Positions 1 to 64,000 of a DNA stretch of 64,000 bases are shown here, piece after piece. The stretch is from Candidatus Shapirobacteria bacterium (GTDB taxonomy: Bacteria; Patescibacteriota; Microgenomatia; UBA12405). Every line of letters starts with the position of its first letter. Within the stretch, counting starts at the first letter, position 1. The DNA is taken from assembly GCA_028704885.1 (NCBI GenBank), contig JAQWEN010000001.1, positions 427,999 through 491,998 of the forward strand, in the 5' to 3' direction. The position numbers and the translations under genes are program-made. The notes beneath the pieces were generated by a model. It searched no databases, was not told the DNA's origin, and worked only from the letters and a program-made list of their open reading frames with translations.

Positions 1-44
1 TCGTTGATTAATTTTTTAAGACCTTCAAAATCAATGTTCATAAT

Positions 45-1013
45 TTATTTTTTGATTATTTTTTTAATATTGCAATATGTTTGCCACAATTTAAAATATT
101 TGGATAAAAAAATTTTATTTAATTTAATTTCGTCGTTGGAAATACTTCTGTTTATTTCTTCAATCTTTTTAATTAAATCTAAATTTTTTGATTGGTAGTA
201 AGATATCTCTTTATCTATTTCCTTATATATTTTTTCTAACTTTAGGTTTATTTCTGCTTTATAAGTTTGACAAACATTCAAATTAAATGTTTTATCGTAA
301 TAATGGGACCAGATGTCTGGAAAACAAAAAATATTATTTTGTTGAGGTTTTAGAAAGAGGACTCCAAGACCATGAGAATGGAAAAATTCTAGCGAAGAAT
401 ATTTGTTTTTCAGTTCATCCCAAAGTTTATAGACACCAAAGTCTTCTTTTTTTTCCGCAATATCATGAAACATGACAATACCATCTTTTTTTACCTTAGA
501 TATCCAATTATTAAAATCATGCCTAACTGCTTCGTAAGTGTGTAATCCGTCTATGTGTAATAAATCTATTGAATTGTCTTCAAATTCTAAAAGAGCATCG
601 TCAAAATATTTTTTAATTAAATTTATTTTTAGTGATTTATAAAATTTATCTTTTATTTCTTTAACTTCATTTAAAACAGTATTGTCATAAAATCCAGCTT
701 GTTTATCCCCTTCCCAACTATCGATTGCATATAAATTGCAGTCTAATTGCTCATCTTTTACTGCTTGGCACATAGAAAAGAAAGAAGTGCCTTTATGCGT
801 TCCTAATTCAACTATAGTTTTTGGTTTAATATTTCTAACTAAATCATAGGCAAAATATTTATGTCCTGCCCATGGCCAGTCTAAATCTGGAAAGATTGCT
901 TCATATTCAAATTTTGGATTATAAAACTCAAATTTTGTTAATATTTTTATATTATTGTCCATTTGAATATTTTTTAACTGCTGCGGTGGGGGTGGTGTCG
1001 CATTGAATTTCAT
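45..1013 (-). CDS. Class I SAM-dependent methyltransferase (Methyltransf_24-like) with a ~70-aa C-terminal coiled-coil-like tail
   Basis: Motifs IVELGTHKGTSFF (SAM-binding glycine-rich loop), AIDSWEGD and LLHIDGLHTYEAVRHDFNNW...DGIVMFHDI. The C-terminus EINLKLEKIYKEIDKEISYYQSKNLDLIKKIEEINRSISNDEIKLNKIF is heptad-like. It lies immediately downstream of wzt in the same operon. The first 17 aa overlap the wzt 3' end, and an internal ATG at 960-962 (MDNNIKIL) is an equally plausible start. Confidence 0.6.
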   Translation of the reverse strand: MKFNATPPPPQQLKNIQMDNNIKILTKFEFYNPKFEYEAIFPDLDWPWAGHKYFAYDLVRNIKPKTIVELGTHKGTSFFSMCQAVKDEQLDCNLYAIDSWEGDKQAGFYDNTVLNEVKEIKDKFYKSLKINLIKKYFDDALLEFEDNSIDLLHIDGLHTYEAVRHDFNNWISKVKKDGIVMFHDIAEKKEDFGVYKLWDELKNKYSSLEFFHSHGLGVLFLKPQQNNIFCFPDIWSHYYDKTFNLNVCQTYKAEINLKLEKIYKEIDKEISYYQSKNLDLIKKIEEINRSISNDEIKLNKIFLSKYFKLWQTYCNIKKIIKK

Positions 1014-1782
1014 GGTGGTTTAGATAGATGGCACGAGTGCAGAATTTTTCAACTTGGCCAAGGCTATGGGAAACAAAAATTATAGTAATATCTTTTGATT
1101 TTTTAAATTCTTCCATTTTGGCAAAACATTTTTCTTGGAAAGCAGAGTCACCTACCGCAAGAATTTCATCGACAATTAAAATTTCTGGATGAACGTGAAT
1201 AGCCACGGCAAAAGCCAGGCGCATATACATACCTGAAGAATAATGTTTGACTGGTTGGTCTATAAATTCCCAAAGTTCAGCAAAATCAACAATTGATTTG
1301 TAACTTTGATCGATTTCTTTGCGTTTAAGGCCAAGAATGGCACCATTTAGATAAATATTTTCTTTACCAGTTAGTTCTGGATGGAAACCGGCACCAAGCT
1401 CGATTAGAGGTGAGATTTTGCCCTTGACATATACTTTTCCACTAGTAGGCCACATAACACCGGCAATGAGCTTTAGAATAGTAGATTTACCACTGCCATT
1501 GGGGCCGATAATGCCAACCGTCTCCCCTTTTTTTATTTCAAAACTAATGTCATTTAGGGCCGTAAAACTTTCACTAGTTTTTTCGCCGCGAATTAGAGCG
1601 GGAAGAAATTCTTTGAAGGTTTTATGACTTAATTTGCTAAATTGTTTGGAAACATGATCAAATTTAATGACTATTTGATCTGGTTCGCTAGTACGCTGGT
1701 TCGCTAGTACGCTGGAACTTTGAAGTTTTGGTTCGCTAGTTCGCTGGTTCGCTGGAACTTTTGAACTCTGTTTATTGATCAT
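952..1782 (-). CDS. wzt: ABC transporter ATP-binding protein for a polysaccharide exporter (Wzt/TagH/KpsT-like), lacking a C-terminal carbohydrate-binding domain
   Basis: Walker A GIIGPNGSGKSTILKLIAG, the ABC signature YSSGMYMRLAFAVAI and Walker B ILIVDEILAVGD. It sits next to an ABC-2 permease. About 35 aa precede the usual N-terminal IVIKFDHVSKQF motif, and that extension is encoded by a tandem DNA repeat. Confidence 0.8.
   Translation of the reverse strand: MINKQSSKVPANQRTSEPKLQSSSVLANQRTSEPDQIVIKFDHVSKQFSKLSHKTFKEFLPALIRGEKTSESFTALNDISFEIKKGETVGIIGPNGSGKSTILKLIAGVMWPTSGKVYVKGKISPLIELGAGFHPELTGKENIYLNGAILGLKRKEIDQSYKSIVDFAELWEFIDQPVKHYSSGMYMRLAFAVAIHVHPEILIVDEILAVGDSAFQEKCFAKMEEFKKSKDITIIFVSHSLGQVEKFCTRAIYLNHHEIQCDTTPTAAVKKYSNGQ
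1681..1768. repeat. Degenerate tandem repeat with 16-nt periodicity (units tggttcgctagtacgc x2, tggaactttgaagttt, tggttcgctagttcgc, tggttcgc, tggaacttttgaactc), lying inside the 5' end of wzt
   Basis: Read directly from the sequence. It encodes the 48-nt-periodic peptide PANQRTSEP...ANQRTSEP in the Wzt N-terminal extension. A related copy lies at 2142-2170 on the other side of the four-helix-bundle gene. Confidence 0.7.
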
Positions 1783-2134
1783 TGTTATATTTTACCTTAG
1801 TAATAAAAGAATTTAGCATTTTAGCTAATGATTCATATTGATCTAAAAGAGCTTTTGCTTGTGATTTTTCAATATAACCTATGTCTTGGCTAAAAAGTAT
1901 AAAATTTTGAGTTTCATAAAGAGAACCTTTGGACTGATACAGGAATTGAATAAATTCTTTGTTGCCCTTACGTCCAAAACCTTCGGCAATATTAGCAGAG
2001 ATAGAAGTGGATGCTCTTTGTAGTTGAGATATTATTCCAAATATTTCTGATTTTGGAAATGTTTGGGTTATCTTATATATGGAAATAGCTAGTTTATTAG
2101 CTTCTTTCCAAATGTTTAAATCTGTAAAATTCAT
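1772..2134 (-). CDS. Four-helix-bundle protein of the 23S rRNA intervening-sequence protein family (TIGR02436/PF05635-like; same family as DGR Avd)
   Basis: 120 aa with the family hallmarks W.EA..L...IY..T..FPK.E..G...Q..RA..SI.ANIAEG..R....EF..FL..S.GS..E.Q. Its stop overlaps the wzt start by 11 nt. It is bracketed by copies of the GGTTCGCTAGTAC(G/A)CTGGTTCG repeat. Confidence 0.8.
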   Translation of the reverse strand: MNFTDLNIWKEANKLAISIYKITQTFPKSEIFGIISQLQRASTSISANIAEGFGRKGNKEFIQFLYQSKGSLYETQNFILFSQDIGYIEKSQAKALLDQYESLAKMLNSFITKVKYNNDQ

Positions 2135-2141
2135 GTTAATT

Positions 2142-2170
2142 TAGTTCGCTAGTACACTGGTTCGTTAGTT
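2142..2170. repeat. Single copy of the tagttcgctagtacactggttcgttagtt repeat, upstream of the four-helix-bundle gene
   Basis: It matches the 1681-1712 units at about 25 of 29 positions and forms the right-hand bracket of the four-helix-bundle gene. Confidence 0.5.
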
Positions 2171-2190
2171 TTTAATTTTTTAATTTGTAG

Positions 2191-2222
2191 TAGACTAGAA
2201 GTCTAGAGAACTAGAGCTCTAG
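2191..2222. promoter_or_regulatory. CTAG-rich segment with a perfect 12-nt palindrome CTAGAGCTCTAG (2211-2222); candidate operator or protein-binding site
   Basis: tagactagaagtctagagaactagagctctag carries 5 CTAG tetramers in 32 nt. It lies between the wzm stop and the four-helix-bundle gene start. Confidence 0.3.
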
Positions 2223-2234
2223 CGCACTAAAAAT

Positions 2235-3035
2235 CTAAATGTTATCGGCGAAGATTTTTTCGCGAGATTTAAAATAACGAAGACCAAATAAAAGAACAAC
2301 AAAGGAAAGAATAGTGGCAATTATGAGACTAGAATATTTTGGAACTCCACCGCTAAGAATAACTTGACGATAAGCATTAGTAATAACAGCCATAGGATTT
2401 AATTGAAAAATGATCTTATATTTTGCAGGAATCATGTCGGCTGAGTAAATTATCGGGGTGACATACATCCATAAAAGTAAAATCATAGATAATAAATATT
2501 GAACGTCGCGATAAAGAAGATTGGCAGCAGCAAAGAAAAGAGATAGACCGAGAGTGAAAATTTGTTGAATGAAAAAGATTGGAATAACCCAAAGAATATT
2601 AATATTTATGGGCATGTGATAGGCAATCATATAGATGATTAAAACTATGTTGGCAAAAAGGAAATCAATTATTTTGGCGATGATAGTGGAAATTACTAAT
2701 ATAGTTCGGGGAAAATAAATTTTAGTAATTAAACCACCGGCACTAACCAGAGAAGCAGAGGCAGAAGAAAGAGAATTGGAAAAAAGAGTCCACGGTAAGA
2801 GGGCGACAAAAAGAAATATAGAATAAGGAATGTGTCCCGAAGAATAAGTTGGAATGCGCATAATAATGGAAAAGGCAAAAGACATAACCAACATTTGGGC
2901 CAAAGGATTTAAAATTACCCAAAAATAACCAAGAATGGATTGTTTATAGCGGGCTTTAACTTCACGGCCAACCATCTGCCAAAGTAATTCGCGCCATTTA
3001 TGAATAGCTTGGATTTCTTTTATAAGCGATAACAT
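2235..3035 (-). CDS. wzm: ABC-2 type polysaccharide exporter permease (Wzm/TagG/KpsM-like)
   Basis: N-terminus WRELLWQMVGREVKARYKQSILGYFWVILNPLAQMLVMSFAFSII is the classic ABC-2 permease signature. The protein is 266 aa with about 6 TM segments and sits upstream of wzt. Confidence 0.8.
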   Translation of the reverse strand: MLSLIKEIQAIHKWRELLWQMVGREVKARYKQSILGYFWVILNPLAQMLVMSFAFSIIMRIPTYSSGHIPYSIFLFVALLPWTLFSNSLSSASASLVSAGGLITKIYFPRTILVISTIIAKIIDFLFANIVLIIYMIAYHMPININILWVIPIFFIQQIFTLGLSLFFAAANLLYRDVQYLLSMILLLWMYVTPIIYSADMIPAKYKIIFQLNPMAVITNAYRQVILSGGVPKYSSLIIATILSFVVLLFGLRYFKSREKIFADNI

Positions 3036-3074
3036 GCATTAGTTTATCAGATTTCAGATGTCAGATATTAATTA

Positions 3075-3141
3075 AAACCCACTCGCCCTTCGGGCACCCT
3101 CTACCCTCTCCGGGGTATCTATGGACCTTGACAAGGAGGGC
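3075..3141. other. GC-rich structured intergenic element E1 (AAACCCACTC ... CCCTC/GAGGG hairpin ... CTT), with an inner GCCC-TTCG-GGGC tetraloop hairpin
   Basis: About 60% GC in a genome that is about 28-30% GC. It lies between co-directional minus-strand genes, and a related element sits at 5219-5262. Confidence 0.35.
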
Positions 3142-4215
3142 TTAATTATTTTTTACTCTCGATTGACGGAAGAGATTGATGGGATTAATAATAAATTTTA
3201 AAATGATTATGGAAAAGATAATGGAAAAAATAGTGGTGGCGAGACCTAAAAATTGATGTGGCAAAGCAGTGAAATGAGTTAAAATGTCGATGATTAAAAA
3301 ATGAGAAATGTAGACTGGAAATGAAAGTTCGCCGATAAATCGGTCAATTTTATTGTTTTTGAATAAATTGAAGATAAAGGGAATAAAAATAAAACTAAAT
3401 AAGAATAAAACTAATTGTTTGGTGCGTTCATGAGGTAAAAATTGGTAATAAATTAAAAAAGAGAAATAAAAAAGGAAACTATAAATGGATAATTTTTGGA
3501 AATCTTTTGTTTTTAGATATCGATAAATTCGATACATCAAAATTCCTGATAAAAAGAAAATTAATTCAGTGGGAAAAAAGCGATAGTTCCATGGATCATG
3601 ATTTAATCCCCGGCTATACAAAAATAGTCTTAATCCAAAACTTAGAGACATTATTAATAGTAGATACCGATTTTTGAAGCGATTTAAAAATGGAGCCAGA
3701 AAATAAAAAAATAGTTCAAGGCTTAGTGTCCAAGCTTGACTGATAAAGAAAAAATTATAAATTTCTGGTTTAAATAATCGGAAATTGGAAGTAAAAAAAA
3801 GAGAACCGGTGGTGGTGTTTAGGCCAAAAAAAAGCAGAATATCTTGACCAAAAATAATCAAATTACTGGTGATAAAAGTTATAAAAGTGAAAGGATTTAA
3901 GTTGTAGTTTTTGTTAAATAAAGCAAAGACATTTGGAGAATTTTGGTTTAAATAAAAATAAATTAGCTCAAAAATTATGGCAAATATTAAAACCAGCCAG
4001 TAAGTAGGAAATATTTTTAAAAAACGATTGCTGATAAATAATTTATAGTCAGATTTTTTGTTATATTTTTCAGTTAAAATCAAAGCCATGTAAAAACCGG
4101 AAATCATAAAGAAAACTTCGACAGCCATTTGGCCTTGAATAAAATTGAGGCCAAAAATTGGACTAGTGTGGGCAGTGATAACGGAAATAGCGAGTAATAA
4201 TCTGATTAAACCCAT
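3142..4215 (-). CDS. Acyltransferase family 3 (OafA/YrhL-like membrane O-acyltransferase)
   Basis: N-terminus MGLIRLLLAISVITAHTSPIFGL...VEVFFMISGFYMA (the R..L..A.V..H...VFF.ISGF hallmark) and about 10 TM helices over 357 aa. Confidence 0.75.
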   Translation of the reverse strand: MGLIRLLLAISVITAHTSPIFGLNFIQGQMAVEVFFMISGFYMALILTEKYNKKSDYKLFISNRFLKIFPTYWLVLIFAIIFELIYFYLNQNSPNVFALFNKNYNLNPFTFITFITSNLIIFGQDILLFFGLNTTTGSLFFTSNFRLFKPEIYNFFFISQAWTLSLELFFYFLAPFLNRFKNRYLLLIMSLSFGLRLFLYSRGLNHDPWNYRFFPTELIFFLSGILMYRIYRYLKTKDFQKLSIYSFLFYFSFLIYYQFLPHERTKQLVLFLFSFIFIPFIFNLFKNNKIDRFIGELSFPVYISHFLIIDILTHFTALPHQFLGLATTIFSIIFSIIILKFIINPINLFRQSRVKNN

Positions 4216-4223
4216 GTGTAAAG

Positions 4224-4236
4224 TATAATATGAATT
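4224..4236 (+). promoter_or_regulatory. -10 box TATAAT (4224-4229) 7 nt upstream of the yvcK ATG; candidate leaderless promoter
   Basis: The divergent intergenic gap is only 21 nt. There is no Shine-Dalgarno sequence, and the hexamer-to-ATG spacing equals the usual -10-to-TSS distance. Confidence 0.35.
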
Positions 4237-5214
4237 ATGAACAAAAATTTGAAGGTGTGTACGATTGGCGGTGGGTCGGGAATGCCAATTGTAAATAAGG
4301 CCTTAATTAGGGCAGGATTTGAAAATATTAAATCGATTGTGACGACTTTTGACAGTGGTGGAGATAGCGGAAGAATGAGGACAGATGAAAGAGGCAGAAT
4401 TTTAGCTTTTTCTGATTATTGGCGAGCCTTAATCTCTCTTTGGGATGATGGTAAACAAAAAGAAATTTGGACAGAGATGCTTCGATTTAGAGATGGTAGA
4501 GGCAGAAATTTTGGAAATATGTTTTTTCAATTTCTGTCAGAAAAAGAAGGAAAATTGTCCGATGTTGATTCGATGTTTGAGGCTTTAACTGGAGCTAAAT
4601 TAAAAGGGTCAGTAATACCAGTTTCAACAGATTCGGCTAATTTTTGTTTTAAGACAATAAGCGGTAAAGAATATTGCGGAGAACATAATTTAGATGATTT
4701 AAGAATGTCATTAGATAAAGTGGACGATATTTGGTTAACACCAGAAGTTAAAGCAAATAAAGAAGCGATTGATTCTATAATTGAGGCGGATGTAATTATT
4801 GTTTGTCCAGGAAGTATGTATGGATCAATTTTAATTAATTTTTTGCCACAAGGCATGATTGAGGCTTATAAAAAAAGTAAAGCTAAAAAAATATTGATGA
4901 CTAATATTTCATCAGTGGCTAATGAAAACGATGATTTTAATCAAGATGATTATGTGGCCACTTTTGAAAAGTATTTAAAAACCAAATCCCCTTTTGATTT
5001 GATTTTGATGGCTGATATGGACTGTTTGGATCAAACTTTATTAAAAAAAGTTTTAAAACTTTATGCTTTAGAACATTCTTTTCCGATTAAATTTAATAAG
5101 AAAAGCAAGGAAAAAACAGTAATGGTTGATATTGTTAAAATTGAGGAAAAAAATATGAGATTAAGACATAGTGAGGAGAAATTAAGAGAGGTATTTAGAA
5201 CACTGAAACTCTAA
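4237..5214 (+). CDS. yvcK: YvcK/UPF0052 family protein (gluconeogenesis-factor / CofD-like UDP-sugar-binding protein)
   Basis: VCTIGGGSGMPIVNKALIRAGF...IVTTFDSGGDSGRMR matches B. subtilis YvcK VVFGGGTGL...IVTVADDGGSSGRLR, and IIVCPGSMYGSILINFLPQG matches IVIGPGSLYTSVLPNLLVPG. The protein is 325 aa. Confidence 0.75.
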   Translation: MNKNLKVCTIGGGSGMPIVNKALIRAGFENIKSIVTTFDSGGDSGRMRTDERGRILAFSDYWRALISLWDDGKQKEIWTEMLRFRDGRGRNFGNMFFQFLSEKEGKLSDVDSMFEALTGAKLKGSVIPVSTDSANFCFKTISGKEYCGEHNLDDLRMSLDKVDDIWLTPEVKANKEAIDSIIEADVIIVCPGSMYGSILINFLPQGMIEAYKKSKAKKILMTNISSVANENDDFNQDDYVATFEKYLKTKSPFDLILMADMDCLDQTLLKKVLKLYALEHSFPIKFNKKSKEKTVMVDIVKIEEKNMRLRHSEEKLREVFRTLKL

Positions 5215-5218
5215 AACG

Positions 5219-5262
5219 AAACCCACTCCTAAATCCCCTCCCTTGAGGAAATGAGGGGACTT
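5219..5262. other. GC-rich structured intergenic element E2 (AAACCCACTC ... CCCCTC / GAGGGG 6-bp stem ... ACTT), related to E1
   Basis: Stem 5235-5240 pairs with 5253-5258. It lies between yvcK and the TMTC-like gene and shares its 5' decamer and stem chemistry with 3075-3141. Confidence 0.35.
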
Positions 5263-7018
5263 GGTAAAATCAAATATGTCACAGAAAAAACTTAAGAAAT
5301 TAAGAAAATTGGAAGCTGTAAATTTAGTAAAAGAAGTAATTTTGGAGCCGGTTGCGGGTTTTAGGCAAATTATTAAAGAAAATTGGAAATTTTTATTAGC
5401 CTTGATAGTTGGTGTTTTTATATTGTACTTAAATAGTTTGCATGGAGACTTTGTTTCTGATGATTATGCTTCGATAACTCAATATGCTGATATTAAAAAT
5501 CTTTCTGTTGTATTGAAAAAGCCAAATTTACCAGGATTTACTAATAGTGTTTTGGCAATAATATTTGGAATTACTAGCTCTTTTCCTTATCACTTAACTA
5601 ATTTAATTTTATATTTATTGATTTTAATAGTGGCTTTTGTTTTTGTTTTTTTAATAACAAGAAACAAAATAACATCAATGTTAACTTTGGTTTTATATGC
5701 GGTTTTACCTGTTCATGCAGAAACAATTTCATGGATTTCTGGAAGACCTTATCTATTTGTTGCTTTGTTTGTTCTTTTGTCCTTGGATTTGTTAATTTTG
5801 TTTTTAAATAAAAAACAACCTAAATATTTATGGCTAATGTTACCGACTCTAATTCTATTATTTTTGACAGATAGAATTAGAGGGTTTGCAATTGTAATTT
5901 TGTCAGTTTTATATTTCTTGACGTATAAAAATGAACTTGGTTATAAATTTAAAATAGGTAAAATTTTAATTGCAGCAATAGTGGTGACGGTAACCCTAGC
6001 GATTATTTCCTGGCCAATGATTCAGGCCAGAATTGGAGATGTTAATAGTGGTTATAACGGTTCTGAAAGTGTTTTTTATAATCCATTTTTCCAATATCCA
6101 ACTTCAATAGCTAAATATTTGCAAATAATGCTTTTTCCGGTTGATATGACTTTGTATCATACGATGTATATTTTGCCGGTTTGGTTAAATTGGATGATAC
6201 TTTTGACATTTTTAGCTTCGATTGGATATTTTTTCTTTAAAGATAAAAAAATGTTTTTTGCTTTAGCATTTATATTTTTAGCAGCGGCACCATCAATGGC
6301 GCCAGTAAAAGTTAGTTGGCTGGTAGCGGAAAGATATGTATTACTTGGAAGTTTAGGTCTTTGTTTATTTTTAATATTATTTTTTCAAAGATTTGATAAA
6401 AAATGGAAAATTCCATTTTTGATTTTATTTGTAATTTTTACTGGACTATATTCTGCAAGAGTTTATCTAAGAAACATAGATTGGAAAACAAATCACAACT
6501 TGTGGGTTAGTACTTGTCAGTATTCACCAAATAGTCATAATGCTTGGAATAATATTGGGGATGATTACGATAAATTGGCTCAATTAGAAACAACTCCTGA
6601 AGGACAAATGAATCAATATTTGAATTCAATTAAAGGTTTTACTAGATCGACAATTGTTAAAACTAATTATGCTGATGCTTTTCATAATAGAGCTAACATT
6701 TTTTACAAAATAGGAAGATATGATTTGGCTAGAGATAGTTATGAAACTGCTCTTTATTATGGACCAAATCTTTATCAAAGTTATTTTAGTCTTTTACAAA
6801 TCGATTTGAGTGAAAAAAGATATGATTTGGCGATGGATCATTTAAATAAATTACATAAGGCTAAACCAAATGATATTCAGGTTTATTATGTGACGGCAGT
6901 AGTATATGCGAATGCTGGAATGAAAGATGAAGCTAAAAAATTATTGACACAAATATTACAAGCCTACCCTGAATTTCAACAAGCAAAAGATTTGTTAGAT
7001 CAGTTAAATAAAATGTGA
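5261..7018 (+). CDS. TMTC-like GT-C membrane glycosyltransferase (DD-motif N-terminal membrane domain plus C-terminal TPR repeats)
   Basis: GDFVSDDYASITQYADIKN follows TM1 and matches the TMTC/DUF1736 DF..DD motif. About 10 TM helices are followed by TPR-like repeats (YYKIGRYDLARDSYETALYYGPN..., AVVYANAGMKDEAKKLL). The track start is TTG 5261, and ATG 5276 (MSQKKLKK) is more plausible. Confidence 0.6.
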   Translation: MVKSNMSQKKLKKLRKLEAVNLVKEVILEPVAGFRQIIKENWKFLLALIVGVFILYLNSLHGDFVSDDYASITQYADIKNLSVVLKKPNLPGFTNSVLAIIFGITSSFPYHLTNLILYLLILIVAFVFVFLITRNKITSMLTLVLYAVLPVHAETISWISGRPYLFVALFVLLSLDLLILFLNKKQPKYLWLMLPTLILLFLTDRIRGFAIVILSVLYFLTYKNELGYKFKIGKILIAAIVVTVTLAIISWPMIQARIGDVNSGYNGSESVFYNPFFQYPTSIAKYLQIMLFPVDMTLYHTMYILPVWLNWMILLTFLASIGYFFFKDKKMFFALAFIFLAAAPSMAPVKVSWLVAERYVLLGSLGLCLFLILFFQRFDKKWKIPFLILFVIFTGLYSARVYLRNIDWKTNHNLWVSTCQYSPNSHNAWNNIGDDYDKLAQLETTPEGQMNQYLNSIKGFTRSTIVKTNYADAFHNRANIFYKIGRYDLARDSYETALYYGPNLYQSYFSLLQIDLSEKRYDLAMDHLNKLHKAKPNDIQVYYVTAVVYANAGMKDEAKKLLTQILQAYPEFQQAKDLLDQLNKM

Positions 7019-8178
7019 AGATCTTATTTATAGAGCCGTGTTATTTTAATTTTGGGGGTTATTTTAGAGCAATTAATATCTGTACGGCACTTTCAAAAAA
7101 AGGATTTTCTATTGATCTTTTGTTGCCTTCGGATAAAAAATTTTTTTGGAAAATCAGAAAAACAAAAATTAATGAAAATTTGACAATGTATGAATTGCCA
7201 AGATTTTATATAAATTTTTTTGTTCAAGGGCGAATTTTAAGAGGATTTATTGCTACTTTGTTTGGAATTTTTAAAAAATATGATATTGTCCATGCAGCCA
7301 TGCCAGTGGAATTTGAATCGAATATTCCAGCTTTAATATTGAAAATTTTTGGTAAAAAGATTGTGATGGATTGGGACGATAGATTTGAAGACGGGGTTTT
7401 TAGTGGAAATAAAATTTTACATATGTATTTGCGTCTTTGTGAACATGGAATGCCTAAAATAATTAAAAATTATTGTGTGGCTAATGATGTTTTGGGTGAT
7501 TTAGCTAAAGAATATGGAGCTAATAATATAATTAGTATTATTAATGGAGTTAACCTTGATCAGGTTAAAGTTTTGGATAAAAAACAATCGAGAAAGAAAT
7601 TGGAATTAGACAATGAAACTAAATATCTGTTGACTTTTGGGAATACTTTTTCTGAAGAAAGAATTTTTTTATTATTTAAAACTTTGAATTATATTTTTAG
7701 TTTAGATAAAAACACAAAAATAATTTGTACTCTTAATCCTAATAAAATATTGGAAAATAAAAAAATAAAAAAGTTTTTTAATTCAAAATATCTAGATAGA
7801 TTTATAAATGTGAATTATATTCAACCAAATGATTTAGGATTATACTTATCGGCTTGTGATGCTAGTGTTTTTATTGCTGGCGATGATCCGAAAGAAAAAG
7901 TTTGTTTTCCAATAAGAATTGGAACTTATTTATGCGGTGAAACAATAATTGTAATGAATGATGTCAATTCTGAAGTGAATAAAATTTTAGATAAATATAA
8001 ATGCATGGTAATAGATAAAGATTTGGAAAAATTAGCAGCTAAAACAGTAAAAATGCTTTATTCCCCTACGATTCAAAGTGATTTAAAAAAGAAGGTAAAA
8101 TTGGCAAAAAAAGAATTATCTTATGATAATTTAGTGGCAGATTTAATTGGTTACTATCAAAAAATATTAAATGATTAA
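7015..8178 (+). CDS. GT-B fold glycosyltransferase (divergent GT4-like)
   Basis: N-terminus MKILFIEPCYFNFGGYFRAINICTALSKKGF is Rossmann-like, and a C-terminal FPIRIGTYLCGETIIVMND nucleotide-sugar-binding-like segment is present. A GTG start overlaps the previous stop. The call is weak. Confidence 0.4.
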   Translation: MKILFIEPCYFNFGGYFRAINICTALSKKGFSIDLLLPSDKKFFWKIRKTKINENLTMYELPRFYINFFVQGRILRGFIATLFGIFKKYDIVHAAMPVEFESNIPALILKIFGKKIVMDWDDRFEDGVFSGNKILHMYLRLCEHGMPKIIKNYCVANDVLGDLAKEYGANNIISIINGVNLDQVKVLDKKQSRKKLELDNETKYLLTFGNTFSEERIFLLFKTLNYIFSLDKNTKIICTLNPNKILENKKIKKFFNSKYLDRFINVNYIQPNDLGLYLSACDASVFIAGDDPKEKVCFPIRIGTYLCGETIIVMNDVNSEVNKILDKYKCMVIDKDLEKLAAKTVKMLYSPTIQSDLKKKVKLAKKELSYDNLVADLIGYYQKILND

Positions 8179-8956
8179 AGAAACAACAGTTAGTGAATTA
8201 AAAAAGATCTGGAATAAATATAATGACTATTCTGAATTAGATGGATTATTAAAAAATCTTAGAGAGAATGATGGAAAGGAAATTAAAGATTGGTTACATT
8301 TGCCGATTCATTTGCCGTTTATTAAAAAAGAATTAAAAGGTTTAAGTAAAAATGCCAAAGTATTAGAGGCTGGCTGTGGTTTTGGTCATTGGGTTTTTTG
8401 GATGGCAGAGCAAGGTTATCAAGCTGTGGGTGTTGACTTGGCTCCTAAGGCCATTATTACGGCTAAAAATTATGCTAAAAAAAATAATCTTAAAAATTGT
8501 GAATTTATTGAGGGCGATATTCGTAAATTACCAATAAAAGATAATTATTTTGATATTATTTTTAGTTTTGGAGTTATTGAGCATTTTCATAATCCAGAAA
8601 TTATTTTAGATGAATTAAAAAGGGTGTTGAAACCAGGTGGAAAGATATTTTTTAGTGTACCTAATCAATATTCTTTCCATACATTAACGAGAATAATTTT
8701 AAAAGGAATCGGTAAATGGCATTTAGGTTATGAACGCTCATATAGTTCTAAATCATTAAATATATTATTTAGGAAATGCGGATTTGAAGTTTTAAGAGGC
8801 GGAATAATGCCTGGAGGTGAATTGTTTGGAAGAGGGATGAATAATATTCCCTTGATTGGTGATTTTCTGTTTAAATTATTTTCGAAAATAAGTTTTTATA
8901 TAGAAAATCATCAAAAAATTTTTGGTTTTTGGCTTTATGGAGTGGCAAAAAAATAA
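8171..8956 (+). CDS. Class I SAM-dependent methyltransferase (Methyltransf_11/23-like)
   Basis: VLEAGCGFGHWVFWMAEQGYQAVGVDLAP (motif I), FDIIFSFGVIEHF and LKPGGKIFFSVPN. Confidence 0.75.
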   Translation: MIKETTVSELKKIWNKYNDYSELDGLLKNLRENDGKEIKDWLHLPIHLPFIKKELKGLSKNAKVLEAGCGFGHWVFWMAEQGYQAVGVDLAPKAIITAKNYAKKNNLKNCEFIEGDIRKLPIKDNYFDIIFSFGVIEHFHNPEIILDELKRVLKPGGKIFFSVPNQYSFHTLTRIILKGIGKWHLGYERSYSSKSLNILFRKCGFEVLRGGIMPGGELFGRGMNNIPLIGDFLFKLFSKISFYIENHQKIFGFWLYGVAKK

Positions 8957-9780
8957 AAAAAATGAAAAATATAAAAACGAGAAAACAAAAATGGCTCGAT
9001 GCCCAAAAGGGAGAATTAAAGTCTTGGACTATCGGGGATTTAGATTGTAAGGGTTTAATTAACTCATGGAAAAATAGAATTAATAATTATAAAATTGATT
9101 TTTCTGATTTTAAAGTTTCTACAAAAATTTTAGATGTTGGTTGTGGTCCGGTATCAATATTGGAAATATTGCCTAAATCAAAAACAATGATAGCTACAGA
9201 TTCTTTGAATGATAAATATCAAAAATATTTTTTTAGAAAAAATACTAATATTGAATATAAAAATTTTGCTGCCGAGAATATTCCTTATAAAAATAATTAT
9301 TTTGATGTTATTTTCTGCCTTAATGCATTTGATCATTTAGAAAAGCCATTTGTGGCTTTAAGCGAAATGTTAAGAGTATTAAAGACAAGTGGTCGTATTT
9401 ATGTTGAATTTGAAAATACTTCTCCTATGGTTAAATTTTTAAGTAGATTTGGTTATAAAAAACCATTAAGTCAGTTTCATCCACATTTACTTAGTTTAGA
9501 TAATATTGAAAAATATATTAAAAAGAACCATCAAAATGTCAATATAGAAATAATAGATTTAAAGCCAGAATTTAATTTTAATAAAATTATTTATCTTATA
9601 GAAATAATTTTAAGAAAGAAAAAAATGACTAAAAGTGAGACAAATATAAGTGCAATAAGTGCTGGTCCTTTAAGATTTTTTTTCCATTATATAATAATCG
9701 TAATCGAAAGGTTATTTTTTATTTTTAATCCTAAAAAGTATTCGTATTTTAATATTATAGTATTAAAAAAAATAAAATAA
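8929..9780 (+). CDS. Class I SAM-dependent methyltransferase
   Basis: ILDVGCGPVSILEILP, FDVIFCLNAFDHLEKP and LKTSGRIYVE. The C-terminal ~80 aa of this ORF may be read-through and not part of the protein. Confidence 0.7.
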   Translation: MALWSGKKIKKMKNIKTRKQKWLDAQKGELKSWTIGDLDCKGLINSWKNRINNYKIDFSDFKVSTKILDVGCGPVSILEILPKSKTMIATDSLNDKYQKYFFRKNTNIEYKNFAAENIPYKNNYFDVIFCLNAFDHLEKPFVALSEMLRVLKTSGRIYVEFENTSPMVKFLSRFGYKKPLSQFHPHLLSLDNIEKYIKKNHQNVNIEIIDLKPEFNFNKIIYLIEIILRKKKMTKSETNISAISAGPLRFFFHYIIIVIERLFFIFNPKKYSYFNIIVLKKIK

Positions 9781-11283
9781 TTATTTTTTCTTTTGGTTAT
9801 TCTTTCCTTTCCCAAAGAATAGGATTTTTAAAGCTGGGCTTTTCTTTTCTTTTAATACTTTATAGATATAGATAGGATTGAGTAAAACGTATTTGAAATA
9901 AAATTTAAAGTTTAACCATGTAATTAATAATTTTATTTTTAAAATCATTGATAAATATTTTTGATCGTGACGTTTTTCCGGATTAAGAAATACCCTGTCT
10001 TCTAAAAAATAAAATCTATCTTTTTTCCAAAACTCAAAACAAGCTTTAAGTGGAATTTCTGTAAATAAATTATCAACATTCATATTTTTTGATACCAAGC
10101 CCTTTTCTAGTGCATAGTCCCAAATTTTAGTGCCGGGATAAGCAATTAAGATGTAAATGTTGGGATTTTCGATGGGGTGTTTTTTTAGTAATTGATAGGT
10201 GGCTTGCAAATCTTCAATTGTTTCTCCTGGTATAGTGACAATAAAACCACTGGAAACTCCAATTCCATATTTATGACATAAATCTATAGCTTTTATATTT
10301 TGTTCAACTGAAACAGAATTAGCTTTTAAATAATTGAGCATTTTGGAACTAAAACTTTCAAAACCAAAAGATATTCTTTTTACGTTCATACTCTTTAGAG
10401 CCTTAACAACATCTTCGTCGATTAAATCGGCCTTACCAAATCCAGAAAATACAATTTTTTTGTGCCATCCTCTTTTTTTAATTTCATTAGCTAGATGAAT
10501 TAATCTTGCTTTTGGAGCGGTAAAAAAATCGTCAAAAAAATATAGGCCATCGATGTCGTAATTTTTGATTAGATAATCAATTTCTTTAATAATATATTCA
10601 ACAGAATGAAACCTAACAGAACCCCATTGAACATTGGATGCACAATGGAGACAATGGTAAGGACAACCTCTTGATGTCATCATGCCAGTAAGTCTTTTCA
10701 TTCCGTATAAATTGAGTTGACGGCTTAAATATTTTTTTTCCATAGGAACGAATTCTCTTGAAGGTATTGGTAATTGATCAATGTTTTGAATTAGTTTTCT
10801 GGGTTTAGTTTTAATTAACTTATTTTTTTCAAAATATACTAAACCGTCTATTTTAGAATTTTTAATATTATTTTTTTTATCATTTTTATATGCTTCAATT
10901 ATTTCACCAAGTGTTATTTCTCCTTCACCTATAACACCAACATCAAAAACTTTATCAAAAGAATCAGGACAGCCAGTGATATGGGTGCCACCTATTATAA
11001 TTTTAGTTTTAATAGATTGTTTAACTTTTTTTGCTATTGATTTAGTGAAATCGTAGTTAACGGAATCGACAGTAAAACCAACAATATTAGGGTGATATTT
11101 AATTATTTTTTTTAATGGTTTACTATCTTCAATGATTTTTATGTCTACGAAAGGATATTTTTCTTTTATACAACTTCCTAAACACATAAGACCGAAATGG
11201 GGAATATTGTTCCAAACTTTTTCGCAATTAACTAATAATAGCTTTATTTTCTTTTCTTTACGGTTCATGAAATATGATAGCAT
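9781..11283 (-). CDS. B12-binding-domain radical SAM enzyme (class B; putative sugar C-methyltransferase or modifier)
   Basis: The N-terminal Rossmann-like B12-binding region (KIKLLLVNCEKVW...IVGFTV...IIIGGTHIT) is followed by MMTSRGCPYHCLHCAS, the CxxxCxxC cluster. Confidence 0.8.
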   Translation of the reverse strand: MLSYFMNRKEKKIKLLLVNCEKVWNNIPHFGLMCLGSCIKEKYPFVDIKIIEDSKPLKKIIKYHPNIVGFTVDSVNYDFTKSIAKKVKQSIKTKIIIGGTHITGCPDSFDKVFDVGVIGEGEITLGEIIEAYKNDKKNNIKNSKIDGLVYFEKNKLIKTKPRKLIQNIDQLPIPSREFVPMEKKYLSRQLNLYGMKRLTGMMTSRGCPYHCLHCASNVQWGSVRFHSVEYIIKEIDYLIKNYDIDGLYFFDDFFTAPKARLIHLANEIKKRGWHKKIVFSGFGKADLIDEDVVKALKSMNVKRISFGFESFSSKMLNYLKANSVSVEQNIKAIDLCHKYGIGVSSGFIVTIPGETIEDLQATYQLLKKHPIENPNIYILIAYPGTKIWDYALEKGLVSKNMNVDNLFTEIPLKACFEFWKKDRFYFLEDRVFLNPEKRHDQKYLSMILKIKLLITWLNFKFYFKYVLLNPIYIYKVLKEKKSPALKILFFGKGKNNQKKK

Positions 11284-11325
11284 TATTTCTTGTTTAATAA
11301 GGTATTTTTTAAAAAATGTTAAAAG

Positions 11326-12888
11326 TTATTTTAATATCTTATATTTATAAGCGGCTTTAAGACGATGAGTTTTTAGCTCTCCAAATTTAATAGTAGAAAC
11401 AACCATTGATAAATAATTTCTGATTATTTTGACAAGATAACTAAAATCTTCCCAATTATGAATTTTTTTGATAATAGTTGCCGGTTTGATAATGGGACGG
11501 AAAAAACGAGAAAGCATCAATTTTCTTTGGGCTTTATTACGGAGATTTCGAATGTCATTTACAGAAAGATATTTATTTCCCAAACCGGCATAACCAGAAA
11601 ATGTTTTACCAATTTTGGTATTGCTAATGTCAGCTTTTTTTAATAGACCTTCATCTTCTAAAATTTTAGTAACATCTGTTTCGGGAAAAGGCATTAATAA
11701 GATAAAAACAACAAAATCAGAAAGAGATTTAATGGCGTAATTAAAGGTGGTTTCAATAGCTTTTTTGGTTTCATAAGGAAAACCAATTATGTAAGTAGAA
11801 AAAGTCCAAATACCAAGACTATTCGTAAGTTTAATTATTTTTTTGGCTTTTTGTAAATTTAAATTTTTTCTAATAAATTTTTGAGTGACAGGATGACCAG
11901 ATTCAATACCAAAAGTTAATCGATAACAACCACTCTTTTTCATTTTTTTAAGAAGAGATCTATTTAAAGTCCAAATAGCTATGCCATTAGGACAAGTCCA
12001 TTTAATATCTAATTTTTTGGCAATAATTCCGTCGCAGATTTTTTCTAGTCGATCGCGACTGACAGAAATATTATCGTCGAGAAAATGAATTTCCTTAATA
12101 CCATATCTTTTAACTAAAAATTCGATTTCATTAACGATACGCTCAGCACTAAAAGGTCGCCAACTTCGACCCCAAATTCCAGGAACAGCACAGTAAATAC
12201 AATTTCCAGGACAGCCACGGCTGGTAACAACGGTGGTGGCTGGAGAACGCATGTCATAAGTATTTTTACTTTCTGCATAAACCCTAAGATAAACGTCCAT
12301 AGGAAATAAATGTCGAGCTGGAAGCGGTAGAGAATCTAATTTAGCAATCGGAAGACGACGTGGATTCAAAATAATTTCGCCTTGATCATTTCTTATGGCA
12401 GTACCATTTATATTTTGAAGACTTTCCTTATTTTCGAATTTTTTAACTATTTCAAGAATAGTATATTCACCTTCACCAATAACCACGATGTCAACATTAG
12501 GATCATGAAGAACATTTTTATAAAGAATTGAAGCATGAGCACCACCAAAAACAACTAATGTTTTGGGATTGAATTGTTTGACTATTTTGGCAACATCATG
12601 AGAATCGCTGGAATAGGCTGTGAACATAGTGCTGATACCAACAATATCCGGTTTGAAGTATTCTAATCTTTCAAGAATTGTTTTTTCTGATAAACCAACC
12701 CTGGTATAATTTTTGGTTTTTTTGACAATATCGATGCCTTCAGCCAGAGCATCGATAGCAGAAACATTATAACCATTGGTTTCTAAAATGGCACCAATGT
12801 TAGCTAAACCTAGTGGTATGGCGGCACCGGGAGTAGTGGTGTCATTACTTCTAATAGTCATTGGTGGGTAAATAAGGAGGATTTTCAT
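11326..12888 (-). CDS. B12-binding-domain radical SAM enzyme (class B)
   Basis: MKILLIYPP...IVGISTMFT...LVVFGGAHAS is followed by VVTSRGCPGNCIYCAV. Confidence 0.8.
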   Translation of the reverse strand: MKILLIYPPMTIRSNDTTTPGAAIPLGLANIGAILETNGYNVSAIDALAEGIDIVKKTKNYTRVGLSEKTILERLEYFKPDIVGISTMFTAYSSDSHDVAKIVKQFNPKTLVVFGGAHASILYKNVLHDPNVDIVVIGEGEYTILEIVKKFENKESLQNINGTAIRNDQGEIILNPRRLPIAKLDSLPLPARHLFPMDVYLRVYAESKNTYDMRSPATTVVTSRGCPGNCIYCAVPGIWGRSWRPFSAERIVNEIEFLVKRYGIKEIHFLDDNISVSRDRLEKICDGIIAKKLDIKWTCPNGIAIWTLNRSLLKKMKKSGCYRLTFGIESGHPVTQKFIRKNLNLQKAKKIIKLTNSLGIWTFSTYIIGFPYETKKAIETTFNYAIKSLSDFVVFILLMPFPETDVTKILEDEGLLKKADISNTKIGKTFSGYAGLGNKYLSVNDIRNLRNKAQRKLMLSRFFRPIIKPATIIKKIHNWEDFSYLVKIIRNYLSMVVSTIKFGELKTHRLKAAYKYKILK

Positions 12889-12893
12889 ATTAT

Positions 12894-14354
12894 TTATTTT
12901 TTAGATGGAGAAATTAGAAAAACAAAAAGTTTATTAAATAATTTATTATCATAAACTAATTTTCTAGAAAGGTGTCCTAAAATTGGTACACGGGTTAATA
13001 AATAAAAAATAATTCCTAATATTTTGCCGAAACGGAATTGATAAAGCTTTCTTTCGTATAAATTAAAACCTTTTTTCATGATACTAATTCGCTGGTTTTT
13101 GGTAAATTCTTTAGTTTCAAAAATAGGATTAATGTCGCGATAAGATATTTCCTTTAGATATTGATTTTTGGGAATTAAAAAATGAGCGTGTTTAATTGCC
13201 CAGTAATAAACTTCGGTACCAGGATAAGGAACAAGATTATAGAAATTAACATAATTACAATTTAACTTTTTAGCGAAATTAAGAGTTTCTATGGCATCTT
13301 GATAGGTTTCATCTTGGTGGCCAATAATAAAATTAACGGCGTGTTTAATTTTAGCTTGATTAGTAAATTTTACAGCTTGGATAACTTGGTCTAAAGTAAT
13401 ATTTTTTTTGATTCGGTCAAGAATTTTTTGACTGCCTGATTCACAACCATAAGCAATAAAAAAACAACCAGTTTTTTTTAATTTTTTGAGAAGTTTTAGG
13501 GTTATATTATTAACTCTAATGCCGTTGTAAAGTTGAAACTTGAGGTGAAGTTTATTTTTAATGATTAAATCACAAATGGCTTCGGCTCGATTAATATCAA
13601 GAGTAAAACAATCATCATTAAAATCGAAATTGGTAAAACCTTTCTTGTACCAATAAGTAATTTCATCAATAACATTTTGAGGACTACGTGGTCGAAAACT
13701 TTGACCCATAGAGAGGCGGACAGAACAATAATTACAACCATGAGGACAACCACGAGAAGTAATAATAGGAATAATTTTTTCCCGAAAACAAGGGTAGGCC
13801 GACAAATTAAAACTTTCGTAATCTGGGAAAGGTAATTGATCTAGATGTTGAATTAGAGGCGCTGGTGAGTTAATAATTATTTTGTTTTTGTTTTTCCAAA
13901 TGAGATTTGGTACTTTAGAGAAATCTGGTTTTTTTTGAAAAAAAACTTTTAAAAAATCAATAATAGAAGTTTCTGACTCACCGTACATAGCAAAAGTAAC
14001 CTTGGTTTCTTTTAATATTTTATCTTTGGTAGCAGAAACGTGAGGACCACCAAGGATAATGGGGGTAGCAGTAATGGATTTGATTTTTTTAATTGCTTGA
14101 TAAATATATTTATAAGCATAACTAAACCCAGTGACACCAATGATGTCGGGAGAAAAAACTTTTATAATAGTTTTTAATTTAGTTGGCCAATCTTTTTCAA
14201 TTCCACAATCAATAATTTGATATTGATAATTATTGGCTTTGAGGATAGAGACAAGATAGGCAATACCAACATGAGGATGGATAGGAGTCCCCTTTTCGGT
14301 ACCGAACATAGATTTAACTTCCGGAATAACAAATAGTATTTTTTTGGATATCAT
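12894..14354 (-). CDS. B12-binding-domain radical SAM enzyme (class B)
   Basis: ILFVIPEV...IIGVTGFSY...IILGGPHVS is followed by IITSRGCPHGCNYCSV. Confidence 0.8.
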   Translation of the reverse strand: MISKKILFVIPEVKSMFGTEKGTPIHPHVGIAYLVSILKANNYQYQIIDCGIEKDWPTKLKTIIKVFSPDIIGVTGFSYAYKYIYQAIKKIKSITATPIILGGPHVSATKDKILKETKVTFAMYGESETSIIDFLKVFFQKKPDFSKVPNLIWKNKNKIIINSPAPLIQHLDQLPFPDYESFNLSAYPCFREKIIPIITSRGCPHGCNYCSVRLSMGQSFRPRSPQNVIDEITYWYKKGFTNFDFNDDCFTLDINRAEAICDLIIKNKLHLKFQLYNGIRVNNITLKLLKKLKKTGCFFIAYGCESGSQKILDRIKKNITLDQVIQAVKFTNQAKIKHAVNFIIGHQDETYQDAIETLNFAKKLNCNYVNFYNLVPYPGTEVYYWAIKHAHFLIPKNQYLKEISYRDINPIFETKEFTKNQRISIMKKGFNLYERKLYQFRFGKILGIIFYLLTRVPILGHLSRKLVYDNKLFNKLFVFLISPSKK

Positions 14355-15385
14355 TAGACTTTAAGTAAAATTGATTTATTAATTTTGTTTATAATGCTTT
14401 CTTTTTTGTAAATATAGGTAAAAAGTTTTTTGTCGGTTAAAACTCTATTTTTTTGAATTGTTCGTCTTTTTAATAAAGTTTTCTTAATATTTTTTATATT
14501 CCAGATTATACCTAAAATAATATAAAAAGACCCTTTTACTTTAAATTTAATAAATAACAAATAAATAGAATATAGAATAAAAATAGATATTTGTTTTGGT
14601 AAAATTATTATTAATTTGGGTAATGATAAATTTTTTAATATAGTTAAAATATAATTTTTAGTTCCGTGAAAATAGAGGTTATAGTTGGCAAAATTGAAAT
14701 TTAATAATTTAAAACTGCCGGAAAAACCATGATATACAATGGAATTTGGACAATAAACTGTTTTGAAACCTTTTAACCAAGAACGCCAGCATAGATCAGT
14801 CTCTTCCATATAAATGAAATAATCATTGTCAAAACCACTAATTAATTTAAAAACATCTTTTCTAATGAACATGCCAGCTGATTTAGCGGCAAATACAACA
14901 GCTTTTTTATCATATTGACCAACATCAATATCTTTATAGGTGGCTCGGTGGCTTAATAGACCGAATTGATTTAGATAATCACCAGTATAGTCAAATTTAT
15001 TTTTTTCATTTAATAAAAGTAATTTTGATTGGATACAACCTATTTTTTTGTCCTTATCAAATTCAGATTTAGCAGCTTTTAACCAATTTATATCAACTTC
15101 TGTGTCATTATCAAGAAAACTAATTATTTTACCTTTGGCTATTTTAACGCCACGATTTCTAGCAAAAGCTGGACCAAAGTTTTTTTTAAGATCTAAAATT
15201 TTTATTTTGGATAAATTAGACTTAAATTCAAATTTTATTTTTTCTATTGTACCGTCGGTTGAACCATTGTCAGCGATTATTATTTCATAATTTTTATATG
15301 AATTTTTTAGAATAGAGTTAAGACAATTCTTTAAAAGAGAATAACCATTATAGTTAACTATGATAATAGAGACTAATGAATTCAT
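14354..15385 (-). CDS. Glycosyltransferase family 2
   Basis: SIIIVNYNGYSLLKNCLNSIL...YEIIIADNGSTDGT and a DxD in FLDNDTEV. The C-terminus has TM helices. Confidence 0.8.
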   Translation of the reverse strand: MNSLVSIIIVNYNGYSLLKNCLNSILKNSYKNYEIIIADNGSTDGTIEKIKFEFKSNLSKIKILDLKKNFGPAFARNRGVKIAKGKIISFLDNDTEVDINWLKAAKSEFDKDKKIGCIQSKLLLLNEKNKFDYTGDYLNQFGLLSHRATYKDIDVGQYDKKAVVFAAKSAGMFIRKDVFKLISGFDNDYFIYMEETDLCWRSWLKGFKTVYCPNSIVYHGFSGSFKLLNFNFANYNLYFHGTKNYILTILKNLSLPKLIIILPKQISIFILYSIYLLFIKFKVKGSFYIILGIIWNIKNIKKTLLKRRTIQKNRVLTDKKLFTYIYKKESIINKINKSILLKV

Positions 15386-15388
15386 TTT

Positions 15389-16357
15389 TTAAATTTTTTG
15401 TTGACCAGAATAAAAACCCTTACACGAAAAATATAAACTAATAAATAACAAATAAATATTAATTAATGGTAATAATATGACTATTGGTTTTTTGATGCAA
15501 TAAATTAGAGTATTTTTAGTATAAAGAAATGAATAAATTATAATTAAAATTAAAAAAAACAATCTTATATATGGAAACAATAAGCCAATGAGTAGAATTT
15601 CTCGAAAAAAGGTACGAATAAAATGTTTTATATTTAAAATGCCATATTTTTTTAGTAAAGCTCCTTGAGCTTCGGAGTATTGGGCTTGTTTATAAATGAT
15701 TTTTTTGTAATTAAAAGTATCTTCTTGATTATGAATATGAAGTATAGTTGCTTTAGTAGAAACTACTTGGCCGATTTTGTTAAGTTTTAAAAAAATATCC
15801 CCATCTTCACCAGCTCGAAAAAAAATTTTATTATCGAAAAGACCAATTTTAATTAATTCTTTTCGTCGATAACAATCAAATTTACCGTCCATAGCCGATT
15901 GAAGTTTTTTTAATTGCCTGTCGAAAAAAACTTTTTGCCAAAAATTATATTTTTTCCAGATTTTAAATGGATGAATTACTTGATGGTAGCTGGCGATAAT
16001 TTTTTTTTGAGAAAAAGGGGCGACTAAAAGAGATATAGCATTCTTTTGAAGAATTACATCTGAGTGCAAGGTAATGACCAAATCCCCTTTTGAATTTAAA
16101 ATTCCATCATTGTATGAAGCAGATAAACCGATAGATTTGGAATGGTTAATTATATTTTTTTTAATTTTAGTAAAATGTTTTTTAAAATAGGTTTTTATTA
16201 TGGATAAAGATTTATCAGTAGAACCATCATTGATGATGATTATTTCATAAATTAGTTTTTGTTGAGTTGATAGACTCTTTAGAGTATTAAGAATAGTTGA
16301 TTGAGCGTTGTAGACAGGAATTATTATTGAAATCTTGTTCATGTTAATTTTGCCCAA
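15389..16357 (-). CDS. Glycosyltransferase family 2 with a C-terminal membrane anchor
   Basis: ISIIIPVYNAQSTILNTLKSL...YEIIIINDGSTDKS and a hydrophobic C-terminus. Confidence 0.75.
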   Translation of the reverse strand: MGKINMNKISIIIPVYNAQSTILNTLKSLSTQQKLIYEIIIINDGSTDKSLSIIKTYFKKHFTKIKKNIINHSKSIGLSASYNDGILNSKGDLVITLHSDVILQKNAISLLVAPFSQKKIIASYHQVIHPFKIWKKYNFWQKVFFDRQLKKLQSAMDGKFDCYRRKELIKIGLFDNKIFFRAGEDGDIFLKLNKIGQVVSTKATILHIHNQEDTFNYKKIIYKQAQYSEAQGALLKKYGILNIKHFIRTFFREILLIGLLFPYIRLFFLILIIIYSFLYTKNTLIYCIKKPIVILLPLINIYLLFISLYFSCKGFYSGQQKI

Positions 16358-17376
16358 CTAGGTGGTAAATTTTCTTCTATTTCAATATTTTTGAATTTTT
16401 TTGGTTTAATAGGACCGATTTTTTGAGCATAAGCAATCATGCTTTTTAAACCTACCTCCATTTTGGTTTCATTCTTTATATTGAATATTTTTTTTGCCTT
16501 TAAATGATTGGAGAAAGCTTGATAAACTTCGATCCTGGGTGGAAAATGAATTATTTCTGTTTTTTTGGAAAAGTATTGACTGATAATTTCAGCAATTTCG
16601 TTAATAGTATATGGTTTTTCGGAACCAATATTAATTATTTGATTAGTAGCCTGATCATTGGTGGCTGATTGAGCGATGTAGGGAGCGACGTCTTTGACGT
16701 AAGTAAAAGCGCGAGTTTGATTGCCGTCACCAAAAATTGTTAATGGTTTATGCAACATAATATTATTTATAAAAATACCGAGAACATTTCGATAGGGATC
16801 ACCGTGATTTTGTCTTTCACCATAAACATTGTGGGGTCTGAAAATTACATAATTTAAACCAAACATTTTATGAGCAGCTTCTAAATCAAGTTCAATTGCA
16901 TATTTAGCGATACCATAAGGATCTTCTGGTTGAGGAGTTAAACTTTCAACCATTGGAGTTTGATTGGTGCCATATACAGCAATACTTGAAGTAAAAATAA
17001 ATTTTTTAATTTGATGTTTAATTGATGCATTAATTAAATTTATAGAACCGATTAAATTATTTTCATAATTAAAACGACGAATAAAAGGACTTAAACCTTC
17101 AGCTGCATAAGCTGCTAAATGAAAAACATAGTCGAAATTGTATTTATTAAATAAAGAATCGACTAATTTTTGATTAGTAACCGAACCTTTGATAAAGATG
17201 GCTTTAGAATTAATATTTCGAAGAAAACCACCACTTAAATTATCTAAAACAACAACTTTGTAGCCCAAATTTATAAGTTCATCAACTAAATGAGAGCCGA
17301 TAAATCCGGCACCACCAGTAACTAAACAAATTATTTTTTTATTTATATTTGACTGGGTCTTATTGTCAGTATTCAT
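16339..17376 (-). CDS. NAD-dependent sugar-nucleotide epimerase/dehydratase (extended SDR, UDP-hexose 4-epimerase-like)
   Basis: The Rossmann motif ICLVTGGAGFIGSHLVDEL and the catalytic YGIAKYAIE (YxxxK). Confidence 0.8.
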   Translation of the reverse strand: MNTDNKTQSNINKKIICLVTGGAGFIGSHLVDELINLGYKVVVLDNLSGGFLRNINSKAIFIKGSVTNQKLVDSLFNKYNFDYVFHLAAYAAEGLSPFIRRFNYENNLIGSINLINASIKHQIKKFIFTSSIAVYGTNQTPMVESLTPQPEDPYGIAKYAIELDLEAAHKMFGLNYVIFRPHNVYGERQNHGDPYRNVLGIFINNIMLHKPLTIFGDGNQTRAFTYVKDVAPYIAQSATNDQATNQIINIGSEKPYTINEIAEIISQYFSKKTEIIHFPPRIEVYQAFSNHLKAKKIFNIKNETKMEVGLKSMIAYAQKIGPIKPKKFKNIEIEENLPPSWAKLT

Positions 17377-17383
17377 AAACTAA

Positions 17384-18496
17384 TCAAAAAATTGGATTAA
17401 GAGAACAACATCTAAAACAAGCAGGTATTATTTTATTTTTTTGGATGTATTTTTGAAATCTAATAGTTTTTTTGTTATGCCAAATATCTAAAAGCGAATT
17501 TTCTTTTATATTTCCCAAAATATAACCATGACACATCTCAATATCACCATTACCTCGGAGAAAAACTTGATTAAAGGGTGATGTACAAATAGATTCTTTT
17601 TTGGGAATGGCGCCAGTATAAAAATTTTTGATATCCATACTATTTGGCATAGTAATTTTTACTTTTGATTTATTGCTGTTTATTAAGGCTTGAGTTTCTT
17701 TTAATTTTTGAGAAATAGTTAATCTTTCTTTGGCATTAAAAAGAACTTTTTTAGTGCCGTTGTATTCGCCCCAAACATCATTTCCAAACTTAGTTTTTTG
17801 ACTGAATTTTAATTGTTGTTTTCTTATTTTGTCGTAAAAATAAAAATGATGACTAATTGACCATTCATCAACACCTAAATCTTTAATAACTTCGTAAATT
17901 TTGTCAAAATTAGCGATATTTGATTTAGAGATAACAGTGGCAATACGAATATTGGGAAAAGTGTTCTTACCCCTTAATTCAATTATTTTTTTAATGCCTT
18001 TAATTATTTGAGGGAATGAATCTTTAACTAATCCTCTCTGGTATTGAGTTGCTTCATCTGGACCATCAAGAGAAATGGCTAAAAAATCGAGTCCAGAATT
18101 AATTAAATCAGCAGCCATCTTTTCAAGCAACATACCATTGGTCACAAGGCCTTTGACTATTCTTTTTTGATCTAAATATTTTATTATGTCAATAATTTCT
18201 GGGTGCATTAAGGGTTCTCCACCGGCTAATGAAACTGAGGGAGAATAAGGAGCAATATTATCAAAAAACTTTTTTAAATCAGGTAAAGAAAGTTCGTTCA
18301 TATTTTTAAGACGAGAAGTTACAACATGGCACATGGGACAATTAAAATTACAACGTTCCGTAATAAAACAATTTATCGTTCGAGGAAAAGGAGTGGCTTT
18401 ATTTTCATATAAATATTTATCAAAGACAGTATTTTTGGCAGTTGATGGATATTTAATTGCTAATTTAATTTTTTTTTGAAGGTTTAGCTGAGCCAT
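17384..18496 (-). CDS. Radical SAM enzyme with a SPASM/twitch C-terminal domain
   Basis: ITERCNFNCPMCHV (CxxxCxxC) and the C-terminal cysteine cluster CTSPFN...GDIEMCHGY...IIPACFRCCS. Confidence 0.8.
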   Translation of the reverse strand: MAQLNLQKKIKLAIKYPSTAKNTVFDKYLYENKATPFPRTINCFITERCNFNCPMCHVVTSRLKNMNELSLPDLKKFFDNIAPYSPSVSLAGGEPLMHPEIIDIIKYLDQKRIVKGLVTNGMLLEKMAADLINSGLDFLAISLDGPDEATQYQRGLVKDSFPQIIKGIKKIIELRGKNTFPNIRIATVISKSNIANFDKIYEVIKDLGVDEWSISHHFYFYDKIRKQQLKFSQKTKFGNDVWGEYNGTKKVLFNAKERLTISQKLKETQALINSNKSKVKITMPNSMDIKNFYTGAIPKKESICTSPFNQVFLRGNGDIEMCHGYILGNIKENSLLDIWHNKKTIRFQKYIQKNKIIPACFRCCSLNPIF

Positions 18497-18497
18497 A

Positions 18498-19619
18498 TTA
18501 ATAATGTCTGACGATTAATTTTATATTATTGATATTGAAATATTTTTTGGTGTAACTAGGACAATTGTTTTTCATTTGATTAAGTAAAATTCTATCATTT
18601 TTTAGCTTTAAAATTGCAGATTTAAAGTTTTCAACAGTAGGTTTTACTAAAATTGAGACAGATTCATCAACTATTTCGGGAATAGTACCAATATCTGAGG
18701 CAATAACCGGAAGACCAGAAGCGACGGCCTCCATAATGGTTCTAGTGAAACCTTCTTGATATAAGGCTGGCTGAATAAAAACATCGGCGGTTGAATAATA
18801 ATCAATTAATTTGTGGTTATCAATTTTTCCTAGGAAATTAATATTAGATAATTTTTGTTGAGAAATATATTTTGATTCCGGACCAGATCCAATAATTACA
18901 AATTCAATGTTGGGTAGTTTTTTGGCAAGTTTGATAATAATTCTAGTCCCCTTTTTAATAATAAGACGGGAAACAAAAAGAACTTTGAATTTTGAAGGAG
19001 AAATATTTGATTTTTTATTATTGAATTTTTTTGGATCAACCCAATAACGATATAAGGATATTTTTTTACTATTTACTCCCCAATTTATTAATTGATTTTT
19101 TGAGTGAACAGATTGGGCCAAAACCATATCGGTTCGGTTTAAGACAAAACTAGTCAGTTTGGCAGTGAGAGAAGTGGATGAATTATCATAAAGAGCGTGG
19201 GTGCTAGTGACATGTTTTTTGTGGAAGAAAAAAGCTAAAATATTTCCAGCAACAGCTCCATTAAACCCATGAGAATTAATGGTGGTAATTTTTTGATGAT
19301 TGAAAAGCATCCAAAAAAAGGTACGAAGACATAAATAAGGAGTTAAATATAGAAAATCTATAAATGGATATTTTTCAACTTTATGAAAAAGATTTTTGCC
19401 AAACCATCGATATCTGTAAATATTAATATTATTGATTTTTTCTCTTGATTTCCATTCAACATTAGCGGTAGTTAAAGGGGAATAAGTGTGAACATAAACT
19501 GGATAACCCAGGTTATCTAAACCATTAACTAAATCAGTAAGATGAGTTTCAACACCGCCAATATTTGGAGAAAAAAATGGAGTAAGAATTAAAATGCCTT
19601 TTTTAGAATTTATTTTCAT
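18498..19619 (-). CDS. Glycosyltransferase family 4 (GT-B)
   Basis: ILILTPFFSPNIGGVETH and EGFTRTIMEAVASGLPVIASDIGTIPEIV (the E-x7-E motif). Confidence 0.75.
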   Translation of the reverse strand: MKINSKKGILILTPFFSPNIGGVETHLTDLVNGLDNLGYPVYVHTYSPLTTANVEWKSREKINNINIYRYRWFGKNLFHKVEKYPFIDFLYLTPYLCLRTFFWMLFNHQKITTINSHGFNGAVAGNILAFFFHKKHVTSTHALYDNSSTSLTAKLTSFVLNRTDMVLAQSVHSKNQLINWGVNSKKISLYRYWVDPKKFNNKKSNISPSKFKVLFVSRLIIKKGTRIIIKLAKKLPNIEFVIIGSGPESKYISQQKLSNINFLGKIDNHKLIDYYSTADVFIQPALYQEGFTRTIMEAVASGLPVIASDIGTIPEIVDESVSILVKPTVENFKSAILKLKNDRILLNQMKNNCPSYTKKYFNINNIKLIVRHY

Positions 19620-19621
19620 AA

Positions 19622-20692
19622 TTAGTTTAATATTTTTTCAAGGCTGTTTTTGTTGTCGATTATCCATTGATAAATTTCTTGAAAGGTTTGTTCTTTGGTT
19701 TTTTGACAAAACCAATTTGAAATTTTTTTAAATTTTGAACTGTCGGAAATATAAGTTCTAATATCATCTGGTCGATTTTCTAAAGATGAGGAAATATTGA
19801 TTTTGTTTTTAGTTATTTTTTGGCAAAGTTCGGTCATTTCTAATAACGAAAGACTGTTTTCTTGACCGCCACCAATATTAAAAATCTCATTATTGTATTT
19901 ATCAATATTTTCGATTTGAATATTTATGACATCAAATAAATCGTCAATGTCGATAAAATCTCTAACTTGTTTTCCTTTACCACCAAAACCAATATATGAT
20001 AGAGGTTTATTTTTCCATATATGACGGGCAATCCAAAGAGCTATTACTCCTTGATCAACTTTTCCCATTTGCCAAGGTCCAGTAATAATTCCACAACGAT
20101 TGATAACTGCCTTAATTTTAAAATTGTGAATATATTCCTGAATTAAAAATTCGGAACACAGTTTGGTGGCTCCATATAAGGATCGATATTTTCCGAGAGG
20201 GAACTTTTCAGATATACCTTGTGAGGATATTCCTTCTAATGTTTGTTTGTTATCTATTTCGAATCTGGTTTTGCTTTCTTTATATTTAATTTGATTAAGT
20301 TCTTCAATTGGATAAATACGACTGGTTGATAAAAAGATTAGAGTTGAGTTATTTCTTTTGGCAAGTTCTAGACAATTTAAAGTTCCAACAAGATTGGTAT
20401 TAATTGAATATTGAGAATTATCAATACCAGCCAAAACTGATGGCTCGGCGGAACATTCTAATATTAAATCCATTTTTTTGTCAAAATTTAAATCTTCTTT
20501 ATTTCTGACATCACCATGAATAAAATTTATTCCAAATTTAGCTAGTCTGGGAAGATTTAATTCGGATCCGCGTCTTTTTAAGTTATCTAATACAGTTATA
20601 TTGATATTTGGATAATGTTCTTTTAATTTTATGGCCAAATTAGAACCGACAAAACCAGCCCCACCGGTAATTAAAATATTTTTATAATCCAT
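19622..20692 (-). CDS. NAD-dependent epimerase/dehydratase (extended SDR; CDP/NDP-sugar epimerase-like)
   Basis: ILITGGAGFVGSNLAIKL and YGATKLCSE (YxxxK). Confidence 0.75.
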   Translation of the reverse strand: MDYKNILITGGAGFVGSNLAIKLKEHYPNINITVLDNLKRRGSELNLPRLAKFGINFIHGDVRNKEDLNFDKKMDLILECSAEPSVLAGIDNSQYSINTNLVGTLNCLELAKRNNSTLIFLSTSRIYPIEELNQIKYKESKTRFEIDNKQTLEGISSQGISEKFPLGKYRSLYGATKLCSEFLIQEYIHNFKIKAVINRCGIITGPWQMGKVDQGVIALWIARHIWKNKPLSYIGFGGKGKQVRDFIDIDDLFDVINIQIENIDKYNNEIFNIGGGQENSLSLLEMTELCQKITKNKINISSSLENRPDDIRTYISDSSKFKKISNWFCQKTKEQTFQEIYQWIIDNKNSLEKILN

Positions 20693-20694
20693 AT

Positions 20695-21765
20695 TTAAGT
20701 ATGTATTTGGCTACATAATTCCTGAAGTATGTCGTCAATATTGTAAGAGAAATCCCAATTTGGGTATTGGTTTTTAAATTTAGAAACATCTGAAATATAC
20801 CAAATATGATCACCAATTCGATTGGTTTCAACATATTCATAAATAGCTTTTTTATCTAGAATTTTTTCGATTTTTTCAATTGCTTCTAACATGGAAATAT
20901 TAGAATTTCTGGAACCACCGGCATTGTAAACTTCACCACACATTGGATTTTGATGATAATTCCAAAACATATTCACCAAATCATTACAATGAATATTATC
21001 TCTAACCTGCTTGCCTTTGTAACCAAAAATGGTGTATTTAGTTTTGGTTTTAATACATTTAACTAGATAAGCTAAAAAACCATGGAGTTGGGTGCTGCTG
21101 TGATTTGGGCCAGTTAAACAACCACCTCTAAAGACTCCAGTGTGTAATCCAAAATATTTGCCATATTCTTGAACCATAAGGTCAGCAGATGCTTTAGAGG
21201 CACCAAAAATACTGTGTTTTGAATTATCAATACTCATGCTTTCGTCGATTCCGTTTTTAAAGAAGGGATGACTTTTGTCAATTTCATATCTTTTTTCTAA
21301 TTCGACAAGGGGTAATTTATTCGGAGTGTCACCGTAAACTTTATTAGTAGAGGTGAAAATAAAAGTGGCTTCTGGTGAATATTTTCGATAATTTTCCAAT
21401 AAAATTAAGGTTCCAAGAGCGTTAATAGTAAAATCTGTAATAGGCTCTTTAATAGCCCAATCGTGTGATGGCTGAGCGGCAGTGTGAATAATAATATCGA
21501 ATTTATTGGATTTAAATATCTTTTCTATTTTTTCATTGTTTCTAATATCTATGTTGTGATAAGTGTATTGTTTACCATAATCTTTGGAAAGTAACTCATT
21601 ATTCCATTTAGTGCTGCCTTCTGGGCCAAAAAAATACTCTCTCATATTATTATCGATTCCGATAATCTCATAGCCTTTTTTGGCAAAAAATTTAACAGAT
21701 TCTGATCCAATTAGTCCGGCTGATCCTGTTATTAGAGCTTTTTTTGACATATTTATTGACTCCAA
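20695..21765 (-). CDS. NAD-dependent epimerase/dehydratase (extended SDR), paralogous neighbour
   Basis: [18 protein letters not shown]...[13 protein letters not shown], with YxxxK in [10 protein letters not shown]. Confidence 0.75.
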
Positions 21766-22766
21766 TTATTTCTATTAACAGCTTTTATTAAAGCTAATTT
21801 GTATTTTAAATAGATGGTTGAGTATACAATTAGTGTTATATAACAAGCAATTGGATGAAAAAACCAGGCTGAATCTGGTTTATGAAAATATCCCCTAATA
21901 GAATCTATTACTGCCGGAATGATTAATATTGTATAAAATACAAATTTTATAATTCCGTTTTTATTACTTTGATTCCAGTTAAATTGACGAAACTTTTGAT
22001 AGTAAAAATAATCAGTAATGCGACGGTTTTGTTTGCGAATAAATTTTTTGATCGATGATTCACAAAAAGTGTGAATAATCCCCTGTTTAACTTTGGCAAA
22101 ATAAATTGATTTTTTAGTTTTAGATAAATAATTAGTAATAATATCGATATCAAAAAGATAGTCAGAGTTTATGTTGTTTTTTAAAAAATCATTTCTAAAA
22201 ATAGTGCCGTTGGCACCAATAGTAGGAATAAGTGAATTTGATTTTAATTCAATTTTTATATATTTATTTTTATCAATTTGATCTATTTTTAGCCCAGTCC
22301 ATTTGTAATTGATATAATTTTTTCGATCATAAACTCCAGAAACAAAGGCAAATGGATCATTGACTCCGATTAAGGCAGAATACCTTTCAATAAAACCAGC
22401 CTTTGATCGGTAAGTAAAAAATAGTGGTTCGGTGCCAATTAAAGAAGAATCATTTTCTAAAATATCAATATTAGTTTGAAGCCAATTTTTGGTGGGTAAA
22501 ATATTATCAGAATCAATTAAAGCAATGTATTTCCCAATAGCGTTTTTGACACCAATAGCCTTGCCGGCTTCGGCAGTTTTGAGTAAATTTTTAACAATTT
22601 TGACATGATATTTTTTAGCGATTTTAAGAGTGTTATCGGTCGATCCTCCATCGGCGATAATAATTTCGTATTCTTTTTTAGGAAAAGATTGTTTTTTAAT
22701 CGATTTAAGACAGTTTTCTAGAACCGAGTTAGCATTAAGAGTAGGAATAATAAAACTAATTATCAT
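21753..22766 (-). CDS. Glycosyltransferase family 2
   Basis: [22 protein letters not shown]...[14 protein letters not shown] and [10 protein letters not shown]. Confidence 0.75.
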
Positions 22767-24261
22767 TGTTAGAAAAATCTTTTAATTTTTTAAAATATTT
22801 AAAAGCATAATTAAAAAGATGTTTAATATCATCAATAGATCTAATGGAAATTATTTTTTGAAAAATAAATTTTGGAGTAAGAATACCTTTGAATAGATTT
22901 TGAACTAGTTCAATTTGATCGTTTGGAGAAATTGATGATTTAATAACCGGTTGACGCATATCAAAATCATCCCAATTTGTCGATAAAAGTAGATTATTTT
23001 CTTGACAATATTTAAAAAGCGGAGTGCCGGGATAAGGAATTAAAATAGTAGCCTGAAGACTGTCAGCGAGATTATCTTTGAAAATTTTTCTGGCTAAATT
23101 TAAGGTTTTAGCAGCATCAAATTTATCTTCATTTGGATAACCAATAATAATAGTAACATGGGGTTCTAATCTGGCTTGTTTAGCAATTTTTAGGGTTTTT
23201 AGAGCATCACTGGTCTTTTCGTTTTTATTTATAAAATCAAGAGTTTTTTGATTGGCTGATTCGAGACCATATAAAACAAAACGGAAACCAGCTTGGTGCA
23301 TTAGTTGATATTCTGATAAAGATAAAGCGCCAAAGCGCATATTGCAACCAATTTTAACTTTTTTGTTTAAACCACGACTGATTAGGGCTTGGCATAATTC
23401 TTTCAACCAAGGGCCGATAGGAAGGGTGCCTGAGTCATCAAAAATTTCTTTGACACCAAAGTTGTAAACTAAATTTTCGATTTCTTTAAGAGTATGTTCC
23501 ACAGAAAATTGGCGAAAACATTTACCCGGAAAAAGAGTTGTCCAAGAACAAAAAGTGCATTTTCCCCACCAACAATCGCGACCGGACATTATATAAGATC
23601 CGGGTTTGTATTTATAATTAGTGTTGTTGTAGGCATAAAGCTGCCATTGAGTTAATTTGCGATCAATAATTGGCAGTGAATTTAAATCGTGATTTTTGAT
23701 AGATTTATAAATCTTGTTTTTTGGAGCTTGATTTTTATTGATTAATTCGATTAATTCGCTTAATAAAAAATCATAATCACCGCCGACTAGAACGAAATCG
23801 ACTTTAGAATTATTAATTGATTCTTCTGGTAAAGCAGTAACGTGATCACCCATTAAAACAACTATTGGATTCCATTTAAATTCTTTTTTAATTTGATTAA
23901 TTATTTGCCAATGTCTTTTAATTACTGGAGTTTTGCTTTCAATAATAATTAGATCAGGTTTGTTTTTAGAAAGACGTTTAAACCATTCTTGATAAGTTAA
24001 TTTTTGAGCAATGGCATCGTCCCAAAAAACTTTTAATCCCTGACTTTTTAATAAGGTAGCAGCATAAGCAGGAATGACAGGGTAAATTACATTGCCAGTA
24101 TTAGTCCATTGAAATTGACGGTTTTGAGATAAAAACGCAGTGCCTTTATCTGATTCGAGAGGTGGATAAGAAATAGAGACAGATTTAACCGCCAATGTAT
24201 TTGCCAGTTTTTTTATTGAAGGCATGGGCTTTGAATTTAACTTCTTTTTTGAATAGGCCAT
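22756..24261 (-). CDS. B12-binding-domain radical SAM enzyme (class B) with a variant Cx4Cx2C cluster
   Basis: A B12-binding-like N-terminal domain (KPDLIIIESKT...VLMGDHVT) is followed by SGRDCWWGKCTFCSW. The start is uncertain because the ORF overlaps the next gene by 77 nt; an internal M(PSIKK) is a possible start. Confidence 0.7.
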   Translation of the reverse strand: MAYSKKKLNSKPMPSIKKLANTLAVKSVSISYPPLESDKGTAFLSQNRQFQWTNTGNVIYPVIPAYAATLLKSQGLKVFWDDAIAQKLTYQEWFKRLSKNKPDLIIIESKTPVIKRHWQIINQIKKEFKWNPIVVLMGDHVTALPEESINNSKVDFVLVGGDYDFLLSELIELINKNQAPKNKIYKSIKNHDLNSLPIIDRKLTQWQLYAYNNTNYKYKPGSYIMSGRDCWWGKCTFCSWTTLFPGKCFRQFSVEHTLKEIENLVYNFGVKEIFDDSGTLPIGPWLKELCQALISRGLNKKVKIGCNMRFGALSLSEYQLMHQAGFRFVLYGLESANQKTLDFINKNEKTSDALKTLKIAKQARLEPHVTIIIGYPNEDKFDAAKTLNLARKIFKDNLADSLQATILIPYPGTPLFKYCQENNLLLSTNWDDFDMRQPVIKSSISPNDQIELVQNLFKGILTPKFIFQKIISIRSIDDIKHLFNYAFKYFKKLKDFSNNDN

Positions 24262-25165
24262 GTAGGAATAGTATACCGTAGTAAAGGTGAGTTATAGGAA
24301 TAGTAATGGTGGCTAAAAGAGAAACTTTAAGATTATTTTTCTTAGAAAGAAAGATTAATAAAGTAAAAAATAATATTGATAAATATAAATATAATGGAAT
24401 ATACAATAAATAATAATTAAAAATTAACAAATTAATAATTAATATTATTAAATAAAAAACAAAAAATGAAGGTATAAAATAACCAATTTTAAGACTGGTT
24501 TCGGGAAATTTTTTAACAAAAAAGCCTCGTTGAACAGCGTAGCGAGTTATTTGTTGAAGATGGGGAAGGATAACCGATCGACGATGGTGATAAACAATTA
24601 AAGATGGATTATAAAGAATTTTTTTGTTTAAGTTTTTAACTAAATTTAAACAAAGAACAGTATCTTCACCGGGCCAAAAAGAGACATCGAAACCACCAGC
24701 TAAATTAAAATCATTTTTTTTAACAATAAGATTAACTGAAGGGTAATCGTCAACAAAACGGGCTTTTTGAATACTATTTCGATAAATTCCAGCACCACCA
24801 CTGCCAAGCCAACTGCCCCAAACTAAACCAGAAGCTTTTTGATATAAATTGTCTTTTGGAGGGGTAAGACATGGACCACAAAAAGCGGCAAATTTCGGAT
24901 TATTTTCTACTAATTTGAGTGCGTTTTTAAAATAATTTTTATGAGGATAAGAATCGTCGTCAAAAAATACAAGATATTCACCTTTGGCTTTTTGGGCTCC
25001 TAAATTTCTTTTTTCGGAAGGGTTGGCCGAACCAGATACTTTATCAGTTATAATCAAAACTTCAAAATTTTTGAAAGATTGTTTTTTAAGTTTAGAGATA
25101 GTTTCTTGAAGATACTCATTGGTTTTGCGAACCGGAATGATAACAGAAAATTTTGGTGATTTCAT
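24185..25165 (-). CDS. Glycosyltransferase family 2 with C-terminal TM helices
   Basis: FSVIIPVRKTNEYLQETISKL...FEVLIITDKVSGS, FFDDDS and GGF...FWPGEDTVLC. Confidence 0.75.
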   Translation of the reverse strand: MKSPKFSVIIPVRKTNEYLQETISKLKKQSFKNFEVLIITDKVSGSANPSEKRNLGAQKAKGEYLVFFDDDSYPHKNYFKNALKLVENNPKFAAFCGPCLTPPKDNLYQKASGLVWGSWLGSGGAGIYRNSIQKARFVDDYPSVNLIVKKNDFNLAGGFDVSFWPGEDTVLCLNLVKNLNKKILYNPSLIVYHHRRSVILPHLQQITRYAVQRGFFVKKFPETSLKIGYFIPSFFVFYLIILIINLLIFNYYLLYIPLYLYLSILFFTLLIFLSKKNNLKVSLLATITIPITHLYYGILFLHGLFKKEVKFKAHAFNKKTGKYIGG

Positions 25166-25167
25166 GA

Positions 25168-25971
25168 TTATTTTCCAGTGTTAATTCTCATGTCTAATTC
25201 CGGATTATAGATCCATTTTCTTTTATTTTTATCGTCGTAATAATTTAGGATCCTCAGTCGATAAAAAACAGACATAGATTCCATAAAACAACTGTAAATA
25301 ATTTTAAGACCAGTGGCGTGGGTTAAACTACTAAAATCATAAGTTAATTTGATTGGGGCTTCATATATTTTAGTAAAACCTAATTTATTGGCGACAGCTA
25401 ATATCTCCAGATCAAAAGCATAATTTTTTACCATAAGACGAGGAAGAACTTTCACTAAAACTGGACGTTTAAATATTTTTAAACCAGCTTGAGTGTCATG
25501 AACATTGATGCCTAATAAAAATTTAGAAATTATATGGGCTCCAAAACTGACTATTTTTCGACTAGGGGGATATTTAACCATGGAGGCTGGATGTCGTTTT
25601 GAGGCAACGATTATATCGGCGTTATACCATTCCATGTGTTCTAGGACTAAAGAAATGCCGTTGGGATCGATTTCCATACCAGAATCGATAAAAGCGATAT
25701 AATCCCCTTTTGTTTTGGCCATGCCATACCTGACAGCATAACCTTTACCGTGATTGTGCTTGTACCCAAAAACTTTTAAATTTGGCAGTTTAATTTTTTT
25801 GATCTCGGAAAATGATTTATCAATAGAAGTGCCATCAACAACAGCAATAATTTCATAGTCATAACGAATTTGTTTTAAAGTTTCATTGATATTCAAAAGG
25901 TCTTGTTTGATGGTTTTTTCTTGTTTATAAATGGGAATAATAACTGACAAGAAATGATTGTTATTTTTCAT
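25168..25971 (-). CDS. Polyprenol-phosphate sugar synthase (GT2, Dpm1/GtrB/ArnC-like)
   Basis: LSVIIPIYKQE...YEIIAVVDGTSIDKS, GKGYAVRYGMAKTKGDYIAFIDSGMEIDP and HDTQAGLKIFKR (the DTQCGFK-type motif). Confidence 0.75.
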   Translation of the reverse strand: MKNNNHFLSVIIPIYKQEKTIKQDLLNINETLKQIRYDYEIIAVVDGTSIDKSFSEIKKIKLPNLKVFGYKHNHGKGYAVRYGMAKTKGDYIAFIDSGMEIDPNGISLVLEHMEWYNADIIVASKRHPASMVKYPPSRKIVSFGAHIISKFLLGINVHDTQAGLKIFKRPVLVKVLPRLMVKNYAFDLEILAVANKLGFTKIYEAPIKLTYDFSSLTHATGLKIIYSCFMESMSVFYRLRILNYYDDKNKRKWIYNPELDMRINTGK

Positions 25972-27100
25972 CCTTTAAAATTAAATTATAAAGGGCAAGA
26001 GTTTGAATGGCAGTATATTTCCAATCAAAATTTTTAGCGTGAATTAGGCCAAGCTTAATATATTTTTGGCGAAGATCATTATCATTCCAAAATTGAACTA
26101 GAGATTTTTCTAAATCTTTTTGAGAATGAGGATTAAATTTTAAACCATTGGAATCCATAATTTCATCTAAACAAGAGTCTTGACTGTAAGCAACCGGACA
26201 ACCAGATTTCATGGCTTGGACAAGAGGTAGACCAAAACCTTCAGCAAAAGACGGTTGACAATAAATGGTGGCCAAATTATAAAAATAAGGTAAATCTTCA
26301 TCTGGGACAAAACCTGGAAGGATTAGTTCTCTAGTTCGCTGGATCTCTGCTTCTCTAGATTTAGATTGAAGCCAAAGAAGATCTTGTGTCCAAGGATGAT
26401 TGGGAACATCTTTTTTGACAGCAGAAGAACCAACAATAACTAAGGGAAATTTTAATTTTAAACAAGCCTTAACAAGGGTCGGAATATTTTTATTCCAATT
26501 AATATCACCGACAAATAGGATAAATTTTTTGGGTAAGTTATATTTTTTTTGAATTTCGGTTAATTTTTTAGAATCAGAAATAACTTTAAAAGTTGGATCG
26601 GCGGCTAAGTGGGTAACGAAAATATTATTTAAATTGTATTTAGTAATTTGATTAATAATATTTTTAGAATAATGAGAAACAGTTAAGATTTTATCGACTT
26701 TTAAAAGTCGATGTTTTTGAATAAACCATTTTATTTCACCTTTGATTCCGACTGGAAAATGAGATTTAAATTGACGAGGAATGAGGTCATGAACAGTAAC
26801 AACGGTTGGAATATTGGTTTTTTTGGGAAGAGTTAATTTAAATGGGTCGAAATAAGGATAATGAATAAGATCATAGGTATTAGATCTTAGATCGTTGACG
26901 TTGGTTATTAAATCAATTTGGTAATTTTTATAATTAGGATTGGATTTTATTTCGGTTTGAAGTGCCGAAATTAGATTGGAAGTGTAATAGCCGACACCCC
27001 GAACAGCATTACCGTCTTGAGTTGGAGAAATATCGATTGCGATTCTTTTAATTTTCAATTTTAAATTTTTAATTTTTAATTTATTTTTTATCCCAATCAT
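25961..27100 (-). CDS. Glycosyltransferase family 4 (GT-B)
   Basis: EGFGLPLVQAMKSGCPVAYSQDSCLDEI (E-x7-E). Confidence 0.75.
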   Translation of the reverse strand: MIGIKNKLKIKNLKLKIKRIAIDISPTQDGNAVRGVGYYTSNLISALQTEIKSNPNYKNYQIDLITNVNDLRSNTYDLIHYPYFDPFKLTLPKKTNIPTVVTVHDLIPRQFKSHFPVGIKGEIKWFIQKHRLLKVDKILTVSHYSKNIINQITKYNLNNIFVTHLAADPTFKVISDSKKLTEIQKKYNLPKKFILFVGDINWNKNIPTLVKACLKLKFPLVIVGSSAVKKDVPNHPWTQDLLWLQSKSREAEIQRTRELILPGFVPDEDLPYFYNLATIYCQPSFAEGFGLPLVQAMKSGCPVAYSQDSCLDEIMDSNGLKFNPHSQKDLEKSLVQFWNDNDLRQKYIKLGLIHAKNFDWKYTAIQTLALYNLILKDEK

Positions 27101-27908
27101 TTTTTAAATCAATTTTACGATTGGTTTTGACAAGCTCCCAATATTTGGTGTACATGATTGGAAATCTGAGAGCAGAATAAAAGGAAAAAACAAAACCTGG
27201 AAATCCATCAACATAGCCTCGATGTCGGAAAAAAGTTTTTAAAAACCACCAGAGCGGTTTAAAAAGATAAAAGTTCAAAAAACTAATAAAATTAATTGGA
27301 GTATTTTTTTGTTGTAATTCTTGAGCTAAAAGAGTGGTGTAACGATTGTGGCGAAGAAGATATTTAGAGAAAGAAGTGTCAGCATAATGTTCTAAATCAT
27401 TTTTAAGCCAGCCAATCTCCCCTTCTATTTTGGCTTGTTCATGGACGTCGACACAAGGAAGTCTCCCTTTGCCATTTTTATAAAATCTAATGGTTGGATC
27501 GGGATACTGACCACCTTTTTTAAGAAAAGCACCTAAAAAATAATTTTTACGAGGAATCCAAAAAGCATTTTCTTTAACCTCATCAATATCTTTTTTAAGA
27601 TATGAAATAATTTCGTTTTTAAGTTCAGGAGTAACAATTTCGTCAGCATCAAGCTGAAGAATCCAATCACTGGTGCAGCCATCAATAGCAATGTTTTTAT
27701 TGAGATGAAAGATTGGTTTATTGGTGGTTTTAATTATTTTTACATTTTTAAATTTGGAGGCAATTTCAATGGTTTTGTCTTGAGAAGTACCGTCGGCAAT
27801 TATAATTTCATCGACCCAATCAACCACAGCTTCTAAACACTTGGCGATATTATTTTCTTCATTATAAGTGGCGATAGCAACAGATATTGTTTTTAGTTGA
27901 TTTTTCAT
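27081..27908 (-). CDS. Glycosyltransferase family 2
   Basis: ISVAIATYNEENNIAKCLEAV..DEIIIADGTSQDKT and ILQLDADEIVTPEL. It is paralogous to 49981-50769 and 51679-52683. Confidence 0.7.
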   Translation of the reverse strand: MKNQLKTISVAIATYNEENNIAKCLEAVVDWVDEIIIADGTSQDKTIEIASKFKNVKIIKTTNKPIFHLNKNIAIDGCTSDWILQLDADEIVTPELKNEIISYLKKDIDEVKENAFWIPRKNYFLGAFLKKGGQYPDPTIRFYKNGKGRLPCVDVHEQAKIEGEIGWLKNDLEHYADTSFSKYLLRHNRYTTLLAQELQQKNTPINFISFLNFYLFKPLWWFLKTFFRHRGYVDGFPGFVFSFYSALRFPIMYTKYWELVKTNRKIDLKNDWDKK

Positions 27909-29527
27909 AACTTTGAGTAGATTTTAAACCCTGGCTGTCCATTTGGGAAATTAATAATTTTTATAGGTTCAATTGGAACTATTTCGTCGCTGGTTACAAC
28001 TAATGAATTTGAAGGAATTTGATTCCAATCAATTTTTTGAAAATTATATTTGTCGTAATTTAAGACGGTCGAAAAGCCGAAATTATCGGGTGGAGTTAAC
28101 TTTATTTCGGATTGGATTTTTTGAGGTGAATATTTTGAATAAAACAAAAAGAGAATATAGGGTTGGTCGTATTTATTGGTGACATAAATTTGTTTGTATT
28201 GATCTTTTTGTTGTTCTAAATAAGGAACAAGTTGATCGAAACCGTATTGCCAGGCAAAAGGATATCTTTTAGAATAATGAACAAAGTAGGAATCAAGATA
28301 ATAAGCAACGAAATAACCATAAATAAGGATAAATATTATTAAAATTAAATTTTTAATTTTTAATTTATGAACTAGATTAAAAAAAGAATAAATACCCAAG
28401 GCGATTAGAATAGAGAGCGGAATAACCATAGATAAAGCTCTAAGAGCTGATGGAGCTTGAAAAGTTAAGGATGAAGCAATTGGAGCAATTAATAAAAAAG
28501 CAATTAAAAAGATTTTAGATCGTTGATTGTAGATCGTAGATTTCAATAAAAAAATAAGACCGAGAATTAGAAAAGGCAGTTCAATTAAATTAATTTGGCC
28601 CATTTCGGGAACTTTTGATCGAGGAACTTCATCACCATTTAAGGCAAGAAAATTTAAATCAAAATGAGAAGTATATTTTTGACCCCAAGAAATCAAATAA
28701 AGAACTCTTTTATTATGCATTATTCGATTAATTAATTTGACATTATGATGATGATTAATAAGTTCATTGGCTCGCCAAATTGGGCCTTGGTCAGCAGTTA
28801 GACCAACACCGCCAATACGAGCAGTTCCACCATTGTTTAAAAATGAAAAAGCCACAGGTAAGGCTAAAAGAGCACCAAAAAATATCGGAATTAAAATTTT
28901 AGGGAAATTTTTAATTAAATTTTTGAAATAAAGAGTTACTAAAGTTAGAGCTAAAAGAGGGGCAATTAAACGGGCTGAATGATAAATATAAAGTGATAAA
29001 ACATAAAATGAAACAAAGAGACTGAAATTCAATAAAAACTTGTCTTTGATCGATTTGAAGAAAAAATAAGTACCAATGACAATAAAAGAAAGAGCGGCGG
29101 AAGACTCCCAAGCCCCACGACTGAAATGAATATGCCAAGGAGAAAGGGTTAAAACAGCAGCGGTCAAAAGTGAAAGATTATTATTTTTAGATAAAAGTAA
29201 AATTAATTTATATAAAAATAAGATGGTTAGCAGAGAAAGGATTAAATTTGGCAAACGAACAGATAAAGTGTTTAATCCAAAAAATTTGATAAAGGGAAGA
29301 GCTAAATAAACATAACCACCCGGCTTAAAATCGCCAAATGATTTGAAATGAAGAGGCCAGGAAATTCCATGTTCGTCTTTACCAGTTTGGATAAGAGAAT
29401 AAGCATTATAACCAAGAGCGGCTTCGTCTGGATTGAGAGCTGGAGTGGAATTTAAATTAATAAAACGGATTAAAAACGCAACGAAAAGAATTAATAATAA
29501 TGGTAATTTGTTAATTTTGGTAGGCAT
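27905..29527 (-). CDS. PMT_2/GT39/ArnT-like GT-C membrane glycosyltransferase (paralog A)
   Basis: After TM1 comes PALNPDEAALGYNAYSLIQTGKDEHG...FKSFGDFKPGGYVY, with the DE motif in the first loop. More than 10 TM helices. A C-terminal soluble domain carries YVTNKYDQPYILFLFYSKYSPQ. Confidence 0.75.
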   Translation of the reverse strand: MPTKINKLPLLLILFVAFLIRFINLNSTPALNPDEAALGYNAYSLIQTGKDEHGISWPLHFKSFGDFKPGGYVYLALPFIKFFGLNTLSVRLPNLILSLLTILFLYKLILLLSKNNNLSLLTAAVLTLSPWHIHFSRGAWESSAALSFIVIGTYFFFKSIKDKFLLNFSLFVSFYVLSLYIYHSARLIAPLLALTLVTLYFKNLIKNFPKILIPIFFGALLALPVAFSFLNNGGTARIGGVGLTADQGPIWRANELINHHHNVKLINRIMHNKRVLYLISWGQKYTSHFDLNFLALNGDEVPRSKVPEMGQINLIELPFLILGLIFLLKSTIYNQRSKIFLIAFLLIAPIASSLTFQAPSALRALSMVIPLSILIALGIYSFFNLVHKLKIKNLILIIFILIYGYFVAYYLDSYFVHYSKRYPFAWQYGFDQLVPYLEQQKDQYKQIYVTNKYDQPYILFLFYSKYSPQKIQSEIKLTPPDNFGFSTVLNYDKYNFQKIDWNQIPSNSLVVTSDEIVPIEPIKIINFPNGQPGFKIYSKL

Positions 29528-31148
29528 AAAAAGTAGAAATATTATTGATAGGACTTAAAGGTAAAAAATCTTTAAAACTATCAGATTTATCGATTGATTG
29601 ACGATAAATTTCATTGTAATTAAAAATTGCCAAAGTATTCGGTTGAGTTTTGATAAGACTGTAGTCAGGAGTAGTGAATTTAATATTGTCAATTTGTTCG
29701 ACTTTGCCAGTATCACCGGATGAACTTTCAGTTAATTTGGCTTGTTGTTGATAACGTTGAGGTGGATATTTTGAATAAAAAAGGTAATAAATGTAGGCTT
29801 GGCCATAATAATCACTCATAATAATGTTTTTAAATTTATTTTGGTTTTTAATTAAATAATCCATTGATTGTTGATAGCCGTAAAGAAAATCATCGGGACT
29901 TTTTTTAACCATATGGTTTAAATAAAGGTCAGAATAGTAAATAAATGAAATGGAATAAGCAAGAATAATTAAACTGCATATAAAAATATTTTTATATCTA
30001 TTAACGACAACATAAATTCCAAGAGAAATAAAATAAATTAAAGGAATAGAAAAAGACATAGTTCGGACGGCTTGAACAGTGTCTCTGGTTAGAGCGGCAG
30101 GAATTGGGGCCACTAAAAGCCACAAGAAAAAGAAAAGATTAATTTTGTCTATTTTTCGGCGACTTAGAGCAAAAAATATGCCGATGATTAGGAAAATTAG
30201 ACTAGGATAGAGAATAACACCGATATATGAAGCTGAATTTCGAGGATTTTGCCAATCACCTTCGAAGGCTAAAAATTTGGGTGAAAAATGGTTAAAATAA
30301 CGAAGTAAAACATTTCGACCGAAGAAAGATAAATGGTTGTGAAAAATATTGTAATCCAATTGACTGCTTTCATTAATAATAGTATTGGTTTCTTCGGTTG
30401 ATCGAGGATAAGAAAAAAGACTAATAACTTTTAAACGATTGGCATTGCTGCTGAAAAATAATCCATAAATTATTGGAAGTGAAAAAATAAAAAGAGGTAG
30501 AACAAAATTAAGGAAAAGAGATTTGAGGTTTTTTTTATTGACGATATTTAAATTTAATAAAAATAAGATGATGATTAAAAAAAGACTGATCATCTTGCCG
30601 GCTTGATAAGTGAAAAGAGTTAACCCAAATGTAACGGCGGAAAATAATAAATATTTATTTATTTTTTTATTGACATATTTGAAGAAAAAGTATGAAGCTA
30701 AAACTAATTCAAAAGTTAAAATATTGGTTTCCCAGGCGCCGCGAGAAAAGTGAATTGAATAGGGATTAATAATAGTGATAATAGCGGCAATAATGGCAGT
30801 TTTGTGAGCTTTTTGGTTTATTTCTTTGATTAAAAAATAGATCAAAATTGGTAATAAAGATCCAAGAATCACTGATGGTAAACGAGTGGCGGTGGTGGTT
30901 AATCCGAAAAGTTTTATGAAAGGAACGGCAAGATAAATATAAAAGCCAGGTTTGTAATCACCAAATGATTTAAAAATAATAGGTAAAGTTTGACCATATT
31001 CATCTTTGCCGGTTTCGATTAATGAATAAGCATTGTAACCAATGGCAGCTTCATCCCAAAGAAGAGTGGGATATTCCCCTATTTTGTAAAATCTTAAGAA
31101 AAAGGAAATTAGAAAAACAGAAATTAGAAAAATTTTAATTTTGGTCAT
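29511..31148 (-). CDS. PMT_2/GT39/ArnT-like GT-C membrane glycosyltransferase (paralog B)
   Basis: PTLLWDEAAIGYNAYSLIETGKDEYG...FKSFGDYKPGFYIY and a C-terminal YYGQAYIYYLFYSKYPPQ. Confidence 0.75.
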   Translation of the reverse strand: MTKIKIFLISVFLISFFLRFYKIGEYPTLLWDEAAIGYNAYSLIETGKDEYGQTLPIIFKSFGDYKPGFYIYLAVPFIKLFGLTTTATRLPSVILGSLLPILIYFLIKEINQKAHKTAIIAAIITIINPYSIHFSRGAWETNILTFELVLASYFFFKYVNKKINKYLLFSAVTFGLTLFTYQAGKMISLFLIIILFLLNLNIVNKKNLKSLFLNFVLPLFIFSLPIIYGLFFSSNANRLKVISLFSYPRSTEETNTIINESSQLDYNIFHNHLSFFGRNVLLRYFNHFSPKFLAFEGDWQNPRNSASYIGVILYPSLIFLIIGIFFALSRRKIDKINLFFFLWLLVAPIPAALTRDTVQAVRTMSFSIPLIYFISLGIYVVVNRYKNIFICSLIILAYSISFIYYSDLYLNHMVKKSPDDFLYGYQQSMDYLIKNQNKFKNIIMSDYYGQAYIYYLFYSKYPPQRYQQQAKLTESSSGDTGKVEQIDNIKFTTPDYSLIKTQPNTLAIFNYNEIYRQSIDKSDSFKDFLPLSPINNISTFYAYQN

Positions 31149-32794
31149 AGTGAGAGAATGTCAAAGGCGGGTTGATTGTTGAGAAAATAAATAGTTTTAA
31201 GTAAGGTGCTATTGTTTTTATTATAGTTGTCTGGTGAAGTGATTAAAAGAGTCTTTTGATTAATATTCTCGGTTTCCTTTTTAATTTCCCAATCATTTAT
31301 GAATCTAAATTTATCAAAACTGTTAACCCAATACCAATCAGCATGAAAATCCCAGTTTAAACGAGAATCATTTTGATATGATTTTGGATCCCAGGGCCAA
31401 TAAAATAGAACAAATTCATGGGCTTCACCGTATTTTTTAGTGAAAATAATTTGGTCATATTCATTGTAATTAGTTTTTATATAATCGACAACTTCTTTAT
31501 AACCATACTGCCAAGAGCTGGAATAATTTTTAGCATAATCGGTTAAATAATTTTTGAAATAGAAAAATGATTGAATAAGCAAAATTAATACGAATAAAAT
31601 TGTAAATAATGATTTGCTTTTTTGATTTTTAAAAAGTGAAAGAGTCTTTAAAAATCCATAAACTATAAAAATTTGAGGTAAGGGCAAAATGGTCATGGCG
31701 CGAATGATGGGAAAGTCACCAACAGTGACAACGGCAGGAATAAGACCGATTAGAAACCAAGATACAAGAAATAACGAAATCCCTCGATTTTTTATTGATT
31801 TAATTATTAAAATGATTAAGCCAATATAGAAAAATGGAAGACAAATAGGATAAAGAACGCCAGTGTTGGGAATATTAAATTGAAAATTTTGGGTACTGTT
31901 ATAAAACAGCATTTTAGGATTTATAAAACCAAGATAATTTTTGGCAACAGTAGCCGAAAATGCAGTAACTTTATTATATTTTAATTTAGCGATTAGAGGA
32001 TTACCTTGATAATTATTACGATTGTTTTCGATTTGATTAATAGTGGCTGGATTAATAGCAAAAACCCAACGACTGCGAGCCTGAGAGTCTTTATTAAAAG
32101 TACTAATTATTTGAGGAATTAATAAAAATGAAAAAACTAACAGAGTGACTAAAAATATATTTTTATTATTTTGAAATTTTTGTTTGATGTCTTTAAAAAA
32201 GATTATGAGGTAAACAAAAAGTAAAATAGGAACAACAATTTTAGTGTTGTGATAGGCATAAGTAGAAAGAGAAATAAATAAAACTCCCGGTAAAATAAAA
32301 TTTATTTTTTTGATAGCTTTAATTAAAAATAGAATTCCTAAAGAAAGGAAAAATTGAGCAACAGTCGATTGGAAAACGGCTCTGGAGGGAAAAAATGTCC
32401 AAGGAGATAGAGTAACTAAAAACATTAATAAACAAGCTATTTTTTTATCTTTAAAAATTTCTTTTCCTAGAAAATAGGCAACAATTATTAGACCAAAACC
32501 ACAAAGAGCAGAAACAATTCTGGTTGTCCAAGCATTGAGGCCAAAGAAATAAATAAAAGGCATGGAGAGATACATATTAAGAGTGGTAGGATAATCGCCA
32601 TAAGCTCGGAAATTGAAAATAGGCCAGGAAGTTGACCATTGATCTTGACCGGTTTTGATTAAGCTGTAAGCGTTGTAAGCATGGCTAATTTCATCCCAAT
32701 TTAGGCTAACTGGATATTTATCTAGAAAAAGAAAACGAGTTAGGAATCCGATGACTAAAATAATTCCAAAAATAATTGAATAAAGTTTAGTCAT
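31145..32794 (-). CDS. PMT_2/GT39/ArnT-like GT-C membrane glycosyltransferase (paralog C)
   Basis: PVSLNWDEISHAYNAYSLIKTGQDQW and a C-terminal KKYGEAHEFVLFYWPWDPK. Confidence 0.7.
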   Translation of the reverse strand: MTKLYSIIFGIILVIGFLTRFLFLDKYPVSLNWDEISHAYNAYSLIKTGQDQWSTSWPIFNFRAYGDYPTTLNMYLSMPFIYFFGLNAWTTRIVSALCGFGLIIVAYFLGKEIFKDKKIACLLMFLVTLSPWTFFPSRAVFQSTVAQFFLSLGILFLIKAIKKINFILPGVLFISLSTYAYHNTKIVVPILLFVYLIIFFKDIKQKFQNNKNIFLVTLLVFSFLLIPQIISTFNKDSQARSRWVFAINPATINQIENNRNNYQGNPLIAKLKYNKVTAFSATVAKNYLGFINPKMLFYNSTQNFQFNIPNTGVLYPICLPFFYIGLIILIIKSIKNRGISLFLVSWFLIGLIPAVVTVGDFPIIRAMTILPLPQIFIVYGFLKTLSLFKNQKSKSLFTILFVLILLIQSFFYFKNYLTDYAKNYSSSWQYGYKEVVDYIKTNYNEYDQIIFTKKYGEAHEFVLFYWPWDPKSYQNDSRLNWDFHADWYWVNSFDKFRFINDWEIKKETENINQKTLLITSPDNYNKNNSTLLKTIYFLNNQPAFDILSL

Positions 32795-32860
32795 GTTTGT
32801 ATAATCTTAACACTTGAATGATTATAAGAAAAATGGAGTCAAAATGGAAATTAATTAGGC

Positions 32861-32873
32861 TATAATAGTTAAG
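32861..32873 (+). promoter_or_regulatory. -10 box TATAAT (32861-32866) 7 nt upstream of the ATG at 32874; candidate leaderless promoter
   Basis: An 80-nt divergent intergenic region with no Shine-Dalgarno sequence. The spacing is identical to the 4224 case. Confidence 0.3.
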
Positions 32874-34553
32874 ATGAAACGTTATATTTGGATAATTGCT
32901 TTAATTTTATTGATATTACCGTCTTTTATAACGCTTTTAAGACCAGGAATTCATAACATCCAGGATAATATGCAGTATTTTAGGATTTATGAAATGCAGA
33001 AATGTTTTGATGATAAACAAATACCCTGTCGTTGGGTGCCAGATATGGGTTATGGTTTTGGATATCCTTTGTTTTTATATTATTCCCCTGGCCCTTATTA
33101 TCTAGGAACTCTTTTCCATAATATTGGTTTTCAATATATAGATTCGGTAAAAATATTATTTATAGGTGGTTTTTTAATATCTGGAATTGGAATGTTTTTA
33201 TTATTGTCTAGTCTATTTTCTAATCCAAAAACAGCTCTTATTGGTTCATTAATATATGTATATGCTCCGGTTAGAGCAGTACAGGTTTATGTAAGAGGAT
33301 CTTTGGGGGAATTTTTAGCAATGGCAGTATTTCCATTTTTGTTTTTATTTTCATATCGAATTATTAAGGGTATTGGTAAAAATAATATTTTATGGTTGGG
33401 ATTGGCAGTTTTTAGTTTATTAGTGACACATAATTTAATGTCATTAGCCTTTTTTCCAATATTGGGAGCATGGATAATTTTATTGTTGATCCAAGAGAAA
33501 AAAAATAAAAAAATAATCGATTTTTTTTGGGCTTTTTTAATTGGAATCGGTTTAGCTTCTTTTTATATTGTGCCTTTGGTATTTGAGAGAGGTTATATCC
33601 ATTTAGAAAGTATGATTGGTGGTTATTTTGACTATCGACAACATTTTGTAAATTTATATCAACTATTTATTTCAAATCATTTTGGCTATGGTTCGTCTTA
33701 TTTGGGATCAGGTGATGATTTGTCTTTATCAGTGGGACAAGTACAATGGGTTTTAGGTTTAATGGCGGTGATTTTAGCAATAAAAAATTATAAAAAATCT
33801 AAAAAGAATAGTATTATTATTTTTGTTTTGGCCGGACTTAGTTTGCTAACTATTTTTCTTATTCATCAAAGATCATCTTTTATTTGGAATAAATTTAGTT
33901 TTATGGCAATGTTTCAATTCCCCTGGAGATTTTTAGTTATCAGTACTTTTCTTTTATCTTTATTGTCGAGTTATGCGATTAATTATTTTAAAGGTAAATG
34001 GCAAAATATAGTTATAGTAGTGGTTGGATTATCTTTACTTTTTTTATATGGAAGTTTTTTCAGATCGCAAAAATGGCTGAATATTAACGACCAACAATTA
34101 TTGACCGGGCAAGAATTTTTAAAACAACAAACGGCCAGTATTTTTGATTATTTACCCAAAAGTGCTATTTTGCCACCAAATCATCAAGCACCGGAATTAC
34201 CGGAATTAATTGAGGGAGACGTGGAAATATTTACTGATTATCAAAAAGGCAGTAATTGGCAGGCAGGAAAAATAATCGTATATAGTGAAACAGCAATAAT
34301 AAGATTACCAATTTTTGATTTTCCAGGAATGGAAGTAACAGATAATGGTTTTAAAATAGAAATTAATCATGATGAATGCAGGGGTCTTGATTATTGTTTT
34401 GGGCAGGTTAGTTTTAAATTAAACGAGGGAATACACCAAATTAATGTTAAATTAAAATCTACCCTACCAAGAAAAATTGGAGATTTAATAAGTTTAGTTA
34501 CATTGGTAAGTGTGCCAATATTTATGATTATTAAAAAGAAGAAATTTTTATGA
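32874..34553 (+). CDS. Large polytopic membrane protein, DD-motif family member 1 (probable GT-C-fold glycosyltransferase; may correspond to a YfhO or PTPS-related membrane family, unverified)
   Basis: After TM1 comes IQDNMQYFRIYEMQKCFDDKQIPCRWVPDMGYGFGYPLFLYYSPGPYYLG. More than 12 TM helices and a C-terminal soluble domain. It is paralogous to 34550-36190 and 55728-57467. Confidence 0.5.
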   Translation: MKRYIWIIALILLILPSFITLLRPGIHNIQDNMQYFRIYEMQKCFDDKQIPCRWVPDMGYGFGYPLFLYYSPGPYYLGTLFHNIGFQYIDSVKILFIGGFLISGIGMFLLLSSLFSNPKTALIGSLIYVYAPVRAVQVYVRGSLGEFLAMAVFPFLFLFSYRIIKGIGKNNILWLGLAVFSLLVTHNLMSLAFFPILGAWIILLLIQEKKNKKIIDFFWAFLIGIGLASFYIVPLVFERGYIHLESMIGGYFDYRQHFVNLYQLFISNHFGYGSSYLGSGDDLSLSVGQVQWVLGLMAVILAIKNYKKSKKNSIIIFVLAGLSLLTIFLIHQRSSFIWNKFSFMAMFQFPWRFLVISTFLLSLLSSYAINYFKGKWQNIVIVVVGLSLLFLYGSFFRSQKWLNINDQQLLTGQEFLKQQTASIFDYLPKSAILPPNHQAPELPELIEGDVEIFTDYQKGSNWQAGKIIVYSETAIIRLPIFDFPGMEVTDNGFKIEINHDECRGLDYCFGQVSFKLNEGIHQINVKLKSTLPRKIGDLISLVTLVSVPIFMIIKKKKFL

Positions 34554-36190
34554 AAATAAAAGAGTTATTAGTAATAATTTTATTGGTAATACCAGCAACG
34601 TTATCATTGTTTAAAACAGGGTTTTTTGGAGCATCTGATGACATGCATATTGCTTGGCTGCAGCAAATGAATCAATCAGTAAGTGAAGGACAAATACCAC
34701 CAAGATACGTGTCTGATTTAAGTTTTGGATTTGGATATCCTCTGTTTAATTTTATTTTTCCATTACCTTATTATTTAGGAGAAATTTTCCATTTGACTGG
34801 GTTAAGTTTTACTTACAGTATTAAAGCTGTTTTTATATTTAGTTTGTTTGCGTCGGCAATAACGATGTATTTTTTGGCCAGAAAATTATCTGGTAAATTT
34901 GTAGGAACGGCGGCGGCAGTACTTTATATTTATACTCCTTATCGTTCGACTGATATTTACGACAGAGGGGCATTGGGAGAGTCTTTAGCATTTGTTTTTT
35001 TACCATTGATTATATTTTTCCTGATTAAAGTTTTCGAAACAAAAGACAAAAAAGAAAATTATAAATGGATTGCGGGTGGAATTTTGTCAGTGGCAGGATT
35101 AATTTTGACTCACAATATAGTTTCTTATATGTTTATTCCTTTTGCTTTTTTATTTGGATTAATTATTTTAAACAAAAAAATAAAAGAATTATTTATATTC
35201 TTTTTTGGTGGATTATTAGGAAGTGTTTACTTTTGGCTGCCGGCACTATTAGAAAGTAAATTGATGAAATATGAAACCGTCTTTAATTTTTTTGATCATT
35301 TTCCGACAATAAAACAATTAATAACCCCTTTTTGGGGTTATGGAGCTTCGGTTCCTGGGCCATATGATGGAATGTCTTTTTTTATAGGTGAAGTAAATTT
35401 AGTGGTAATAGGAATAGTTTTATTATATGCAATTTTTCATTTTTCTAAGATTTCTTTATTAAATAAAAAAATCTTAACATGGAGTCTTTTTTTAATAGCG
35501 GCGGCGATGGTAATGATGAATTTTAGATCATCTTGGCTTTGGAAAAATATTCCATTAATTGCTTATTTTCAATTTCCTTGGCGCTTTTTAACAATGATAG
35601 TTTTTGGCTCATCATTATTGGTTGTTTTAATTAAAAATTTTAAATATGCAAAAGTATTGGCTGTATTGATTATTATGGTTTCTATAGGTCTAAACATATC
35701 TCGTTTTAGGCCTCATGACTTTTTAAATAGAGATGATAGCTATTATATTAATCGTTATATTCCAGTTCCAACTCCAAGTGAAGAATATTTAGGTCTTCAA
35801 GAAGAATATCTTAGATTGCCAAAAACAACAGAAACTAGGCCAAAAGAAGTTTACGCTCGGATTTATCCGGAAAATAGTGCTGTTAAAAACATAACCTTAA
35901 TTAATAGTTTGGATGCAAAATTTACAATCGAATCGGAGTCTGAACTGACTTTAAACTATAATAAATATTATTTTCCTGGCTGGAAGGGATTAATTGATGG
36001 CAAAAAATTAAATCTGACAAGTGGTACACCTTATGGTCAAATACAATTTACAATACCGAGCGGAAAACATGAAATCATAATTAAATATAGAGAAACTATT
36101 TTTAATAGACTATTGGATGGATTAAGCTTACTAACTGTAGTAAGTTGTTTTTATTTTGTCTTTTCTAAGAAATCAAAGTTGACTAAATAA
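34550..36190 (+). CDS. Large polytopic membrane protein, DD-motif family member 2 (probable GT-C)
   Basis: ASDDMHIAWLQQMNQSVSEGQIPPRYVSDLSFGFGYPLFNFIFPLPYYLGE, in tandem with member 1. Confidence 0.5.
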   Translation: MKIKELLVIILLVIPATLSLFKTGFFGASDDMHIAWLQQMNQSVSEGQIPPRYVSDLSFGFGYPLFNFIFPLPYYLGEIFHLTGLSFTYSIKAVFIFSLFASAITMYFLARKLSGKFVGTAAAVLYIYTPYRSTDIYDRGALGESLAFVFLPLIIFFLIKVFETKDKKENYKWIAGGILSVAGLILTHNIVSYMFIPFAFLFGLIILNKKIKELFIFFFGGLLGSVYFWLPALLESKLMKYETVFNFFDHFPTIKQLITPFWGYGASVPGPYDGMSFFIGEVNLVVIGIVLLYAIFHFSKISLLNKKILTWSLFLIAAAMVMMNFRSSWLWKNIPLIAYFQFPWRFLTMIVFGSSLLVVLIKNFKYAKVLAVLIIMVSIGLNISRFRPHDFLNRDDSYYINRYIPVPTPSEEYLGLQEEYLRLPKTTETRPKEVYARIYPENSAVKNITLINSLDAKFTIESESELTLNYNKYYFPGWKGLIDGKKLNLTSGTPYGQIQFTIPSGKHEIIIKYRETIFNRLLDGLSLLTVVSCFYFVFSKKSKLTK

Positions 36191-37896
36191 AATTCTTCTT
36201 GTTCGGTATATTTTTTATTAACTTTGTCTATTTGGTTGAATTTTATTTTAGTGGAGTGTTTTTTATTATAATTATGCAGACTGTTTTGAACCTTAATTAG
36301 ATCACGATCTGGAATTACAAAAAGAGAGTTACTGGGAAGATTATTAAATAGAATAGACCATTCAATATTTCCGAGATAGTATTTGTTTTCGGTTTGCATG
36401 CCATTAAAAAATTGATTGTTATCAGAAATTAACGAGGCGGCAGGAGATATATTTTTATTTGAAGGTAAATATTCACTATAATTTAAAAAAAATGGAGTAA
36501 AGGGCTCGTAGGAATTAATAAAATAGATTTTGGAGTAGTTAGTATCCTTAATTTTTAAAACAGCCTCTTTCATGCCATAGTGCCATTCTTTGGCGGAAAT
36601 ATTGGGATAATGAAAATAATATTGATGGGAAAAACGACCAAAACAAAGAATATATAAAAACAAGATTAGACTAATAATTATTTTTGATTTGGTAATTTCA
36701 AATATTTGTTTAAGACCTAAAAGAGAAAAAATACTTAAAAATGGCAACATTAAAATTAATCTGGTGGCATGAGGAAAGGCAGAATCTCTGGTTAAAGCAA
36801 AGGGGATTGGAGCACAAATTAAACTAATTAAAAAAAACAAATAAAATTTGCAATTAGATGATTTTTTATAAAAAATAGAAGAAATGCCGATTATTATTAA
36901 AAGTAAATCTGGAAAAAGTAAATTACCAGCAGTCTGAATACCTTGACGAAGGTTACCATCCCCTTTTAAAAATAAAAATTCAGTGGAGAAAGCAGAAAAA
37001 TAATTTTTGATAAACATTTCTGACCATTGAGCTAATTTATTGTGAAAAATTTTGGAAATAAGCATCGGCTTAAGTCCTATTTGTTGTCCAGAGACCATAA
37101 CTGAATCGTCGTAACGAAGATAGTCAACTGTTTTACTGACGGTTGGGTCGCTAAAAATATTGATATAAGAAAAACGATAACCAGAACGGCCTTTTAAGGT
37201 ATCTGATAAAAAAGGAAAAAGAGTTATCAATCCAATTAAGAACAATATTATTTTGGTTTTTAGAGAAATATTTATGATGGTTTTAAACCATAAAATTAAA
37301 AAAATAATAGCAATAAAAAATAAAAATAATTTGGCGGTGCTATAAAAATAAATAGTGAGAACAAAAGAAATTGCTGACGAAATTAAAAATTTGTCATTTT
37401 TCTGATTAATAAATTTAATCCAAAAGTAAAAACCTAAAAGTAAAAATAAAAGCATGCCAGTGGCTTCAAAACCGACTCGACTGTAGTGAAATAACCACGG
37501 AGTAATAGAAAATAAAAATGATCCGATCATGGCCCAGATGGGATTTTTATAAAGATTTTTTAAAATTAGAAAATAGACAAAAACAGAGAGAACTCCAAAT
37601 ATAGCGGCTGGTAATCTAGCAGCAAGATCGACATGGCCAATAAATCTTTGAACTATGGCAATTGAGTAAATATAAAGTGAAGTTCGCCAATCAGAATAGG
37701 AATGAAAATGAATAGGTAATTTATTACCAAAATAATCAGTTCCCCTGTTATTAAAAACAAAAGCCTGATAGTTAGCATCGGCTTCATCGGAAAAAAGAGA
37801 TGGAGGAAAAGAATTCATTTTGTAAAGATAAAGAAATAAAGAAAAGGCAATTAGAAAAATTGGAAAAATTTTGAAAGCGATAGATGTGTATTTCAT
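36151..37896 (-). CDS. PMT_2/GT39-like GT-C membrane glycosyltransferase (paralog D, divergent)
   Basis: PPSLFSDEADANYQAFVF, more than 10 TM helices, and a C-terminal YFINSYEPFTPFFLNYSEY. Confidence 0.6.
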   Translation of the reverse strand: MKYTSIAFKIFPIFLIAFSLFLYLYKMNSFPPSLFSDEADANYQAFVFNNRGTDYFGNKLPIHFHSYSDWRTSLYIYSIAIVQRFIGHVDLAARLPAAIFGVLSVFVYFLILKNLYKNPIWAMIGSFLFSITPWLFHYSRVGFEATGMLLFLLLGFYFWIKFINQKNDKFLISSAISFVLTIYFYSTAKLFLFFIAIIFLILWFKTIINISLKTKIILFLIGLITLFPFLSDTLKGRSGYRFSYINIFSDPTVSKTVDYLRYDDSVMVSGQQIGLKPMLISKIFHNKLAQWSEMFIKNYFSAFSTEFLFLKGDGNLRQGIQTAGNLLFPDLLLIIIGISSIFYKKSSNCKFYLFFLISLICAPIPFALTRDSAFPHATRLILMLPFLSIFSLLGLKQIFEITKSKIIISLILFLYILCFGRFSHQYYFHYPNISAKEWHYGMKEAVLKIKDTNYSKIYFINSYEPFTPFFLNYSEYLPSNKNISPAASLISDNNQFFNGMQTENKYYLGNIEWSILFNNLPSNSLFVIPDRDLIKVQNSLHNYNKKHSTKIKFNQIDKVNKKYTEQEEFYLVNFDFLEKTK

Positions 37897-37926
37897 TTAA
37901 AGATACTTTATTTTATACTAACAAAG

Positions 37927-39240
37927 GTGCAAAATATAATCCTAAACGTTTTTAAAAGTGCGTTGTATCCACCAACAGAAGATCAATTGGCGGTGATTAG
38001 GTATTTTTTTAATAATCTTTGGGTTTTAAGGATTTTTAGTTTAATAATTTTATTATTGGCATTATTTTTTTGGTATAAATTAATAATTAAATTAGCCGGG
38101 AAAAAAGTTTCTCTAATTTCTTGTTTACTTGTTTCTATATCGCCAACTTTTTATATTTTATGGCTAACTTGTCCGACTGAGTGTTTTAAAATATTTCTAT
38201 TAGTATTACTTGTTTTTGTTTTGAATAAAAATAAAAACTATTTTAGGAGATTTATTTTAATTTTGGGAAGTATTTATATAATTTTATTTTCATTTTTAGT
38301 AACAAAAGAAAGATCAAGTTTTGTGCATAAAATAGGTTTAAATGATGCTAAAAATGAAATAATAGAAAGGTTTATAGCTGAAGATTCATTAACTGATCCG
38401 ATAAAAATTCCTCTTAGTGTTAAAAGAATTGTATATAATAAATATTTTATCGAATATAAAGAATTGGTTAATGAAATTATTCCTTTCTTTGATATGGAAT
38501 CTTTGTTTTTCCAGGAAGTTCATCCAACCGAACAGAAATCGATAGTTATTTTTGTTTGGCCAGAGATTTTTTTACTAATTGGCGGAGTTTATCTTTTAAT
38601 TAAAATAAAAGATAAAAAAATTAATTCATTGGTAATATTGATGTTATTTTTTTCTTTAATAAACTTTTTATTTGATCCTTTTATTACTTTTAGAAAATTT
38701 GACTTGATTTTATTTCCATTGAGTTTAATTATGGCTTTGGCTGTTGGAGAAATTTATAAAACAAAAATATTTTTTGGAAAGATTTTTGGATTGGTAATTG
38801 TTTTTCTTTCCTTATATGGAACAATAGCTAATTATTCTGATTTAAATAAAAGACCAGATTTTTGGTTGGACAATAGACCTTATTTTTATGAATTTATTTT
38901 TAATTCGATAAAAAAAAGAGAACCAAATAATTTTGAAAAAATATACGTGACTAGTCTAGTCGGAAAAAGCGAAAGATACTGCAAATATTATCTGACTAAT
39001 TGTGATGAAAATAAATTTGTTTATGATTCGTTTGGATTAGAAAAAAATAAGCCAGGTAGAAATACAATATATGCTGGATTTGCTGGAGAATTTATTGGAA
39101 CTGATTTTAAAAATAATATAAACAAAGATTGGTTAGCTTTAATTAAAGAAAAAGATTTTACTAATATTGAGATAAAGAGTCTAAGGGATACTATTGCTTA
39201 CAAATTCGGGAACAATATAGTTGTTGGGGAGATTAAATAA
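37927..39240 (+). CDS. N-terminally truncated PMT_2/GT39-like paralog (membrane core plus C-terminal domain, no DE catalytic loop); degenerate copy or accessory subunit
   Basis: At 437 aa it is shorter than the 516-581-aa paralogs and starts with GTG. The C-terminal KIYVTSLVGKSERYCKYYLTNCD resembles the paralogs' C-terminal domain. No D-E first-loop motif is present. Confidence 0.4.
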   Translation: MQNIILNVFKSALYPPTEDQLAVIRYFFNNLWVLRIFSLIILLLALFFWYKLIIKLAGKKVSLISCLLVSISPTFYILWLTCPTECFKIFLLVLLVFVLNKNKNYFRRFILILGSIYIILFSFLVTKERSSFVHKIGLNDAKNEIIERFIAEDSLTDPIKIPLSVKRIVYNKYFIEYKELVNEIIPFFDMESLFFQEVHPTEQKSIVIFVWPEIFLLIGGVYLLIKIKDKKINSLVILMLFFSLINFLFDPFITFRKFDLILFPLSLIMALAVGEIYKTKIFFGKIFGLVIVFLSLYGTIANYSDLNKRPDFWLDNRPYFYEFIFNSIKKREPNNFEKIYVTSLVGKSERYCKYYLTNCDENKFVYDSFGLEKNKPGRNTIYAGFAGEFIGTDFKNNINKDWLALIKEKDFTNIEIKSLRDTIAYKFGNNIVVGEIK

Positions 39241-40916
39241 TGAAAAATAAGGTGGAAAAAATAATTATATTAAGCATAATTCTTTTAAGTTTTTTGATTA
39301 AGGTATATGGCTTGGCTAAGTCTCCTCCGAGCGTTAATTTTGATGAAGCAGCACTTGGTTATAATGCTTATTCAATCTTAAAAACTGGAAGGGATGAATA
39401 TGGTAATTTTTTACCTCTGTCATTAAGATCTTTTAACGATTTTAAACCAGCTTTGTATGCCTATTTATCTGTACCATTTATTGCAGTTATGGGCTTAAAT
39501 GAGGTTTCGACCCGAATGGTTTCGGTTACTGCTGGAACTTTTTCTTTATTATTTTTATATTTTTTTCTAAAAGAATTTGTAAAAAAGAAAAAGCTAAGAT
39601 ATTTTATATTTGCAATATTGGCATTTGAGCCATGGAGAATGCATTTTTCTAGAGTGGCTTTGGAAGCTAATTTATCGGGTTTTCTTTTTACTGCTGGTGC
39701 TTGGTTTTTATACAAAAAAAGAAAATTTTTAGCTCCTATTTTTTTTGGCTTAGCGGCTTATAGCTATCATGGAGCCAGGGCGGCGGCACCACTCTTAATT
39801 CTTCTTTTTATTTTTGATCCTTTGAAATTATTTTTTACTAAAAATTTTAAAACGTATAAAAACTGGCTTTTTAAATTTAATTTTAAATATATTTTGTTGT
39901 TTTTAAGTTTTATTTTATTAATATTGCCAATTTTTTTAGCAAACAAAAGTAGTCAAGTTTTAACCAGGTTGAGACAAGAAAATGTTTTTTACCGATATTA
40001 TCCTTTTACTCCAAAAGAATTATTATCAACCGATAAAAGTGTTTGGTTAGACGCTGCTAATAATCCTGTCTATTATTTTTTAGGAATAATGACAGGTCAC
40101 ATGTTGAGTTATTTTTCGCCAATAAATTTAGGGGGTAGAGTTTATCATTGGGTTAGAGGTTCGGTTCAATACATTCCAGAGTTTAGTATGATTGGTTGGC
40201 TAGAGACAGTAATTTTGGTTTTTGGTTTGATTTATTTAATTAAAAAAATAAAAATTAGTTTTAAAAATAGATACTTAGTTTATTGGATTTTGGCGGCGGC
40301 GGCACCAGCAGCATTAACTTGGAATTGGTTTCATCCACTAAGATCTATGAATTTATATCCAGCAATTGAATTAGTAGTGGCTTTGGGTTTTGTTAATTTG
40401 GTTAAAATTTTGAATAAAAATTTACCTAAATCTTTAAATAAAATTATTTATTTTGGGTCGATTATTTTATTTTCTTTGTCGATATTGTTTATCATTATTA
40501 ATGAATACGGATACTCTGTGGCTTTAAATCATGGTGAATATCAACCGGGTGGATTTAAAGAAGGTATTCCATTGTTAATGAAATTACAAGATAATTATGA
40601 TGAAATTATAATTGATAGTCCTCATGCCCAGAGTTATATTTTCTTTTTGTTTTATCAATCTCTTGATCCTAAAATTGTTCAAGCTTATGCCGATAAAAGA
40701 CCAAAACCAGGAATTGAAGGAAATTTAAATTTTGATTTTTATAAATACAAATTTAAGAAATACGACTGGCCGGAGCAAAAGAATAGCTCTAAAATATTAA
40801 TTTGGACATCATCTGAAGTAAAGGAAGAAGAAATTAAAAATACACCTGGAGCCAATTTATTTTGGATACAGAATGCTAGATATAAAAAGGTAACGGCAAT
40901 TATTACTAAAGAATAA
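39240..40916 (+). CDS. PMT_2/GT39/ArnT-like GT-C membrane glycosyltransferase (paralog E)
   Basis: PPSVNFDEAALGYNAYSILKTGRDEYG...LRSFNDFKPALYAY and a C-terminal IIIDSPHAQSYIFFLFYQSLDPK. A GGGGAG Shine-Dalgarno sequence lies 12 nt upstream. Confidence 0.75.
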   Translation: MKNKVEKIIILSIILLSFLIKVYGLAKSPPSVNFDEAALGYNAYSILKTGRDEYGNFLPLSLRSFNDFKPALYAYLSVPFIAVMGLNEVSTRMVSVTAGTFSLLFLYFFLKEFVKKKKLRYFIFAILAFEPWRMHFSRVALEANLSGFLFTAGAWFLYKKRKFLAPIFFGLAAYSYHGARAAAPLLILLFIFDPLKLFFTKNFKTYKNWLFKFNFKYILLFLSFILLILPIFLANKSSQVLTRLRQENVFYRYYPFTPKELLSTDKSVWLDAANNPVYYFLGIMTGHMLSYFSPINLGGRVYHWVRGSVQYIPEFSMIGWLETVILVFGLIYLIKKIKISFKNRYLVYWILAAAAPAALTWNWFHPLRSMNLYPAIELVVALGFVNLVKILNKNLPKSLNKIIYFGSIILFSLSILFIIINEYGYSVALNHGEYQPGGFKEGIPLLMKLQDNYDEIIIDSPHAQSYIFFLFYQSLDPKIVQAYADKRPKPGIEGNLNFDFYKYKFKKYDWPEQKNSSKILIWTSSEVKEEEIKNTPGANLFWIQNARYKKVTAIITKE

Positions 40917-41541
40917 TTAAGATATCTAAAAAGAGAATTAATCCAAAATAAATAAAATTATCGACTATTTTTCTTTGTCGGAATTTATCTAATTGATAAG
41001 CAATATTTTTTTGAAAAGATTCTTTAAAATTTTTACTAGTATAATTGCTTCTAAAATTAATAGATTTGCTTTCATTATCACCATAAATAAAAAATTGATC
41101 ATTTAGTTCGTTATTGGTCGAGACTTTGATATAAAAAATATCACCTTTTTTGGAATCAATATAGGGAAAATTATAAGTAATCCAACTGGGATCACCAATA
41201 CTGAGTCCTGATGTTTCCAATGAATTAATGGTATTTTTATCCTTATCCTGCAGTTCAATGCTAACCATCTTACTTTGACTTTGGGTTTCAATTTCTATTT
41301 GACTTTTGTTAATAATTCCAGGATTTTTTAATAAGACTGAAATTGAACGAAGATTGTCATAATCGGCTATAAATTTTTGAGTAAAACTATGATTAACATC
41401 AAGAGATAAAACGTCACTGTAAGAAGTTTGACTGATTCCATCTCTTTTCTTTATTAAAATTGACGGCAAAATTATTAGCAAAGAAGAGAAAAATAATAAT
41501 TCACCGATTATTAAGATAAATAATTTATTTCTTTTTGGCAT
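40906..41541 (-). CDS. Membrane-anchored hypothetical protein (N- and C-terminal hydrophobic segments)
   Basis: N-terminus LFILIIGELLFFSSLLIILPSILI, with no recognisable motif. Supported only as an ORF in an operon context. Confidence 0.3.
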   Translation of the reverse strand: MPKRNKLFILIIGELLFFSSLLIILPSILIKKRDGISQTSYSDVLSLDVNHSFTQKFIADYDNLRSISVLLKNPGIINKSQIEIETQSQSKMVSIELQDKDKNTINSLETSGLSIGDPSWITYNFPYIDSKKGDIFYIKVSTNNELNDQFFIYGDNESKSINFRSNYTSKNFKESFQKNIAYQLDKFRQRKIVDNFIYFGLILFLDILIIL

Positions 41542-42718
41542 AAAAAAATGAACCGATGATACCTAATAAAAGGAGTATTTGATGAATCTGCTGTTGTAAA
41601 AGAGATGGATTAATTGACGTTTTTAATTTGATTAATTGAAAAGGTGAAGTAATATCAATAAAGGCTGAATCGATTGGAATTAAATGGCCCCAAAAAAGGA
41701 AATTATCATTAAAGAGAAAAATATAAATGTAAATTAAAATAAAAAATAATATTAAATATAATTTATTAAAAATTTTAGAATTGATAAAAATTATTAAAAT
41801 AAAAGGAAAAAACCAAATTAACCATTGGGGATGAAATTTAACTAAACCAATAAAAATTAAAAATGTTTGAGTGACAGCCAACTCAAATTTATATTTTGAT
41901 TTAGAGAAAATATAATTTATTAAAATTAATAAATATAAAATTGGGAAGATTGGTAAATTTAATAGTTTGTATTCTAATATTTTTTGAGTTAGACCGGAAC
42001 CTAAAAATGAACTAATAAAAGTGTTTTGGTTTATAAAAGGAATAACTGTAATAATTAATGGTATTAAGGAAAAACAACAATATTTTAAGTGTTTTAAAAT
42101 GTTTTTCGGTTCATAAAAAAAGATAAATGCAACAAAAATAATGGGATACATTTTTAAGGCAATTGCCAGACCAATTGATAGATAAGAAAAAAGTAATTTT
42201 TGTTTTCTTAAGAAATAAAAAGAAAGAACTGTTAAAAAAGTCGGCAGAATATCGAAATTTCCCAAGACATATATCAAATAAATGGAAATAGGATTAAACA
42301 GCCAAAAATAAAAAATTTTTGAATTATTAAAAATTTTTAAAAGTAAAATAGCTAGGCCAATATCTAAAATAAGATAGGGAATCTTAAGTAAAAACATATA
42401 ATAGATAATATTAATGTAGTTGTTTTTATTTTCACCCCAGTCATTTAACCAAAGATAAAAATCGTTACCTAGAAATGGTTTAGTAATGGCTTGGGTGATA
42501 CCAAAAGTGTAATAAGTTAGAGGTAAATAATTAAAAGTGTCTTTGTAGCCTAAGGTTGATTTATTTTGAGAAAGATATTCATAAATATTAAAAATTCCAC
42601 GAGATAAAAATTGAAAATGATAATGCTGTGACTTAATATCAGGATGATAAAAAAAAGGCATTATTAAAACACGAATCAAAATTGCCAAGAACAATATTTT
42701 TTTATATTTTGACAGCAC
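41525..42718 (-). CDS. Polytopic membrane protein, HxD-motif family member 1 (putative GT-C; motif reminiscent of the GT22 HxDE motif)
   Basis: After TM1 comes FFYHPDIKS. Shared downstream motifs are LKIPYLILDIGLAILL, LFNPISIYL and LKMYPII. It is paralogous to 45833-47143 and 59790-61001. Confidence 0.45.
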   Translation of the reverse strand: MLSKYKKILFLAILIRVLIMPFFYHPDIKSQHYHFQFLSRGIFNIYEYLSQNKSTLGYKDTFNYLPLTYYTFGITQAITKPFLGNDFYLWLNDWGENKNNYINIIYYMFLLKIPYLILDIGLAILLLKIFNNSKIFYFWLFNPISIYLIYVLGNFDILPTFLTVLSFYFLRKQKLLFSYLSIGLAIALKMYPIIFVAFIFFYEPKNILKHLKYCCFSLIPLIITVIPFINQNTFISSFLGSGLTQKILEYKLLNLPIFPILYLLILINYIFSKSKYKFELAVTQTFLIFIGLVKFHPQWLIWFFPFILIIFINSKIFNKLYLILFFILIYIYIFLFNDNFLFWGHLIPIDSAFIDITSPFQLIKLKTSINPSLLQQQIHQILLLLGIIGSFFYAKKK

Positions 42719-42738
42719 TGCTTAATTCTACCTCGAAA

Positions 42739-44406
42739 ATGTTAAACTTGACCATGTGGAAGAAAAATTATATTTTAATATTAATTTTAATTCTAGCCAT
42801 ATTTTTGAGGTTTTTTAGATTGGATTACTTGGAACTTTTTGGAGATGAAATAGACGCAGGATACCAATCCTATTCGTTACTGGAAACAGGACGGGATTAT
42901 AAAGGTCATTTGTTACCGTTATACGCTCAAAGCTTTTCTGAATGGAGAGCACCAATGATGATGTATTTTATGATTCCATTTATTAAAATATTTGGATTGA
43001 ACGAATTTGGAGTAAGAAGTTATTCAGCATTTTTTGGAATAGTAAGTATATTGGGAATTTATTTTTTATTAATGAAAATTGGTGTCAAAAAGAAAATATC
43101 TTTAATGACGGTTTTTTTGATAACTATTTTACCTTGGCATATTCAATATAGCCGATCTGCTTTTGAAGTTACATTAATGTCTAGTTTTATTATTTGGGGA
43201 AGTTATTTTTTGATTGATTATTTTAATAAACATAAATTTTATAAATTATTTTTGGCGGCTGTTTTATTATCTTTAAGTTTTTATACCTATAATACGGCTA
43301 ATATTTATGTTCCGTTATTAATATTGATTATTTTTACTGGAAGAAAATTTTTTACTAAAGAAAAGATATTTAAACCGGCCTTCAAATTACTAATAATAAT
43401 GTTTGTTTTAAGTTTGCCAATTTTATATCAAATTTTTTTTGGAACTGGAGCAGAAAGATTTAAAAAAGTTTCACTTTTTAATAACGATAATTTAGTATCA
43501 GAAATAAATGATTATCGAAAACAGCAAAATTATTCATTAGTGTCAAAAATTTTTTATAATAAAGTTGTTTATTCTGTCAGAATAATCGGAGCTAACTATT
43601 TAAATGCCTTTAGTTCTGATTATTTGTTTGGTATGGGTGATGTGACATTTAGACATTCTTTACATAAAACAGGTAATTTATTTTGGGTTTATGGAATATT
43701 TTTAATTGTAGGAATTATATTTTTTATTAAAAATAAAAAGAAAAATTTTGGAGATTATTTCATGTTGGGTTTTTTAATTATTTCTCCTATTCCGTCAAGT
43801 CTAACAATAGATGGAGCTTATCATGCGACTAGATTATTTTTGATGTTTTTTCCGTTGGCTTATTTTGCTGCAATCGGATTTTGTCGGTTATTTGAGTATA
43901 AAAAATATATTGGAGTATTTTTATCTTTAATATTGTTTTTTGAATTTAGTTATTTTCAATATTATTACTGGAATTCATATAAACAGGATTCTTGGCGCTG
44001 GTGGCATTATGGATATAAAGAGATAATGAAATCAGTGGTTGAATTAGAAAATGATTATGAAAAGGTTTTAATTGAAAATACTTATGAACCAGCTTTGCCA
44101 AGGTATTTATTTTGGTCAAAATATAATCCCCAAAGGGTTTTTTCTTTAAAGGATCAGAATAATGAAAAAATAGATGGATTTGAAGGCTTTTGTTTAGATA
44201 ATAAAGATTGTTTTGTAAATTTTGGAGACGGAATTTTTAATGTTAAAAATATGGTTAATAATCATCTCTATATGATTAGTCAGTCTTTAAATATCGGTGG
44301 TGATTGGTATTGGAATGAAAATCCACCAGCAGGGGTTAAAGTTTTAAAAACAGTAAGAAATCCAATTGGAGAACCATTGTTTTATTTAATAACAAAAAAT
44401 TACTGA
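42739..44406 (+). CDS. PMT_2/GT39/ArnT-like GT-C membrane glycosyltransferase (paralog F)
   Basis: LELFGDEIDAGYQSYSLLETGRDYKG and a C-terminal ENTYEPALPRYLFWSKYNPQ. The track start at 42682 overlaps the divergent gene, so ATG 42739 or 42754 is more likely. Confidence 0.7.
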   Translation: MLNLTMWKKNYILILILILAIFLRFFRLDYLELFGDEIDAGYQSYSLLETGRDYKGHLLPLYAQSFSEWRAPMMMYFMIPFIKIFGLNEFGVRSYSAFFGIVSILGIYFLLMKIGVKKKISLMTVFLITILPWHIQYSRSAFEVTLMSSFIIWGSYFLIDYFNKHKFYKLFLAAVLLSLSFYTYNTANIYVPLLILIIFTGRKFFTKEKIFKPAFKLLIIMFVLSLPILYQIFFGTGAERFKKVSLFNNDNLVSEINDYRKQQNYSLVSKIFYNKVVYSVRIIGANYLNAFSSDYLFGMGDVTFRHSLHKTGNLFWVYGIFLIVGIIFFIKNKKKNFGDYFMLGFLIISPIPSSLTIDGAYHATRLFLMFFPLAYFAAIGFCRLFEYKKYIGVFLSLILFFEFSYFQYYYWNSYKQDSWRWWHYGYKEIMKSVVELENDYEKVLIENTYEPALPRYLFWSKYNPQRVFSLKDQNNEKIDGFEGFCLDNKDCFVNFGDGIFNVKNMVNNHLYMISQSLNIGGDWYWNENPPAGVKVLKTVRNPIGEPLFYLITKNY

Positions 44407-45845
44407 TTTCTTATTTGAAGGTAATAATATTTTATATCTATGTTTAGATTTGTCATACCTTCAATGTAACTTCTATTGGTTAAAAGAATCGATCCTGGAG
44501 GTGGTAGTAAGTCTGGATTAATGTAATTTAAATTATCTGTAAAATAAATAGATTCAAAAAAATTATTAGAAATATTAGTGGCCATATACGGTTTTAGATT
44601 AAGTTCTTCAGATTTAGTTTTTAATTTTTTGAATGATAAATAAGGTTTTAGATCGCCAAGAAAATTTTGGGTCAATTTGCGATAGTCGCCATAATAATGA
44701 TGAAGGAAGTCGTAATAATTGGCTAGAGATAAAAATAAAACAATAAAAATAACAATTTTTTTATAATTAGCACTTATTTTTACTAAATATTGAAAACCGT
44801 AAGTGCAAATAATGGCGTAAAAAGGAATAAGACACATTAGACGGCTGGCACGATGAACTGAGTTAACAGAACCATAGAGAAGTGGAGTGGTAAAGAATAT
44901 GAGAAGAATGAAACGAGAAAATTTATTAGTTTTGATTGATTTATATATTCCAATAAAAAACAATGGCATTGAGGCAAGGAGAAAGAAACCATGATAGCCA
45001 GTGGAATGAAAAAGGAGTTCATCCCCTTTTATAAAAAGAAAAGTGAGATCGTAACTGGAAAAATAAGGATATAAAAAATTATATAAATTATCAAAAACAG
45101 GTCTGGCTCCACCAAAAATAGCACCTGGATAATAATGGTTTAATAACGGTGAAATTAAGAAAAAAGGTAAAGAGAATAGACTGAATATAAAAAATTGTTT
45201 AATATTTTTTAAGATTGGATTTTTAAAAATGTAAATTAAAGATAATAAATACCAAATCGGAAAGACAGCCCGCATGCCCTTGTAAGTATAAAAATTAATA
45301 CCTAAAGAAAGAGCGGAAACAATTAGAAATTTGATATTTTTATTTTTTTCGTAAAGATAAAGAAAATAAAACCAGATAATAGCAAAAGGTATAGTCATAA
45401 TATTGTCTAAACCCATATGACTTTGAATCATTATTAGAGGTGTGGTGAGAAATATTAAAACAGTTAATAAAGAATATTTTTGATCGAAAACTTTTCTGGC
45501 AAATTTATAGAGTAAAAAGGAAGACAATAAAGTAATTAAGATAGAACTAAAACGAAGGAGAAAAACTGAAGGTTTGAAAAGCCAAAATAAAAAAGCTAAA
45601 TAATATTGAGTAATTGGCTGTTTCCAGTCGGTACCATTATTGGCTAAAACAAAAAGAGGAAGAAATCGGCCATTTTCATCATGTCCAGTTTTTGATAATA
45701 AGCTGGCATTATAACCAAAAGCAGTTTCATCGCCAGTTAGACCCATGGGGACATCAAGTAGTTTATAAGAAAAGAAAAGACATAATAAAACAGAAAATAT
45801 TAAAGCAAATAAAATTGGGAAAAAATATTTCTTTATTTTGAGCAT
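44400..45845 (-). CDS. PMT_2/GT39-like GT-C membrane glycosyltransferase (paralog G)
   Basis: VPMGLTGDETAFGYNASLLSKTGHDENG and more than 10 TM helices. Confidence 0.65.
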   Translation of the reverse strand: MLKIKKYFFPILFALIFSVLLCLFFSYKLLDVPMGLTGDETAFGYNASLLSKTGHDENGRFLPLFVLANNGTDWKQPITQYYLAFLFWLFKPSVFLLRFSSILITLLSSFLLYKFARKVFDQKYSLLTVLIFLTTPLIMIQSHMGLDNIMTIPFAIIWFYFLYLYEKNKNIKFLIVSALSLGINFYTYKGMRAVFPIWYLLSLIYIFKNPILKNIKQFFIFSLFSLPFFLISPLLNHYYPGAIFGGARPVFDNLYNFLYPYFSSYDLTFLFIKGDELLFHSTGYHGFFLLASMPLFFIGIYKSIKTNKFSRFILLIFFTTPLLYGSVNSVHRASRLMCLIPFYAIICTYGFQYLVKISANYKKIVIFIVLFLSLANYYDFLHHYYGDYRKLTQNFLGDLKPYLSFKKLKTKSEELNLKPYMATNISNNFFESIYFTDNLNYINPDLLPPPGSILLTNRSYIEGMTNLNIDIKYYYLQIRNQ

Positions 45846-47143
45846 AATGATTTATTTTTAAAATTAAAACTAAAAATTTTAAGAGTAATTAATAAATTAG
45901 TTAAACTTATTAAACGAACAAAAAAATCTTGTTTTAAAATAAAGATCAATGGTTTTATATTTGGTATCCACCACCAATTATATACATTCAATAAATGAGT
46001 TATTGATAATATAAAAAAATATTTAATGAATTTTTTGTCATAAAAACACAACATTAAAAGAGGTATGAGAGCCGGAAAGGTATACCTTTCATGCATTCTA
46101 GTCATAAACATAAAAGTAATTAAAGTTATATTAACTAAACTTAATAATAAATTTTGAATAGTATATTTTTTATATAATTTAAAACAAATTATTAAATAAA
46201 AAATTGAGCAAATTATTAAAGAAAATTGTCGATGAGAAATTAAATTAAAAATTAATGATTTGTCTAGTCTTTGCGGTAATAATCCATAAATTAGAGCCCA
46301 AATATTCATGGCATTGGCAGTTATTTGAGGCATAGCTCCAGGTAAAATTTTAGTAGTCATTGTTTGATAAAACCAAATTAATGGGTTAATCTCAACAGGA
46401 TTAAAAGGAAAACTAATTAACGAAATACAACTAAGTGAAAAAAAAATGGTTACCATTAATTCTCTTATTTTTATTTTGTTCTTTAAAAAACAAACCAATA
46501 ATATCGGTGCCCAAATTAAAAGCGATGGTTTATACAGAACTGAAATTATAAAAAACAAGGAAGAATATATATATTTTTTTTGCCAGGCAAAATAGACACT
46601 TAAAAGAGCAAAAAAATTAACGATACTGTCTCCACTTCCCCAAACTGAACTGTTGTAAATCATTGGAGGATAAAAAGTTAATATTATGGCAATAATTTTG
46701 GCTTTTTTTTCATTAAATTGAATTTTAATAAATTTAAAACTTGTATAAATAATTAAAATATCAAAAATTATCATTGGAAATTTAAGTAAAATTTGATTTC
46801 CATTTAGAAAAAACCATTCCATAAATTTTGAAGGAAAAATTGGTATATTTACATTTAAAAACCAAAAAAAACTATGCAACAAAGAATAAATTTGTCTTAC
46901 TCCTTCGATATAAAAGATATTCAACATCGGCTGGTCTGGACGGCCGTAACCACCAAAATTTATCCAGTCATAAAAGCCTCTAAAACCGAACTCTGAAGTA
47001 AATTGTCCCCACCAATAAGTGACGGTAATATCACCATGAAAAGTCCAAGGTAAAAGTATAAATCTGACGATGAAGGTAAAAATTAAAATATGGTAAATTT
47101 TTATTTTTTTAAAAATATTTTTTGCCATTTTTGACCAGACCAA
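45833..47143 (-). CDS. Polytopic membrane protein, HxD-motif family member 2 (putative GT-C)
   Basis: LPWTFHGDITVTY, LKFPMIIFDILIIYTSF, TFYPPMIYNS and LYKPSLL. Confidence 0.45.
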   Translation of the reverse strand: MVWSKMAKNIFKKIKIYHILIFTFIVRFILLPWTFHGDITVTYWWGQFTSEFGFRGFYDWINFGGYGRPDQPMLNIFYIEGVRQIYSLLHSFFWFLNVNIPIFPSKFMEWFFLNGNQILLKFPMIIFDILIIYTSFKFIKIQFNEKKAKIIAIILTFYPPMIYNSSVWGSGDSIVNFFALLSVYFAWQKKYIYSSLFFIISVLYKPSLLIWAPILLVCFLKNKIKIRELMVTIFFSLSCISLISFPFNPVEINPLIWFYQTMTTKILPGAMPQITANAMNIWALIYGLLPQRLDKSLIFNLISHRQFSLIICSIFYLIICFKLYKKYTIQNLLLSLVNITLITFMFMTRMHERYTFPALIPLLMLCFYDKKFIKYFFILSITHLLNVYNWWWIPNIKPLIFILKQDFFVRLISLTNLLITLKIFSFNFKNKSLCSK

Positions 47144-47901
47144 ATAATAAAATTAATTAAATAATAGTTTAATGGACCGTGATATTTTTTACTGCTAGGG
47201 ATAAGACGGCGCCATTGATTATTAGAATCAGCTAATTTACTACCGCTAGCTCCATGGCGATGAATAATTTGACATTGAGGATAAAAGACAACATCTTTAC
47301 CAATTTTATTTATTTTTCGACATAAGTCCATATCCTCAAAATAGAAAAAATATTTTTCATTCCAAGCACCAATTGATTTAAAAAATGATTTACGAGTAAG
47401 AATAAAACCGCCGGAAACAGCCCAAACCTTAATTGGGTTTTTAGTGCTGGGAATATATTTAGAATATGAATTTTTTTGATTTAACCAAAATTCTTTAAAA
47501 GCATTAAAGGCTGATTGTTTTGGAAAAACTGAGGCTTGAGGAGTGAGATCTGGATTTAGAAATTTTGGGCCGATAATGCCAATATTTTTTTTATCTTTAA
47601 AATAAACAAGTAAATCATTAACGGAATTATCCATTAATTCGATATCAGAATTCATAAAAATAACATATTCATTTGAAGCTTCTTTGAGGCCAATATTGTT
47701 GGCTTTGGAAAAACCTAAATTAGAATTATTCTTTATTATTTTTATATTTTTTTCTTGGGAAAGTAATTCCACTGTATTATCTGTAGATCCATTGTCAACA
47801 AGAATAATTTCTGGATTATCTAGAAATTTATTAATAGTTTGAACACATTTTTTGGTAATTTCGGCAGTATTCCAAGTGACTATTATAATAGATAATTTCA
47901 T
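47101..47901 (-). CDS. Glycosyltransferase family 2
   Basis: LSIIIVTWNTAEITKKCVQTI...PEIILVDNGSTDNT and FMNSDIEL. Confidence 0.75.
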   Translation of the reverse strand: MKLSIIIVTWNTAEITKKCVQTINKFLDNPEIILVDNGSTDNTVELLSQEKNIKIIKNNSNLGFSKANNIGLKEASNEYVIFMNSDIELMDNSVNDLLVYFKDKKNIGIIGPKFLNPDLTPQASVFPKQSAFNAFKEFWLNQKNSYSKYIPSTKNPIKVWAVSGGFILTRKSFFKSIGAWNEKYFFYFEDMDLCRKINKIGKDVVFYPQCQIIHRHGASGSKLADSNNQWRRLIPSSKKYHGPLNYYLINFIIWSGQKWQKIFLKK

Positions 47902-47902
47902 T

Positions 47903-48781
47903 TTAATTATCAGAAAAAAGTTTAAAAAGTTCCCTGTCAGTTATTTTTGAAAAAACTATTGGAGGTTTTGATTTTTTTATTTGTTTTTTAGCGGCTCTGA
48001 TAATTTTTATATAATTTGGACCGGATAAAACACGACCAATAATGGCAAATTTATTTAGAAAAAGAAGTTGAGGATCGGTAATATTTCGCCAAACTGAAAG
48101 TAATCGATTTCTTTCTTTGACATAATTTAAAAGACCTTTGGAAAATTTAGACATAGTTGATTCATGACGATGTTCAACAATACATTTAGGTTCCCATAAA
48201 AGGGTATAACCAGATTTCCAAGCTCTTAGACCTAAATCTAAATCTTCAGAATAAAATGGTTTATAAACTTCATCAAAACCGCCTAATTTTTGAAAAATAT
48301 CTTTTCTGATTATAGAACTACCTCCAGAAAGCCAAGCAGTTATATGAGTTTTATTAATATCGATACCTGGTTCGTGTTGAAGATAGCCATTTTTCCAAAA
48401 AATTCTGGCCCAGTTTTCGTGACCCAATTCAGCAAAACCAACTCCAAATAAATTTGGATCAGAAAAATGTTTAAGGGCATTTTTAATATAATCCTGGTGA
48501 GGGAAAATATCATTATTTAATATAACTACTAAATCACCTTTACTTTTTAAAATCGCATTATTAGAATTTTTACCGAAACCAAGATTATTTTTATTAGCAA
48601 TTAATTTTAATTTTGAATATTTTTTTTGTAATTCTTTAATATAATCAATACTTTTATCTGAAGAAGCATCATCGGCAACAATAATTTCTTCGGCTTCTGG
48701 ACTGACTTTTATTACTTGTTCTAGATTTTTTTTAATTAAAGCCAAACCGTTCCAATTAGTAATAATGACTGATATTTTCAT
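47903..48781 (-). CDS. Glycosyltransferase family 2
   Basis: ISVIITNWNGLALIKKNLEQV...EEIIVADDASSDKS and YSEDLDLGLR. Confidence 0.75.
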   Translation of the reverse strand: MKISVIITNWNGLALIKKNLEQVIKVSPEAEEIIVADDASSDKSIDYIKELQKKYSKLKLIANKNNLGFGKNSNNAILKSKGDLVVILNNDIFPHQDYIKNALKHFSDPNLFGVGFAELGHENWARIFWKNGYLQHEPGIDINKTHITAWLSGGSSIIRKDIFQKLGGFDEVYKPFYSEDLDLGLRAWKSGYTLLWEPKCIVEHRHESTMSKFSKGLLNYVKERNRLLSVWRNITDPQLLFLNKFAIIGRVLSGPNYIKIIRAAKKQIKKSKPPIVFSKITDRELFKLFSDN

Positions 48782-48782
48782 A

Positions 48783-50027
48783 TTATTTTTTAATCAAATC
48801 AAGAAATTCAGATTCAAAATTATCTTTTGAAAATTTTTGACATTTAAAAAGAGCTTTTTGAGACATTCTTTCTAAATCTTGGGGTGAGTCAATTAAACTT
48901 TTAGTCTTAAAAATTAATTCATCGGTAGTTTTCCATAAATAACCATCAATTCCATCTTTTATAATTTCCGGAATGCCACCTTTGGCAATGACAACAGGAA
49001 CTAGTCCAGAAGCCATAGCTTCGACCACAGTCATACCGAAATGTTCGGTATTTTCTGGGTGATTATTTTCATCAACATCAAAACCAGCAGCGTGCCAATA
49101 AATTTTTGATTTGGAATAAATTTCTTTTAAGTTTTCAAAGTTTGGATTAATAATAAATTCAATTGGTAAATCTTGAGCCTTTTTCTGTAGGTATTTAAGG
49201 TAAGAATTTTGACTTGGATCAATTAAACTACCCCCAGCCAAAATCAATTTCCAATTTTTAATATCTTCTTTTTCAAACAAAACTTTAAACGCATCGATTA
49301 AAACATCTTGCTTTTTGGCATTTAAAACATTATCGAATCGGCCGACAGAAAGAATGACATTTTCTTTAACTTTAGAAATTTCAAATTTTTCGACATCGAC
49401 AGGCGGATAAAGGACAGTAATCTTTGAAGGAATTTCATCTTGATAAAATTTGGCGGTGAATTCGGAATTACAAATTATTTTTGAAAATAAGAGTAATTTT
49501 GATTTGGTAATAAATTTGTTAAAAATATTTTTTTTATTTAAAAAAGGGACTTGAATATGAAGAAAATTTTGCTTACCTAAAAGAATGGGAATACTGCCAT
49601 CTCCTAAATAAAAAAAGAGATCATATTTACTGGTTGTTTTTAATTTGCCAACAAAATTGGTAATTTTTTGATGAATTTTTTGAGGATTAAGTGATTTATT
49701 AATGATATTAAATAAATTTTCTTCTTCTTCAAAAAGATCAATTTGCTGTGGTTTTATTTGAAAAATATCCTTAACCAAATTAATACCTTCTAGTTTTAAA
49801 GAAAATCGTTGTTGAGCTTTTTCAATTAAATCTTGATTACCAGACCAAAATAAATCGACTTTGTATCCGTGTTCTAATAATATTTCAGCAACGGTGAGAC
49901 AATACCTTTCACCACCACCTAAAGTATCTAAATAAGGATCATAGATTGCGGCTCTTTTTACCATCAAATTCATGATATCACTAAATCTGTTTATTTTGTT
50001 TTTGTTGAATTTCCCAAAGACGGGCAT
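48783..50027 (-). CDS. Glycosyltransferase family 4 (GT-B)
   Basis: EHFGMTVVEAMASGLVPVVIAKGGIPEII (E-x7-E). Confidence 0.75.
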   Translation of the reverse strand: MPVFGKFNKNKINRFSDIMNLMVKRAAIYDPYLDTLGGGERYCLTVAEILLEHGYKVDLFWSGNQDLIEKAQQRFSLKLEGINLVKDIFQIKPQQIDLFEEEENLFNIINKSLNPQKIHQKITNFVGKLKTTSKYDLFFYLGDGSIPILLGKQNFLHIQVPFLNKKNIFNKFITKSKLLLFSKIICNSEFTAKFYQDEIPSKITVLYPPVDVEKFEISKVKENVILSVGRFDNVLNAKKQDVLIDAFKVLFEKEDIKNWKLILAGGSLIDPSQNSYLKYLQKKAQDLPIEFIINPNFENLKEIYSKSKIYWHAAGFDVDENNHPENTEHFGMTVVEAMASGLVPVVIAKGGIPEIIKDGIDGYLWKTTDELIFKTKSLIDSPQDLERMSQKALFKCQKFSKDNFESEFLDLIKK

Positions 50028-50769
50028 AGATTAAAAATGTGTCGAAGGTTTCAAATAAAACAGAAATCCAACCAACAGTGCCATCGCGCCACATTTTTTG
50101 AATAATAAGACGTTCCCAAATTTTAGTTAACATCATTCTAATAAAACGCCACCAAACTACTGGGGGGTGATTATTTTGAAAAAGAGCCTGGGCTTCCATA
50201 TCAGTCCAAACTAAAGTTTTATTAACCATAGAATTTAAATTTCGATGAGTATAGTGAAGGAGGTCGGATTTTAAATGCTCTAGAGGGCCGATAATGAGCG
50301 GTTCTTCGTGAAGAATACCCTTATAACCTTTGAAATTTTTTCTAAGATAGAGTCTTTTGACATAGTCTGGATAAGAACCACCAAATTTAACTCTTTTACC
50401 TAAGTAATAGTTGGCGCGAGGAATGGCGTAATGAGAAATAGAATTATTTTTTAAATTTATTTTTTTAATTATTTCTTGTTTTAATTCTGGAGTAATTCTT
50501 TCATCAGCATCAACATATAAAATCCAATCTTTAGTGGCGTTTTGAAAACCGAGATTGCGCCATTTGGAAAAATTCTTATTATATTCGTCGGTAGTTTTTA
50601 TTACCTTGATTGAAGGTATGGTTTTTTTGGCAAGAACGACAGTATCGTCAGTAGAATTAGCAGCAACAAGAATAACTTCATCAGTCCAATTGCATGACTT
50701 TAAACAATCGACAATCATCTGTTCTTCATTGCCAGCTAAAATTATAATAGAAAGGTTTTTAGTGTTCAT
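49981..50769 (-). CDS. Glycosyltransferase family 2
   Basis: LSIIILAGNEEQMIVDCLKSC.WTDEVILVAANSTDDT and ILYVDADERITPEL. Confidence 0.7.
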   Translation of the reverse strand: MNTKNLSIIILAGNEEQMIVDCLKSCNWTDEVILVAANSTDDTVVLAKKTIPSIKVIKTTDEYNKNFSKWRNLGFQNATKDWILYVDADERITPELKQEIIKKINLKNNSISHYAIPRANYYLGKRVKFGGSYPDYVKRLYLRKNFKGYKGILHEEPLIIGPLEHLKSDLLHYTHRNLNSMVNKTLVWTDMEAQALFQNNHPPVVWWRFIRMMLTKIWERLIIQKMWRDGTVGWISVLFETFDTFLIYARLWEIQQKQNKQI

Positions 50770-51674
50770 TGCCAGCTCCCCTTGTTCATTTTATGAAGAT
50801 AAAGATCGATTACAGCTTGTTTTTTCCATTTTGATTGACTGAAAAATGTTTTTATTGATTCTCTAAAAATAGCCATTTTTGTTCTTAAACCAGCATATTT
50901 ATAAGCAAAATAAATTCTATTTCTAGTTATAAAGTAGTCGTGTAAGTCGCCGCCACTTTTTGAAGAAGCAGAATTAATATGCCAAATAATTGATTTAGGA
51001 ATACAAGCCAATTTTAAATTAGATTTTTTGGCTCGCTGACAAAAATCAACATCTTCAAGATACATAAAGTAATTTTTATCCAAAAGACCGATAGTTTTAA
51101 AAACACCTCGACTGGCCATAAGACAACAACCACTAATAAAATCAACGTCTTCATTTATTTTTTCAAATTGGCCATGATCAACCTTATCAATGCTAATATT
51201 GCTGCCATAAATATTATTCCAGTCCATTTTTCCACCCATCGACCAAATAACTTTACCCAAATCGTTTTTTTGATAGCGATCTTTATGAAACTCAAAGCCG
51301 GGAGCAAAGTAAATTTTTGGGCCTAAAATATCATAATTATTAGATTCTTTTAATAATTCTTCAATGAAATTTGGATCGACAATAACATCATTATTAATGA
51401 GAACTATAAAATCGAAATTGTTATCAAGGGCATAATTAATACCAAAATTATTACCAACATAACCAAGATTGGCTTTGGTATTTAGAATTTTTACTAATTT
51501 ATTCTTATTATATTTTTTATTAAAAATTTCTAATGAGTTGTCTGATGAACCATTATCGACCAAAACAATTTCATAAGAAAAAGATGGATGATTTATTTTT
51601 AGAAGAGAATCAATAGTATCAACTGTAAGTTTCGGTTGTTTCCAATTTAAAACGATGATGGCAATTTTGGTCAT
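50766..51674 (-). CDS. Glycosyltransferase family 2 (rhamnosyltransferase-like)
   Basis: IAIIVLNWKQPKLTVDTIDSL...YEIVLVDNGSSDNS, LINNDVIV and YLEDVDFC. Confidence 0.75.
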   Translation of the reverse strand: MTKIAIIVLNWKQPKLTVDTIDSLLKINHPSFSYEIVLVDNGSSDNSLEIFNKKYNKNKLVKILNTKANLGYVGNNFGINYALDNNFDFIVLINNDVIVDPNFIEELLKESNNYDILGPKIYFAPGFEFHKDRYQKNDLGKVIWSMGGKMDWNNIYGSNISIDKVDHGQFEKINEDVDFISGCCLMASRGVFKTIGLLDKNYFMYLEDVDFCQRAKKSNLKLACIPKSIIWHINSASSKSGGDLHDYFITRNRIYFAYKYAGLRTKMAIFRESIKTFFSQSKWKKQAVIDLYLHKMNKGSWQ

Positions 51675-51678
51675 GAAA

Positions 51679-52683
51679 CTAAAAATTTTTAGTTAGATAA
51701 TTTAAGGTCAAACGGATTTTGAGAAGTATTTTTTTGAATATATTGGTGGAATATTCATTTTTAAAATATTTATTAAACCAAAAATCATATTCAAAAACAG
51801 TTTCTTGACTAGCAGAAACAAAGGATTCCTTAGTAAGAGGTTTATCTTGGCAACCTTGTTTTTCCCATAATCTAATATAAATTAGACTAATGGCAAAAGC
51901 CTGGAGAAGAGAAAAAACTAAACCATGAAAACCATCTTTATAACCTTCAGCAAAGAAAAAACGACTGTTGAATTCTTGAATTGGTTTTAAGATAAAATCA
52001 CTAGTTTTAATCTTGTAGTCGGCAGCAAATAATTCATCGGCTTGAATACCACTATAACGAAGGGCTCGAGTCACAAATTGGTTAACACTAGTGTAATTAT
52101 TATGTTGAATGGCTAATTTTTCGGAATCAAGAAGAGTGATACCATTACCTTTAACATTTGGCTGACTGTGAATTTCTTTTTTCCAAGTGACAGCACCTTT
52201 TTTAAAAAAACGGATTAAATAATCAGGCCAATGGTTAGAATGACGAATCCATTTACCAAAAATAATATTTTTTCTAGGAATTTTAACGTAGTCAACATCG
52301 CTTCTTTTGGTGATGGAAAGTAATTCTCTTTTTAGGGTTTTATTTAAAAATTCATCAGGATCGAGAAGCAAAATCCACTTTCCGGTGGCTTTGGAAATGG
52401 CAAAATTTCTGGCTGGTTCAACAAATTTCATTGGTCGGTAAGAATAGACCTTGGCTCCGGCATTTTTAGCAATGTCTTGACTACCATCAGTCGAATTCAT
52501 ATCAACAACAATGATTTCGTCAACTAAATTTTTAATGGAGTGAAGGCATTTACTTAAAGATTCAGCTTCATTTTTAACGTTTATAACAGCCGAAATTAAA
52601 GGTTTTTTGTTCATAATTGAATATGATATTCTATCACTTCCTGGTCTGATAGATTCTAACCTGACCATTATTAAAGATTTCAT
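51679..52683 (-). CDS. Glycosyltransferase family 2
   Basis: ISAVINVKNEAESLSKCLHSI...DEIIVVDMNSTDGS and ILLLDPDEFLNKTL. Confidence 0.7.
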   Translation of the reverse strand: MKSLIMVRLESIRPGSDRISYSIMNKKPLISAVINVKNEAESLSKCLHSIKNLVDEIIVVDMNSTDGSQDIAKNAGAKVYSYRPMKFVEPARNFAISKATGKWILLLDPDEFLNKTLKRELLSITKRSDVDYVKIPRKNIIFGKWIRHSNHWPDYLIRFFKKGAVTWKKEIHSQPNVKGNGITLLDSEKLAIQHNNYTSVNQFVTRALRYSGIQADELFAADYKIKTSDFILKPIQEFNSRFFFAEGYKDGFHGLVFSLLQAFAISLIYIRLWEKQGCQDKPLTKESFVSASQETVFEYDFWFNKYFKNEYSTNIFKKILLKIRLTLNYLTKNF

Positions 52684-54343
52684 CTATTTGAAGATCAAAG
52701 GTACTTAGGGTGAAATTTTGGTCAGCGACTAAATAAATATATTTAATATTGTTGTTATTAAGAAAACCTCTGGCGAAAAATTGATCAGCGGTGGAAAAGA
52801 ATTTTTCTTCTTCAGTCCGTCTTTGTTGCCAATTAAAACCAGTAATATCAAGATTCATTTCATCCTCTAAAAATGTTTGTTTATGACTAAAAGCAGAAAC
52901 ATAGGCGGTAGTTTCATAGGCATATAAAGGAATAGGGGTAATCATTTTGTCCTTTTTGTATTTATCGTAGGGAAAAGTTAAGACAAAGCCATTATCTTGA
53001 TTTTTAAGAAAATTAAGAGCCTCAATTTCTGAATTAGGAAGAGAACTGGGAGGTGGATTGCCAAAATAATCTTTAAGAGTGCCGATAGTGGTAATGGAAG
53101 AAATAAACAATAAAAGTATCACTAATATTTTATGTTTTGACCAGTGATTTGATAAAAATTGAGCAAAATAAAAGTTGGCAAAAAAGAGGAAATAATAAAA
53201 AAACTGAATTGTATTCCAAGCAGTCCCCTTTTGAACAAAAAGGAGGGGAATTAGAAATGAAAAAATAAGAACAAAAATAATTAAATTATCAAAGTGATTT
53301 AATTTTTTCTTTAAGATTTTGGAATAAATTTCAAAGAAAGCTAAAAATCGAGTGCCTAAGTTGCCTATTAAAAAAATTAAAACTAAAATAATTTCAATAA
53401 AAATAGAAATAAAAATATTAGTTTGATTAAAGCGGAAAGAAGCTAATTTTGGCCAATATAATTTGTCGATTGATTCAATCATGGAATGAGTGAACCAAAG
53501 TGGCTTAAATTCGAGAAGAGAGTTACCTTGTAATACGCCTAAAAGACCAACTATTAAAAGAGAGACTAAACCGGTTGTTAGACAAACGGTAAAATTAAAA
53601 CCAAATATTTTTTTGGATTTAATGGCATTAAAAAGCCAATGTAAGGATAAAGCCAAGCCAATTAAAATGCCGGCATAAACCTTGATACCACTTAATAAAC
53701 CAAAAATTAAACCTATTAAAATTGCAAATTTAATTGAATTGGAAGAATAATATTTACACCAAAGAGTTAGACCAAACAAAATTAAAATTAAAGACAAGGC
53801 AAAAGGCGGATTTAAGAGAGTGGAAACGGATTGCATTGACCAAAAAAGAGATTCGCCACCAAGTTGGTGATTTTTTAACAAAGTGTAAATCCAGCCAAAA
53901 GATCCAGAAAAATAATTTAAAATAACAAACAAAATACTGGTAATATTGTTTTTGGTGATTAAAAAAGCAAGTTTGAAAGATAAAAAGCCAAGCAAAAGTG
54001 CAAAAACAATCGGCAATATTTGAAAATAAAGAAGAACAGTATCTATTTTGGTTAGGTTGGAAATAAAAGCGACAAAAAAATCAAAACCCCAATGGTAATT
54101 ACTTAATAATTCTCCAGAATAGATTGGGTTTTGGGGTGGAACCTGCTGTTTTAATTGATTTATTAAACTTAAGTGCCAAATAGCATCGTGACCATTTGGG
54201 CCCCAAAAACCTAGACCAAATTGATTTTTTAGGCCACTTCTAAGCATAGTTAAAGAAAAAAGAATGGCACTAAGAGTGATTAAAACAACCAGAATAATTT
54301 TTATTTTTTTTGCCTTAGACATGAAAGTTGATGCCAAAACCAA
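52634..54343 (-). CDS. Large polytopic membrane protein with a C-terminal soluble domain (unassigned; possible polymerase or GT-C-like)
   Basis: About 13 predicted TM helices. The first loop is FGLGFWGPNGHDAIWHLSLINQL. No family was recognised. Confidence 0.35.
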   Translation of the reverse strand: MVLASTFMSKAKKIKIILVVLITLSAILFSLTMLRSGLKNQFGLGFWGPNGHDAIWHLSLINQLKQQVPPQNPIYSGELLSNYHWGFDFFVAFISNLTKIDTVLLYFQILPIVFALLLGFLSFKLAFLITKNNITSILFVILNYFSGSFGWIYTLLKNHQLGGESLFWSMQSVSTLLNPPFALSLILILFGLTLWCKYYSSNSIKFAILIGLIFGLLSGIKVYAGILIGLALSLHWLFNAIKSKKIFGFNFTVCLTTGLVSLLIVGLLGVLQGNSLLEFKPLWFTHSMIESIDKLYWPKLASFRFNQTNIFISIFIEIILVLIFLIGNLGTRFLAFFEIYSKILKKKLNHFDNLIIFVLIFSFLIPLLFVQKGTAWNTIQFFYYFLFFANFYFAQFLSNHWSKHKILVILLLFISSITTIGTLKDYFGNPPPSSLPNSEIEALNFLKNQDNGFVLTFPYDKYKKDKMITPIPLYAYETTAYVSAFSHKQTFLEDEMNLDITGFNWQQRRTEEEKFFSTADQFFARGFLNNNNIKYIYLVADQNFTLSTFDLQIDEIFNNGQVRIYQTRK

Positions 54344-55791
54344 ATAATTTCATTTTTAGAAAAAAGAAAAGTATAAAGACCATAGATTACAATCGAAATT
54401 AAGATTTTACCGATGATATTAAAAAAACTATTAAGATTTAAAGTTTGAAAAACTAAACAAGCAACAATCATTAATAAAGTAGCAATGGTTGGATTAAAAA
54501 TAGTTTTGATAATATGAATGTTAAAAATCCTTTTGGCAACAAACCAAACAATAAAAGAACTGAGACCGACGATTAAGGCTGCCCAAGCAGTACCAACATA
54601 GCCGAACTTATAACTTAAAATTGGAAAAAATATCCAAGTTAAGGTTGTCCACATAATCATGAACTTAGTGGTTAGAGTTATTTTACCGACAGCATTGAAA
54701 GCATTGGTTAGAGGGGTGGTAACAGAGGCGATAGCAACATTAACGGCATAAAGATAAAGAGGAAAAATAGCTGGAGCCCATTTGGTATATTTTGGAATGA
54801 AATTAATGATATCAGAAGAAATTAGGGCAATTCCAGCAGTCATAGGAAACACAAAAAGAGCGATAAAATAAATACTTTTTTCAAGTGATTTTTTTAAAAC
54901 TTCTTTATTATCTTGAAGACGAGCAAAAGTGGGAAAAGTAACTTTCATGATAGCATCCATGAAACTAAGAGGAATTCTAGGGCCTTTTTGAGCCCAAGCG
55001 AGAATACCGTAGGCATCTCGACCAATTATGCCGGCGACAAAAAGACTGGAGAATTTATCTTTAGCGACAGAAATAAATGAATTTAGTTGATAAGGAATGC
55101 CATACTTAAAAAGTAATTTAATTGAATCCAGATGAAGGTCAAAGCCAATTGGCCAAAAACTATATCGATAAATCATAACTAAACCAACAAGACTACGAAT
55201 GAAGGTAGCAATGGCATAGGAATAGGCGCCAAAGCCTAAGAAAGCAAAAATAACTGCAAAAACATAAAAACAGGCATTTTCGACAATGTCGATGGTGGAA
55301 ATTAATTTAAAGTTTAGTTTTCTTTCCAATAAAACAGATGGAACAGTTTTTAAGGAAGCACAAATAAAAGAAAAACAAAGTGAAATAAAAATCCAAAATT
55401 CTTTGGGGCCATAACCTTTGGCTAAGCTAACTTTGGAATAAACAAAATAAATGACAATCAAAGAAATAAAAACTAGGATTTGCTGGATAGTAAAAGTAGT
55501 TTGGAGTTCTTCTTTTTTAATTTCAGCTTTCTTTTGAATTAGAGCGGCAGCCAAACCAATATCAGAAAAATAACCTAAAATACTGACTGATTCTGAGACA
55601 ACAGCAAACAAACCAACATCACCAACACCTAACAAGATGGTTAGTAAAAAGAAACCAATAATAGAAATCCCTTGAATACCAATATTTCTCAAAGAGAGAA
55701 ATAAAACGTTTTTAGTAGTTTTTTGTTTTATTTCTTGGAGATCAATTTCTTCCATAGTGGATTTAATAAATATAAAACTAACCCCAACCAA
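54301..55791 (-). CDS. wzx: Polysaccharide biosynthesis protein / oligosaccharide flippase (Wzx, MOP superfamily)
   Basis: 496 aa with about 12-14 TM helices. N-terminus NVLFLSLRNIGIQGISIIGFFLLTILLGVGDVGLFAVVSESVSILGYFSDIGLAAALIQKK matches the PST-family N-terminus. Confidence 0.65.
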   Translation of the reverse strand: MVGVSFIFIKSTMEEIDLQEIKQKTTKNVLFLSLRNIGIQGISIIGFFLLTILLGVGDVGLFAVVSESVSILGYFSDIGLAAALIQKKAEIKKEELQTTFTIQQILVFISLIVIYFVYSKVSLAKGYGPKEFWIFISLCFSFICASLKTVPSVLLERKLNFKLISTIDIVENACFYVFAVIFAFLGFGAYSYAIATFIRSLVGLVMIYRYSFWPIGFDLHLDSIKLLFKYGIPYQLNSFISVAKDKFSSLFVAGIIGRDAYGILAWAQKGPRIPLSFMDAIMKVTFPTFARLQDNKEVLKKSLEKSIYFIALFVFPMTAGIALISSDIINFIPKYTKWAPAIFPLYLYAVNVAIASVTTPLTNAFNAVGKITLTTKFMIMWTTLTWIFFPILSYKFGYVGTAWAALIVGLSSFIVWFVAKRIFNIHIIKTIFNPTIATLLMIVACLVFQTLNLNSFFNIIGKILISIVIYGLYTFLFSKNEIIWFWHQLSCLRQKK

Positions 55792-57467
55792 GCAAATAAA
55801 GAAATATAATTGGAAATAGTCCTAATAGGAGTGTTCTTTAATTTAACATAAATTTGATGATCACCGGCTTTTAAATTTATTACCATGCGACCAAGATCTG
55901 GTTCAATTTGATAATCTATCTTTTGACCTTTATCGGTAATTTCAAAATTAGGAAAAGCTAATTGGGAAATAGTAACTTTGGCATCTTTATTAAGAAAGAG
56001 ATTAAAAAACAACCAATCAGTTCCTTTTTTTTGGCCAGAAAGATTAATTAGAGAATTTTGAGGATCGATATTGTCGATATACGGGGTAGCAGCTGAGGTG
56101 GGAGCCGACGAAGCAGTTTTTGGTAAATAATCATAAATACTGGCAGAACTTTGGGCAGCCCAAGCTTGTCCAGAAAATTTTTGTTCATCTGTAAGCGGTC
56201 CACTGGTAATTGGATGAAAATAATTTAAATTAATTGAAATTAAAATAATTAAAGTTAAAGAAATAATTATTGTAGTTAGCTTTTTATTAATGTATTTATT
56301 GAAAATAAAAGGCAAAACGCCGATAGATAAGGAAAGGAAAAAGGCAGCGTTGTTTAAAAAACGCCAAGGGAATTGAATTTTTTGAATAGGAGAAAATATT
56401 TGCCAAATTATGGTTGATTTGTTGTGGACCATAAAAATGGAAAATAAACCCATAATCGAAAGAAGTAGAGAAATAATTATTTTTTTGTCTAAAATCTGTT
56501 TTTTAATTAGAAGAAAAATAGAAAAGAAGATTATTAGTAAAGGAATAATCCAATGAAGATAACCAATCATAAAAGACATACCATCATTAGGGCCCCAAAT
56601 TGAGCCACCGTCACCCCAAAAATTACTGATAAACAATTGATAGAGCGAAGCAAAATGAGCTGAATAATGATAATAACCCTCAAACATTTTTTTAAATTGG
56701 GTTAAATTACTTTCAAAAAGAACTGGTAAAGTAAAAAAGGCGGTTAACGATAAAGCGAAAATTCCAGAAAATAAAAATTTAAGGAACAAAGGTAATTGTT
56801 TAATTATTTTTTTAGAAAAAACAATTTTTTTATCAATAATTAACCAAAACAAAGACCAAGCTAAAAAGAAAGGGGTGAAGGTTAAAACCATAGGATTGTG
56901 GGATAGAAATAAGGCAGCATAAGCCAAGGAAAGGCCAATAATATTTTTATTTTTGCCAGTTTTGATGAGCTGATAGGAAAAATAAAAAATTAAAGGAAAG
57001 AAAACAGCAGCCCAGGCTTCGTTGTAGGCACCACGAACATAAATATTAAGAGCATGATAAGGCGCGTAGGTATAAAATAAAGCGGAAAGTAAACCTCCAA
57101 ACTCACCAAATAAAGTTTTGGCTAAAAGATACATAAAAAAAGCAGCTAAAATTATTTGAGTTACAGCGATTAATTTGGCAGAATTTACAAAAGAAAAGCC
57201 TAGTGTTCGATATATTTGACCGACGATGTAAGGCATGGGTGGATAAAAGTTAAAAAGAGGATAGCCATATTCGTAACCAAGATCTGGAGACCAACGACAA
57301 GGTATTTGACCATCTTTTAGACATTTTTCCATTTCTAATTGGCGAATCATCTGCATATCATCATGCATGTTGTAATAGCCAGGTTTTAATAATGAGAAAA
57401 AGGCCGGAATAACGGCTATTAAAAGAATTAAGGGAAAAATATTTTTTTTAATTAGATTGAATTTCAT
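55728..57467 (-). CDS. Large polytopic membrane protein, DD-motif family member 3 (probable GT-C)
   Basis: NMHDDMQMIRQLEMEKCLKDGQIPCRWSPDLGYEYGYPLFNFYPPMPYIVGQ, colinear with 32874-34553 and 34550-36190. Confidence 0.5.
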   Translation of the reverse strand: MKFNLIKKNIFPLILLIAVIPAFFSLLKPGYYNMHDDMQMIRQLEMEKCLKDGQIPCRWSPDLGYEYGYPLFNFYPPMPYIVGQIYRTLGFSFVNSAKLIAVTQIILAAFFMYLLAKTLFGEFGGLLSALFYTYAPYHALNIYVRGAYNEAWAAVFFPLIFYFSYQLIKTGKNKNIIGLSLAYAALFLSHNPMVLTFTPFFLAWSLFWLIIDKKIVFSKKIIKQLPLFLKFLFSGIFALSLTAFFTLPVLFESNLTQFKKMFEGYYHYSAHFASLYQLFISNFWGDGGSIWGPNDGMSFMIGYLHWIIPLLIIFFSIFLLIKKQILDKKIIISLLLSIMGLFSIFMVHNKSTIIWQIFSPIQKIQFPWRFLNNAAFFLSLSIGVLPFIFNKYINKKLTTIIISLTLIILISINLNYFHPITSGPLTDEQKFSGQAWAAQSSASIYDYLPKTASSAPTSAATPYIDNIDPQNSLINLSGQKKGTDWLFFNLFLNKDAKVTISQLAFPNFEITDKGQKIDYQIEPDLGRMVINLKAGDHQIYVKLKNTPIRTISNYISLFAWLGLVLYLLNPLWKKLISKK

Positions 57468-58998
57468 AGAGAATTAGTTTGTCGTTGTCAGGCTTATTAA
57501 ACGATTTAATTAATTTTAATCGACTTTGATCAATTATTTTAAGGCGAGATTGATTAATCAGAAGATAAACTTCATCACCATATTTTTTAGCATTGGCTAA
57601 GTTGGCGGGCAATTCGGTAAAACCAAGACCAAGGCCAATAATAGTTAAATGAGGAATTTTATTGCCATAAATTTGAAGACCATCTGGAAGAGTGCCAAAA
57701 GCACCTTCGGTTCCAACAATTACATTGGCTGATAAAGATCTTTGTTTTAGAAAATCAGCTGATTCTTTAATTCCCCACCCTGAAGTCCAATCAGATAAAT
57801 AACCTTGTTCAGTGGAAGTTAATTTTTGATGAAAAGGATCAATCGAAATTTTATAGATAAATTTTAGATTTAAAATAGAAATGGCGATAATAAAAATTGT
57901 TTTTAAGAAATTAGGTTTAATTTTGGTTAAAAAATTTAAAAAGCCAATAGAAATTAAAATAATTAAAGGTGGAAGAGTAAAGAGAATATAACGGGCAGTA
58001 AAAACTTTGGCAAGAGCAGCATTGGCAATTAAGGGTAAAATCCACCAACAAATTAGTATTAAATATTTAGTATTTAGTGATTTAGATTTTTTTTGGTTTT
58101 TTAGAAATAAAATTAAACCAATAAGAGCAAAGATCAAAAGTGGCCAAGAAATATATTGATTGTAAAGAGAAAGAGTGTTTAATAAATGAGGTTTAAGAGG
58201 ATCTAACGGATGTTTTAAAATTTCGGAAATTGACCAAATATAATCTTTATTTCGAATGGCAATCTGACTGAACTGGGGCCCAAGACGAAGAATATTGTAG
58301 ATTAAAAAAGCTAGGATAGAAGAAATTATAGGAAAAATTGTTAGTTTAATTTTACGAAAATTAAATAATAAAAAGGTGGTCAGAGATAAAACTATAAAAT
58401 AAATAGCTGGAGATTTAGTAAGCCAAGAAAGACCTAAAATAAAGCCCAAAATTAAGGATATATCTAATCTGGGATATTTGGCCAAAAGTAAAGAAAGAAA
58501 TAGAGCTGAAAGGCCAAAAAATGAAAGCAAAGTGTCAGCCAAAGCCATACGGTCAAAAAAGAAGGAAAAAGGCAGAAAACAATAGATTAAAGAAGGAAAT
58601 AGTGATTTGTAGAAATTTTTATTAATACTGTCTTTAATAAATTTAAAAATATTTTGATCTTTGGATTCGTAATTTAAAAAAACTGAGGTAGTTAAAAAAA
58701 GTAATAAAACTAGACCAAAACCAGCAAAGACAGAAACAATACGACCGGAGACTAAGGGATCAGAAAACATTTTTAGAGTAACAGCATTAATCCACATAAA
58801 AAGAGGCTGTTTACCGTCAGTTTGAGGAATAAATCGGAGAGATTCTTCTGCTTTAATGATTTGGGCCCAACGGATATAGATAGCTTCATCACCAAAAACT
58901 GGAATTGCAGTTAAATTTTGGAGACGAGAGAAAAAATAAAAAACAATGATTAGGATTGACAAAAACAAAGGAAAAAATTTATTTTTGATCATAAACAC
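57448..58998 (-). CDS. PMT_2/GT39/ArnT-like GT-C membrane glycosyltransferase (paralog H)
   Basis: TAIPVFGDEAIYIRWAQII after TM1 and more than 10 TM helices. It lies immediately downstream of a Dpm1-like GT2, giving an ArnC/ArnT-style pair. Confidence 0.65.
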   Translation of the reverse strand: MFMIKNKFFPLFLSILIIVFYFFSRLQNLTAIPVFGDEAIYIRWAQIIKAEESLRFIPQTDGKQPLFMWINAVTLKMFSDPLVSGRIVSVFAGFGLVLLLFLTTSVFLNYESKDQNIFKFIKDSINKNFYKSLFPSLIYCFLPFSFFFDRMALADTLLSFFGLSALFLSLLLAKYPRLDISLILGFILGLSWLTKSPAIYFIVLSLTTFLLFNFRKIKLTIFPIISSILAFLIYNILRLGPQFSQIAIRNKDYIWSISEILKHPLDPLKPHLLNTLSLYNQYISWPLLIFALIGLILFLKNQKKSKSLNTKYLILICWWILPLIANAALAKVFTARYILFTLPPLIILISIGFLNFLTKIKPNFLKTIFIIAISILNLKFIYKISIDPFHQKLTSTEQGYLSDWTSGWGIKESADFLKQRSLSANVIVGTEGAFGTLPDGLQIYGNKIPHLTIIGLGLGFTELPANLANAKKYGDEVYLLINQSRLKIIDQSRLKLIKSFNKPDNDKLILYEIQSN

Positions 58999-59758
58999 CT
59001 TGGAGGTTGTTTCGAATAACTCTAAAAATTTCCTGCATCATTTGTTTTGATTCTTTTTTGAAACGAGCTGAATCATCACCTTTAGTAGTGCTTAAATCTT
59101 CATTTTTCCAATCAACTTCAACCTCTTTTATTTTATATCCCCATTTTTGGGCCATAAATAAAAGTTCAACATCAAAAGCGGAAACTCGCCAACCTTTTTT
59201 GTCTGATTTATCTTTAAAAAATTGAAGATTGGGAAATATTTTTTTGGCTAAATCGGTTTTTATAGCTTTAAAACCACACTGGGTATCAATTATATTAGGA
59301 AGTAAAAATAAACGACGACCAAAAAGGAAACCTCGAGCCATTATTTTTCTAATTATGGAATTACCTTCTCTGGATATACCACGAGAACCAATTACAACAT
59401 CATAATTTTGATCAAAAAATGGGATTAATTTGGTTAATTCTTTTAATGGAGTAGATTGATCCATATCAGTAAAAAGAGTTAATGGATATTTGGCTTGTTT
59501 AATTCCACCCCAAACGGCTGATGGTTTACCACCATGAGGTAAATCTAAGACTCGAAAACCTTTGTGTTTAGAGACAAAATCTTGGGCTAATTTAAGACTG
59601 TTATCAGTAGATTCATCATTACAAACAATTACTTCCCATTTAAATTGTTGAGTTTTTAAAAAAGCATAAACCTCATTTAAAACTCCATTTTTTAAATTAT
59701 TTTCTTCGTTATAGCAAGGGATTATTATTGAGATAGAGATCATTGGTTTATTATACAA
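58979..59758 (-). CDS. Polyprenol-phosphate sugar synthase (GT2, Dpm1/GtrB/ArnC-like)
   Basis: ISISIIIPCYNEENNL...WEVIVCNDESTDNS, HGGKPSAVWGG, TDMDQSTP, VVIGSRG and IIDTQCGFKAIK. Confidence 0.8.
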   Translation of the reverse strand: MYNKPMISISIIIPCYNEENNLKNGVLNEVYAFLKTQQFKWEVIVCNDESTDNSLKLAQDFVSKHKGFRVLDLPHGGKPSAVWGGIKQAKYPLTLFTDMDQSTPLKELTKLIPFFDQNYDVVIGSRGISREGNSIIRKIMARGFLFGRRLFLLPNIIDTQCGFKAIKTDLAKKIFPNLQFFKDKSDKKGWRVSAFDVELLFMAQKWGYKIKEVEVDWKNEDLSTTKGDDSARFKKESKQMMQEIFRVIRNNLQGVYDQK

Positions 59759-59775
59759 AAAATAAGGGATAATGC

Positions 59776-59789
59776 TATTATAATTTCAT
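59776..59789 (+). promoter_or_regulatory. Extended -10 TGcTATTAT / TATAAT (59773-59784) 5-8 nt upstream of the ATG at 59790; candidate leaderless promoter
   Basis: A 31-nt divergent intergenic gap with no Shine-Dalgarno sequence. Confidence 0.3.
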
Positions 59790-61001
59790 ATGGTTATATC
59801 GAAAAAAGTTTTTTTAGGACTATTTGTAGTAGCTTTTTTATTGAGAATTGGATTAGCAATTAGTACCTATCATTCGGATATCGGATCATTTGCAATGGCG
59901 GGAAAATATATAGTTGGTGAGGGTAAAGTTTTAGGATTTTTTGATGCAGTAACCACCAGAGGAACAAAAGGTGAATTAAAACTTTTTGGCGATCAAATAG
60001 TTTTTAACTATCAACCATTGGCTTATCTAATTCCTTCGGCTATTTATTTACCATTTAGACCGATAATTATTAACACGGCTAGTCAGTTAGTAAACACTAA
60101 TTGGACAGCATTACATCAAAAAAGTATTTACTGGCCACTTTTGATTTACAAATTACCAATGATATTAGCAGATTTGGCAATAGTTTTATTGTTACCTAAA
60201 TTGTTTGAGGATAAAAAGAAAAAAATATTAGCTCAAATATTATGGCTTTTTAACCCAATTGCAATTTATGTTAGTTCGATGATGGGTCAAGTAGATATAA
60301 TAATTGCTTTATTTTTATTATTAGCTTTGATTAATTTAAAAAATAAAAGAAATTATAAAGCAGTAGTTTGGGTGGCATTATCGGCATTAATTAAACCGGC
60401 TGGACTAATTTTGATTCCAATTGTAGCCATAAACGAATTCCATAAAAAAAATAATTGGTTTGATTTAATCAAAACCGCCTTTTTGGGTTGTTTGGTTTAC
60501 GGTTTAGGAGTGGCATCTTATATTTGGTCTCCAGCTTATAGATATTTTTCTTTATTTGCTGAACAAATTGGGAAAAGTACTTTTGCTGGGATAGCAGTAG
60601 CTTCTGGAACAGTAATTCCTTGGTTTTTCATAGCTTTTATTTTTGGTTTATTTTTATTTTGGAAAAAGAAAATTAATATTGAAACTATTTTTGGATTGTC
60701 TTTAATAACAAGTCTAGTATTTACTCATTTTCATCCACAATGGTTGGTTTGGATAATGCCGTGGATGATTTATGAATCAATTAGAAAAGAAGAAATAGTT
60801 CTTTATTTGGGAATGATAGCGGCTTGGTTGGGAATAGTTTTTTCCTTTGATTCAACCCTGCATATTGATATGTTTTTAGCCCGAGGAATGGTAACGGCAA
60901 CTACATTCAGTGGTAATTTAATATCGGAAATAACAATGTTATCTAGAGCTTATTTGGTAGCTATAACTGGATATAAATTTATCGAAAAGAAAGAAAACTA
61001 A
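59790..61001 (+). CDS. Polytopic membrane protein, HxD-motif family member 3 (putative GT-C)
   Basis: AISTYHSDIGSF, YKLPMILADLAIVLLL, LFNPIAIYVS and LIKPAGLIL. Confidence 0.45.
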   Translation: MVISKKVFLGLFVVAFLLRIGLAISTYHSDIGSFAMAGKYIVGEGKVLGFFDAVTTRGTKGELKLFGDQIVFNYQPLAYLIPSAIYLPFRPIIINTASQLVNTNWTALHQKSIYWPLLIYKLPMILADLAIVLLLPKLFEDKKKKILAQILWLFNPIAIYVSSMMGQVDIIIALFLLLALINLKNKRNYKAVVWVALSALIKPAGLILIPIVAINEFHKKNNWFDLIKTAFLGCLVYGLGVASYIWSPAYRYFSLFAEQIGKSTFAGIAVASGTVIPWFFIAFIFGLFLFWKKKINIETIFGLSLITSLVFTHFHPQWLVWIMPWMIYESIRKEEIVLYLGMIAAWLGIVFSFDSTLHIDMFLARGMVTATTFSGNLISEITMLSRAYLVAITGYKFIEKKEN

Positions 61002-61002
61002 A

Positions 61003-62481
61003 TTAATTTTTTGTACCATCTGGGTTTTTGACAAGTTTGAATATTTTTATGCCGTTGATCTCCCATTGATTATCAATTTTGGCCCAGCCAAAAGCAGCAA
61101 CTGACCATTCTGGATTACCGATAGGATTACATTCTATTTGGAAAGGTTCACAAACAACAAAAAGCTGGTCAGCTAATTTCTCTGGTAAATTGACTATTTT
61201 AGCCTGTTTAGTAGCTAAAATATAACGATATGGAGGATCATAGTTTTGTTTAGCAAGAAGGGCAAAATTAAAATCTTGGTTATTAGAATTGGCAATAATA
61301 GTATCAGCAATTTGATTAACAGTTTTTAGTTGAGAGTTAGGTTGGTAACGAAATGGATTATTAGTAAAAGAAAAGATAGTTATTAGGATAAAAAATGGAA
61401 CACCAATAAGTTTAAATTTATTAATTAAAAAAGCAGCAAGAATAAAAACTGAAGGAAAAAGGAAAGCAAAATAATGAGCATAGATATGTTGTTTATAAAG
61501 AGCCAAAGCAATTAATCCTGATAAGTACCAGAAAAAAATAATCCAAAAAGAAGATTTTTGTTTTTTATATTTAAGAAGAAGAGGTATAAGACAAAGAGTA
61601 AAAATAATACTAATTATTATGCCGACAGTTTTGTCTCTGCCAGTAAGAAGATCCGTATTAACTTGATTAAAGATACTTGGGAGCTCAGGAATGGCTTTGT
61701 AGGCTTTAATATTAACAGTGGTTTCACGATAAGTGAAAAAATTCAAAAGAGCTTTGGCGTTTTGACCATTGTGCTTGAGATCAAAAAGAACCTGAGGAGT
61801 GAGAGAAATAATAAAAATTAAAGCGGCTAAAAGGGTATATTTTATGAAGGGTTTTAAATTTGGTGATTTTGTTTTGATAAATTTAACAAGGTTATAAAGC
61901 CAAAAAAGACCAGTAAATGGTAAAAGGGCCAATCCAAGATAATGACTATTCATCACCATAACAAAAGCTATAGAAGCATATAGGAAATAATGAAATTTTT
62001 TGGATTTGAAGCTTTCAAAAAAGAAATAAATAAAAAGGAGACTGAAAAAAGGCATGATATTGGGATTCCAGATGAAATTGGAATATTTGATAGTTACCGG
62101 AGAAATGGCATATAAAAAGGCAGCAATATAGGCGGTTTTTGGATTAAACCATTTTTTACTGATAAAAAATATAAGAGCAACTGTGGCAATACTTAATAGA
62201 GCAATAAAGATAGCGGGGCCAACTGGGTTGTAATTGGCTAATAATAAGGAAGGAGCGATTAAGTAATAAAAATAAGGGCCAAGATACATGTTGCCAATAC
62301 TAGTTTGAGGGCCGATAAAGAATAAATTACCATGTTGAAGAAAATCTTTAATAATAACCACATCTCGGCCTTGATCACCCAAGAATTCCATATAGTCAGA
62401 AATTCGGTAAAGACGAAAGAAAGAGGCAATTAAAAGAATGATTATTAAAAGCCAATATTTTTTAAGAATTTTTTTAAGCAC
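61003..62481 (-). CDS. PMT_2/GT39-like GT-C membrane glycosyltransferase (paralog I, DxxRD variant)
   Basis: YMEFLGDQGRDVVIIKDFLQHGNLFFIGPQTSIGNMYLGPYFYY and more than 10 TM helices. The track start (TTG at 62595) overlaps the upstream GT2 by 122 nt; an in-frame GTG at 62479-62481 gives an 8-nt overlap and is preferred. Confidence 0.6.
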   Translation of the reverse strand: MLKKILKKYWLLIIILLIASFFRLYRISDYMEFLGDQGRDVVIIKDFLQHGNLFFIGPQTSIGNMYLGPYFYYLIAPSLLLANYNPVGPAIFIALLSIATVALIFFISKKWFNPKTAYIAAFLYAISPVTIKYSNFIWNPNIMPFFSLLFIYFFFESFKSKKFHYFLYASIAFVMVMNSHYLGLALLPFTGLFWLYNLVKFIKTKSPNLKPFIKYTLLAALIFIISLTPQVLFDLKHNGQNAKALLNFFTYRETTVNIKAYKAIPELPSIFNQVNTDLLTGRDKTVGIIISIIFTLCLIPLLLKYKKQKSSFWIIFFWYLSGLIALALYKQHIYAHYFAFLFPSVFILAAFLINKFKLIGVPFFILITIFSFTNNPFRYQPNSQLKTVNQIADTIIANSNNQDFNFALLAKQNYDPPYRYILATKQAKIVNLPEKLADQLFVVCEPFQIECNPIGNPEWSVAAFGWAKIDNQWEINGIKIFKLVKNPDGTKN

Positions 62482-63238
62482 GGTGAAAATTAATTTTATA
62501 CCAAAGCTTAAATAAATCAGAAAAGCTTTTAATGATAACTTTAATGTTTCTGCCCGTAGCTTGACCTTCAACCCGAGGATAATGATGAACTCCAACTTCG
62601 CTGATTTTGAAGCCAGCCTTTTTGGATTTGATTAAGAATTCACTACTAATAAAGGCTCCCCTTTCAGCTTCTAGCTTGGGAACAGTGTCAACAACCTTCT
62701 TATTGATTAGCTTGAAACCACAATCAATATCGGTGACATGAAGACCAAAAAGAACAAAAACGATGAGTTCCCAAATTTTGCTGGTAACAATGGCAGCTTT
62801 TGAGACTTGACGGGCCAAATAGTAGCCAATAATAATATCAGAATTAGTTTTTTGCTGCTTTTCAATGAGCTTAGTGATCTCAGTAAAGTCAAACTGACCA
62901 TCGGCATCAGTGAAGGCAATCCACTGATATTGAGCATTATAAAGGCCACTTTTAAGGGCGGCACCATAGCCACGATTTGGGTTGTGAGTGATGATTTTTA
63001 CTTGTTTTGGATAGTCTTTTTTAATTTCTTCTAAGACTTTGGCAGTGTTATCTTTGGAACCATCATTAATTAAAATAATTTCCCATTTTTCGGCTATTTT
63101 TTGAAGAACGGGGATGGTTTTACTGATAGTATTTTTAATGTTTTTCTCTTCGTTATAACAAGGAAAAAAGACAGAAAGCTCATTTATTAAAAATTTATTC
63201 ATGGCTAAAGTATAAGGCAAAAGAGGCTTAAAATACAA
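62474..63238 (-). CDS. Polyprenol-phosphate sugar synthase (GT2, Dpm1/GtrB/ArnC-like)
   Basis: LSVFFPCYNEEKNIKNTI...WEIILINDGSKDNT, NRGYGAALKSG, TDADGQFD, IIIGYYLAR and TDIDCGFKLINKK. Confidence 0.8.
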   Translation of the reverse strand: MYFKPLLPYTLAMNKFLINELSVFFPCYNEEKNIKNTISKTIPVLQKIAEKWEIILINDGSKDNTAKVLEEIKKDYPKQVKIITHNPNRGYGAALKSGLYNAQYQWIAFTDADGQFDFTEITKLIEKQQKTNSDIIIGYYLARQVSKAAIVTSKIWELIVFVLFGLHVTDIDCGFKLINKKVVDTVPKLEAERGAFISSEFLIKSKKAGFKISEVGVHHYPRVEGQATGRNIKVIIKSFSDLFKLWYKINFHRA

Positions 63239-63255
63239 GGGAAATGGGGCCTATC

Positions 63256-63284
63256 TTGACAAATTGGTGAATTGGACATATAAT
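63256..63284 (+). promoter_or_regulatory. Perfect sigma70 consensus promoter TTGACA-N17-TATAAT
   Basis: TTGACA at 63256-63261, a 17-nt spacer, then TATAAT at 63279-63284. The -10 box overlaps the track's ATG at 63283, so translation probably starts downstream. Confidence 0.5.
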
Positions 63285-63312
63285 GGCCTATAATTATATA
63301 TTAATAACGCAG

Positions 63313-63933
63313 GTGAAACACAAAATATTAACTATCAGCTTTGTATTTGGGGCAATGGCGATATTATTCTTATCGTTATTCAGTCCTTCTAAGGCCTATG
63401 GTCAATCTTATTCTCAAGGTGAAAAAGCCAAACTTTCAATTGATAAAAAGATCCGATCTGTTGGTGATACTCAATATTATGACAATATTGAAGCTTCTAA
63501 TAAAACTTTTTATGAAAATGATGTAATCGAGTTTCAAATTAGAATCGAAAATATCAGCACTGAAGTGGTCTATAATATTAATACAAAAGATATTTTACCT
63601 AAATATTTAAGCTTAATCTTTTATCCTGGCACTTTTGATAAAGATCAATATATTGTTGAATGGAATATTGATAAATTAGAAGCTGGTGAAAGTAAAACAT
63701 ACTTAATTAGAGCTAAAATTAAAGATGCTACCAAGTTTAATGCTTTAACTAAACAAACTAATAAAGCTGAAGCTTGTGGTGGTGGTTCTTGTGATCAAGA
63801 CTATGCCAGTTACTTTATTGGCAAAACAACTGTACCAGCTACTGGTGCTTCTGATATAGCTTTAAAAACAATTTTAGTTATCTCAATTGCGGCTACTGGA
63901 TTTTATTTCAGAAAGTTAGCTAGAGAATATTAA
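63313..63933 (+). CDS. Secreted DUF11-like surface protein with a C-terminal sorting-signal-like tail (VPATG motif, hydrophobic helix, basic tail)
   Basis: With a GTG start at 63313 the N-terminus is (M)KHKILTISFVFGAMAILFLSLFSPSKA/YGQ, a textbook signal peptide. AGGTGA at 63311-63316 is complementary to the 16S 3' end. The mature domain resembles DUF11-type cell-surface repeats (VIEFQIRIENISTEVVYNINTKDILPKYL). The C-terminus is TVPATGASDIALKTILVISIAATGFYFRKLAREY. The track ORF starts at 63283. Confidence 0.55.
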   Translation: MKHKILTISFVFGAMAILFLSLFSPSKAYGQSYSQGEKAKLSIDKKIRSVGDTQYYDNIEASNKTFYENDVIEFQIRIENISTEVVYNINTKDILPKYLSLIFYPGTFDKDQYIVEWNIDKLEAGESKTYLIRAKIKDATKFNALTKQTNKAEACGGGSCDQDYASYFIGKTTVPATGASDIALKTILVISIAATGFYFRKLAREY

Positions 63934-63950
63934 TCTAAATTAAACCTTTG

Positions 63951-63984
63951 AAAATCCCCTGTCGAAAGATGGGGGATTTTTATT
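63951..63984 (+). terminator. Rho-independent terminator
   Basis: aaaatcccc-tgtcgaaagatg-ggggatttt forms a 9-bp stem (5 G-C pairs) that extends into a GAAA-tetraloop hairpin and is followed by a T-run. It lies 18 nt after the stop of the surface-protein gene. Confidence 0.6.
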
Positions 63985-64000
63985 ACCACATAATACGTAT

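Follow-up and report, generated by a model that had tools for sequence, protein, structure and literature searches.

In Gram-positive bacteria, wall polymers follow a scheme that combines a GT-A polyprenyl-phosphate-sugar synthase, a GtrA or Wzx flippase, a GT-C, an ABC exporter and LCP proteins, as in CsbB/GtlA-GtcA-YfhO/GtlB and in GacI/J-GacK(Wzx)-GacL with the GacDE ABC exporter and LCP ligases (PMC8035078). The locus described here resembles these multi-component systems in its GT-A-type polyprenyl-phosphate sugar synthase-like proteins, its Wzx-type flippase, its polytopic GT-Cs with a putative action on the outside, its backbone ABC exporter with a nearby LCP ligase, and the Gram-positive-like envelope lacking an outer membrane. 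However, each decoration in the known Gram-positive systems involves a single GT-C, with one to three of them at a genome locus, whereas 18 GT-C-like proteins are encoded here within 64 kb, none of which gave a Pfam or NCBIfam score for the YfhO, GtrC or GacL types. Assembly by many GT-Cs is known from mycobacterial and corynebacterial arabinogalactan and LM/LAM, which involve EmbA/B/C, AftA-D, PimE and MptA-C and an embCAB-aftA-aftB cluster. The multi-GT-C step proposed here may be comparable to the building of arabinogalactan and lipoarabinomannan by Emb, Aft, Mpt and PimE, and structures of these enzymes were matched in structure comparisons. Nevertheless, none of the proteins belongs to the Emb or Aft families by sequence, and the organism is from another phylum. 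The number of GT-Cs is similar to that in M. tuberculosis, but here they are concentrated at a single locus, and the genome is about five times smaller.

The window, which is the whole 64-kb stretch of DNA analysed, originates from an uncultured member of the Shapirobacteria (CPR) with a tiny genome. The CPR origin suspected in the preliminary description was borne out, since the source is Candidatus Shapirobacteria of the Microgenomates (CPR/Patescibacteria). The window contains 54 ORFs that are 100 aa or longer, at a coding density of 0.99 and a GC content of 0.26-0.31. All ORFs were scanned against Pfam. Coordinates refer to maximal ORFs; for several genes the deposited calls begin a few codons further in. 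As had been proposed, glycan-assembly genes fill most of the window, and the 54 ORFs encode almost entirely surface-sugar machinery. The window as a whole forms the core of a locus for a cell-envelope glycan that spans at least 72 kb. Upstream lie genes for an NTP_transferase, a SIS protein and an epimerase as well as additional glycosyltransferase genes, and just downstream lie FtsEX and, at about 4 kb, the gene of an LCP (LytR_cpsA_psr) ligase.

The 18 GT-C-like proteins are large and polytopic, with 5-10 hydropathy peaks and a first transmembrane helix (TM1) followed by a loop of 60-90 aa. Their genes, named below by their first coordinate, sum to 28,155 nt (44% of the window). The earlier estimate of at least 17 such proteins agrees with this count, which includes 37927, a member without the catalytic loop. 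Half of them (9/18) match Pfam above the curated cut-offs, namely PMT (27905, 29511, 31145), PMT_2 (36151, 42682, 44400, 61003), GT87 (41525) and Alg6_Alg8 (45833). For another six (34550, 32874, 59790, 57448, 37927, 55728), sub-threshold Pfam matches were supported by profile-profile comparison with hhalign, and 55728 additionally by a structural model. A transporter identity, which had been named as a possible objection, was rejected, as Pfam, hhalign and structure comparison together describe the large membrane proteins as GT-C-fold glycosyltransferase-like. The several paralogous families anticipated earlier (at least four) were resolved by BLASTP and hhalign into families A, B and C and four singletons (5261, 52634, 57448, 61003).

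Family A comprises seven members (27905, 29511, 31145, 36151, 39240, 42682, 44400) and the truncated 37927. Three tandem genes on the minus strand (27905-29527, 29511-31148 and 31145-32794; block 27905..32794) form a conserved core in all related loci, with their order kept in L003-L082. They match PMT with 29.5, 52.5 and 27.0 bits, respectively, against a cut-off of 22.7, and the DE motif is invariant in 41 orthologues of each. Two further minus-strand members, 36151..37896 (PMT_2 4.8e-7, 30.6 bits against a cut-off of 26.1) and the divergent 44400..45845 (PMT_2 1.1e-13), which is without the long C-terminal domain, reach 100% in hhalign, 36151 against family A. On the plus strand, 42682..44406 matches PMT_2 (1.2e-10), and 39240..40916, which carries the motif FDEAALGYNAYS and has no Pfam match, is related to 27905 by BLASTP (4e-48) and reaches 100% in hhalign. 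The truncated paralogue 37927..39240 (plus) is devoid of TM1 and the DE loop and aligns to 42682 (hhalign 98.8%) from about residue 103 of the latter. The family alignment contains 11 orthologues of it, each 410-467 aa long. In 11 loci they directly adjoin or overlap the orthologue of 39240, and 37927 is probably a non-catalytic partner of 39240.

Family B has three members. Two are adjacent on the plus strand (32874-34553 and 34550-36190; block 32874..36190), carry D[DN]M after TM1, and match PTPS_related (3.5e-6 and 2e-3) as well as the third member, 55728, in BLASTP (1e-108 and 2e-67) and hhalign (100%). The latter (55728..57467, minus) has a C-terminal beta-sandwich, which in this family is sugar-binding-like, and an extra C-terminal TM helix. 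Family C also has three members. The GT87/PimE-like 41525..42718 (minus; GT87 1.2e-6, 28.9 bits against a cut-off of 25) has HPD after TM1, with H-P-D invariant in 18 sequences. The Alg6/Alg8- and GT87-like 45833..47143 (minus; Alg6_Alg8 1.7e-6, 27.8 bits against a cut-off of 25) also matches the NCBIfam 'cell surface glycopolymer formation protein' (2e-7) and aligns to 41525 (hhalign 99.6%). The third member, 59790..61001 (plus; GT87 8e-5), has HSD after TM1 and aligns to 41525 (99.5%) and 45833 (99.1%). Two of the singletons are PMT_2-like and encoded on the minus strand: 57448..58998 (GDE after TM1; PMT_2 1e-4; hhalign 98.6% to the family A profile of 31145) and 61003..62595 (PMT_2 3.7e-10, 40.7 bits; 98.3% to 42682). 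Between 39240 and 41525 lies a gene for a 211-aa protein (40906..41541, minus) with N- and C-terminal TM helices, which has no Pfam or NCBIfam match and an orthologue in L003.

The acidic motif after TM1 that had been noted earlier was found in 17 of the 18 proteins. Wherever a family has orthologues among the fetched loci, the first-loop acidic residue is invariant, as DE (A), D[DN] (B), H[PG]D (C) and NGHDxxWH (52634). All full-length related loci examined, which range from Shapirobacteria to Woesebacteria, share the GT-C array and the order of its genes. The locus is therefore not peculiar to the source genome but common within the lineage. The preliminary description had named, as a finding that would count against it, that such loci are common and already described; the first part applies among the related loci, and for the second, a literature search found no paper describing the arrangement. 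Gene order persists across relatives whose identity ranges from 84% down to about 38%, a complete Woesebacteria genome among them, which argues for one integrated, selected pathway.

The locus is probably a greatly expanded multi-component transmembrane glycosylation system for an envelope glycan. In the cytoplasm, sugars would be tailored by three epimerase/dehydratases (16339, 19622, 20695), SAM methyltransferases (8171-8956 and 8929-9780, plus; a TylF-like sugar O-methyltransferase type, Methyltransf_24, at 45..1013, minus, PF13578 4.2e-26), an O-acyltransferase (Acyltransferase_3, 3142-4215, minus) and radical SAM enzymes. The latter number five, as reported before: four combine Radical_SAM and B12-binding domains, three in tandem (9781, 11326, 12894; block 9781..14354, minus) and one at 22756, and one is of the SPASM type (17384). 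The best NCBIfam matches of 9781, none of which reaches its cut-off, are to BchE, HpnJ and P- or C-methyltransferase types. Lipid-linked glycans would then be assembled by 17 Leloir glycosyltransferases (13 GT2 and four GT1/GT4). Eight of these lie in the minus-strand tailoring and assembly block 14354..27908 defined with Pfam, which also includes the epimerase/dehydratases, 17384 and 22756: GT2s at 14354, 15389, 21753, 24185, 25168 and 27081, of which 14354, 15389 and 24185 bear a GtrB/CsbB-like C-terminal TM hairpin, and GT1/GT4s at 18498 and 25961. Six others (47101..52683, minus; GT2, GT2, GT1, GT2, GT2, GT2; Glycos_transf_2 or Glycos_transf_1 at 1e-16 to 1e-26) follow downstream of Wzx and 52634 in a block kept in L085, and a weak GT4 is located at 7015-8178 (plus).

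Both export routes claimed in the preliminary description are present and would carry the glycans across the membrane: an ABC-2 exporter (block 952..3035, minus; permease 2235-3035, ABC2_membrane 1e-14; ATPase 952-1782, ABC_tran 4.5e-24) and a Wzx-type MOP flippase (54301..55791, minus; Polysacc_synt_3 2.4e-43, Polysacc_synt 3.3e-24). Single sugars may be placed on polyprenyl phosphate by two minus-strand GT2s of the ArnC/PpgS/dolichyl-phosphate-hexose-synthase type that adjoin GT-C genes. Of these, 58979..59758 matches PgfS best (8e-14), followed by ArnC (5e-12) and dolichyl-phosphate hexose transferase (1.8e-11 over 3-190/213), and 62474..63238, next to 61003, matches ArnC (1.5e-22), PpgS (5.4e-17, 4-201/226) and dolichyl-phosphate hexose transferase (3.7e-13), all NCBIfam matches being below the curated cut-offs. 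On the outer face, the 17 catalytically equipped GT-Cs, with an active site presumably built on the acidic first-loop residue, would elongate, branch and decorate the exported polymer from lipid-linked donors, alongside the eighteenth member lacking the loop. The LCP ligase would probably fix the product to peptidoglycan. Donors, acceptors, step order and final attachment are what we infer around the observed protein families, folds, conserved motifs, gene order and lineage-wide conservation. No priming phosphoglycosyltransferase (PF00953 or PF02397), Wzy/O-antigen-ligase family or GtrA-type flippase, the last a further difference from the Gram-positive systems, was found with Pfam among the 54 ORFs, so the proposed pathway is incomplete within the window. 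A lipid A acceptor, as in ArnC-ArnT aminoarabinose transfer (GT83), is unlikely, since an outer membrane is thought to be missing in CPR bacteria (PMC6744442). All scores here fall well short of the ArnC equivalog cut-off (80 vs 529 bits).

The ABC-2 exporter, the LCP ligase and the family B beta-sandwich lean towards a wall polysaccharide, and the PMT/PMT_2 matches, the TPR-bearing GT-C and a sortase substrate encoded next to the locus are just as compatible with protein O-glycosylation. Each PMT/PMT_2-like or TPR-bearing GT-C could modify its own secreted or wall-anchored proteins, such as pilins, S-layer proteins or sortase substrates, from polyprenyl-phosphate sugars, much like the PMTs of fungi and actinobacteria, the TMTCs of metazoans or the Pgf system of streptococci. 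As a reading of the whole locus this is rather unlikely. Family A and several singletons give PMT or PMT_2 HMM matches, a loop-1 DE motif is shared with PMTs (GT39), and 58979 recalls PgfS of the S. mutans Pgf system. The TMTC-like 5261..7018 (plus; about 9 TM helices, 'SDDY' after TM1) fuses a GT-C domain, aligned over residues 105-370 to the 42682 profile (hhalign 96.7%), to C-terminal TPR repeats (TPR_2 2.2e-10 at residues 471-503), an architecture known from TMTC1-4. A DUF11/CLIPPER surface protein (63283..63933, plus; DUF11 1.2e-10) with a sortase-type sorting signal (VPATG, TM helix, RK tail) marks the locus edge. A DUF11 protein with such a signal also flanks the locus of a relative at 60% identity. 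In the window protein's case, its adjacency to GT2 and PMT_2 genes is kept in L085, and it is a candidate glycosylation target. However, Pfam detected no MIR or PMT_4TMC domain in any paralogue, so they are not canonical GT39 PMTs, and the PMT_2 family also includes ArnT-type lipid or polysaccharide glycosyltransferases. The exporter, the 17 Leloir enzymes, the LCP ligase and the beta-sandwich instead point to a polymer.

A pathway similar to lumenal N-glycan assembly (ALG3/9/12/6/8/10, STT3/AglB) is improbable. Here, the 47101..52683 enzymes would build a lipid-pyrophosphate-linked oligosaccharide, Wzx would flip it, Alg6/8-, GT87- and PMT_2-like GT-Cs would extend it outside with polyprenyl-phosphate sugars, and 52634 would transfer it en bloc to protein or another acceptor. 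The putative flipped oligosaccharide, the Alg6_Alg8 match of 45833 and the STT3-like fold of 52634 (52634..54343, minus), including its C-terminal globular domain, are consistent with the eukaryotic and archaeal pathway. Nevertheless, this orphan GT-C-fold protein, which has no family in Pfam or NCBIfam and whose gene shares 43 nt with that of Wzx, contains no WWDxG motif and does not match STT3, PglB or AglB at the sequence level. Very improbable is that the paralogues represent for the most part redundant, alternative or decaying copies, such as a variable surface-antigen repertoire evading phage or host, since despite many tandem paralogues at 25-37% identity, the loop-less 37927 and a copy number of 5 to 9 in the 21-kb core among relatives, each paralogue has its own same-position orthologues in distant relatives with invariant catalytic residues, 37927 itself is kept in length and position, and the window is free of frameshifts and stops.

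The four-helix-bundle and YvcK content noted in the preliminary description was also recovered. A CofD/YvcK gene lies at 4237-5214 (plus), and a 23S-rRNA-IVS four-helix-bundle gene (1772-2134, minus; 23S_rRNA_IVP 1.1e-38) is located between the ABC-2 permease and ATPase genes.

The preliminary description had claimed at least 17 GT-C-like membrane glycosyltransferases for the window. This number was slightly exceeded, as 18 GT-C-fold genes were found, which occupy 28,155 nt or 44 % of the window; here, they and their proteins are designated by the window start coordinate of the ORF. The large membrane proteins had been read as glycosyltransferases, and none of the 18 matched a transporter family in the Pfam scan. 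Nine exceed the curated Pfam cut-offs, namely 27905, 29511 and 31145 for PMT, 36151, 42682, 44400 and 61003 for PMT_2, 41525 for GT87 and 45833 for Alg6_Alg8. Six (32874, 34550, 55728, 57448, 59790 and 37927) have sub-threshold Pfam matches only, and no Pfam match was obtained for 39240, 52634 and the membrane part of 5261.

The grouping of the 18 proteins was based on an all-against-all BLASTP search and on profile-profile comparison with hhalign, including orthologues from related genomes. Both methods resolved the several paralogous families that had been proposed, designated A, B and C, and a set of singletons. The seven members of family A (27905, 29511, 31145, 36151, 39240, 42682 and 44400) are all connected at 100 % hhalign probability, as are the members of family B (32874, 34550 and 55728), and family C (41525, 45833 and 59790) is connected at 99 % or more. 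The singletons 57448 and 61003 are distant PMT_2-like proteins with hhalign probabilities of 92-98.6 % to family A, and the membrane domain of 5261, which carries TPR repeats at its C-terminus, reaches 96.7 % to the profile of 42682. A search of the PDB sequences with the family A profile returned STT3 at an E-value of 0.22 as the sole match.

All 18 proteins have 5-10 hydropathy peaks, which is an undercount of their TM helices, and a loop of 60-90 AA follows TM1 in 17 of them, the exception being 37927, which is without TM1. For 55728 and 52634, the least supported cases, structures were predicted from alignments of database homologues, and the AF2 models show about 13 TM helices each. The model of 55728 (pLDDT 85.4, pTM 0.88) has structural matches to STT3B (19.9), AftD (19.7), Pmt4 (19.6), AglB (18.5), AftA (17.9) and ArnT (17.6). 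By topology, the acidic loop residue, and sequence and structure similarity, the 18 large membrane proteins belong to the GT-C-fold superfamily. In the model of 55728 (gene at 55728-57467, minus strand), residues 464-543 form the C-terminal beta-sandwich of family B, which is about 80 residues long, and one further TM helix (547-578) comes after it. Since the beta-sandwich lies between TM helices, this putative sugar-binding module would be tethered to the membrane at both ends.

The acidic residue noted just after TM1 is real and conserved, as it is invariant in alignments of families A, B, C and 52634 with their orthologues. The invariant motif is D-E for each of the family A subfamilies, with up to 41 sequences per alignment, D-[DN] for family B, H-[PG]-D for family C and N-G-H-D-x-x-W-H for the 52634 family. 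In the other singletons, the corresponding motifs are GDE (57448), GDQGRD (61003) and SDDY (5261), with at most two orthologues each in the fetched loci. For the truncated family A relative 37927 (37927-39240, plus strand), the hhalign alignment begins no earlier than about residue 100 of the paralogues, and 37927 therefore has neither TM1 nor the DE catalytic loop. All its orthologues are short, with 410-467 AA among the 11 in the family alignment, and in 11 loci they directly adjoin the orthologue of full-length 39240 (39240-40916, plus strand, in the window) or overlap its start. From its sequence and gene order, 37927 looks like a conserved non-catalytic partner of 39240. By analogy with Pmt1-Pmt2 or EmbA-EmbB, the two could possibly form a heterodimer.

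The GT-C genes are embedded in an almost exclusively glycan-related gene content. The 64-kb window has a GC content of 0.26-0.31 and is 99 % coding, and a scan of the window for tRNAs and Rfam families found none. The 54 non-nested ORFs with a length of 100 AA or more were all scanned against Pfam, and 50 of them are glycan-related by these matches and the GT-C assignments. Besides the 18 large polytopic membrane proteins, Pfam identified Leloir glycosyltransferases (13 GT2 and four GT1/GT4), three NAD-dependent epimerase/dehydratases, three SAM methyltransferases, one Acyl_transf_3 O-acyltransferase, four B12-binding and one SPASM radical SAM enzymes, and for export an ABC-2 permease and ATPase pair and a Wzx-type MOP flippase. 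The other four ORFs encode a 23S-rRNA-IVS four-helix-bundle protein, a CofD/YvcK protein, a 211-AA protein without assignment and a DUF11 surface protein. The permease and ATPase are of the Wzm/Wzt or TagGH type found in glycan loci (ABC2_membrane 1e-14, ABC_tran 4.5e-24). The four-helix-bundle gene (1772-2134, minus strand) lies between these two genes and overlaps the start of the ATPase gene.

Four B12-binding radical SAM enzymes (9781-14354 and 22756-24261, minus strand) are found in this sugar locus of a minimal-genome organism. In NCBIfam, they come closest to HpnJ, BchE and P- or C-methyltransferases, with every score far under the cut-offs. Judged by these domains, they imply a putative cobalamin-dependent tailoring of sugars, which may be a C-methylation or a rearrangement, and the cobalamin would presumably be supplied from outside.

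In Gram-positive bacteria, the backbone of a wall polymer is assembled while bound to a lipid carrier, and an ABC transporter or Wzx then exports it (PMC8035078). In multi-component transmembrane glycosylation, as described in the same work, GT-A enzymes supply polyprenyl-phosphate sugars, which GT-C enzymes transfer outside the cell, and LCP proteins ligate the polymer to peptidoglycan (PMC8035078). The parts of the locus match this scheme, with putative polyprenyl-phosphate sugar synthases among the GT2s. The GT2 62474 flanks a GT-C gene and has ArnC (1.5e-22), PpgS (5e-17) and Dol-P-hexose transferase (4e-13) as its best NCBIfam matches, and the GT2 58979, which also flanks GT-C genes, matches PgfS (8e-14), ArnC (5e-12) and Dol-P-hexose transferase (2e-11), all of these under the curated cut-offs. 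Three further GT2s (14354, 15389 and 24185) have GtrB/CsbB-like C-terminal TM hairpins. For the flippase of the scheme, a Wzx-type protein is present, and no GtrA-type flippase was found among the 54 ORFs of the window, in which all intergenic gaps are at most 106 nt long. Within the window, Pfam yielded no match for a priming phosphoglycosyltransferase (PF00953, PF02397) or the Wzy_C/ligase family, so that Wzx alone represents the Wzx/Wzy pathway. Since the parts match this scheme and the GT2s beside the GT-C genes best match polyprenyl-phosphate sugar synthases, a complex wall-linked polysaccharide or lipoglycan is favoured as the product and appears reasonably likely. Its backbone would be exported by the ABC transporter or Wzx, GT-A-like GT2s would load polyprenyl-phosphate sugars and the GT-C enzymes would transfer them outside the cell (donors, acceptors and step order as we infer them), and an LCP protein would ligate the polymer to peptidoglycan.

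A serious rival is that the locus serves protein O-glycosylation. This would agree with the PMT-type matches, as PF02366 is over the cut-off for 27905, 29511 and 31145 and the DE motif is invariant, as well as with the TPR fusion of 5261, which resembles that of the TMTCs, with the PgfS-like GT2 58979 and with a DUF11 protein that is conserved next to these genes and bears a VPATG signal of the sortase type. However, none of the 18 proteins matches the GT39-defining MIR and PMT_4TMC domains in Pfam at E-value thresholds of 0.001-1, and canonical PMT (GT39) membership is ruled out by their absence. The DUF11/CLIPPER protein (63283-63933, plus strand) has an N-terminal signal anchor and ends in VPATG, a hydrophobic helix and an RKLAREY tail, which together form a sortase-type sorting signal. 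Its gene adjoins GT2 and PMT_2 genes in a 60 %-identity relative as well, and it is a possible glycosylation target.

A less probable alternative concerns the orphan GT-C 52634 (52634-54343, minus strand), whose gene overlaps the Wzx gene (54301-55791) by 43 nt and heads a block of six Leloir glycosyltransferases. Its family is large, with 1579 clusters at 50 % identity (E-value up to 1e-3) and 746 at an E-value of up to 1e-30. In a Foldseek search with the 52634 model, eleven STT3 structures ranked at the top (E-values of 2.5e-9 to 1e-7), followed by DPY19, AglB and PglB, with PMTs far lower. By sequence, 52634 has no Pfam or NCBIfam match at all, including none to STT3/PglB/AglB (GT66), and its profile has no match at an E-value of up to 10 against all PDB sequences. 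The WWDxG motif after the last TM helix is not present in the family; the segment reads T[LI]K[DN]Y[FLW]GxPPP, with the D in only 21 of 29 sequences. That 52634 is an en bloc transferase coupled to Wzx is a lead, though an improbable one. A wider reading, in which Microgenomates would have a bacterial counterpart of eukaryotic ER-lumenal glycosylation, seems just as improbable; here, a lipid-linked oligosaccharide would be flipped by Wzx, elaborated outside by Alg- and PMT-like GT-Cs and transferred en bloc by 52634, possibly onto surface proteins of episymbiotic attachment.

About a third of the best 150 representatives of the 52634 homologues are about 850-1,170 AA long. In the roughly one dozen long homologues examined (P0241, P0248, P0258, P0266 and P0282, among others), the GT-C module comes after a soluble domain with a signal anchor, about 400 AA in length. 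These N-terminal domains are homologous to each other, match nothing in Pfam, NCBIfam or the PDB sequences, and are absent from the window. In P0282 (1639 AA), an N-terminal Wzx, an unannotated domain and a 52634-like module are joined in one polypeptide.

The locus extends beyond the window on both sides. Upstream, the contig carries two glycosyltransferase genes (GT2 and GT4) and genes for an epimerase, a DUF7657/DUF7654 protein with 13 TM helices, an NTP_transferase and a SIS protein. The DUF11 gene is followed downstream by genes for a 389-AA protein, FtsX, FtsE, a 164-AA protein, an LCP (LytR_cpsA_psr) protein and a peptide chain release factor. Since glycan genes are found on both flanks, the glycan locus spans at least 72 kb. 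The gene of the LCP wall-polymer ligase (L084 17465-18514, minus strand) is located about 4 kb past the window end, just beyond FtsEX. The 653-AA DUF7657/DUF7654 protein (L083 15400-17361, minus strand), about 6.5 kb upstream of window position 1, has 13 predicted TM helices and a first loop of about 95 AA with RSDEW. It was considered as a 19th GT-C because of its GT-C-like layout, but a single-sequence hhalign comparison found no link to the window families, and it was left out of the count. Because a 735,491-bp contig also carries a 100 %-identical copy of 52634 and the chromosomes or largest contigs of relatives measure 0.81-0.95 Mb, the genome size is probably 0.75-0.95 Mb, of which the locus would make up roughly 8-10 %.

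To assess conservation, one genome per GTDB species was scanned with a three-sequence family A alignment, which gave 557 confirmed matches. Among the best 80, Shapirobacteria come first, with identities of 84-50 %, and Woesebacteria, Microgenomates and 'Patescibacteria group' MAGs are next, at about 40 %. The inference of a CPR/Patescibacteria origin thus held, as these are the nearest loci and the 100 %-identical copy of 52634 carries the name Candidatus Shapirobacteria. The 18 window proteins were then used as queries against the ORFs called in each of these 80 loci. Every related locus with full 10-kb flanks contains 5-9 GT-C genes, and the order 31145-29511-27905 is present in nearly all of the 80 loci long enough to show it. 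In all five loci examined in detail, this order continues as 31145-29511-27905-GT2(27081)-GT1(25961)-GT2(25168). These five range from Shapirobacteria at 84 % identity to Woesebacteria at about 40 % and include the complete 901,682-bp Woesebacteria chromosome CP055307.1. A second module is syntenic in the 60 %-identity relative (L085), in the order DUF11, GT2, PMT_2, GT2, PMT_2, family B, Wzx and 52634 orthologue, followed by a block of five Leloir glycosyltransferases (three GT2, one GT1 and one GT2) and then by more PMT_2 genes. The GT-C array is a feature of the lineage from Shapirobacteria to Woesebacteria and is not unique to the window genome.

A full-text search of the literature on Patescibacteria, CPR and Microgenomates retrieved no account of GT-C arrays or oligosaccharyltransferases in these bacteria. 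Méheust et al. 2019 (PMC6744442) reported an enrichment of 35 families in Microgenomates, most of them hypothetical and 14 located in the membrane, and did not mention glycosyltransferases. The enzymes and the logic of the locus are of known kinds. New are its scale, its density in a minimal genome, its lineage-wide conservation, a conserved paralogue without the catalytic loop and an unannotated STT3-like family. CPR bacteria account for much of the diversity of bacteria; their genomes are minimal, and a life attached to other cells is assumed for them. The 18 GT-C enzymes of the locus are about as many as Mycobacterium tuberculosis has in 4.4 Mb. That an organism has shed most of its biosynthesis yet kept a very complex, extracytoplasmically assembled surface glycan suggests that this glycan is central to its biology, with host recognition, attachment and phage defence as candidate roles. 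Five GT-C families with defined catalytic motifs, the unannotated STT3-like family, the putative non-catalytic partner and the putative pairs of donor-synthase and GT-C genes offer handles on this system.

Two observations concern the deposited records. Many MAGs of close relatives (SRP*/binchicken isolates) bear the title 'uncultured Gammaproteobacteria bacterium', and one bears 'Clostridia bacterium', yet they carry Shapirobacteria-like loci with up to 82 % protein identity, and these titles are probably placeholders or wrong taxonomic labels. The near-identical contig JAQUEN010000001.1 (GCA_028685145.1; 122,687 bp), to which the window was mapped by exact protein matches, differs from the window by three substitutions in 21.6 kb, and window position 1 falls at about position 33,452 of this record. 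The GT1 gene at 25961-27100 (minus strand) is a single intact 379-AA ORF in the window and two ORFs of 213 and 158 AA in the JAQUEN010000001.1 record (L001 14049-15188).

Follow-up and report, generated by a model that had tools for sequence, protein, structure and literature searches.

At one edge of the 64,000-nucleotide stretch of a Candidatus Shapirobacteria contig analysed here (the window), the minus strand encodes a predicted methyltransferase with a coiled-coil tail, which we consider, with slightly better than even confidence, to be the chain-terminating half of a split terminator–polymerase machine. It would act on a polysaccharide exported by Wzm–Wzt, adding an O-methyl group to the non-reducing end at a site about 10 nm from the polymerase. 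Systems of this kind are known; what is different here is the methyltransferase family, the split layout with a duplicated coil and motif, the exporter that has no carbohydrate-binding module, and the host lineage. We infer terminal capping and chain-length control by analogy with characterised systems.

The open reading frame list gives the gene as 322 codons on the minus strand, 45..1013, read from an ATG at 1013. An NCBI-annotated protein of a Candidatus Shapirobacteria MAG (P0001) is 100% identical and starts at M18, the ATG at 962, to give 305 aa, and the homologues begin at the equivalent position; the true start is thus probably 962 and not 1013. Residues are numbered by the 305-aa form unless stated. 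The earlier note had described a reading frame with a Methyltransf_24-like domain directly downstream of wzt. The frame, the domain (PF13578; residues 68–185 in the numbering of the 322-aa form, E 4e-26, 92.3 bits against a gathering threshold of 26.3) and the gene order are all borne out, but the strand had been omitted and the start at 1013 gives way to the likelier 962. From 962 the gene overlaps wzt by 11 nt, and from 1013 the overlap would be 62 nt.

The window ends 44 bases past the methyltransferase gene, and we read the continuation from the parent contig. On the same strand, a 497-aa GT2 begins 4 nt past the methyltransferase stop and is followed by a 410-aa GT4 and an epimerase/dehydratase. 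The operon order is therefore wzm–(IVP)–wzt–MT–GT2–GT4–epimerase, in one direction, with neighbours overlapping or abutting. NCBIfam has no family model for the methyltransferase and names the sugar genes further downstream in generic terms only. The Wzt was said to lack a C-terminal carbohydrate-binding domain, and this is confirmed: Pfam detects ABC_tran only, and an HMM of Wzt_C made from Wzt proteins of neighbouring loci finds no such domain in any window ORF or in the downstream 10 kb. The features of the gene and its transporter are collected in the table.

Table. Features of the methyltransferase–coiled-coil gene and the adjoining transporter genes (window coordinates; residues of the 305-aa form).
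Feature	Position	Strand	Description and evidence
Methyltransferase–coiled-coil gene	45..962	minus	305 aa + stop; 322-aa form from ATG 1013 (ORF list)
Catalytic domain, residues 1–205	348..962	minus	Predicted class I SAM-dependent, MeT1/CmcI-like O-methyltransferase; Pfam Methyltransf_24, AlphaFold2 Rossmann fold with pLDDT >90
SAM-binding glycine loop VELGTHKGTS, residues 51–60	783..812	minus	E52, L53, G54, G58, S60 invariant (50 homologues)
HIDGLHTYE, residues 136–144, most conserved block	531..557	minus	H136, I137, D138, G139, H141, T142 invariant (50 homologues)
Coiled-coil stalk, single helix, residues 215–285, ~10 nm	108..320	minus	AlphaFold2 helix; heptad score; homologue length variation
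Coil-end motif and terminal basic/aromatic helix, residues 286–305, LSKYFKLWQTYCNIKKIIKK	48..107	minus	Family conservation; motif PSSM 17.0
wzt, ABC-transporter ATPase	952..1782	minus	276 aa; Pfam ABC_tran only; NCBIfam best matches TagH, Wzt/RfbE types
wzm, ABC-2 permease	2235..3035	minus	Pfam ABC2_membrane and NCBIfam Wzm/RfbD-like, both below cut-off

Several other features of this region deserve mention. Between wzm and wzt lies a 120-aa gene (1772..2134, minus) of the 23S-rRNA-intervening-sequence / four-helix-bundle family (PF05635, E 1e-38), which overlaps the wzt start by 11 nt and is an odd insertion within an ABC-transporter operon. The Wzt itself carries an N-terminal extension of about 35 residues (1660..1782, minus) in which the peptide ANQRTSEP is repeated exactly (…VPANQRTSEPKLQSSSVLANQRTSEPDQ…); the short Wzt proteins of related loci are 234–288 aa. 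Two class I methyltransferases of the Methyltransf_11 type (261 and 283 aa; 8171..9780, plus), which have no coiled coils, may methylate sugars within the chain. Three tandem B12-binding radical SAM genes (500, 520 and 486 aa; 9781..14354, minus) and a SPASM-domain radical SAM gene (17384..18496, minus) lie among GT2/GT4 and epimerase genes. Between 12 and 64 kb most ORFs of at least 150 aa are on the minus strand; our annotation covered the window up to about 21.8 kb.

The catalytic domain most resembles MeT1 among solved structures (6g7d and 6g80; Foldseek E 4e-11, profile search of the PDB E 3e-5). MeT1 is also the sole significant sequence match in the PDB, at about 18% identity, and the HIDGLHTYE segment aligns with FIDGGHTEE of MeT1 (6g7d); CmcI is a weak match there. 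The catalytic apparatus looks intact, and we predict a SAM-dependent sugar O-methyltransferase of the MeT1/CmcI type. The earlier note had proposed that homology to enzymes of the TylF or NovP type would speak against a terminator. We found that the methyltransferase scores 20.0 bits against the Pfam TylF model (PF05711), under the cut-off of 23. The test was itself ill posed, because TylF and NovP act on sugars already attached to an aglycone and not on nucleotide sugars.

Beyond the Rossmann-type domain, which extends to about residue 205, the AlphaFold2 model (50-sequence alignment, pLDDT 91.8) has an unbroken 71-residue helix from 215 to 285, a two-residue kink, and then a second helix from 288 to 304. 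Our own simple heptad score for the tail is 11.7, with its peak at residues 236–285, against 6.7 ± 1.3 for composition-preserving shuffles, of which 1 in 500 reached the observed value. The tail of about 70 heptad-like residues that had been noticed in the sequence is thus upheld by both the structure prediction and the shuffles.

We asked how the length of this helix varies in the family. Coil length was measured from the helix start, anchored by a catalytic-domain HMM, to the motif at the coil end, located with a position-specific matrix, and among 125 non-identical coils it ranges from 22 to 379 residues. Sorted by length modulo 7, these coils fall into classes of 36, 43, 10, 3, 16, 15 and 2 (chi-square p = 4e-16; p = 7e-4 with each distinct length counted once), p-values to be read as indicative only, since the sequences are related, the anchors are our own and the statistics are not phylogeny-aware. 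For other moduli, significance is lacking at 5, 6 and 9 (p = 0.07–0.67), borderline at 8 (p = 0.05) and weak at 11 (p = 0.009). Length differences between nearest neighbours are multiples of 7 in 46 of 103 cases, against about 15 expected (p = 1e-13, with the same reservation), and another 21 equal 3 modulo 7. The coil distance of the window protein, 68 residues, belongs to class 5 modulo 7, a minor class outside the two dominant heptad classes. An earlier measurement with regular-expression anchors was discarded, as its N-terminal anchor could slide by one or two residues and so shift the heptad classes; one version of it, with distinct lengths counted once, was not significant (p = 0.38). 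As far as sequences can tell, the pattern with the HMM anchor is the one expected of a real coiled coil with both of its ends held in fixed register.

The polar helical segment often consists of tandem 7- or 14-residue repeats in the family sequences. Near-perfect examples occur in the coils encoded at L008:10016-13063, L005:3482-4484 and L011:1898-2812, and the repeat units seen include QAIQQKDQELANLT, present three times, VVKKKDEEVAELSE, present many times, and EIKEKNT/EIEEKNE. Such tandem repeats point to recent growth or shrinkage of the stalk by whole heptads.

At the end of the coil lies a conserved motif, which takes the form SSKFWKLR or SAKFFKLWQxYC (SxKFFKLW) in Patescibacteria and S-x-S-W-R/K-x-T-x-P-L-R elsewhere. 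We built a matrix from both variants, using the MT24 family only, and scanned 617,333 positions in 3,397 ORFs; 23 of the 32 matches are in family members. The matrix also finds the motif at residue 45 of the GT2 directly downstream of the methyltransferase (score 20.7) and near the N-terminus of the glycosyltransferases that follow the methyltransferase in two other loci, L006 and L002. The N-terminus of the GT2 indeed consists of a short coil and the motif, as in the methyltransferase tail, and BLASTP aligns the two with E = 4e-5. E. coli WbdD is matched exactly at its coil end (score 10.7), whereas WbdD was missed by a narrow HMM built on the Patescibacteria form of the motif. The WbdD of E. 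coli HS (L082:17967-20093, minus) has HRSRSWRMTKGYRYL at residues ~590–604, directly past the coiled coil, and reads …QQLRQEIEKIHRSRSWRMTKGYRYL… at the coil end; in the literature examined we found no mention of this motif. A deltaproteobacterial locus, L017, encodes two coiled-coil proteins of 809 and 1,164 aa (L017:11488-13917 and L017:14251-17745) with the motif as SSTSWRLTRPLR and NSISWRITKPIR, so the module is not confined to methyltransferase-bearing proteins. The scan gave a single probable false positive, a 585-aa protein of the window (5261..7018, plus) with membrane-type hydrophobic segments and C-terminal TPR repeats. A TPR protein (WsaA) is likewise encoded in the S-layer glycosylation cluster of G. 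stearothermophilus, together with an oligosaccharyltransferase.

In relatives the two proteins form a single polypeptide. The separate 1,026-aa glycosyltransferase of L006 aligns with the fused protein of L003 over a stretch that starts within the coil, crosses the motif and runs to the end, at 36% identity. By this alignment the split and fused forms are fission or fusion counterparts, both of which retain the coil and the motif, and this argues that the methyltransferase and the glycosyltransferase of the next gene associate physically. The fission argument rests on L006 and L003, as the window GT2 gave a weak colinear alignment only with the fused homologue P0063. The terminal helix that follows the motif is basic and aromatic, with a net charge of +6. 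Its hydrophobic moment is not above that of shuffles, and because it is not significantly amphipathic, we regard membrane binding by this helix as putative.

The methyltransferase belongs to a very large family: a single search gave 2,867 matches, and at E <= 1e-30 there are 3,664 clusters (50% identity). Its members share one plan: a catalytic domain, a helix that starts at a conserved W-x-x-Y-Y, a polar helix of variable length, and the motif, beyond which either the protein ends or polymerising glycosyltransferase modules (GT2/RgpF/GT4) begin. Fused members include those of L003 (1,247 aa, MT24-GT2-GT2-GT4), L004 (MT24-RgpF-GT1) and L007 (1,861 aa). Homologues in GC-rich hosts (Truepera, deltaproteobacteria) carry the same coil element. 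Our literature search found no biochemistry of any family member and nothing that joins Methyltransf_24 with polysaccharide; a 2019 survey of terminators may already list the family.

We examined 80 loci from species-representative genomes together with the parent contig of the window (L001), and located Wzm, Wzt and the glycosyltransferases by BLASTP with the window proteins. Linkage was counted in the 57 loci where the methyltransferase gene was not truncated and sufficient DNA lay upstream of it, and a member was called tailed if at least 60 aa extend C-terminally from the end of its catalytic domain; dividing tailed from bare members by the end of the BLAST match had misfiled close relatives and was abandoned for this definition. 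A wzt gene lies directly upstream in 27 of 36 tailed loci versus none of 21 with bare methyltransferases (Fisher p = 7e-9). The Wzt beside a tailed member is long (356–664 aa) in 23 of these 27 loci and short in the other four, that of the window included, and Pfam confirmed Wzt_C in all six of the long proteins tested. In two of these six loci (L011 and L013) the Wzt adjoins a stand-alone methyltransferase–coil protein of about 300 aa, as in the window. Pfam finds Wzt_C absent from the Wzt of L006, L023, L026, L027 and L072. The pairing with a Wzt that lacks the carbohydrate-binding module therefore recurs, mostly in Patescibacteria and Truepera.

In many related loci an extra small gene stands between wzt and the coiled-coil methyltransferase (L003:9331-9990, L013:8515-9153, L068:9275-9946, L030:8358-9032, L011:1339-1944 and L027:1279-1854). 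It encodes a coil-less methyltransferase (MT24, CmcI or TylF type, ~210–225 aa) or a hexapeptide-repeat acyltransferase (~190–200 aa), a hint that the glycans bear more than one decoration, terminal or in-chain.

Published work describes a characteristic marker of capped ABC-transporter-dependent glycan assembly, a coiled-coil protein whose distal end carries the terminator (PMC11231755); in WbdD and WbbB this coil is the ruler (PMC11231755, PMC3482155). The family agrees with that description in each point, and the window protein is a minimal member in split form. As in the systems with WbdD (E. coli O9a/O8, Klebsiella O3/O5), the gene described here lies after wzm–wzt and before the polymerising glycosyltransferases, the order in E. 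coli HS (O9) being wzm–wzt–wbdD–wbdA–wbdB–wbdC; and the terminator-type catalytic domain is likewise N-terminal and followed by an extended coil and a motif of the S-x-S-W-R/K-x-T type. Unlike WbdD, the protein has a methyltransferase domain of another family and no kinase domain, its coil of ~70 residues is about half as long (the C-terminal domain of WbdD spans 460–708), its partner glycosyltransferase bears a coil and motif of its own, the Wzt is without a carbohydrate-binding module, and the host is a Patescibacteria organism and not an LPS producer. Direct similarity is limited to a 40-residue coil match in BLASTP (E 0.02), and WbdD appears neither in the PDB profile search nor among the Foldseek top 50. 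The suggestion that this is a WbdD-like terminator or ruler thus survives in its gene order, coil, coil-end motif and link to wzt, but not in its catalytic domain, which is non-homologous, nor in the exporter, where Wzt_C is absent. The C-terminal region of WbdD is reported to serve in membrane binding and recruitment of the polymerase (PMC11231755, PMC3447403).

The layout of many family members, with an N-terminal terminator-type domain, a coil and then GT2, GT4 or RgpF modules, is that of WbbB (Klebsiella O12) and of ORF6 of Klebsiella O7, and the methyltransferase and GT2 of the window look like a split form of it. The terminator is a beta-Kdo transferase in WbbB and a methyltransferase–kinase pair in ORF6-O7 (PMC11231755); here it would be a lone MeT1-like methyltransferase, split from its glycosyltransferase. 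In Geobacillus stearothermophilus NRS 2004/3a, which has a Gram-positive-type envelope, the S-layer glycan is capped by WsaE through its N-terminal methyltransferase, and the genes wzm, wzt and wsaE overlap, a likeness that we draw from the published description only (PMC2943079). WsaE differs in that a single protein combines three functions and in that the Wzt of its system is predicted to bind the methylated terminus. MeT1 of Mycobacterium hassiacum is SAM-dependent like our protein and acts on oligomannoside ends, at the reducing-end 1-OH of a cytoplasmic mannan, in a pathway whose mannan is heavily methylated in-chain (PMC9883506); it lacks a coiled coil and is not linked to an ABC exporter.

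Three features of the WbdD-type class are present at this locus. The methyltransferase domain, a putative terminator, precedes the helix, and the glycosyltransferase modules of fused relatives lie beyond the coil; the extended coiled coil is predicted with pLDDT >90; and the gene is encoded with wzm–wzt and GT2–GT4. The absent feature is the Wzt module that reads the cap, which is present and essential for export in all characterised capped systems (PMC11231755, PMC9445017). In the mechanism that we propose, the coils of the methyltransferase and the GT2 would pair and the coil-end motif would sit at the membrane beside the polymerase, which would keep the methyltransferase at a distance of about 10 nm. 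A chain would receive an O-methyl group at its non-reducing end only if it were long enough to reach the enzyme, and this methylation would stop elongation as in WbdD, WbbB and WsaE. Export would not be gated by the cap, because this Wzt is without the carbohydrate-binding module, and the stalk alone would then set chain length. A more general form of this proposal is one that we hold tentatively, at appreciably less than even confidence: that the system is a cap-and-ruler without cap reading by the exporter, that the separate terminator and polymerase reassemble through their duplicate coil and motif, that the motif is a general signature of the membrane-proximal base that includes WbdD, and that coil length predicts glycan length.

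The main rival reads the same architecture in another way. The enzyme may methylate sugars within the chain, in every repeat or at random, with the coil and motif serving only for docking, either on the membrane or on the glycosyltransferase complex, and the ratio of transporter to synthesis may set the chain length, as in Klebsiella O2a. We judge this somewhat unlikely. It draws its strength from the carbohydrate-binding module that is missing from this Wzt, a hallmark of uncapped systems (PMC11231755, PMC9445017), and also from MeT1, whose pathway makes an in-chain-methylated product (PMC9883506); a coil and motif shared by methyltransferase and GT2 would fit docking equally well. Against it, a rigid spacer of 22–379 residues that varies by heptads and stands before the glycosyltransferase modules would hinder the access to the growing site that in-chain work needs. 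The prevalence of long Wzt proteins beside tailed members, each of those tested with the cap-reading Wzt_C, also argues for capping in the family. Furthermore, in-chain methylation could fall to other enzymes, namely the separate coil-less small methyltransferases of many loci and, in the window, the two methyltransferases of the Methyltransf_11 type and a number of radical SAM enzymes.

Two other readings fare worse. The protein could be a TylF/NovP/CmcI-like tailoring enzyme whose substrate is a small molecule or a sugar precursor that has yet to be polymerised, its helical tail being for oligomerisation only. The fold is common to many small-molecule O-methyltransferases and there are the weak matches to Pfam TylF and to CmcI in the PDB, but the TylF score is under the curated cut-off, tailed members are tied to wzt when bare ones are not, fusions to polymerising glycosyltransferase modules are common, and the best structural match, MeT1, works on oligosaccharides (PMC9883506); we therefore consider tailoring improbable. 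Still less credible, and to our minds very improbable, is that the coiled coil has no structural role and is an artefact of composition in a protein rich in K, I, N and E. The genome is AT-rich, the tail is of low complexity, and its weak Pfam matches to unrelated coiled-coil families resemble noise. Yet the heptad score exceeds those of 499 in 500 shuffles that preserve composition, AlphaFold2 predicts a single confident helix, the same element occurs in the GC-rich Truepera and deltaproteobacteria, and the variation in length is quantised by seven.

To our knowledge, control of chain length by a coiled-coil ruler has been shown only in a few enterobacterial O-antigen systems. If the family works alike, with a terminal methyltransferase on a stalk, the ruler principle would reach thousands of uncharacterised systems (the 3,664 clusters), including those of Patescibacteria, whose envelopes are almost unknown. 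The four of 27 wzt-linked tailed loci in which a terminator-like protein accompanies a transporter without the cap-reading module would be natural cases for asking whether capping and export proofreading can be uncoupled. If the proposal is true, the coil-end motif shared with WbdD would be a sequence signature for glycan rulers, the candidate phyla radiation included, and the number of heptads in the coil would be a measurable predictor of glycan length.

Follow-up and report, generated by a model that had tools for sequence, protein, structure and literature searches.

Our analyses of a polysaccharide-export operon of Candidatus Shapirobacteria, centered on a 64-kb window (the whole stretch of DNA analysed), suggest that the small gene lodged between wzm and wzt belongs to an IVS-type cassette, made up of a PF05635 open reading frame (ORF) and its own tandem-repeat arms, one of which now appears to serve as the 5' end of wzt. 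The identity and history of this cassette seem to us highly probable; the stem, RNase III and decoy mechanism, which draws on modelling and analogy, is put forward tentatively; and the account as a whole, with that mechanism included, is on balance the probable one. The large and widespread family of four-helix-bundle (4HB) "IVS proteins" has mostly been treated as a curiosity of fragmented 23S rRNA, and we know of no function established for it since the 1990s. The window locus, together with the flanks of 79 further family members, suggests that repeat arms accompany many 4HB genes outside rRNA too.

The cassette and its setting

The features of the junction are as follows, by position in the window.

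2235 to 3035, minus strand: wzm, ABC-2 permease of 266 aa (PF01061, E 1e-14; NF050109 Wzm/RfbD, E 2.6e-21).
2187 to 2237, minus strand: left arm A, an octamer array (read from the sequence and from a YAGNNNNC scan).
2142 to 2166, minus strand: B', the proximal upstream copy, AACGAACCAGTGTACTAGCGAACTA (zero-mismatch motif match at 2144 to 2164).
1772 to 2134, minus strand: 4HB gene, 120 aa, of the 23S rRNA IVS-protein family (PF05635, TIGR02436).
1772 to 1782, minus strand: overlap of the 4HB gene and wzt, ATGATCAATAA (read from the sequence).
1681 to 1768, minus strand: right arm B, two octamer blocks (tandem-repeat and motif scans), translated as Wzt residues ~5 to 34.
952 to 1782, minus strand: wzt, Wzt/TagH-like ABC ATPase of 276 aa (PF00005, E 4.5e-24).

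A sequence-only reading had recognized the 120-aa 4HB gene between wzm and wzt, and the profile matches confirm it. The protein is a full-length PF05635/TIGR02436 member above the curated cut-offs (PF05635, 132.2 bits against a cut-off of 33.8, E 1.1e-38, profile positions 2 to 106 of 106; TIGR02436, 126.6 bits against 24, E 4.4e-37), and it matches PDB 2GSC (XCC0516, five chains) at E 7e-15. The wzm/wzt pair is an ABC-2 polysaccharide exporter, combining PF01061 and PF00005 within a glycan gene cluster in which glycosyltransferase, epimerase, and methyltransferase genes surround it; the best NCBIfam matches of the ATPase are the TagH and Wzt/RfbE models, both under their equivalog cut-offs. 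Genes within 6 kb of the cassette encode CofD, a TPR protein, an acyltransferase, methyltransferases, glycosyltransferases, and an epimerase, with no transposase or nuclease among them, and tblastn found no second 4HB copy within the 64-kb window.

The cassette sits between wzm and wzt and not inside a 23S/16S rRNA helix: an Rfam scan of the whole window at the gathering threshold gave no matches, rRNA included, and a scan of 1500 to 3400 with E values up to 5 gave only weak miRNA-precursor models, which reflect the hairpin formed by A and B'. Nothing in a promoter/terminator scan of the wzm-wzt junction exceeded shuffle expectation, which argues for cotranscription of wzm, 4HB, and wzt while falling short of proof. 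PADLOC gave no match at the locus, and a GC-rich island 5' of wzm had a folding energy no better than that of shuffles.

Repeat arrays and the junction in relatives

The repeats around the 4HB gene were initially read as having a 16-nt periodicity, which does not hold: the basic period is 8 nt, with the unit YAGNNNNC, for which Tandem Repeats Finder reports 9.5 copies, against just 2.2 perfect copies at period 16. The observation that copies of one motif lie on both sides of the gene stands, with GTTCGCTAGTACRCTGGTTCG found at 1683, 1699, 1731, and 2144 (0 expected in 100 shuffles). In the 64-kb window this motif is confined to the surroundings of the 4HB gene, and only one YAGNNNNC run of at least three units (3 units, 26326 to 26349) lies beyond the locus. 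Period-7 and period-8 repeats at 26868 and 28510 were set aside as parts of coding genes with no relation to the cassette arrays. The CCAGCGAAC unit is also found flanking a 48%-identical 4HB gene in another setting, rpsR-4HB-efp (L095).

The original inventory of repeats was correct for B' and for the downstream array, which proved to consist of two blocks, at 1731 to 1754 (CAGCGAAC-type) and 1683 to 1714 (CAGCGTAC/TAGCGAAC), with a 16-nt spacer between them; it missed the left array at 2187 to 2237. In this arm A, TAG recurs six times at a spacing of 8 nt (2237, 2229, 2221, 2213, 2205, and 2197), followed by a degenerate TAC at 2189, so that stops occur in all three frames, and the stop codon of wzm (TAG, 2235 to 2237) is itself the first unit. 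Set against the reverse complement of arm B, arm A is a degenerate version of it, ~65% identical over 40 nt; B' is direct relative to arm B. Arrays equivalent to arm A are found in all occupied orthologs. B' is present in the window, L007/8, L011, L105, and L180, where the direct upstream copy is even cleaner; L015 has a remnant, and L004, L016, L176, and L181 have none.

The overlap of the 4HB stop with the wzt ATG, also noticed in the sequence-only reading, spans 11 nt (TAA, 1772 to 1774; ATG, 1780 to 1782). No further in-frame ATG, GTG, or TTG follows before the conserved Wzt core, and in 9/9 occupied loci the 4HB stop is overlapped by the earliest in-frame start of wzt, which is the sole one in 7/9; this start-inside-stop geometry suggests translational coupling. 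The core begins at residue 35 (position 1680), and the TagH/Wzt NCBIfam models align from residue 38 to 39 on. The downstream array lies within wzt codons 1 to 34 and is translated MINKQSSKVPANQRTSEPKLQSSSVLANQRTSEP; its TAG-containing units are confined to the two other reading frames. The cassette fits the junction exactly, with the wzm stop codon at one end and the first conserved Wzt codon at the other, and residues 1 to 34 of Wzt appear to be cassette derived, the right arm having probably become wzt coding sequence. That the array encodes a repetitive N-terminal extension and that the insertion reshaped the 5' end of wzt, as first proposed, is upheld by the start sites and maintained frame of the nine occupied loci; Wzt at empty sites has no such extension.

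Such an array raises the question of a simple-sequence contingency locus, in which the exporter would be turned on and off (phase variation) as 8-nt units are added to or lost from the 5' coding region of wzt. Three features would suit a switch: a unit length that 3 does not divide, a unit number that differs between lineages, from 4 to 10, and the four perfect CCAGCGAA units found in L004 and in L015. We nonetheless consider it very improbable, as the reading frame through 4 to 10 units is maintained in all nine occupied loci checked, with every examined assembly in frame (9 lineages, several samples per lineage, at the assembly level), and counts are identical within each of L004 to L006, L007 to L010, and L011 to L014. 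Arrays are also present upstream of the 4HB gene, and they flank 4HB genes whatever gene is downstream.

Related genomes bear out the view that the gene interrupts a normally contiguous wzm-wzt pair. Five syntenic relatives (L097, L102, L103, L106, and L109), in which Wzm is 82 to 85% and Wzt 81 to 86% identical to the window proteins, have an empty junction consisting of the wzm TAA, 2 to 7 nt, and the wzt ATG; they have neither a 4HB gene nor repeats, and their Wzt starts 4 to 6 residues ahead of the conserved core. The wzm stop is TAA in all five of these close-clade empty sites and TAG, in phase with the array, in occupied relatives, except in L016, where wzm ends in TAA and the array follows. 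The order wzm-4HB-wzt recurs in L004 to L014, L015, L016, L105, and L180, and 4HB-wzt in L176.

These sites bear directly on the proposal that insertion of the cassette duplicated a target or repeat and so left direct repeats on both sides. B' at 2142 to 2166 is indeed a direct copy of the downstream unit upstream of the gene, and that of L180 is cleaner still, yet this is the least probable of the explanations that we weighed: empty sites have no unit available for duplication, the direct copy is missing from the occupied loci L004, L016, L176, and L181, the copies are multi-unit tandem arrays and not one duplicated target, and the flanks are inverted across the family.

A recent event is not supported either. 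Orthologs of the 4HB protein at 60 to 89% identity occupy the same wzm|wzt junction, and their identity covaries with that of Wzm among loci; the cassette lineage was kept there while host genes diverged to 63% identity. With a dN/dS of 0.06 to 0.10 against orthologs (unsaturated pairs), the 4HB protein is under purifying selection. In a tree with bootstrap support from Kimura distances, a 100%-bootstrap clade comprises 4 occupied, 5 empty, and 5 other-cargo junctions, and the comparison of these sequences indicates that the cassette is old in this Shapirobacteria clade and patchy in its presence. Repeated loss and repeated gain or allelic exchange are indistinguishable here, because the branching inside the 14-locus clade is unresolved. 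In sister lineages the junction carries NYN, GNAT, or DUF4230 genes, and a distant cassette with heptamer arms, 41% identical, occupies the same kind of junction in L128. The wzm|wzt junction offers a clean natural series, from the empty site through the canonical cassette to one whose arm has been co-opted.

Inverted arms across the family and a proposed mechanism

The flanks of 79 diverse PF05635 genes were compared with controls by shared k-mers and local alignment; duplex energies of whole 100-nt flanks proved too noisy and were replaced by these tests. Aligned with the reverse complement of the downstream flank, the upstream flank reached a median local score of 29, with 35/79 pairs scoring at least 30 against a maximum of 24 among 274 shifted controls. 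Inverted 7-mers shared between flanks had a median of 7, compared with 1 in controls (p 4e-23) and with 1 for direct 7-mers. The flanks consist of short units repeated in tandem, for the most part heptamers (period 7 in 28/30 clearly periodic arms), and the arrays on the two sides are inverted relative to each other, with a median arm of ~28 to 31 nt, and such inverted tandem-array arms are a frequent feature of PF05635 genes. Our literature search on repeat arms around non-rRNA 4HB genes, incomplete in its coverage, returned only the heptamers of the Coxiella IVS, and an earlier description may exist.

Stop trinucleotides number 187 in the left arms and their reverse complements 87 (Wilcoxon p 4e-6); 28/54 left arms are stopped in all three frames, and 19/54 right arms have no stop in any frame. 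Because periods of 7 or 8 are not multiples of 3, the stops rotate through all three frames. Much of the enrichment follows from the G/A/T-rich composition of the left arms, although stop-containing units (28/30) still exceed the 22.4 expected from composition (p 0.003). The two arms of one locus resemble each other, with scores of 26 (L180), 50 (L181), and 43 (L128) against 8 to 17 in most cross-locus comparisons, the exception being the L181 left arm with the L016 right arm (score 36); the arms covary between loci.

In L181, whose wzt does not include the arm, a 32-bp arm stem encloses the ORF in both the minimum-free-energy (MFE) and the centroid prediction (z -4.6), and the arm duplex reaches -38.9 kcal/mol (z -10.7). 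The A:B duplex of the window is predicted at -28.3 kcal/mol (z -2.3), and a long-range stem is absent from the MFE structure; the A:B' hairpin (2138 to 2236) is predicted at -22.7 kcal/mol (z -2.8), which 2/200 shuffles equalled. Because the window arms pair weakly, the stem model rests on the relatives and on analogy. We propose, tentatively, that in canonical copies the two arms would pair in the transcript into a ~30-bp stem around the ORF, as in 23S rRNA intervening sequences, with the stop-rich left arm halting incoming ribosomes ahead of the stem. Putative roles of the arms are a dsRNA stem with an RNase III site and the insulation of translation. In the window lineage the right arm would have turned coding, its CTAG units becoming CCAG in the wzt frame, and since this change gives one A-C mismatch per unit, long-range pairing would have decayed. 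Left arm A may pair instead with the nearby decoy B', which would leave the wzt 5' end free for coupled translation. Against a decoy role, B' is absent from L004, L016, and L176, whose wzt also reads through the arm. RNase III cleavage is not a role that the arms could have at the window locus, because any cut would fall within wzt coding sequence and do harm.

Among the mismatched positions of the arm alignments, G-U is not preferred over A-C (36 against 31), and sense-strand RNA pairing is therefore not favored over DNA-level symmetry; inverted repeats can also remain alike by gene conversion, with no selection for pairing. The arms might accordingly be DNA-level terminal inverted repeats of a mobile element, acting not as RNA structure but as recognition or synapsis sites; the cassette would then move, or home to junctions of genes, by means of a recombinase in trans or of the 4HB protein itself. 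Besides the lack of G-U bias, this view would fit the patchy occupancy of the 100%-bootstrap clade, the placement of arms exactly at the cassette boundaries, the L128 cassette in the same junction type, and a long-standing suspicion of IVS mobility (PMC4990558). We regard it as unlikely, given the lack of a transposase or nuclease within 6 kb and the single copy in 64 kb; moreover, every examined homolog of at least 60% identity shares the junction and its divergence tracks that of host genes, which gives no hint of recent cassette movement. Unit sequences vary among cassettes, which is awkward for a sequence-specific recombinase, and the strand asymmetry of the stop enrichment speaks for a constraint linked to translation.

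Another reading takes the tandem units as binding sites of a pentameric 4HB protein, about one subunit per unit and four to five units per arm, serving autoregulation or control of wzt translation. The closest solved homolog, 2GSC, is a homopentamer (PMC4990558), a typical arm holds about four units (~28 to 31 nt median at a 7-nt period), purifying selection on the protein is strong, and the CCAGCGAAC unit recurs beside the 4HB gene of L095. What makes this quite improbable is that even close orthologs, with proteins still 60 to 89% identical, differ in their unit (CCAGCGAA, CCAGAGCA, ATCCAGTT, CTAAAGNN).

We keep to the IVS-type cassette, whose arms, with their strand-asymmetric stop signature, provide a concrete anatomy (arms, stem, stops, and coupling) for studying 4HB cassettes. 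In wzt they offer an example of a host gene gaining a translated 5' end from the repeat of a selfish element. For annotation, such arms would account for odd low-complexity Wzt N termini and for the repeat-encoded C-terminal tails of some 4HB proteins in CPR genomes. As a more speculative and rather doubtful extension, PF05635 4HB genes as a class could be self-contained junction cassettes across many bacterial phyla, with inverted tandem arms of a period (7 or 8) deliberately indivisible by three, a left arm that stops every frame and a right arm readable in any frame, by which they would settle between operon genes, or even fuse into them, and leave those genes intact; the intervening sequences of rRNA would represent one habitat, and the window an end state in which an arm was adopted as host 5' coding sequence.

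Comparison with known systems

The 4HB protein shares a homologous four-helix-bundle fold with the Avd proteins of diversity-generating retroelements (DGR), with weak matches to PF22296 (20 bits) and phrog_3206 (E 1e-7). The sequence-only reading had already kept it apart from them, rightly, given 20.1 bits for NF033474 against a cut-off of 80, 20.1 for PF22296 against 40, and no reverse transcriptase within ~6 kb. A transposable element with target-site duplication was likewise rejected (empty sites without the unit, no transposase nearby, and inverted flanks across the family).

Contingency loci of Haemophilus, Neisseria, and Campylobacter resemble the wzt array in having non-multiple-of-3 repeats at the 5' end of a surface-polysaccharide gene; they differ in that no out-of-frame variants were found here and the window repeats belong to an adjoining cassette, on whose other side they are inverted. 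Free-standing selfish genes, such as phage homing-endonuclease genes, and the NYN, GNAT, and DUF4230 cargo of other junctions are similar as small genes between translationally linked genes with patchy presence, whereas the 4HB cassette has no nuclease domain and has repeat arms that those genes lack.

A close parallel is with the 23S rRNA intervening sequences that carry an S23p/4HB ORF in Leptospira, Coxiella burnetii, Xanthomonas, and Brucella. Differences are that the window cassette lies in a protein-coding operon junction and not in an rRNA helix, that its arms are octamer arrays that pair poorly, one of them translated within the neighboring gene, and that its ORF is subject to purifying selection, the Coxiella ORF being reported as decaying. 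In intervening sequences the stem is cut by RNase III and the element is excised from the transcript, and the Coxiella IVS has tandem heptamers of variable copy number just upstream of its ORF (PMC4990558). The PF05635/TIGR02436 family is common to both, and in both the ORF lies between complementary terminal sequences, those of the window being predicted to pair weakly; the L181 relative is predicted to fold into the same long stem around its ORF, and the inverted arms seen across the family match the stem-forming arms of 23S rRNA intervening sequences.

Insertion at the wzm-wzt junction

The 120-aa four-helix-bundle (4HB) protein encoded between wzm and wzt is a full-length member of both PF05635 and TIGR02436, with XCC0516 (PDB 2GSC, five chains, E 7e-15) as its nearest solved relative. 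It scores far beneath the Avd cut-offs, and no reverse transcriptase was found within about 6 kb of the gene, which bears out the caveat of the sequence-only reading against a DGR Avd assignment. No second 4HB gene was found in the 64-kb window, whose G+C content is 29% and which matches contig JAQUEN010000001.1 of assembly GCA_028685145.1, the MAG of a CPR bacterium (Candidatus Shapirobacteria). The features of the cassette locus are as follows.

2235-3035, minus strand: wzm, ABC-2 permease
2237, 2229, 2221, 2213, 2205 and 2197, minus strand: TAGs of the left array (arm A), that at 2237 being the wzm stop codon
2142-2166: upstream direct copy (B')
1772-2134, minus strand: 4HB ORF, 120 aa (PF05635, 132 bits; TIGR02436, 127 bits)
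1780-1782: ATG of wzt, 11 nt within the 4HB ORF
1681-1768: right array (arm B)
952-1782, minus strand: wzt, TagH/Wzt-like ABC ATPase

Orthologs of the 4HB gene at 60-89% identity all occupy the junction position, as wzm-4HB-wzt (L004-L016, L105, and L180), 4HB-wzt (L176), or wzm-4HB-NYN-x-wzt (L181). Searching metagenomes with the core of Wzt as query recovered equally close syntenic relatives with empty junctions (Wzt 81-86%, Wzm 82-85%), including L097, which has cofD-acyltransferase-wzm-wzt in common with the window. In these relatives the wzm TAA is followed after 2-7 nt by the wzt ATG, Wzt begins 4-6 residues upstream of its conserved core and lacks the N-terminal extension, and the junction carries no repeats; the proposed insertion into a contiguous wzm-wzt pair is thereby upheld. 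Because both the 4HB gene and the repeats are missing from empty junctions, the gene and its three arrays are, judged from sequence comparison, a single joint insert. The earlier proposal that the repeats are duplicated target sequence is contradicted by the same empty sites and is hardly tenable; the upstream direct copy on which it drew does exist, as B' between arm A and the 4HB start, and is not duplicated target.

Other relatives carry GNAT, DUF4230, or one or two NYN genes at this position, which is an insertion hot spot in L096, L098-L101, L110, L111, L113, and L181; in L181 an NYN gene is present alongside the 4HB cassette. Right behind the wzm stop of L111 (about 1085-1120) lie four octamers, CTAGTTGT CCAGTAAT CTAGTAAT CCAGCTAT, that resemble the right arm of L180; the locus has no 4HB gene, two NYN genes come after the array, and the array looks like a relic arm remaining after loss of the 4HB ORF. 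Elements of about 50 nt, G+C rich and with terminal complementarity (GGGAG...CTCCC), come after the junction NYN genes, and downstream of the junction NYN gene of L181 is a DUF3800-II RNA motif (RF02961, 3725-3786, 71 bits versus a gathering score of 43). A DUF3800 gene is located immediately upstream of wzm in L004. In the window, a G+C-rich island of about 75 nt (about 3060-3140, minus strand) separates the acyltransferase gene from wzm; it includes a short terminator-like hairpin (3084-3096), has no Rfam match, and folds no better than shuffled sequences (z -0.19). Several CPR-type loci near-identical to the Shapirobacteria operon (L015, L016, and L021-L023) are deposited as "uncultured Gammaproteobacteria bacterium," probably a taxonomic mislabel.

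Across the occupied loci, 4HB identity roughly follows that of Wzm (89% and 83% in L015, 87% and 84% in L004, 82% and 76% in L007, 79% and 78% in L011, 63% and 63% in L016) and that of Wzt less so (72% in L016). Together with a 4HB dN/dS of 0.06-0.10 in unsaturated pairs, this agreement identifies the cassette, at the level of sequence, as a long-standing resident of the junction with a functional protein. In a bootstrapped neighbor-joining tree of concatenated Wzm and Wzt, one clade with 100% support joins four occupied, five empty, and five other-cargo junctions, and occupied L007/8 and L016 branch beyond it with 86-98% support. Support within this clade is poor and fits repeated loss, repeated gain, or allelic exchange alike.

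The arrays in the window and their translation into Wzt

The repeat motif given in the sequence-only reading is confined to the surroundings of the 4HB gene (four matches there, none elsewhere, 0 expected), and, as that reading noted, the downstream array lies in wzt coding sequence, where it specifies Wzt residues about 5-34. The repeat has a period of 8 (unit YAGNNNNC), its 16-nt periodicity being no more than CAGCGTAC taking turns with TAGCGAAC, and a spacer of 16 nt divides what had been described as one array into two blocks. A third array, overlooked in that reading, starts right at the end of wzm with six TAGs spaced exactly 8 nt apart; its identity to reverse-complemented arm B is about 65%. 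The only other run of at least three YAGNNNNC octamers in the window, CAGAGATCCAGCGAACTAGAGAAC (26326-26349, minus strand), sits in a GT4 glycosyltransferase gene (25961-27100), contains the 12-mer CCAGCGAACTAG, which is also present unchanged in the right arm (two matches, 0 expected), and translates to QRTRE in the frame matching QRTSE of Wzt; its place inside the Glycos_transf_1 match makes an insert look unlikely.

Co-option of the right arm by wzt recurs among the relatives. All nine loci with wzt directly after the cassette have their first in-frame wzt start in overlap with the 4HB stop; in seven it is the sole in-frame start before the conserved core, and in all nine the reading frame is maintained across 4-10 repeat units. 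Phase variation, in which changes in the arrays would switch wzt, is contradicted by these uniformly in-frame arrays and is highly improbable. Another wzm-wzt junction holds a remote 4HB gene (L128, 579-1189; 41% identical) with heptamer arms, GATGAGT and ACTCATC, the right one also translated as a Wzt N-terminal extension (...STHLPINSSTHTLLNPSTHPPIHPST), so that arm translation into Wzt is either very old or arose repeatedly.

In L181, where wzt is not read through the arm, TTTAGNNC and its complement are predicted to form a 32-bp stem around the ORF that is present in the MFE as well as the centroid structure (z -4.6), with an arm duplex of -38.9 kcal/mol (z -10.7). In read-through loci the right-arm units have CCAG instead of CTAG where the triplet is in the wzt frame, and TAG occurs out of frame only, which puts one A-C mismatch into each unit. 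Pairing there is weak (z is -2.3 for the window cassette and ranges from -1.0 to -6.9 over the remaining read-through loci), and no long-range stem appears when the window cassette is folded over 581 nt. Arm A is instead predicted to form a local hairpin with B' (-22.7 kcal/mol, z -2.8). B' is found in most, not all, read-through loci and is absent from L181; it may act as a decoy that would leave the wzt 5' end unpaired.

Arm architecture across the PF05635 family

We sampled 80 diverse PF05635 loci from a one-genome-per-species set, plus L095, with usable gene flanks for 79; the 80 span Rhizobiales, Bacteroidota, Acidobacteriota, Saccharibacteria, other CPR groups, and some records labeled archaeal. 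The majority of these ORFs sit between short tandem arrays, upstream and downstream, that are reverse complements of each other (GTGAATG/CATTCAC, GTGATTC/GAATCAC, TAGGGCAG/CTGCCCTA). Inverted 7-mers common to both flanks had a median of 7 versus 1 in shifted controls (p 4e-23), and direct 7-mers a median of 1; local alignment of the upstream with the reverse-complemented downstream flank gave a median score of 29, with scores of at least 30 in 35 of 79 loci and a maximum of 24 in 274 controls. In those 35 pairs the typical arm is about 31 nt long with 88% complementarity, ending about 21 nt ahead of the ATG, and its partner begins about 2 nt past the stop. Of 30 clearly periodic arms, 28 had a period of 7. 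In 53 of 80 loci, each side has a co-oriented ORF of 100 aa or more no farther than 250 nt away, which makes operon junctions the usual habitat.

One conserved junction, presumably nuoC-nuoD as read from the downstream N-terminus MTEHSVRNFNINFGPQHP, carries a 4HB cassette with GTGAATG/CATTCAC arms in Mesorhizobium, Phyllobacterium, Pseudaminobacter, and related Rhizobiales (L035, L046, L052, L075, L081-L083, and L089); its first repeat unit supplies the TGA stop of the upstream gene. In L095, a 48%-identical 4HB gene (3001-3393, protein P0068) occupies the rpsR-efp interval with the same unit as the window, CCAGCGAAC/CCAGCGTAC, and its C-terminus extends into its own arm (...SPKPANQRTSN). Repeat-encoded tails also occur in other 4HB proteins, among them QPQSQPQSQPQ in L038 and L091 and TFINHKS in several CPR copies.

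Units vary from cassette to cassette and agree between the two arms of one cassette, with alignment scores of 26-50 within a locus and mostly 8-17 across loci (the exception being L181 left versus L016 right, 36). That the arms are protein-binding arrays seems rather improbable to us. Their inverted arrangement would also suit DNA-level terminal repeats, a possible but unlikely reading, as the two arms differ in their stop codons. Among 54 arm pairs, left arms contain 187 stop trinucleotides and 87 reverse-complement ones, and right arms 93 and 179; all three frames are stopped in 28 left and 9 right arms, and none in 3 and 19. Stops exceed their reverse complements in the left arms of 37 loci and fall below them in 7 (p 4e-6). 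Of 30 left-arm units, 28 contain a stop, where the composition of the units predicts 22.4 (p 0.003), so part of the enrichment is compositional. A period of 7 or 8 moves the stop through all three frames, as do the six in-phase TAGs running from the wzm stop in the window. The asymmetry suggests that translation, and not DNA alone, constrains the arms.

Sequence comparison establishes the insertion with its boundaries and age, selection on the protein, the co-opted arm, and the arm architecture across the family. The anatomy of the cassettes and the precedent of rRNA IVS elements suggest that the arms may form a double-stranded RNA stem and RNase III site, and may provide insulation from incoming ribosomes and coupling to the downstream gene. 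In the literature searched, we found no description of repeat arms for 4HB genes outside rRNA. Within rRNA, the reported anatomy of the 23S rRNA IVS of Coxiella matches the family-wide 4HB arm layout (PMC4990558).

Follow-up and report, generated by a model that had tools for sequence, protein, structure and literature searches.

The locus belongs to a tiny-genome groundwater bacterium, Candidatus Shapirobacteria (Patescibacteria/CPR). Within the window (the whole stretch of DNA analysed, 64,000 nt), 19 genes form a co-directional array of ~23 kb on the minus strand, in which glycosyltransferases (GTs) and sugar dehydratase/epimerase-type SDRs are interspersed with four radical SAM genes, designated R1 to R4. 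Gaps within the 23 kb are all ≤42 nt. A preliminary description had placed three consecutive class B-type radical SAM ORFs here and a fourth at 22756-24261; the boundaries match exactly and all four lie on the minus strand. Its tally of four, however, missed a fifth radical SAM gene, S5, of the SPASM type, bringing the count to five: four class B-type or class B-like enzymes and one SPASM enzyme. The genes referred to below are as follows.

45-1013: Methyltransf_24, flanking envelope gene (Pfam/NCBIfam)
952-1782: Wzt-like ABC ATPase, flanking envelope gene (Pfam/NCBIfam)
1772-2134: 23S-rRNA-IVS protein, flanking gene (Pfam/NCBIfam)
2235-3035: Wzm-like ABC-2 permease, flanking envelope gene (Pfam/NCBIfam)
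3142-4215: acyltransferase_3, flanking envelope gene (Pfam/NCBIfam)
4237-5214: CofD/YvcK-like, flanking gene (Pfam/NCBIfam)
5261-7018, plus strand: polytopic membrane protein with C-terminal TPR repeats (TPR Pfam matches; ~8-10 hydrophobic segments)
7015-8178, plus strand: GT4-like 387-aa protein (PF13439, weak), convergent with R1
8171-8956, plus strand: class-I SAM methyltransferase (PF08241, 97.7 bits), convergent with R1
8929-9780, plus strand: class-I SAM methyltransferase (PF08241, 54.8 bits), convergent with R1
9781-11283, minus strand: R1, class B-type radical SAM, 500 aa (NCBI: 495 aa), last gene of the array
11326-12888, minus strand: R2, class B-type radical SAM, 520 aa, with the strongest B12-binding domain among R1-R4
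12894-14354, minus strand: R3, class B-type radical SAM, 486 aa, directly following GT2_a
14354-15385, minus strand: GT2_a (PF00535, 104 bits), C-terminal hydrophobic segments, directly upstream of R3
15389-16357, minus strand: GT2_b (PF00535, 96.7 bits), C-terminal hydrophobic segments, upstream of GT2_a
16339-17376, minus strand: SDR_a, NAD-dependent epimerase/dehydratase (PF01370, 195 bits)
17384-18496, minus strand: S5, radical SAM plus SPASM, without a B12 domain (PF04055, 78.8 bits; PF13186, 41.9 bits)
18498-19619, minus strand: GT4_a, glycosyltransferase (PF00534, 110.5 bits)
19622-20692, minus strand: SDR_b, 4,6-dehydratase/epimerase-like SDR (PF01370, 127.7 bits)
20695-21765, minus strand: SDR_c, 4,6-dehydratase/epimerase-like SDR (PF01370, 136.2 bits)
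21753-22766, minus strand: GT2_c (PF00535, 76.5 bits), one C-terminal hydrophobic segment, immediately downstream of R4 with an 11-nt overlap
22756-24261, minus strand: R4, class B-like radical SAM; 501 aa when translated from the first ATG, 489 aa in the NCBI annotation (start near 24225); conserved core
24185-25165, minus strand: GT2_d, core gene upstream of R4 (Pfam GT match)
25168-25971, minus strand: GT2_e, core gene upstream of R4 (Pfam GT match)
25961-27100, minus strand: GT4_b, core gene upstream of R4 (Pfam GT match)
27081-27908, minus strand: GT2_f, core gene upstream of R4 (Pfam GT match)
27905-32794, minus strand: three GT-C (PMT-like) membrane glycosyltransferases, head of the array, core (PF02366/PF13231 matches)

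GT2, GT4, NAD-dependent epimerase/dehydratase and class-I methyltransferase genes and GT-C/PMT-like membrane proteins neighbour R1-R4, with Wzm/Wzt-type ABC export genes and a Wzx-type flippase also nearby, bearing out the original view of the region as a glycan locus. SDR_a scores under the cutoffs of the GalE, LegB and heptose-epimerase models, SDR_b and SDR_c reach 132 and 119 bits with the dTDP-glucose 4,6-dehydratase model (cutoff 365), and the GT2 partners of R1-R4 match no specific family. S5 reaches no NCBIfam family cutoff; its best PDB match is a sugar-acting enzyme, the cytosylglucuronate decarboxylase BlsE (1.2e-12).

All four class B candidates match the PF04055 Radical_SAM domain, with E values from 3e-14 to 1.5e-26 (93.9, 81.4 and 73.4 bits for R1, R2 and R3, respectively). 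The companion assignment to PF02310, the B12-binding domain, holds for three of them: against a Pfam gathering score of 32.1 bits, R1 scores 39.3 (a partial match, residues 54-128), R2 75.6 and R3 49.3, but R4 only 21.2. The preliminary description had made its interpretation depend on a B12-type fold in the N-terminal domains; R1-R3 exceed the PF02310 threshold, and R4, which falls below it, is modelled with the two-domain class B fold. NCBIfam alignments of R1-R3 to BchE, Sden_1168, PhpK and HpnR extend through the N-terminal domain, and an alignment of the R4 and R2 families spans 455 columns, this domain included (hhalign probability 100, E 1.7e-74). The canonical CxxxCxxC cluster motif is present in R1-R3 (C207xxxC211xxC214, C226xxxC230xxC233 and C203xxxC207xxC210, respectively). 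R4 has a variant, C230-x4-C235-x2-C238, kept in 11/11 members of its clade examined. Inteins in relatives sit exactly at the cluster-motif cysteines.

The four proteins had been called paralogs. They share the class B layout, identity among them is just 24-30%, they represent anciently diverged subfamilies and none reaches a curated cutoff. The NCBIfam class B families scored were BchE, HpnJ, HpnR, the Sden_1168 and PhpK P-methylases, KedN5, MgmA, TsrM, the RiPP C-methylases, BzaD, the ladderane-type lipid family and ApyD. The highest score is that of R2 with Sden_1168 (222 bits; cutoff 575); the others amount to about half of the respective cutoff or less. R1-R4 fall far under the cutoffs of the methylase models KedN5, PhpK, HpnR and TsrM, with 29-41 bits for TsrM (cutoff 500). 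R1-R4 are new members of an already known kind of enzyme. "Cobalamin-dependent" is here the name of a class, not a property visible in the DNA, and for R4 the B12 assignment is weak.

The AF2 model of R2 (pLDDT 90.7) retrieves MgmA (1e-24) and AprD4 (1.5e-24) in Foldseek, followed by OxsB, TsrM, TokK and CysS; the matches to MgmA, OxsB, TsrM, TokK and CysS are full-length. The best PDB sequence match of R3 is MgmA/QCMT (9ccb; 6.7e-23, residues 93-382), and a class-I methyltransferase is fused to the C-terminus of R3 relatives P0450, P0466, P0506 and P0509. The R4 model is closest to AprD4, and the best full-length NCBIfam match of R4 is HpnJ (residues 59-493 on model positions 32-467 of 472).

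The locus was compared with five related Patescibacteria loci carrying R4 (L003 and L087-L090) and, for R2, with L007. In Microgenomates-type Patescibacteria the core order is three to four GT-C genes, GT2, GT4, GT2, GT2, R4, GT2, with the GT2-R4-GT2 segment lying inside the conserved core of all five loci. GT2_c orthologs (354-510 bits) adjoin R4 in L003 and L087-L090. The order GT2_d/GT2_e/GT4_b/GT2_f is kept in L087-L090 at ortholog-level scores (389-563 bits), preceded by three to four orthologous GT-C genes. R1-R3 and S5, on the other hand, make up a strain-variable cassette between this core and the TPR membrane protein with the Wzm/Wzt export genes. Cassette content ranges from zero to three extra class B enzymes and from zero to three SPASM enzymes. 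The cassette of L088 contains an R1 ortholog (464 bits), absent from L003 and L089; S5 has orthologs in L003 and L087 (545 and 485 bits, respectively). In L003, R3 immediately follows GT2_a; in L087 the two are close, with a SPASM gene between them; in L007 a GT2_a-like gene lies beside the R2 homolog. An ortholog of the GT4-like protein (7015-8178) follows R2 in L003. The TPR membrane protein marks the far edge of the cassette in L003, L087, L088 and L089, and L089 carries the same CofD-AcylT3-ABC2-ABC block. The R2 family as a whole is large (2271 proteins at E≤1e-10), with relatives in CPR, DPANN, Bathyarchaeia, methanogens and Omnitrophota in a genome scan. It is not limited to glycans, since a GT neighbour is detectable in only 21/57 loci of at least 12 kb and Bathyarchaeia carry clusters of 3-6 R2-family paralogs without GTs.

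These data show directly how the domains are arranged, which motifs the proteins carry, and their homology, operon structure and synteny; from these we infer substrate, cofactor use and reaction type. The explanation that we favour, with somewhat better than even confidence in it as a whole, is that R1-R4 are intact enzymes of four different, anciently diverged, uncharacterised radical SAM subfamilies which, together with S5, serve as tailoring enzymes of a cell-envelope glycan pathway. Most likely, they edit sugars of a cell-surface polymer. The radical SAM genes usually adjoin a GT2 gene whose product has C-terminal hydrophobic segments, suggesting that each enzyme probably edits the sugar of its partner GT. 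The enzymes might meet this sugar as a nucleotide-sugar, as a polyprenyl-phosphate-sugar or within the growing chain. Reductive cleavage of SAM would yield a 5'-deoxyadenosyl radical, which would strip a carbon of the sugar of one H atom. In the case of R2 and R3, transfer of a methyl group from methylcobalamin to the sugar (C-methylation) would be the most likely outcome, in view of their strong B12-domain matches and of the MgmA-like character and methyltransferase-fused relatives of R3. For R4, a cobalamin-independent, redox-neutral step (dehydration/deoxygenation or rearrangement) seems more likely, given its sub-threshold B12 match, its Cx4Cx2C motif and a model closest to AprD4. The proposal that the four enzymes carry out C-methylation or carbon-skeleton editing of sugars thus survives in part: sugar tailoring is likely, and R2 and R3 are probably cobalamin-dependent methylases, but R4 probably is not. 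This split is drawn from similarity ranks, which are warned against as non-predictive of class B chemistry; methylating and non-methylating members are indistinguishable by sequence, the latter have no separating structural features, and AprD4 and ArsL have similar domains yet no cobalamin (PMC12931638). No sequence motif reports cobalamin binding, because the cofactor is held base-off and its cobalt has no protein ligand. Neither a cobalamin riboswitch nor a B12 transport gene was found in the window or in the related loci.

If all of R1-R4 were cobalamin-dependent C-methyltransferases, they would place several methyl branches on the sugars of the glycan and the cell would need imported B12. 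The above-threshold B12 domains of R1-R3, the abundance of methyltransferases in the locus, the radical SAM-methyltransferase fusions and the sugar precedents GenK and GenD1 are consistent with this. It seems unlikely nonetheless, as no methylase family cutoff is reached, R4 is under the B12-domain threshold and closest to the cobalamin-free AprD4, and R2 is as close to AprD4 as to MgmA; a class-I methyltransferase is also, though not decisively, an odd fused or adjacent partner for a methylase. Conversely, most or all of R1-R4 might edit sugars without methyl transfer. They might take an AprD4-like route, in which a 1,2-diol is dehydrated by radical chemistry and an SDR then reduces the product to a deoxysugar, or an HpnJ-like one, in which a sugar installed by a GT2 undergoes radical ring contraction or rearrangement. 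Among solved relatives, AprD4 ranks first or joint first for R1, R2 and R4; two of the three SDRs in the array come just after R4-GT2_c, recalling the pairing of AprD4 with its NADPH-reductase AprD3; HpnJ, the best NCBIfam match of R4, is also a strong and the second-best one of R2; and the GT2-radical SAM adjacency resembles HpnI-HpnJ. However, the AprD4 match covers the barrel and not the N-terminal domain, the AprD4 cutoff is far off, its Cx3Cx3C spacing occurs in none of R1-R4, the SDRs are missing from the R4 loci L003, L087, L088 and L089, and the window contains no hopanoid genes, making this reading quite unlikely as a general account.

Substrates other than sugars fit the locus less well. 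CPR bacteria are generally held unable to make their own lipids, and R1-R4 might instead methylate or cross-link a polyprenyl carrier or scavenged membrane lipids, as do HpnP/HpnR, ladderane-type lipid radical SAM enzymes and archaeal lipid methylases. R1-R4 score 80-141 bits with the model of the lipid family TIGR04072, and the match to the hopanoid methylase HpnR is weak; the R2 and R3 families abound in archaea with unusual lipids, and many of the Bathyarchaeia clusters have no GT neighbours. Yet all lipid-family scores are far under cutoff, lipid biosynthesis genes are absent nearby and the CPR loci interleave radical SAM genes one-for-one with GTs and SDRs in a single operon, so that action on lipids appears improbable. 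Modification of a protein or peptide, in the manner of MgmA, PoyC or ApyD, is highly improbable; the target could be a glycosylated pilin or S-layer protein, or the precursor of a RiPP. Here one may cite the similarity of R3 to the protein methylase MgmA, the RiPP families ApyD and TIGR03975 among the sub-threshold matches, and GT-C/PMT-like genes suited to protein glycosylation; but all family scores are far under cutoff, genes for peptidases, leader-binding proteins or RiPP transport are missing, and the gaps of at most 42 nt in the array leave no room for a precursor peptide gene.

The favoured reading, of R1-R4 and S5 as glycan-tailoring enzymes, lends itself to a broader picture that we put forward tentatively and consider doubtful in its full form. 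Microgenomates-type CPR might share a conserved envelope glycan with, in its core, a sugar edited by radical chemistry to a deoxy, branched or carbocyclic form. R4, AprD4-like and of the Cx4Cx2C type, would make this sugar, acting between two GT2s with C-terminal hydrophobic segments and possibly on a sugar linked to polyprenyl phosphate. Strains might diversify this glycan through swappable modules of GT2 plus class B or SPASM radical SAM enzyme, with or without a methyltransferase. If true, the cassette would parallel O-antigen serotype variation by way of radical chemistry and would be shared with DPANN archaea through gene transfer.

Among characterised systems, AprD4 (PDB 6fd2), which acts with the reductase AprD3 as the radical SAM 1,2-diol dehydratase of apramycin synthesis, does not bind cobalamin (PMC12931638). 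Its identity to R1-R4 is only 14-20%, sequence similarity does not extend beyond the barrel, and its model (NF033070, cutoff 500) gives 59, 92, 72 and ~33-34 bits with R1, R2, R3 and R4. Its motif, GCPYPCRFYC, aligns as Cx3Cx3C, as against Cx3Cx2C in R1-R3 and Cx4Cx2C in R4, and its context is antibiotic secondary metabolism rather than an envelope glycan locus. Fold similarity is high, nevertheless, so R4 may work in an AprD4-like manner without belonging to the family. MgmA/QCMT, the methyl-coenzyme M reductase glutamine C-methyltransferase and top Foldseek match of R2, is a compact cobalamin-dependent class B methylase (450-residue chain) with the canonical motif. It acts on a protein, methyl-coenzyme M reductase being absent from this organism and locus, and its model (TIGR04014, cutoff 360) gives 52-108 bits. 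In hopanoid cyclitol-ether synthesis, the class B enzyme HpnJ, encoded next to the GT2 HpnI, is thought to rearrange the sugar that HpnI installs, an adjacency like that at the R1-R4 locus. Hopanoid synthesis is not known from CPR bacteria, and scores with the HpnJ model are 114-180 bits (cutoff 577.6). HpnJ is listed as non-methylating (PMC12931638). GenK and GenD1 have the class B architecture and use cobalamin to methylate unactivated sugar carbons of gentamicin (PMC5461906). Their substrates are small-molecule aminoglycosides, whereas R1-R4 are set among genes for a GT2/GT-C-built, ABC-exported polymer. C-methylation of the GenK/GenD1 type, the chemistry put forward in the preliminary description, would be the likeliest for R2 and R3.

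Four class B-type radical SAM genes (R1 to R4) are found on the minus strand in the ORF listing, exactly where the preliminary description had placed them. A fifth radical SAM gene (S5), which that description overlooked, lies between R1-R3 and R4.

9781-11283, minus strand: R1, 500 aa
11326-12888, minus strand: R2, 520 aa
12894-14354, minus strand: R3, 486 aa
17384-18496, minus strand: S5, 370 aa, radical SAM plus SPASM domain, in the same operon as R1-R4
22756-24261, minus strand: R4, 501 aa

In the Pfam scan, all four of R1-R4 matched PF04055 (Radical_SAM). The B12-binding domain, PF02310, scored above its gathering score of 32.1 bits in R1 (39.3), R2 (75.6) and R3 (49.3) but below it in R4 (21.2). 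The proposed pairing of the two domains stands for R1-R3, while the B12 assignment of R4 is weak. Similarity to the B12-binding fold is present in the N-terminal domains, as expected from the claim of four cobalamin-dependent enzymes; nonetheless, there is real doubt that R4 binds cobalamin. R1-R3 carry the canonical CxxxCxxC motif, and the corresponding motif of R4 reads C230-x4-C235-x2-C238. None of the four proteins contains a DxHxxG histidine ligand, an expected and uninformative result: in class B enzymes cobalamin is bound base-off, and the protein supplies no ligand to the cobalt (PMC12931638). Pairwise identity among R1-R4 is only 24-30%, and they must therefore be old paralogs rather than recent duplicates. 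Recent duplication of R1-R3 in particular was rejected since the three are 28-30% identical to each other and each is 60-89% identical to its own orthologs. The R4 reading frame, taken from its first ATG, overlaps the glycosyltransferase gene GT2_d by 77 nt, whereas the NCBI call is 489 aa long; in the structural model, pLDDT is below 50 at residues 13-18 and averages 52 and 48 over residues 1-10 and 11-20, respectively. The true start is probably Met13, near 24225. A protein identical to R2 is encoded on contig JAQUEN010000001.1 (GCA_028685145.1, annotated as a Candidatus Shapirobacteria MAG, Patescibacteria/CPR), and public annotation already names the R1-R4 genes B12-binding radical SAM proteins. 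The original observation of four class B genes is correct and well above chance.

With a GC content of 25-33%, the window is AT-rich. A Pfam scan of every ORF of at least 90 aa showed envelope-glycan machinery to make up almost all of it, bearing out the glycan-locus context ascribed to R1-R4. The Pfam matches in the window include:

many GT2 and GT4 glycosyltransferase genes
three NAD-dependent epimerase/dehydratase (SDR) genes
three class-I methyltransferase genes
a Wzx-type flippase and a Wzm/Wzt-type ABC exporter
an acyltransferase_3 and a CofD/YvcK-like protein

Nineteen co-directional genes, separated by gaps of at most 42 nt or overlapping, run from 32794 to 9781. About 14 GT-C-type membrane paralogs, an unusually high number where the genome is small, occupy nearly half of the window (27905-62595, both strands); the set shows PMT, PMT_2, GT87 and Alg6/8-like matches, and several members have no Pfam match. 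A 120-aa "23S rRNA-intervening-sequence protein" gene (1772-2134, minus strand; PF05635, 132 bits; weak bAvd-like match) separates the Wzm permease and Wzt ATPase genes, a pair that is adjoining, with no insert, in loci L003 and L089. Outside the window start, the next 10 kb (L091) still belong to the glycan locus and encode GT2, GT4 and SDR proteins, a DUF7657/DUF7654 protein, a sugar nucleotidyltransferase of 514 aa and a SIS-domain isomerase of 207 aa; this set may hint at a precursor derived from a phosphosugar, of the heptose type or another. For the DUF11 protein at the end of the window, a look-up gave nothing.

Five further Patescibacteria loci, retrieved through contig look-ups for homologs, were compared with the window: ORFs from the six-frame translation of every locus were scored against the window proteins. 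A core comprising three to four GT-C genes, GT2_f, GT4_b, GT2_e, GT2_d, R4 and GT2_c is conserved at ortholog level (350-940 bits). Beyond GT2_c, as far as a TPR membrane gene in divergent orientation and the CofD/acyltransferase/Wzm/Wzt block, strains differ both in their GT2, GT4, methyltransferase and SDR genes and in their radical SAM content.

Radical SAM genes in the variable stretch of the window and five related loci
Locus; extra class B genes; SPASM genes
Window; 3; 1
L003; 2; 1
L087; 2; 3
L088; 2; 1
L090; 1; 0
L089; 0; 0

Since core synteny is kept while the cassette counts vary, R4 is a fixed part of the pathway, and R1-R3 and S5 are strain-variable accessories. S5-type genes number from zero to three per related locus; S5 itself attains no NCBIfam family cutoff, and its best PDB sequence match is the sugar-acting cytosylglucuronate decarboxylase BlsE (1.2e-12). 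Glycosyltransferases of the GT2 family recur beside the class B genes: R4 is flanked by them in every compared locus, GT2_a directly precedes R3 in the window and in L003 and lies near R3 in L087, and the R1 ortholog of L088 is directly preceded by a GT2 gene. At the C-terminus, GT2_a to GT2_d each carry one to three hydrophobic segments. Their assignment as polyprenyl-phosphate sugar synthases (GtrB/ArnC/DPMS type) is a hypothesis, the PDB and NCBIfam matches being generic.

The wider families extend well beyond this lineage. A homolog search with R2 returned 2271 proteins at E<=1e-10, and at least 497 relatives were confirmed among the 600 pattern matches listed from a scan of GTDB species genomes; those listed include Bathyarchaeia, methanogens, Methanoperedens, Omnitrophota, several DPANN phyla and Saccharibacteria. 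Glycosyltransferase, SDR or methyltransferase genes neighbor the R2 homolog in five of the six loci where it scores at least 300 bits. Among 57 loci of at least 12 kb, a glycosyltransferase was detectable in 21, at least two class B paralogs in 29 and at least four in 13; multi-paralog arrays are therefore common in the superfamily, and glycans are not the family's only setting. The R3 family is found in Shapirobacteria, Woesebacteria, Berkelbacteria, Omnitrophota and Halobacteriota. R4 yielded 6364 homologs at E<=1e-10, the best 120 of which are all at least 64% identical to it and all come from sources named Shapirobacteria or "Patescibacteria group bacterium"; the family is compact (261 clusters of 50% identity at E<=1e-30). 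Within Patescibacteria, R4 is highly conserved. Close relatives also occur in DPANN archaea: a Woesearchaeota contig (L079) has an R4 homolog scoring 423 bits next to an R3-like gene, a Nanoarchaeota locus (L014) an R2-like gene adjoining GT2_c/d/e-like genes and a Micrarchaeota locus (L085) an R1-like gene (255 bits). Such close relatives of CPR genes point to gene sharing between two small-genome radiations. An Actinobacteria MAG (GCA_023488455.1) has a stand-alone 194-aa ORF for a B12-binding domain (L005, 11595-12179) immediately downstream of its R2 homolog; their cluster also includes another class B radical SAM gene along with three GT4 and two methyltransferase genes.

Class-I SAM methyltransferase domains are fused to the C-terminus of one R4-type protein (P0144; L087, 10001-12103) and four R3-type proteins (P0450, P0466, P0506 and P0509), the fusions measuring 686-752 aa and connecting the radical step with a conventional methylation on the same substrate. 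Among R4 relatives, the cluster motif has a first loop of x3 to x19 (the latter in P0277). In five of these (P0253, P0257, P0263, P0264 and P0272; about 32-40% identical to R4 in alignment A2) none of the three cluster cysteines is left, and the proteins may be pseudo-enzymes without activity. Five others, of 665-972 aa, harbor inteins exactly at a cluster cysteine: the third in P0241, P0244, P0250 and P0251 (in P0241, CWWGKCTF/CFPPET...VKN/CSWTT, slashes marking the junctions) and the first in P0243 (GRD/CFPAGT...VHN/CWWRR). Insertion at precisely these positions suggests that the first and third cysteines are essential.

No named family could be assigned to R1-R4, none of which attains a curated NCBIfam cutoff; the closest approach is that of R2 to the Sden_1168 P-methylase (222 bits against a cutoff of 575). 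R1-R4 are new, uncharacterised enzymes. The class comprises more than 80,000 sequences, and for most of its groups the function is not known (PMC12931638). The top NCBIfam matches of R1-R4 are mixed: the cyclase BchE, the non-methylating HpnJ, a lipid family, P-methylases and RiPP enzymes. Alignments to the cobalamin enzymes among them include the N-terminal domain, while those to AprD4 cover only the barrel. In PDB sequence, R1 and R2 are nearest to the barrel of AprD4 (6fd2), and R3 and R4 to MgmA/QCMT (9ccb). No structural features separate non-methylating class B enzymes from methylases (PMC12931638).

The readings weighed here start from the observed architecture, motifs, homology, operon structure and core-versus-variable synteny. 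The one we lean towards, at slightly better than even confidence, is that R1-R4 and S5 tailor envelope-glycan sugars, each enzyme coupled to an adjacent glycosyltransferase. A 5'-deoxyadenosyl radical would abstract a hydrogen atom from a sugar carbon, with methylcobalamin-mediated C-methylation the likeliest outcome for R2 and R3, and cobalamin-independent dehydration or rearrangement likelier for R4. That all four are methylases, as proposed earlier, is unlikely: the B12-binding scores of R1-R3 exceed the threshold, but no methylase family cutoff is reached and the score of R4 is too low. The methylation reading is plausible but unproven, one subset of several possibilities and least secure for R4. 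Non-methylating editing throughout is also unlikely: HpnJ is among the matches and AprD4 is the nearest solved relative of R1 and R2, but the AprD4 alignment covers only the barrel. Lipid substrates, in line with the lipid-family match, are improbable for genes embedded among sugar-modifying and glycosyltransferase genes. Protein or peptide substrates are very improbable: RiPP enzymes appear among the matches, but the intergenic gaps of the array leave no room for a precursor-peptide gene, and the RiPP reading was rejected on that ground.

Dependence on external B12, also proposed earlier, is a reasonable if putative proposal for R2 and R3. No cobalamin riboswitch or other Rfam family, and no B12 uptake or salvage gene, was found in the window and six related loci, nor any tRNA in the window; the sole ABC system there is of the ABC-2 polysaccharide-export type. 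Searching the literature for CPR/Patescibacteria in connection with B12-dependent RNR, with B12 radical SAM enzymes or with class B enzymes of glycan loci brought up nothing relevant.

Four class B subfamilies and a SPASM enzyme are linked by conserved synteny to the main locus for the envelope glycan in a lineage that is uncultured and depends on a host, with R4 fixed in the core across Microgenomates-type Patescibacteria. From this we infer, so far, that the GT2-R4-GT2 and GT2-R3-R2 modules would be concrete targets for new sugar chemistry, and that the cassette would bear on the surface variation of CPR cells, that is, on what a host or phage would meet. If R2 and R3 need cobalamin, that variation would hang on a probably imported cofactor, a metabolic link to the community. 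The most useful new points are the core placement of R4, the variable radical SAM cassette, the methyltransferase fusions and the likeness of R4, with its Cx4Cx2C motif, to AprD4. To our knowledge, the known sugar-acting class B radical SAM enzymes all come from antibiotic pathways. AprD4, a radical SAM 1,2-diol dehydratase, acts with the NADPH reductase AprD3 in deoxygenating a sugar of an aminoglycoside (PMC5461906) and binds no cobalamin (PMC12931638). The family profile of R4 matches AprD4 (5e-34) and MgmA (5e-26), and its alignments with TsrM and OxsB start from the N-terminal domain.
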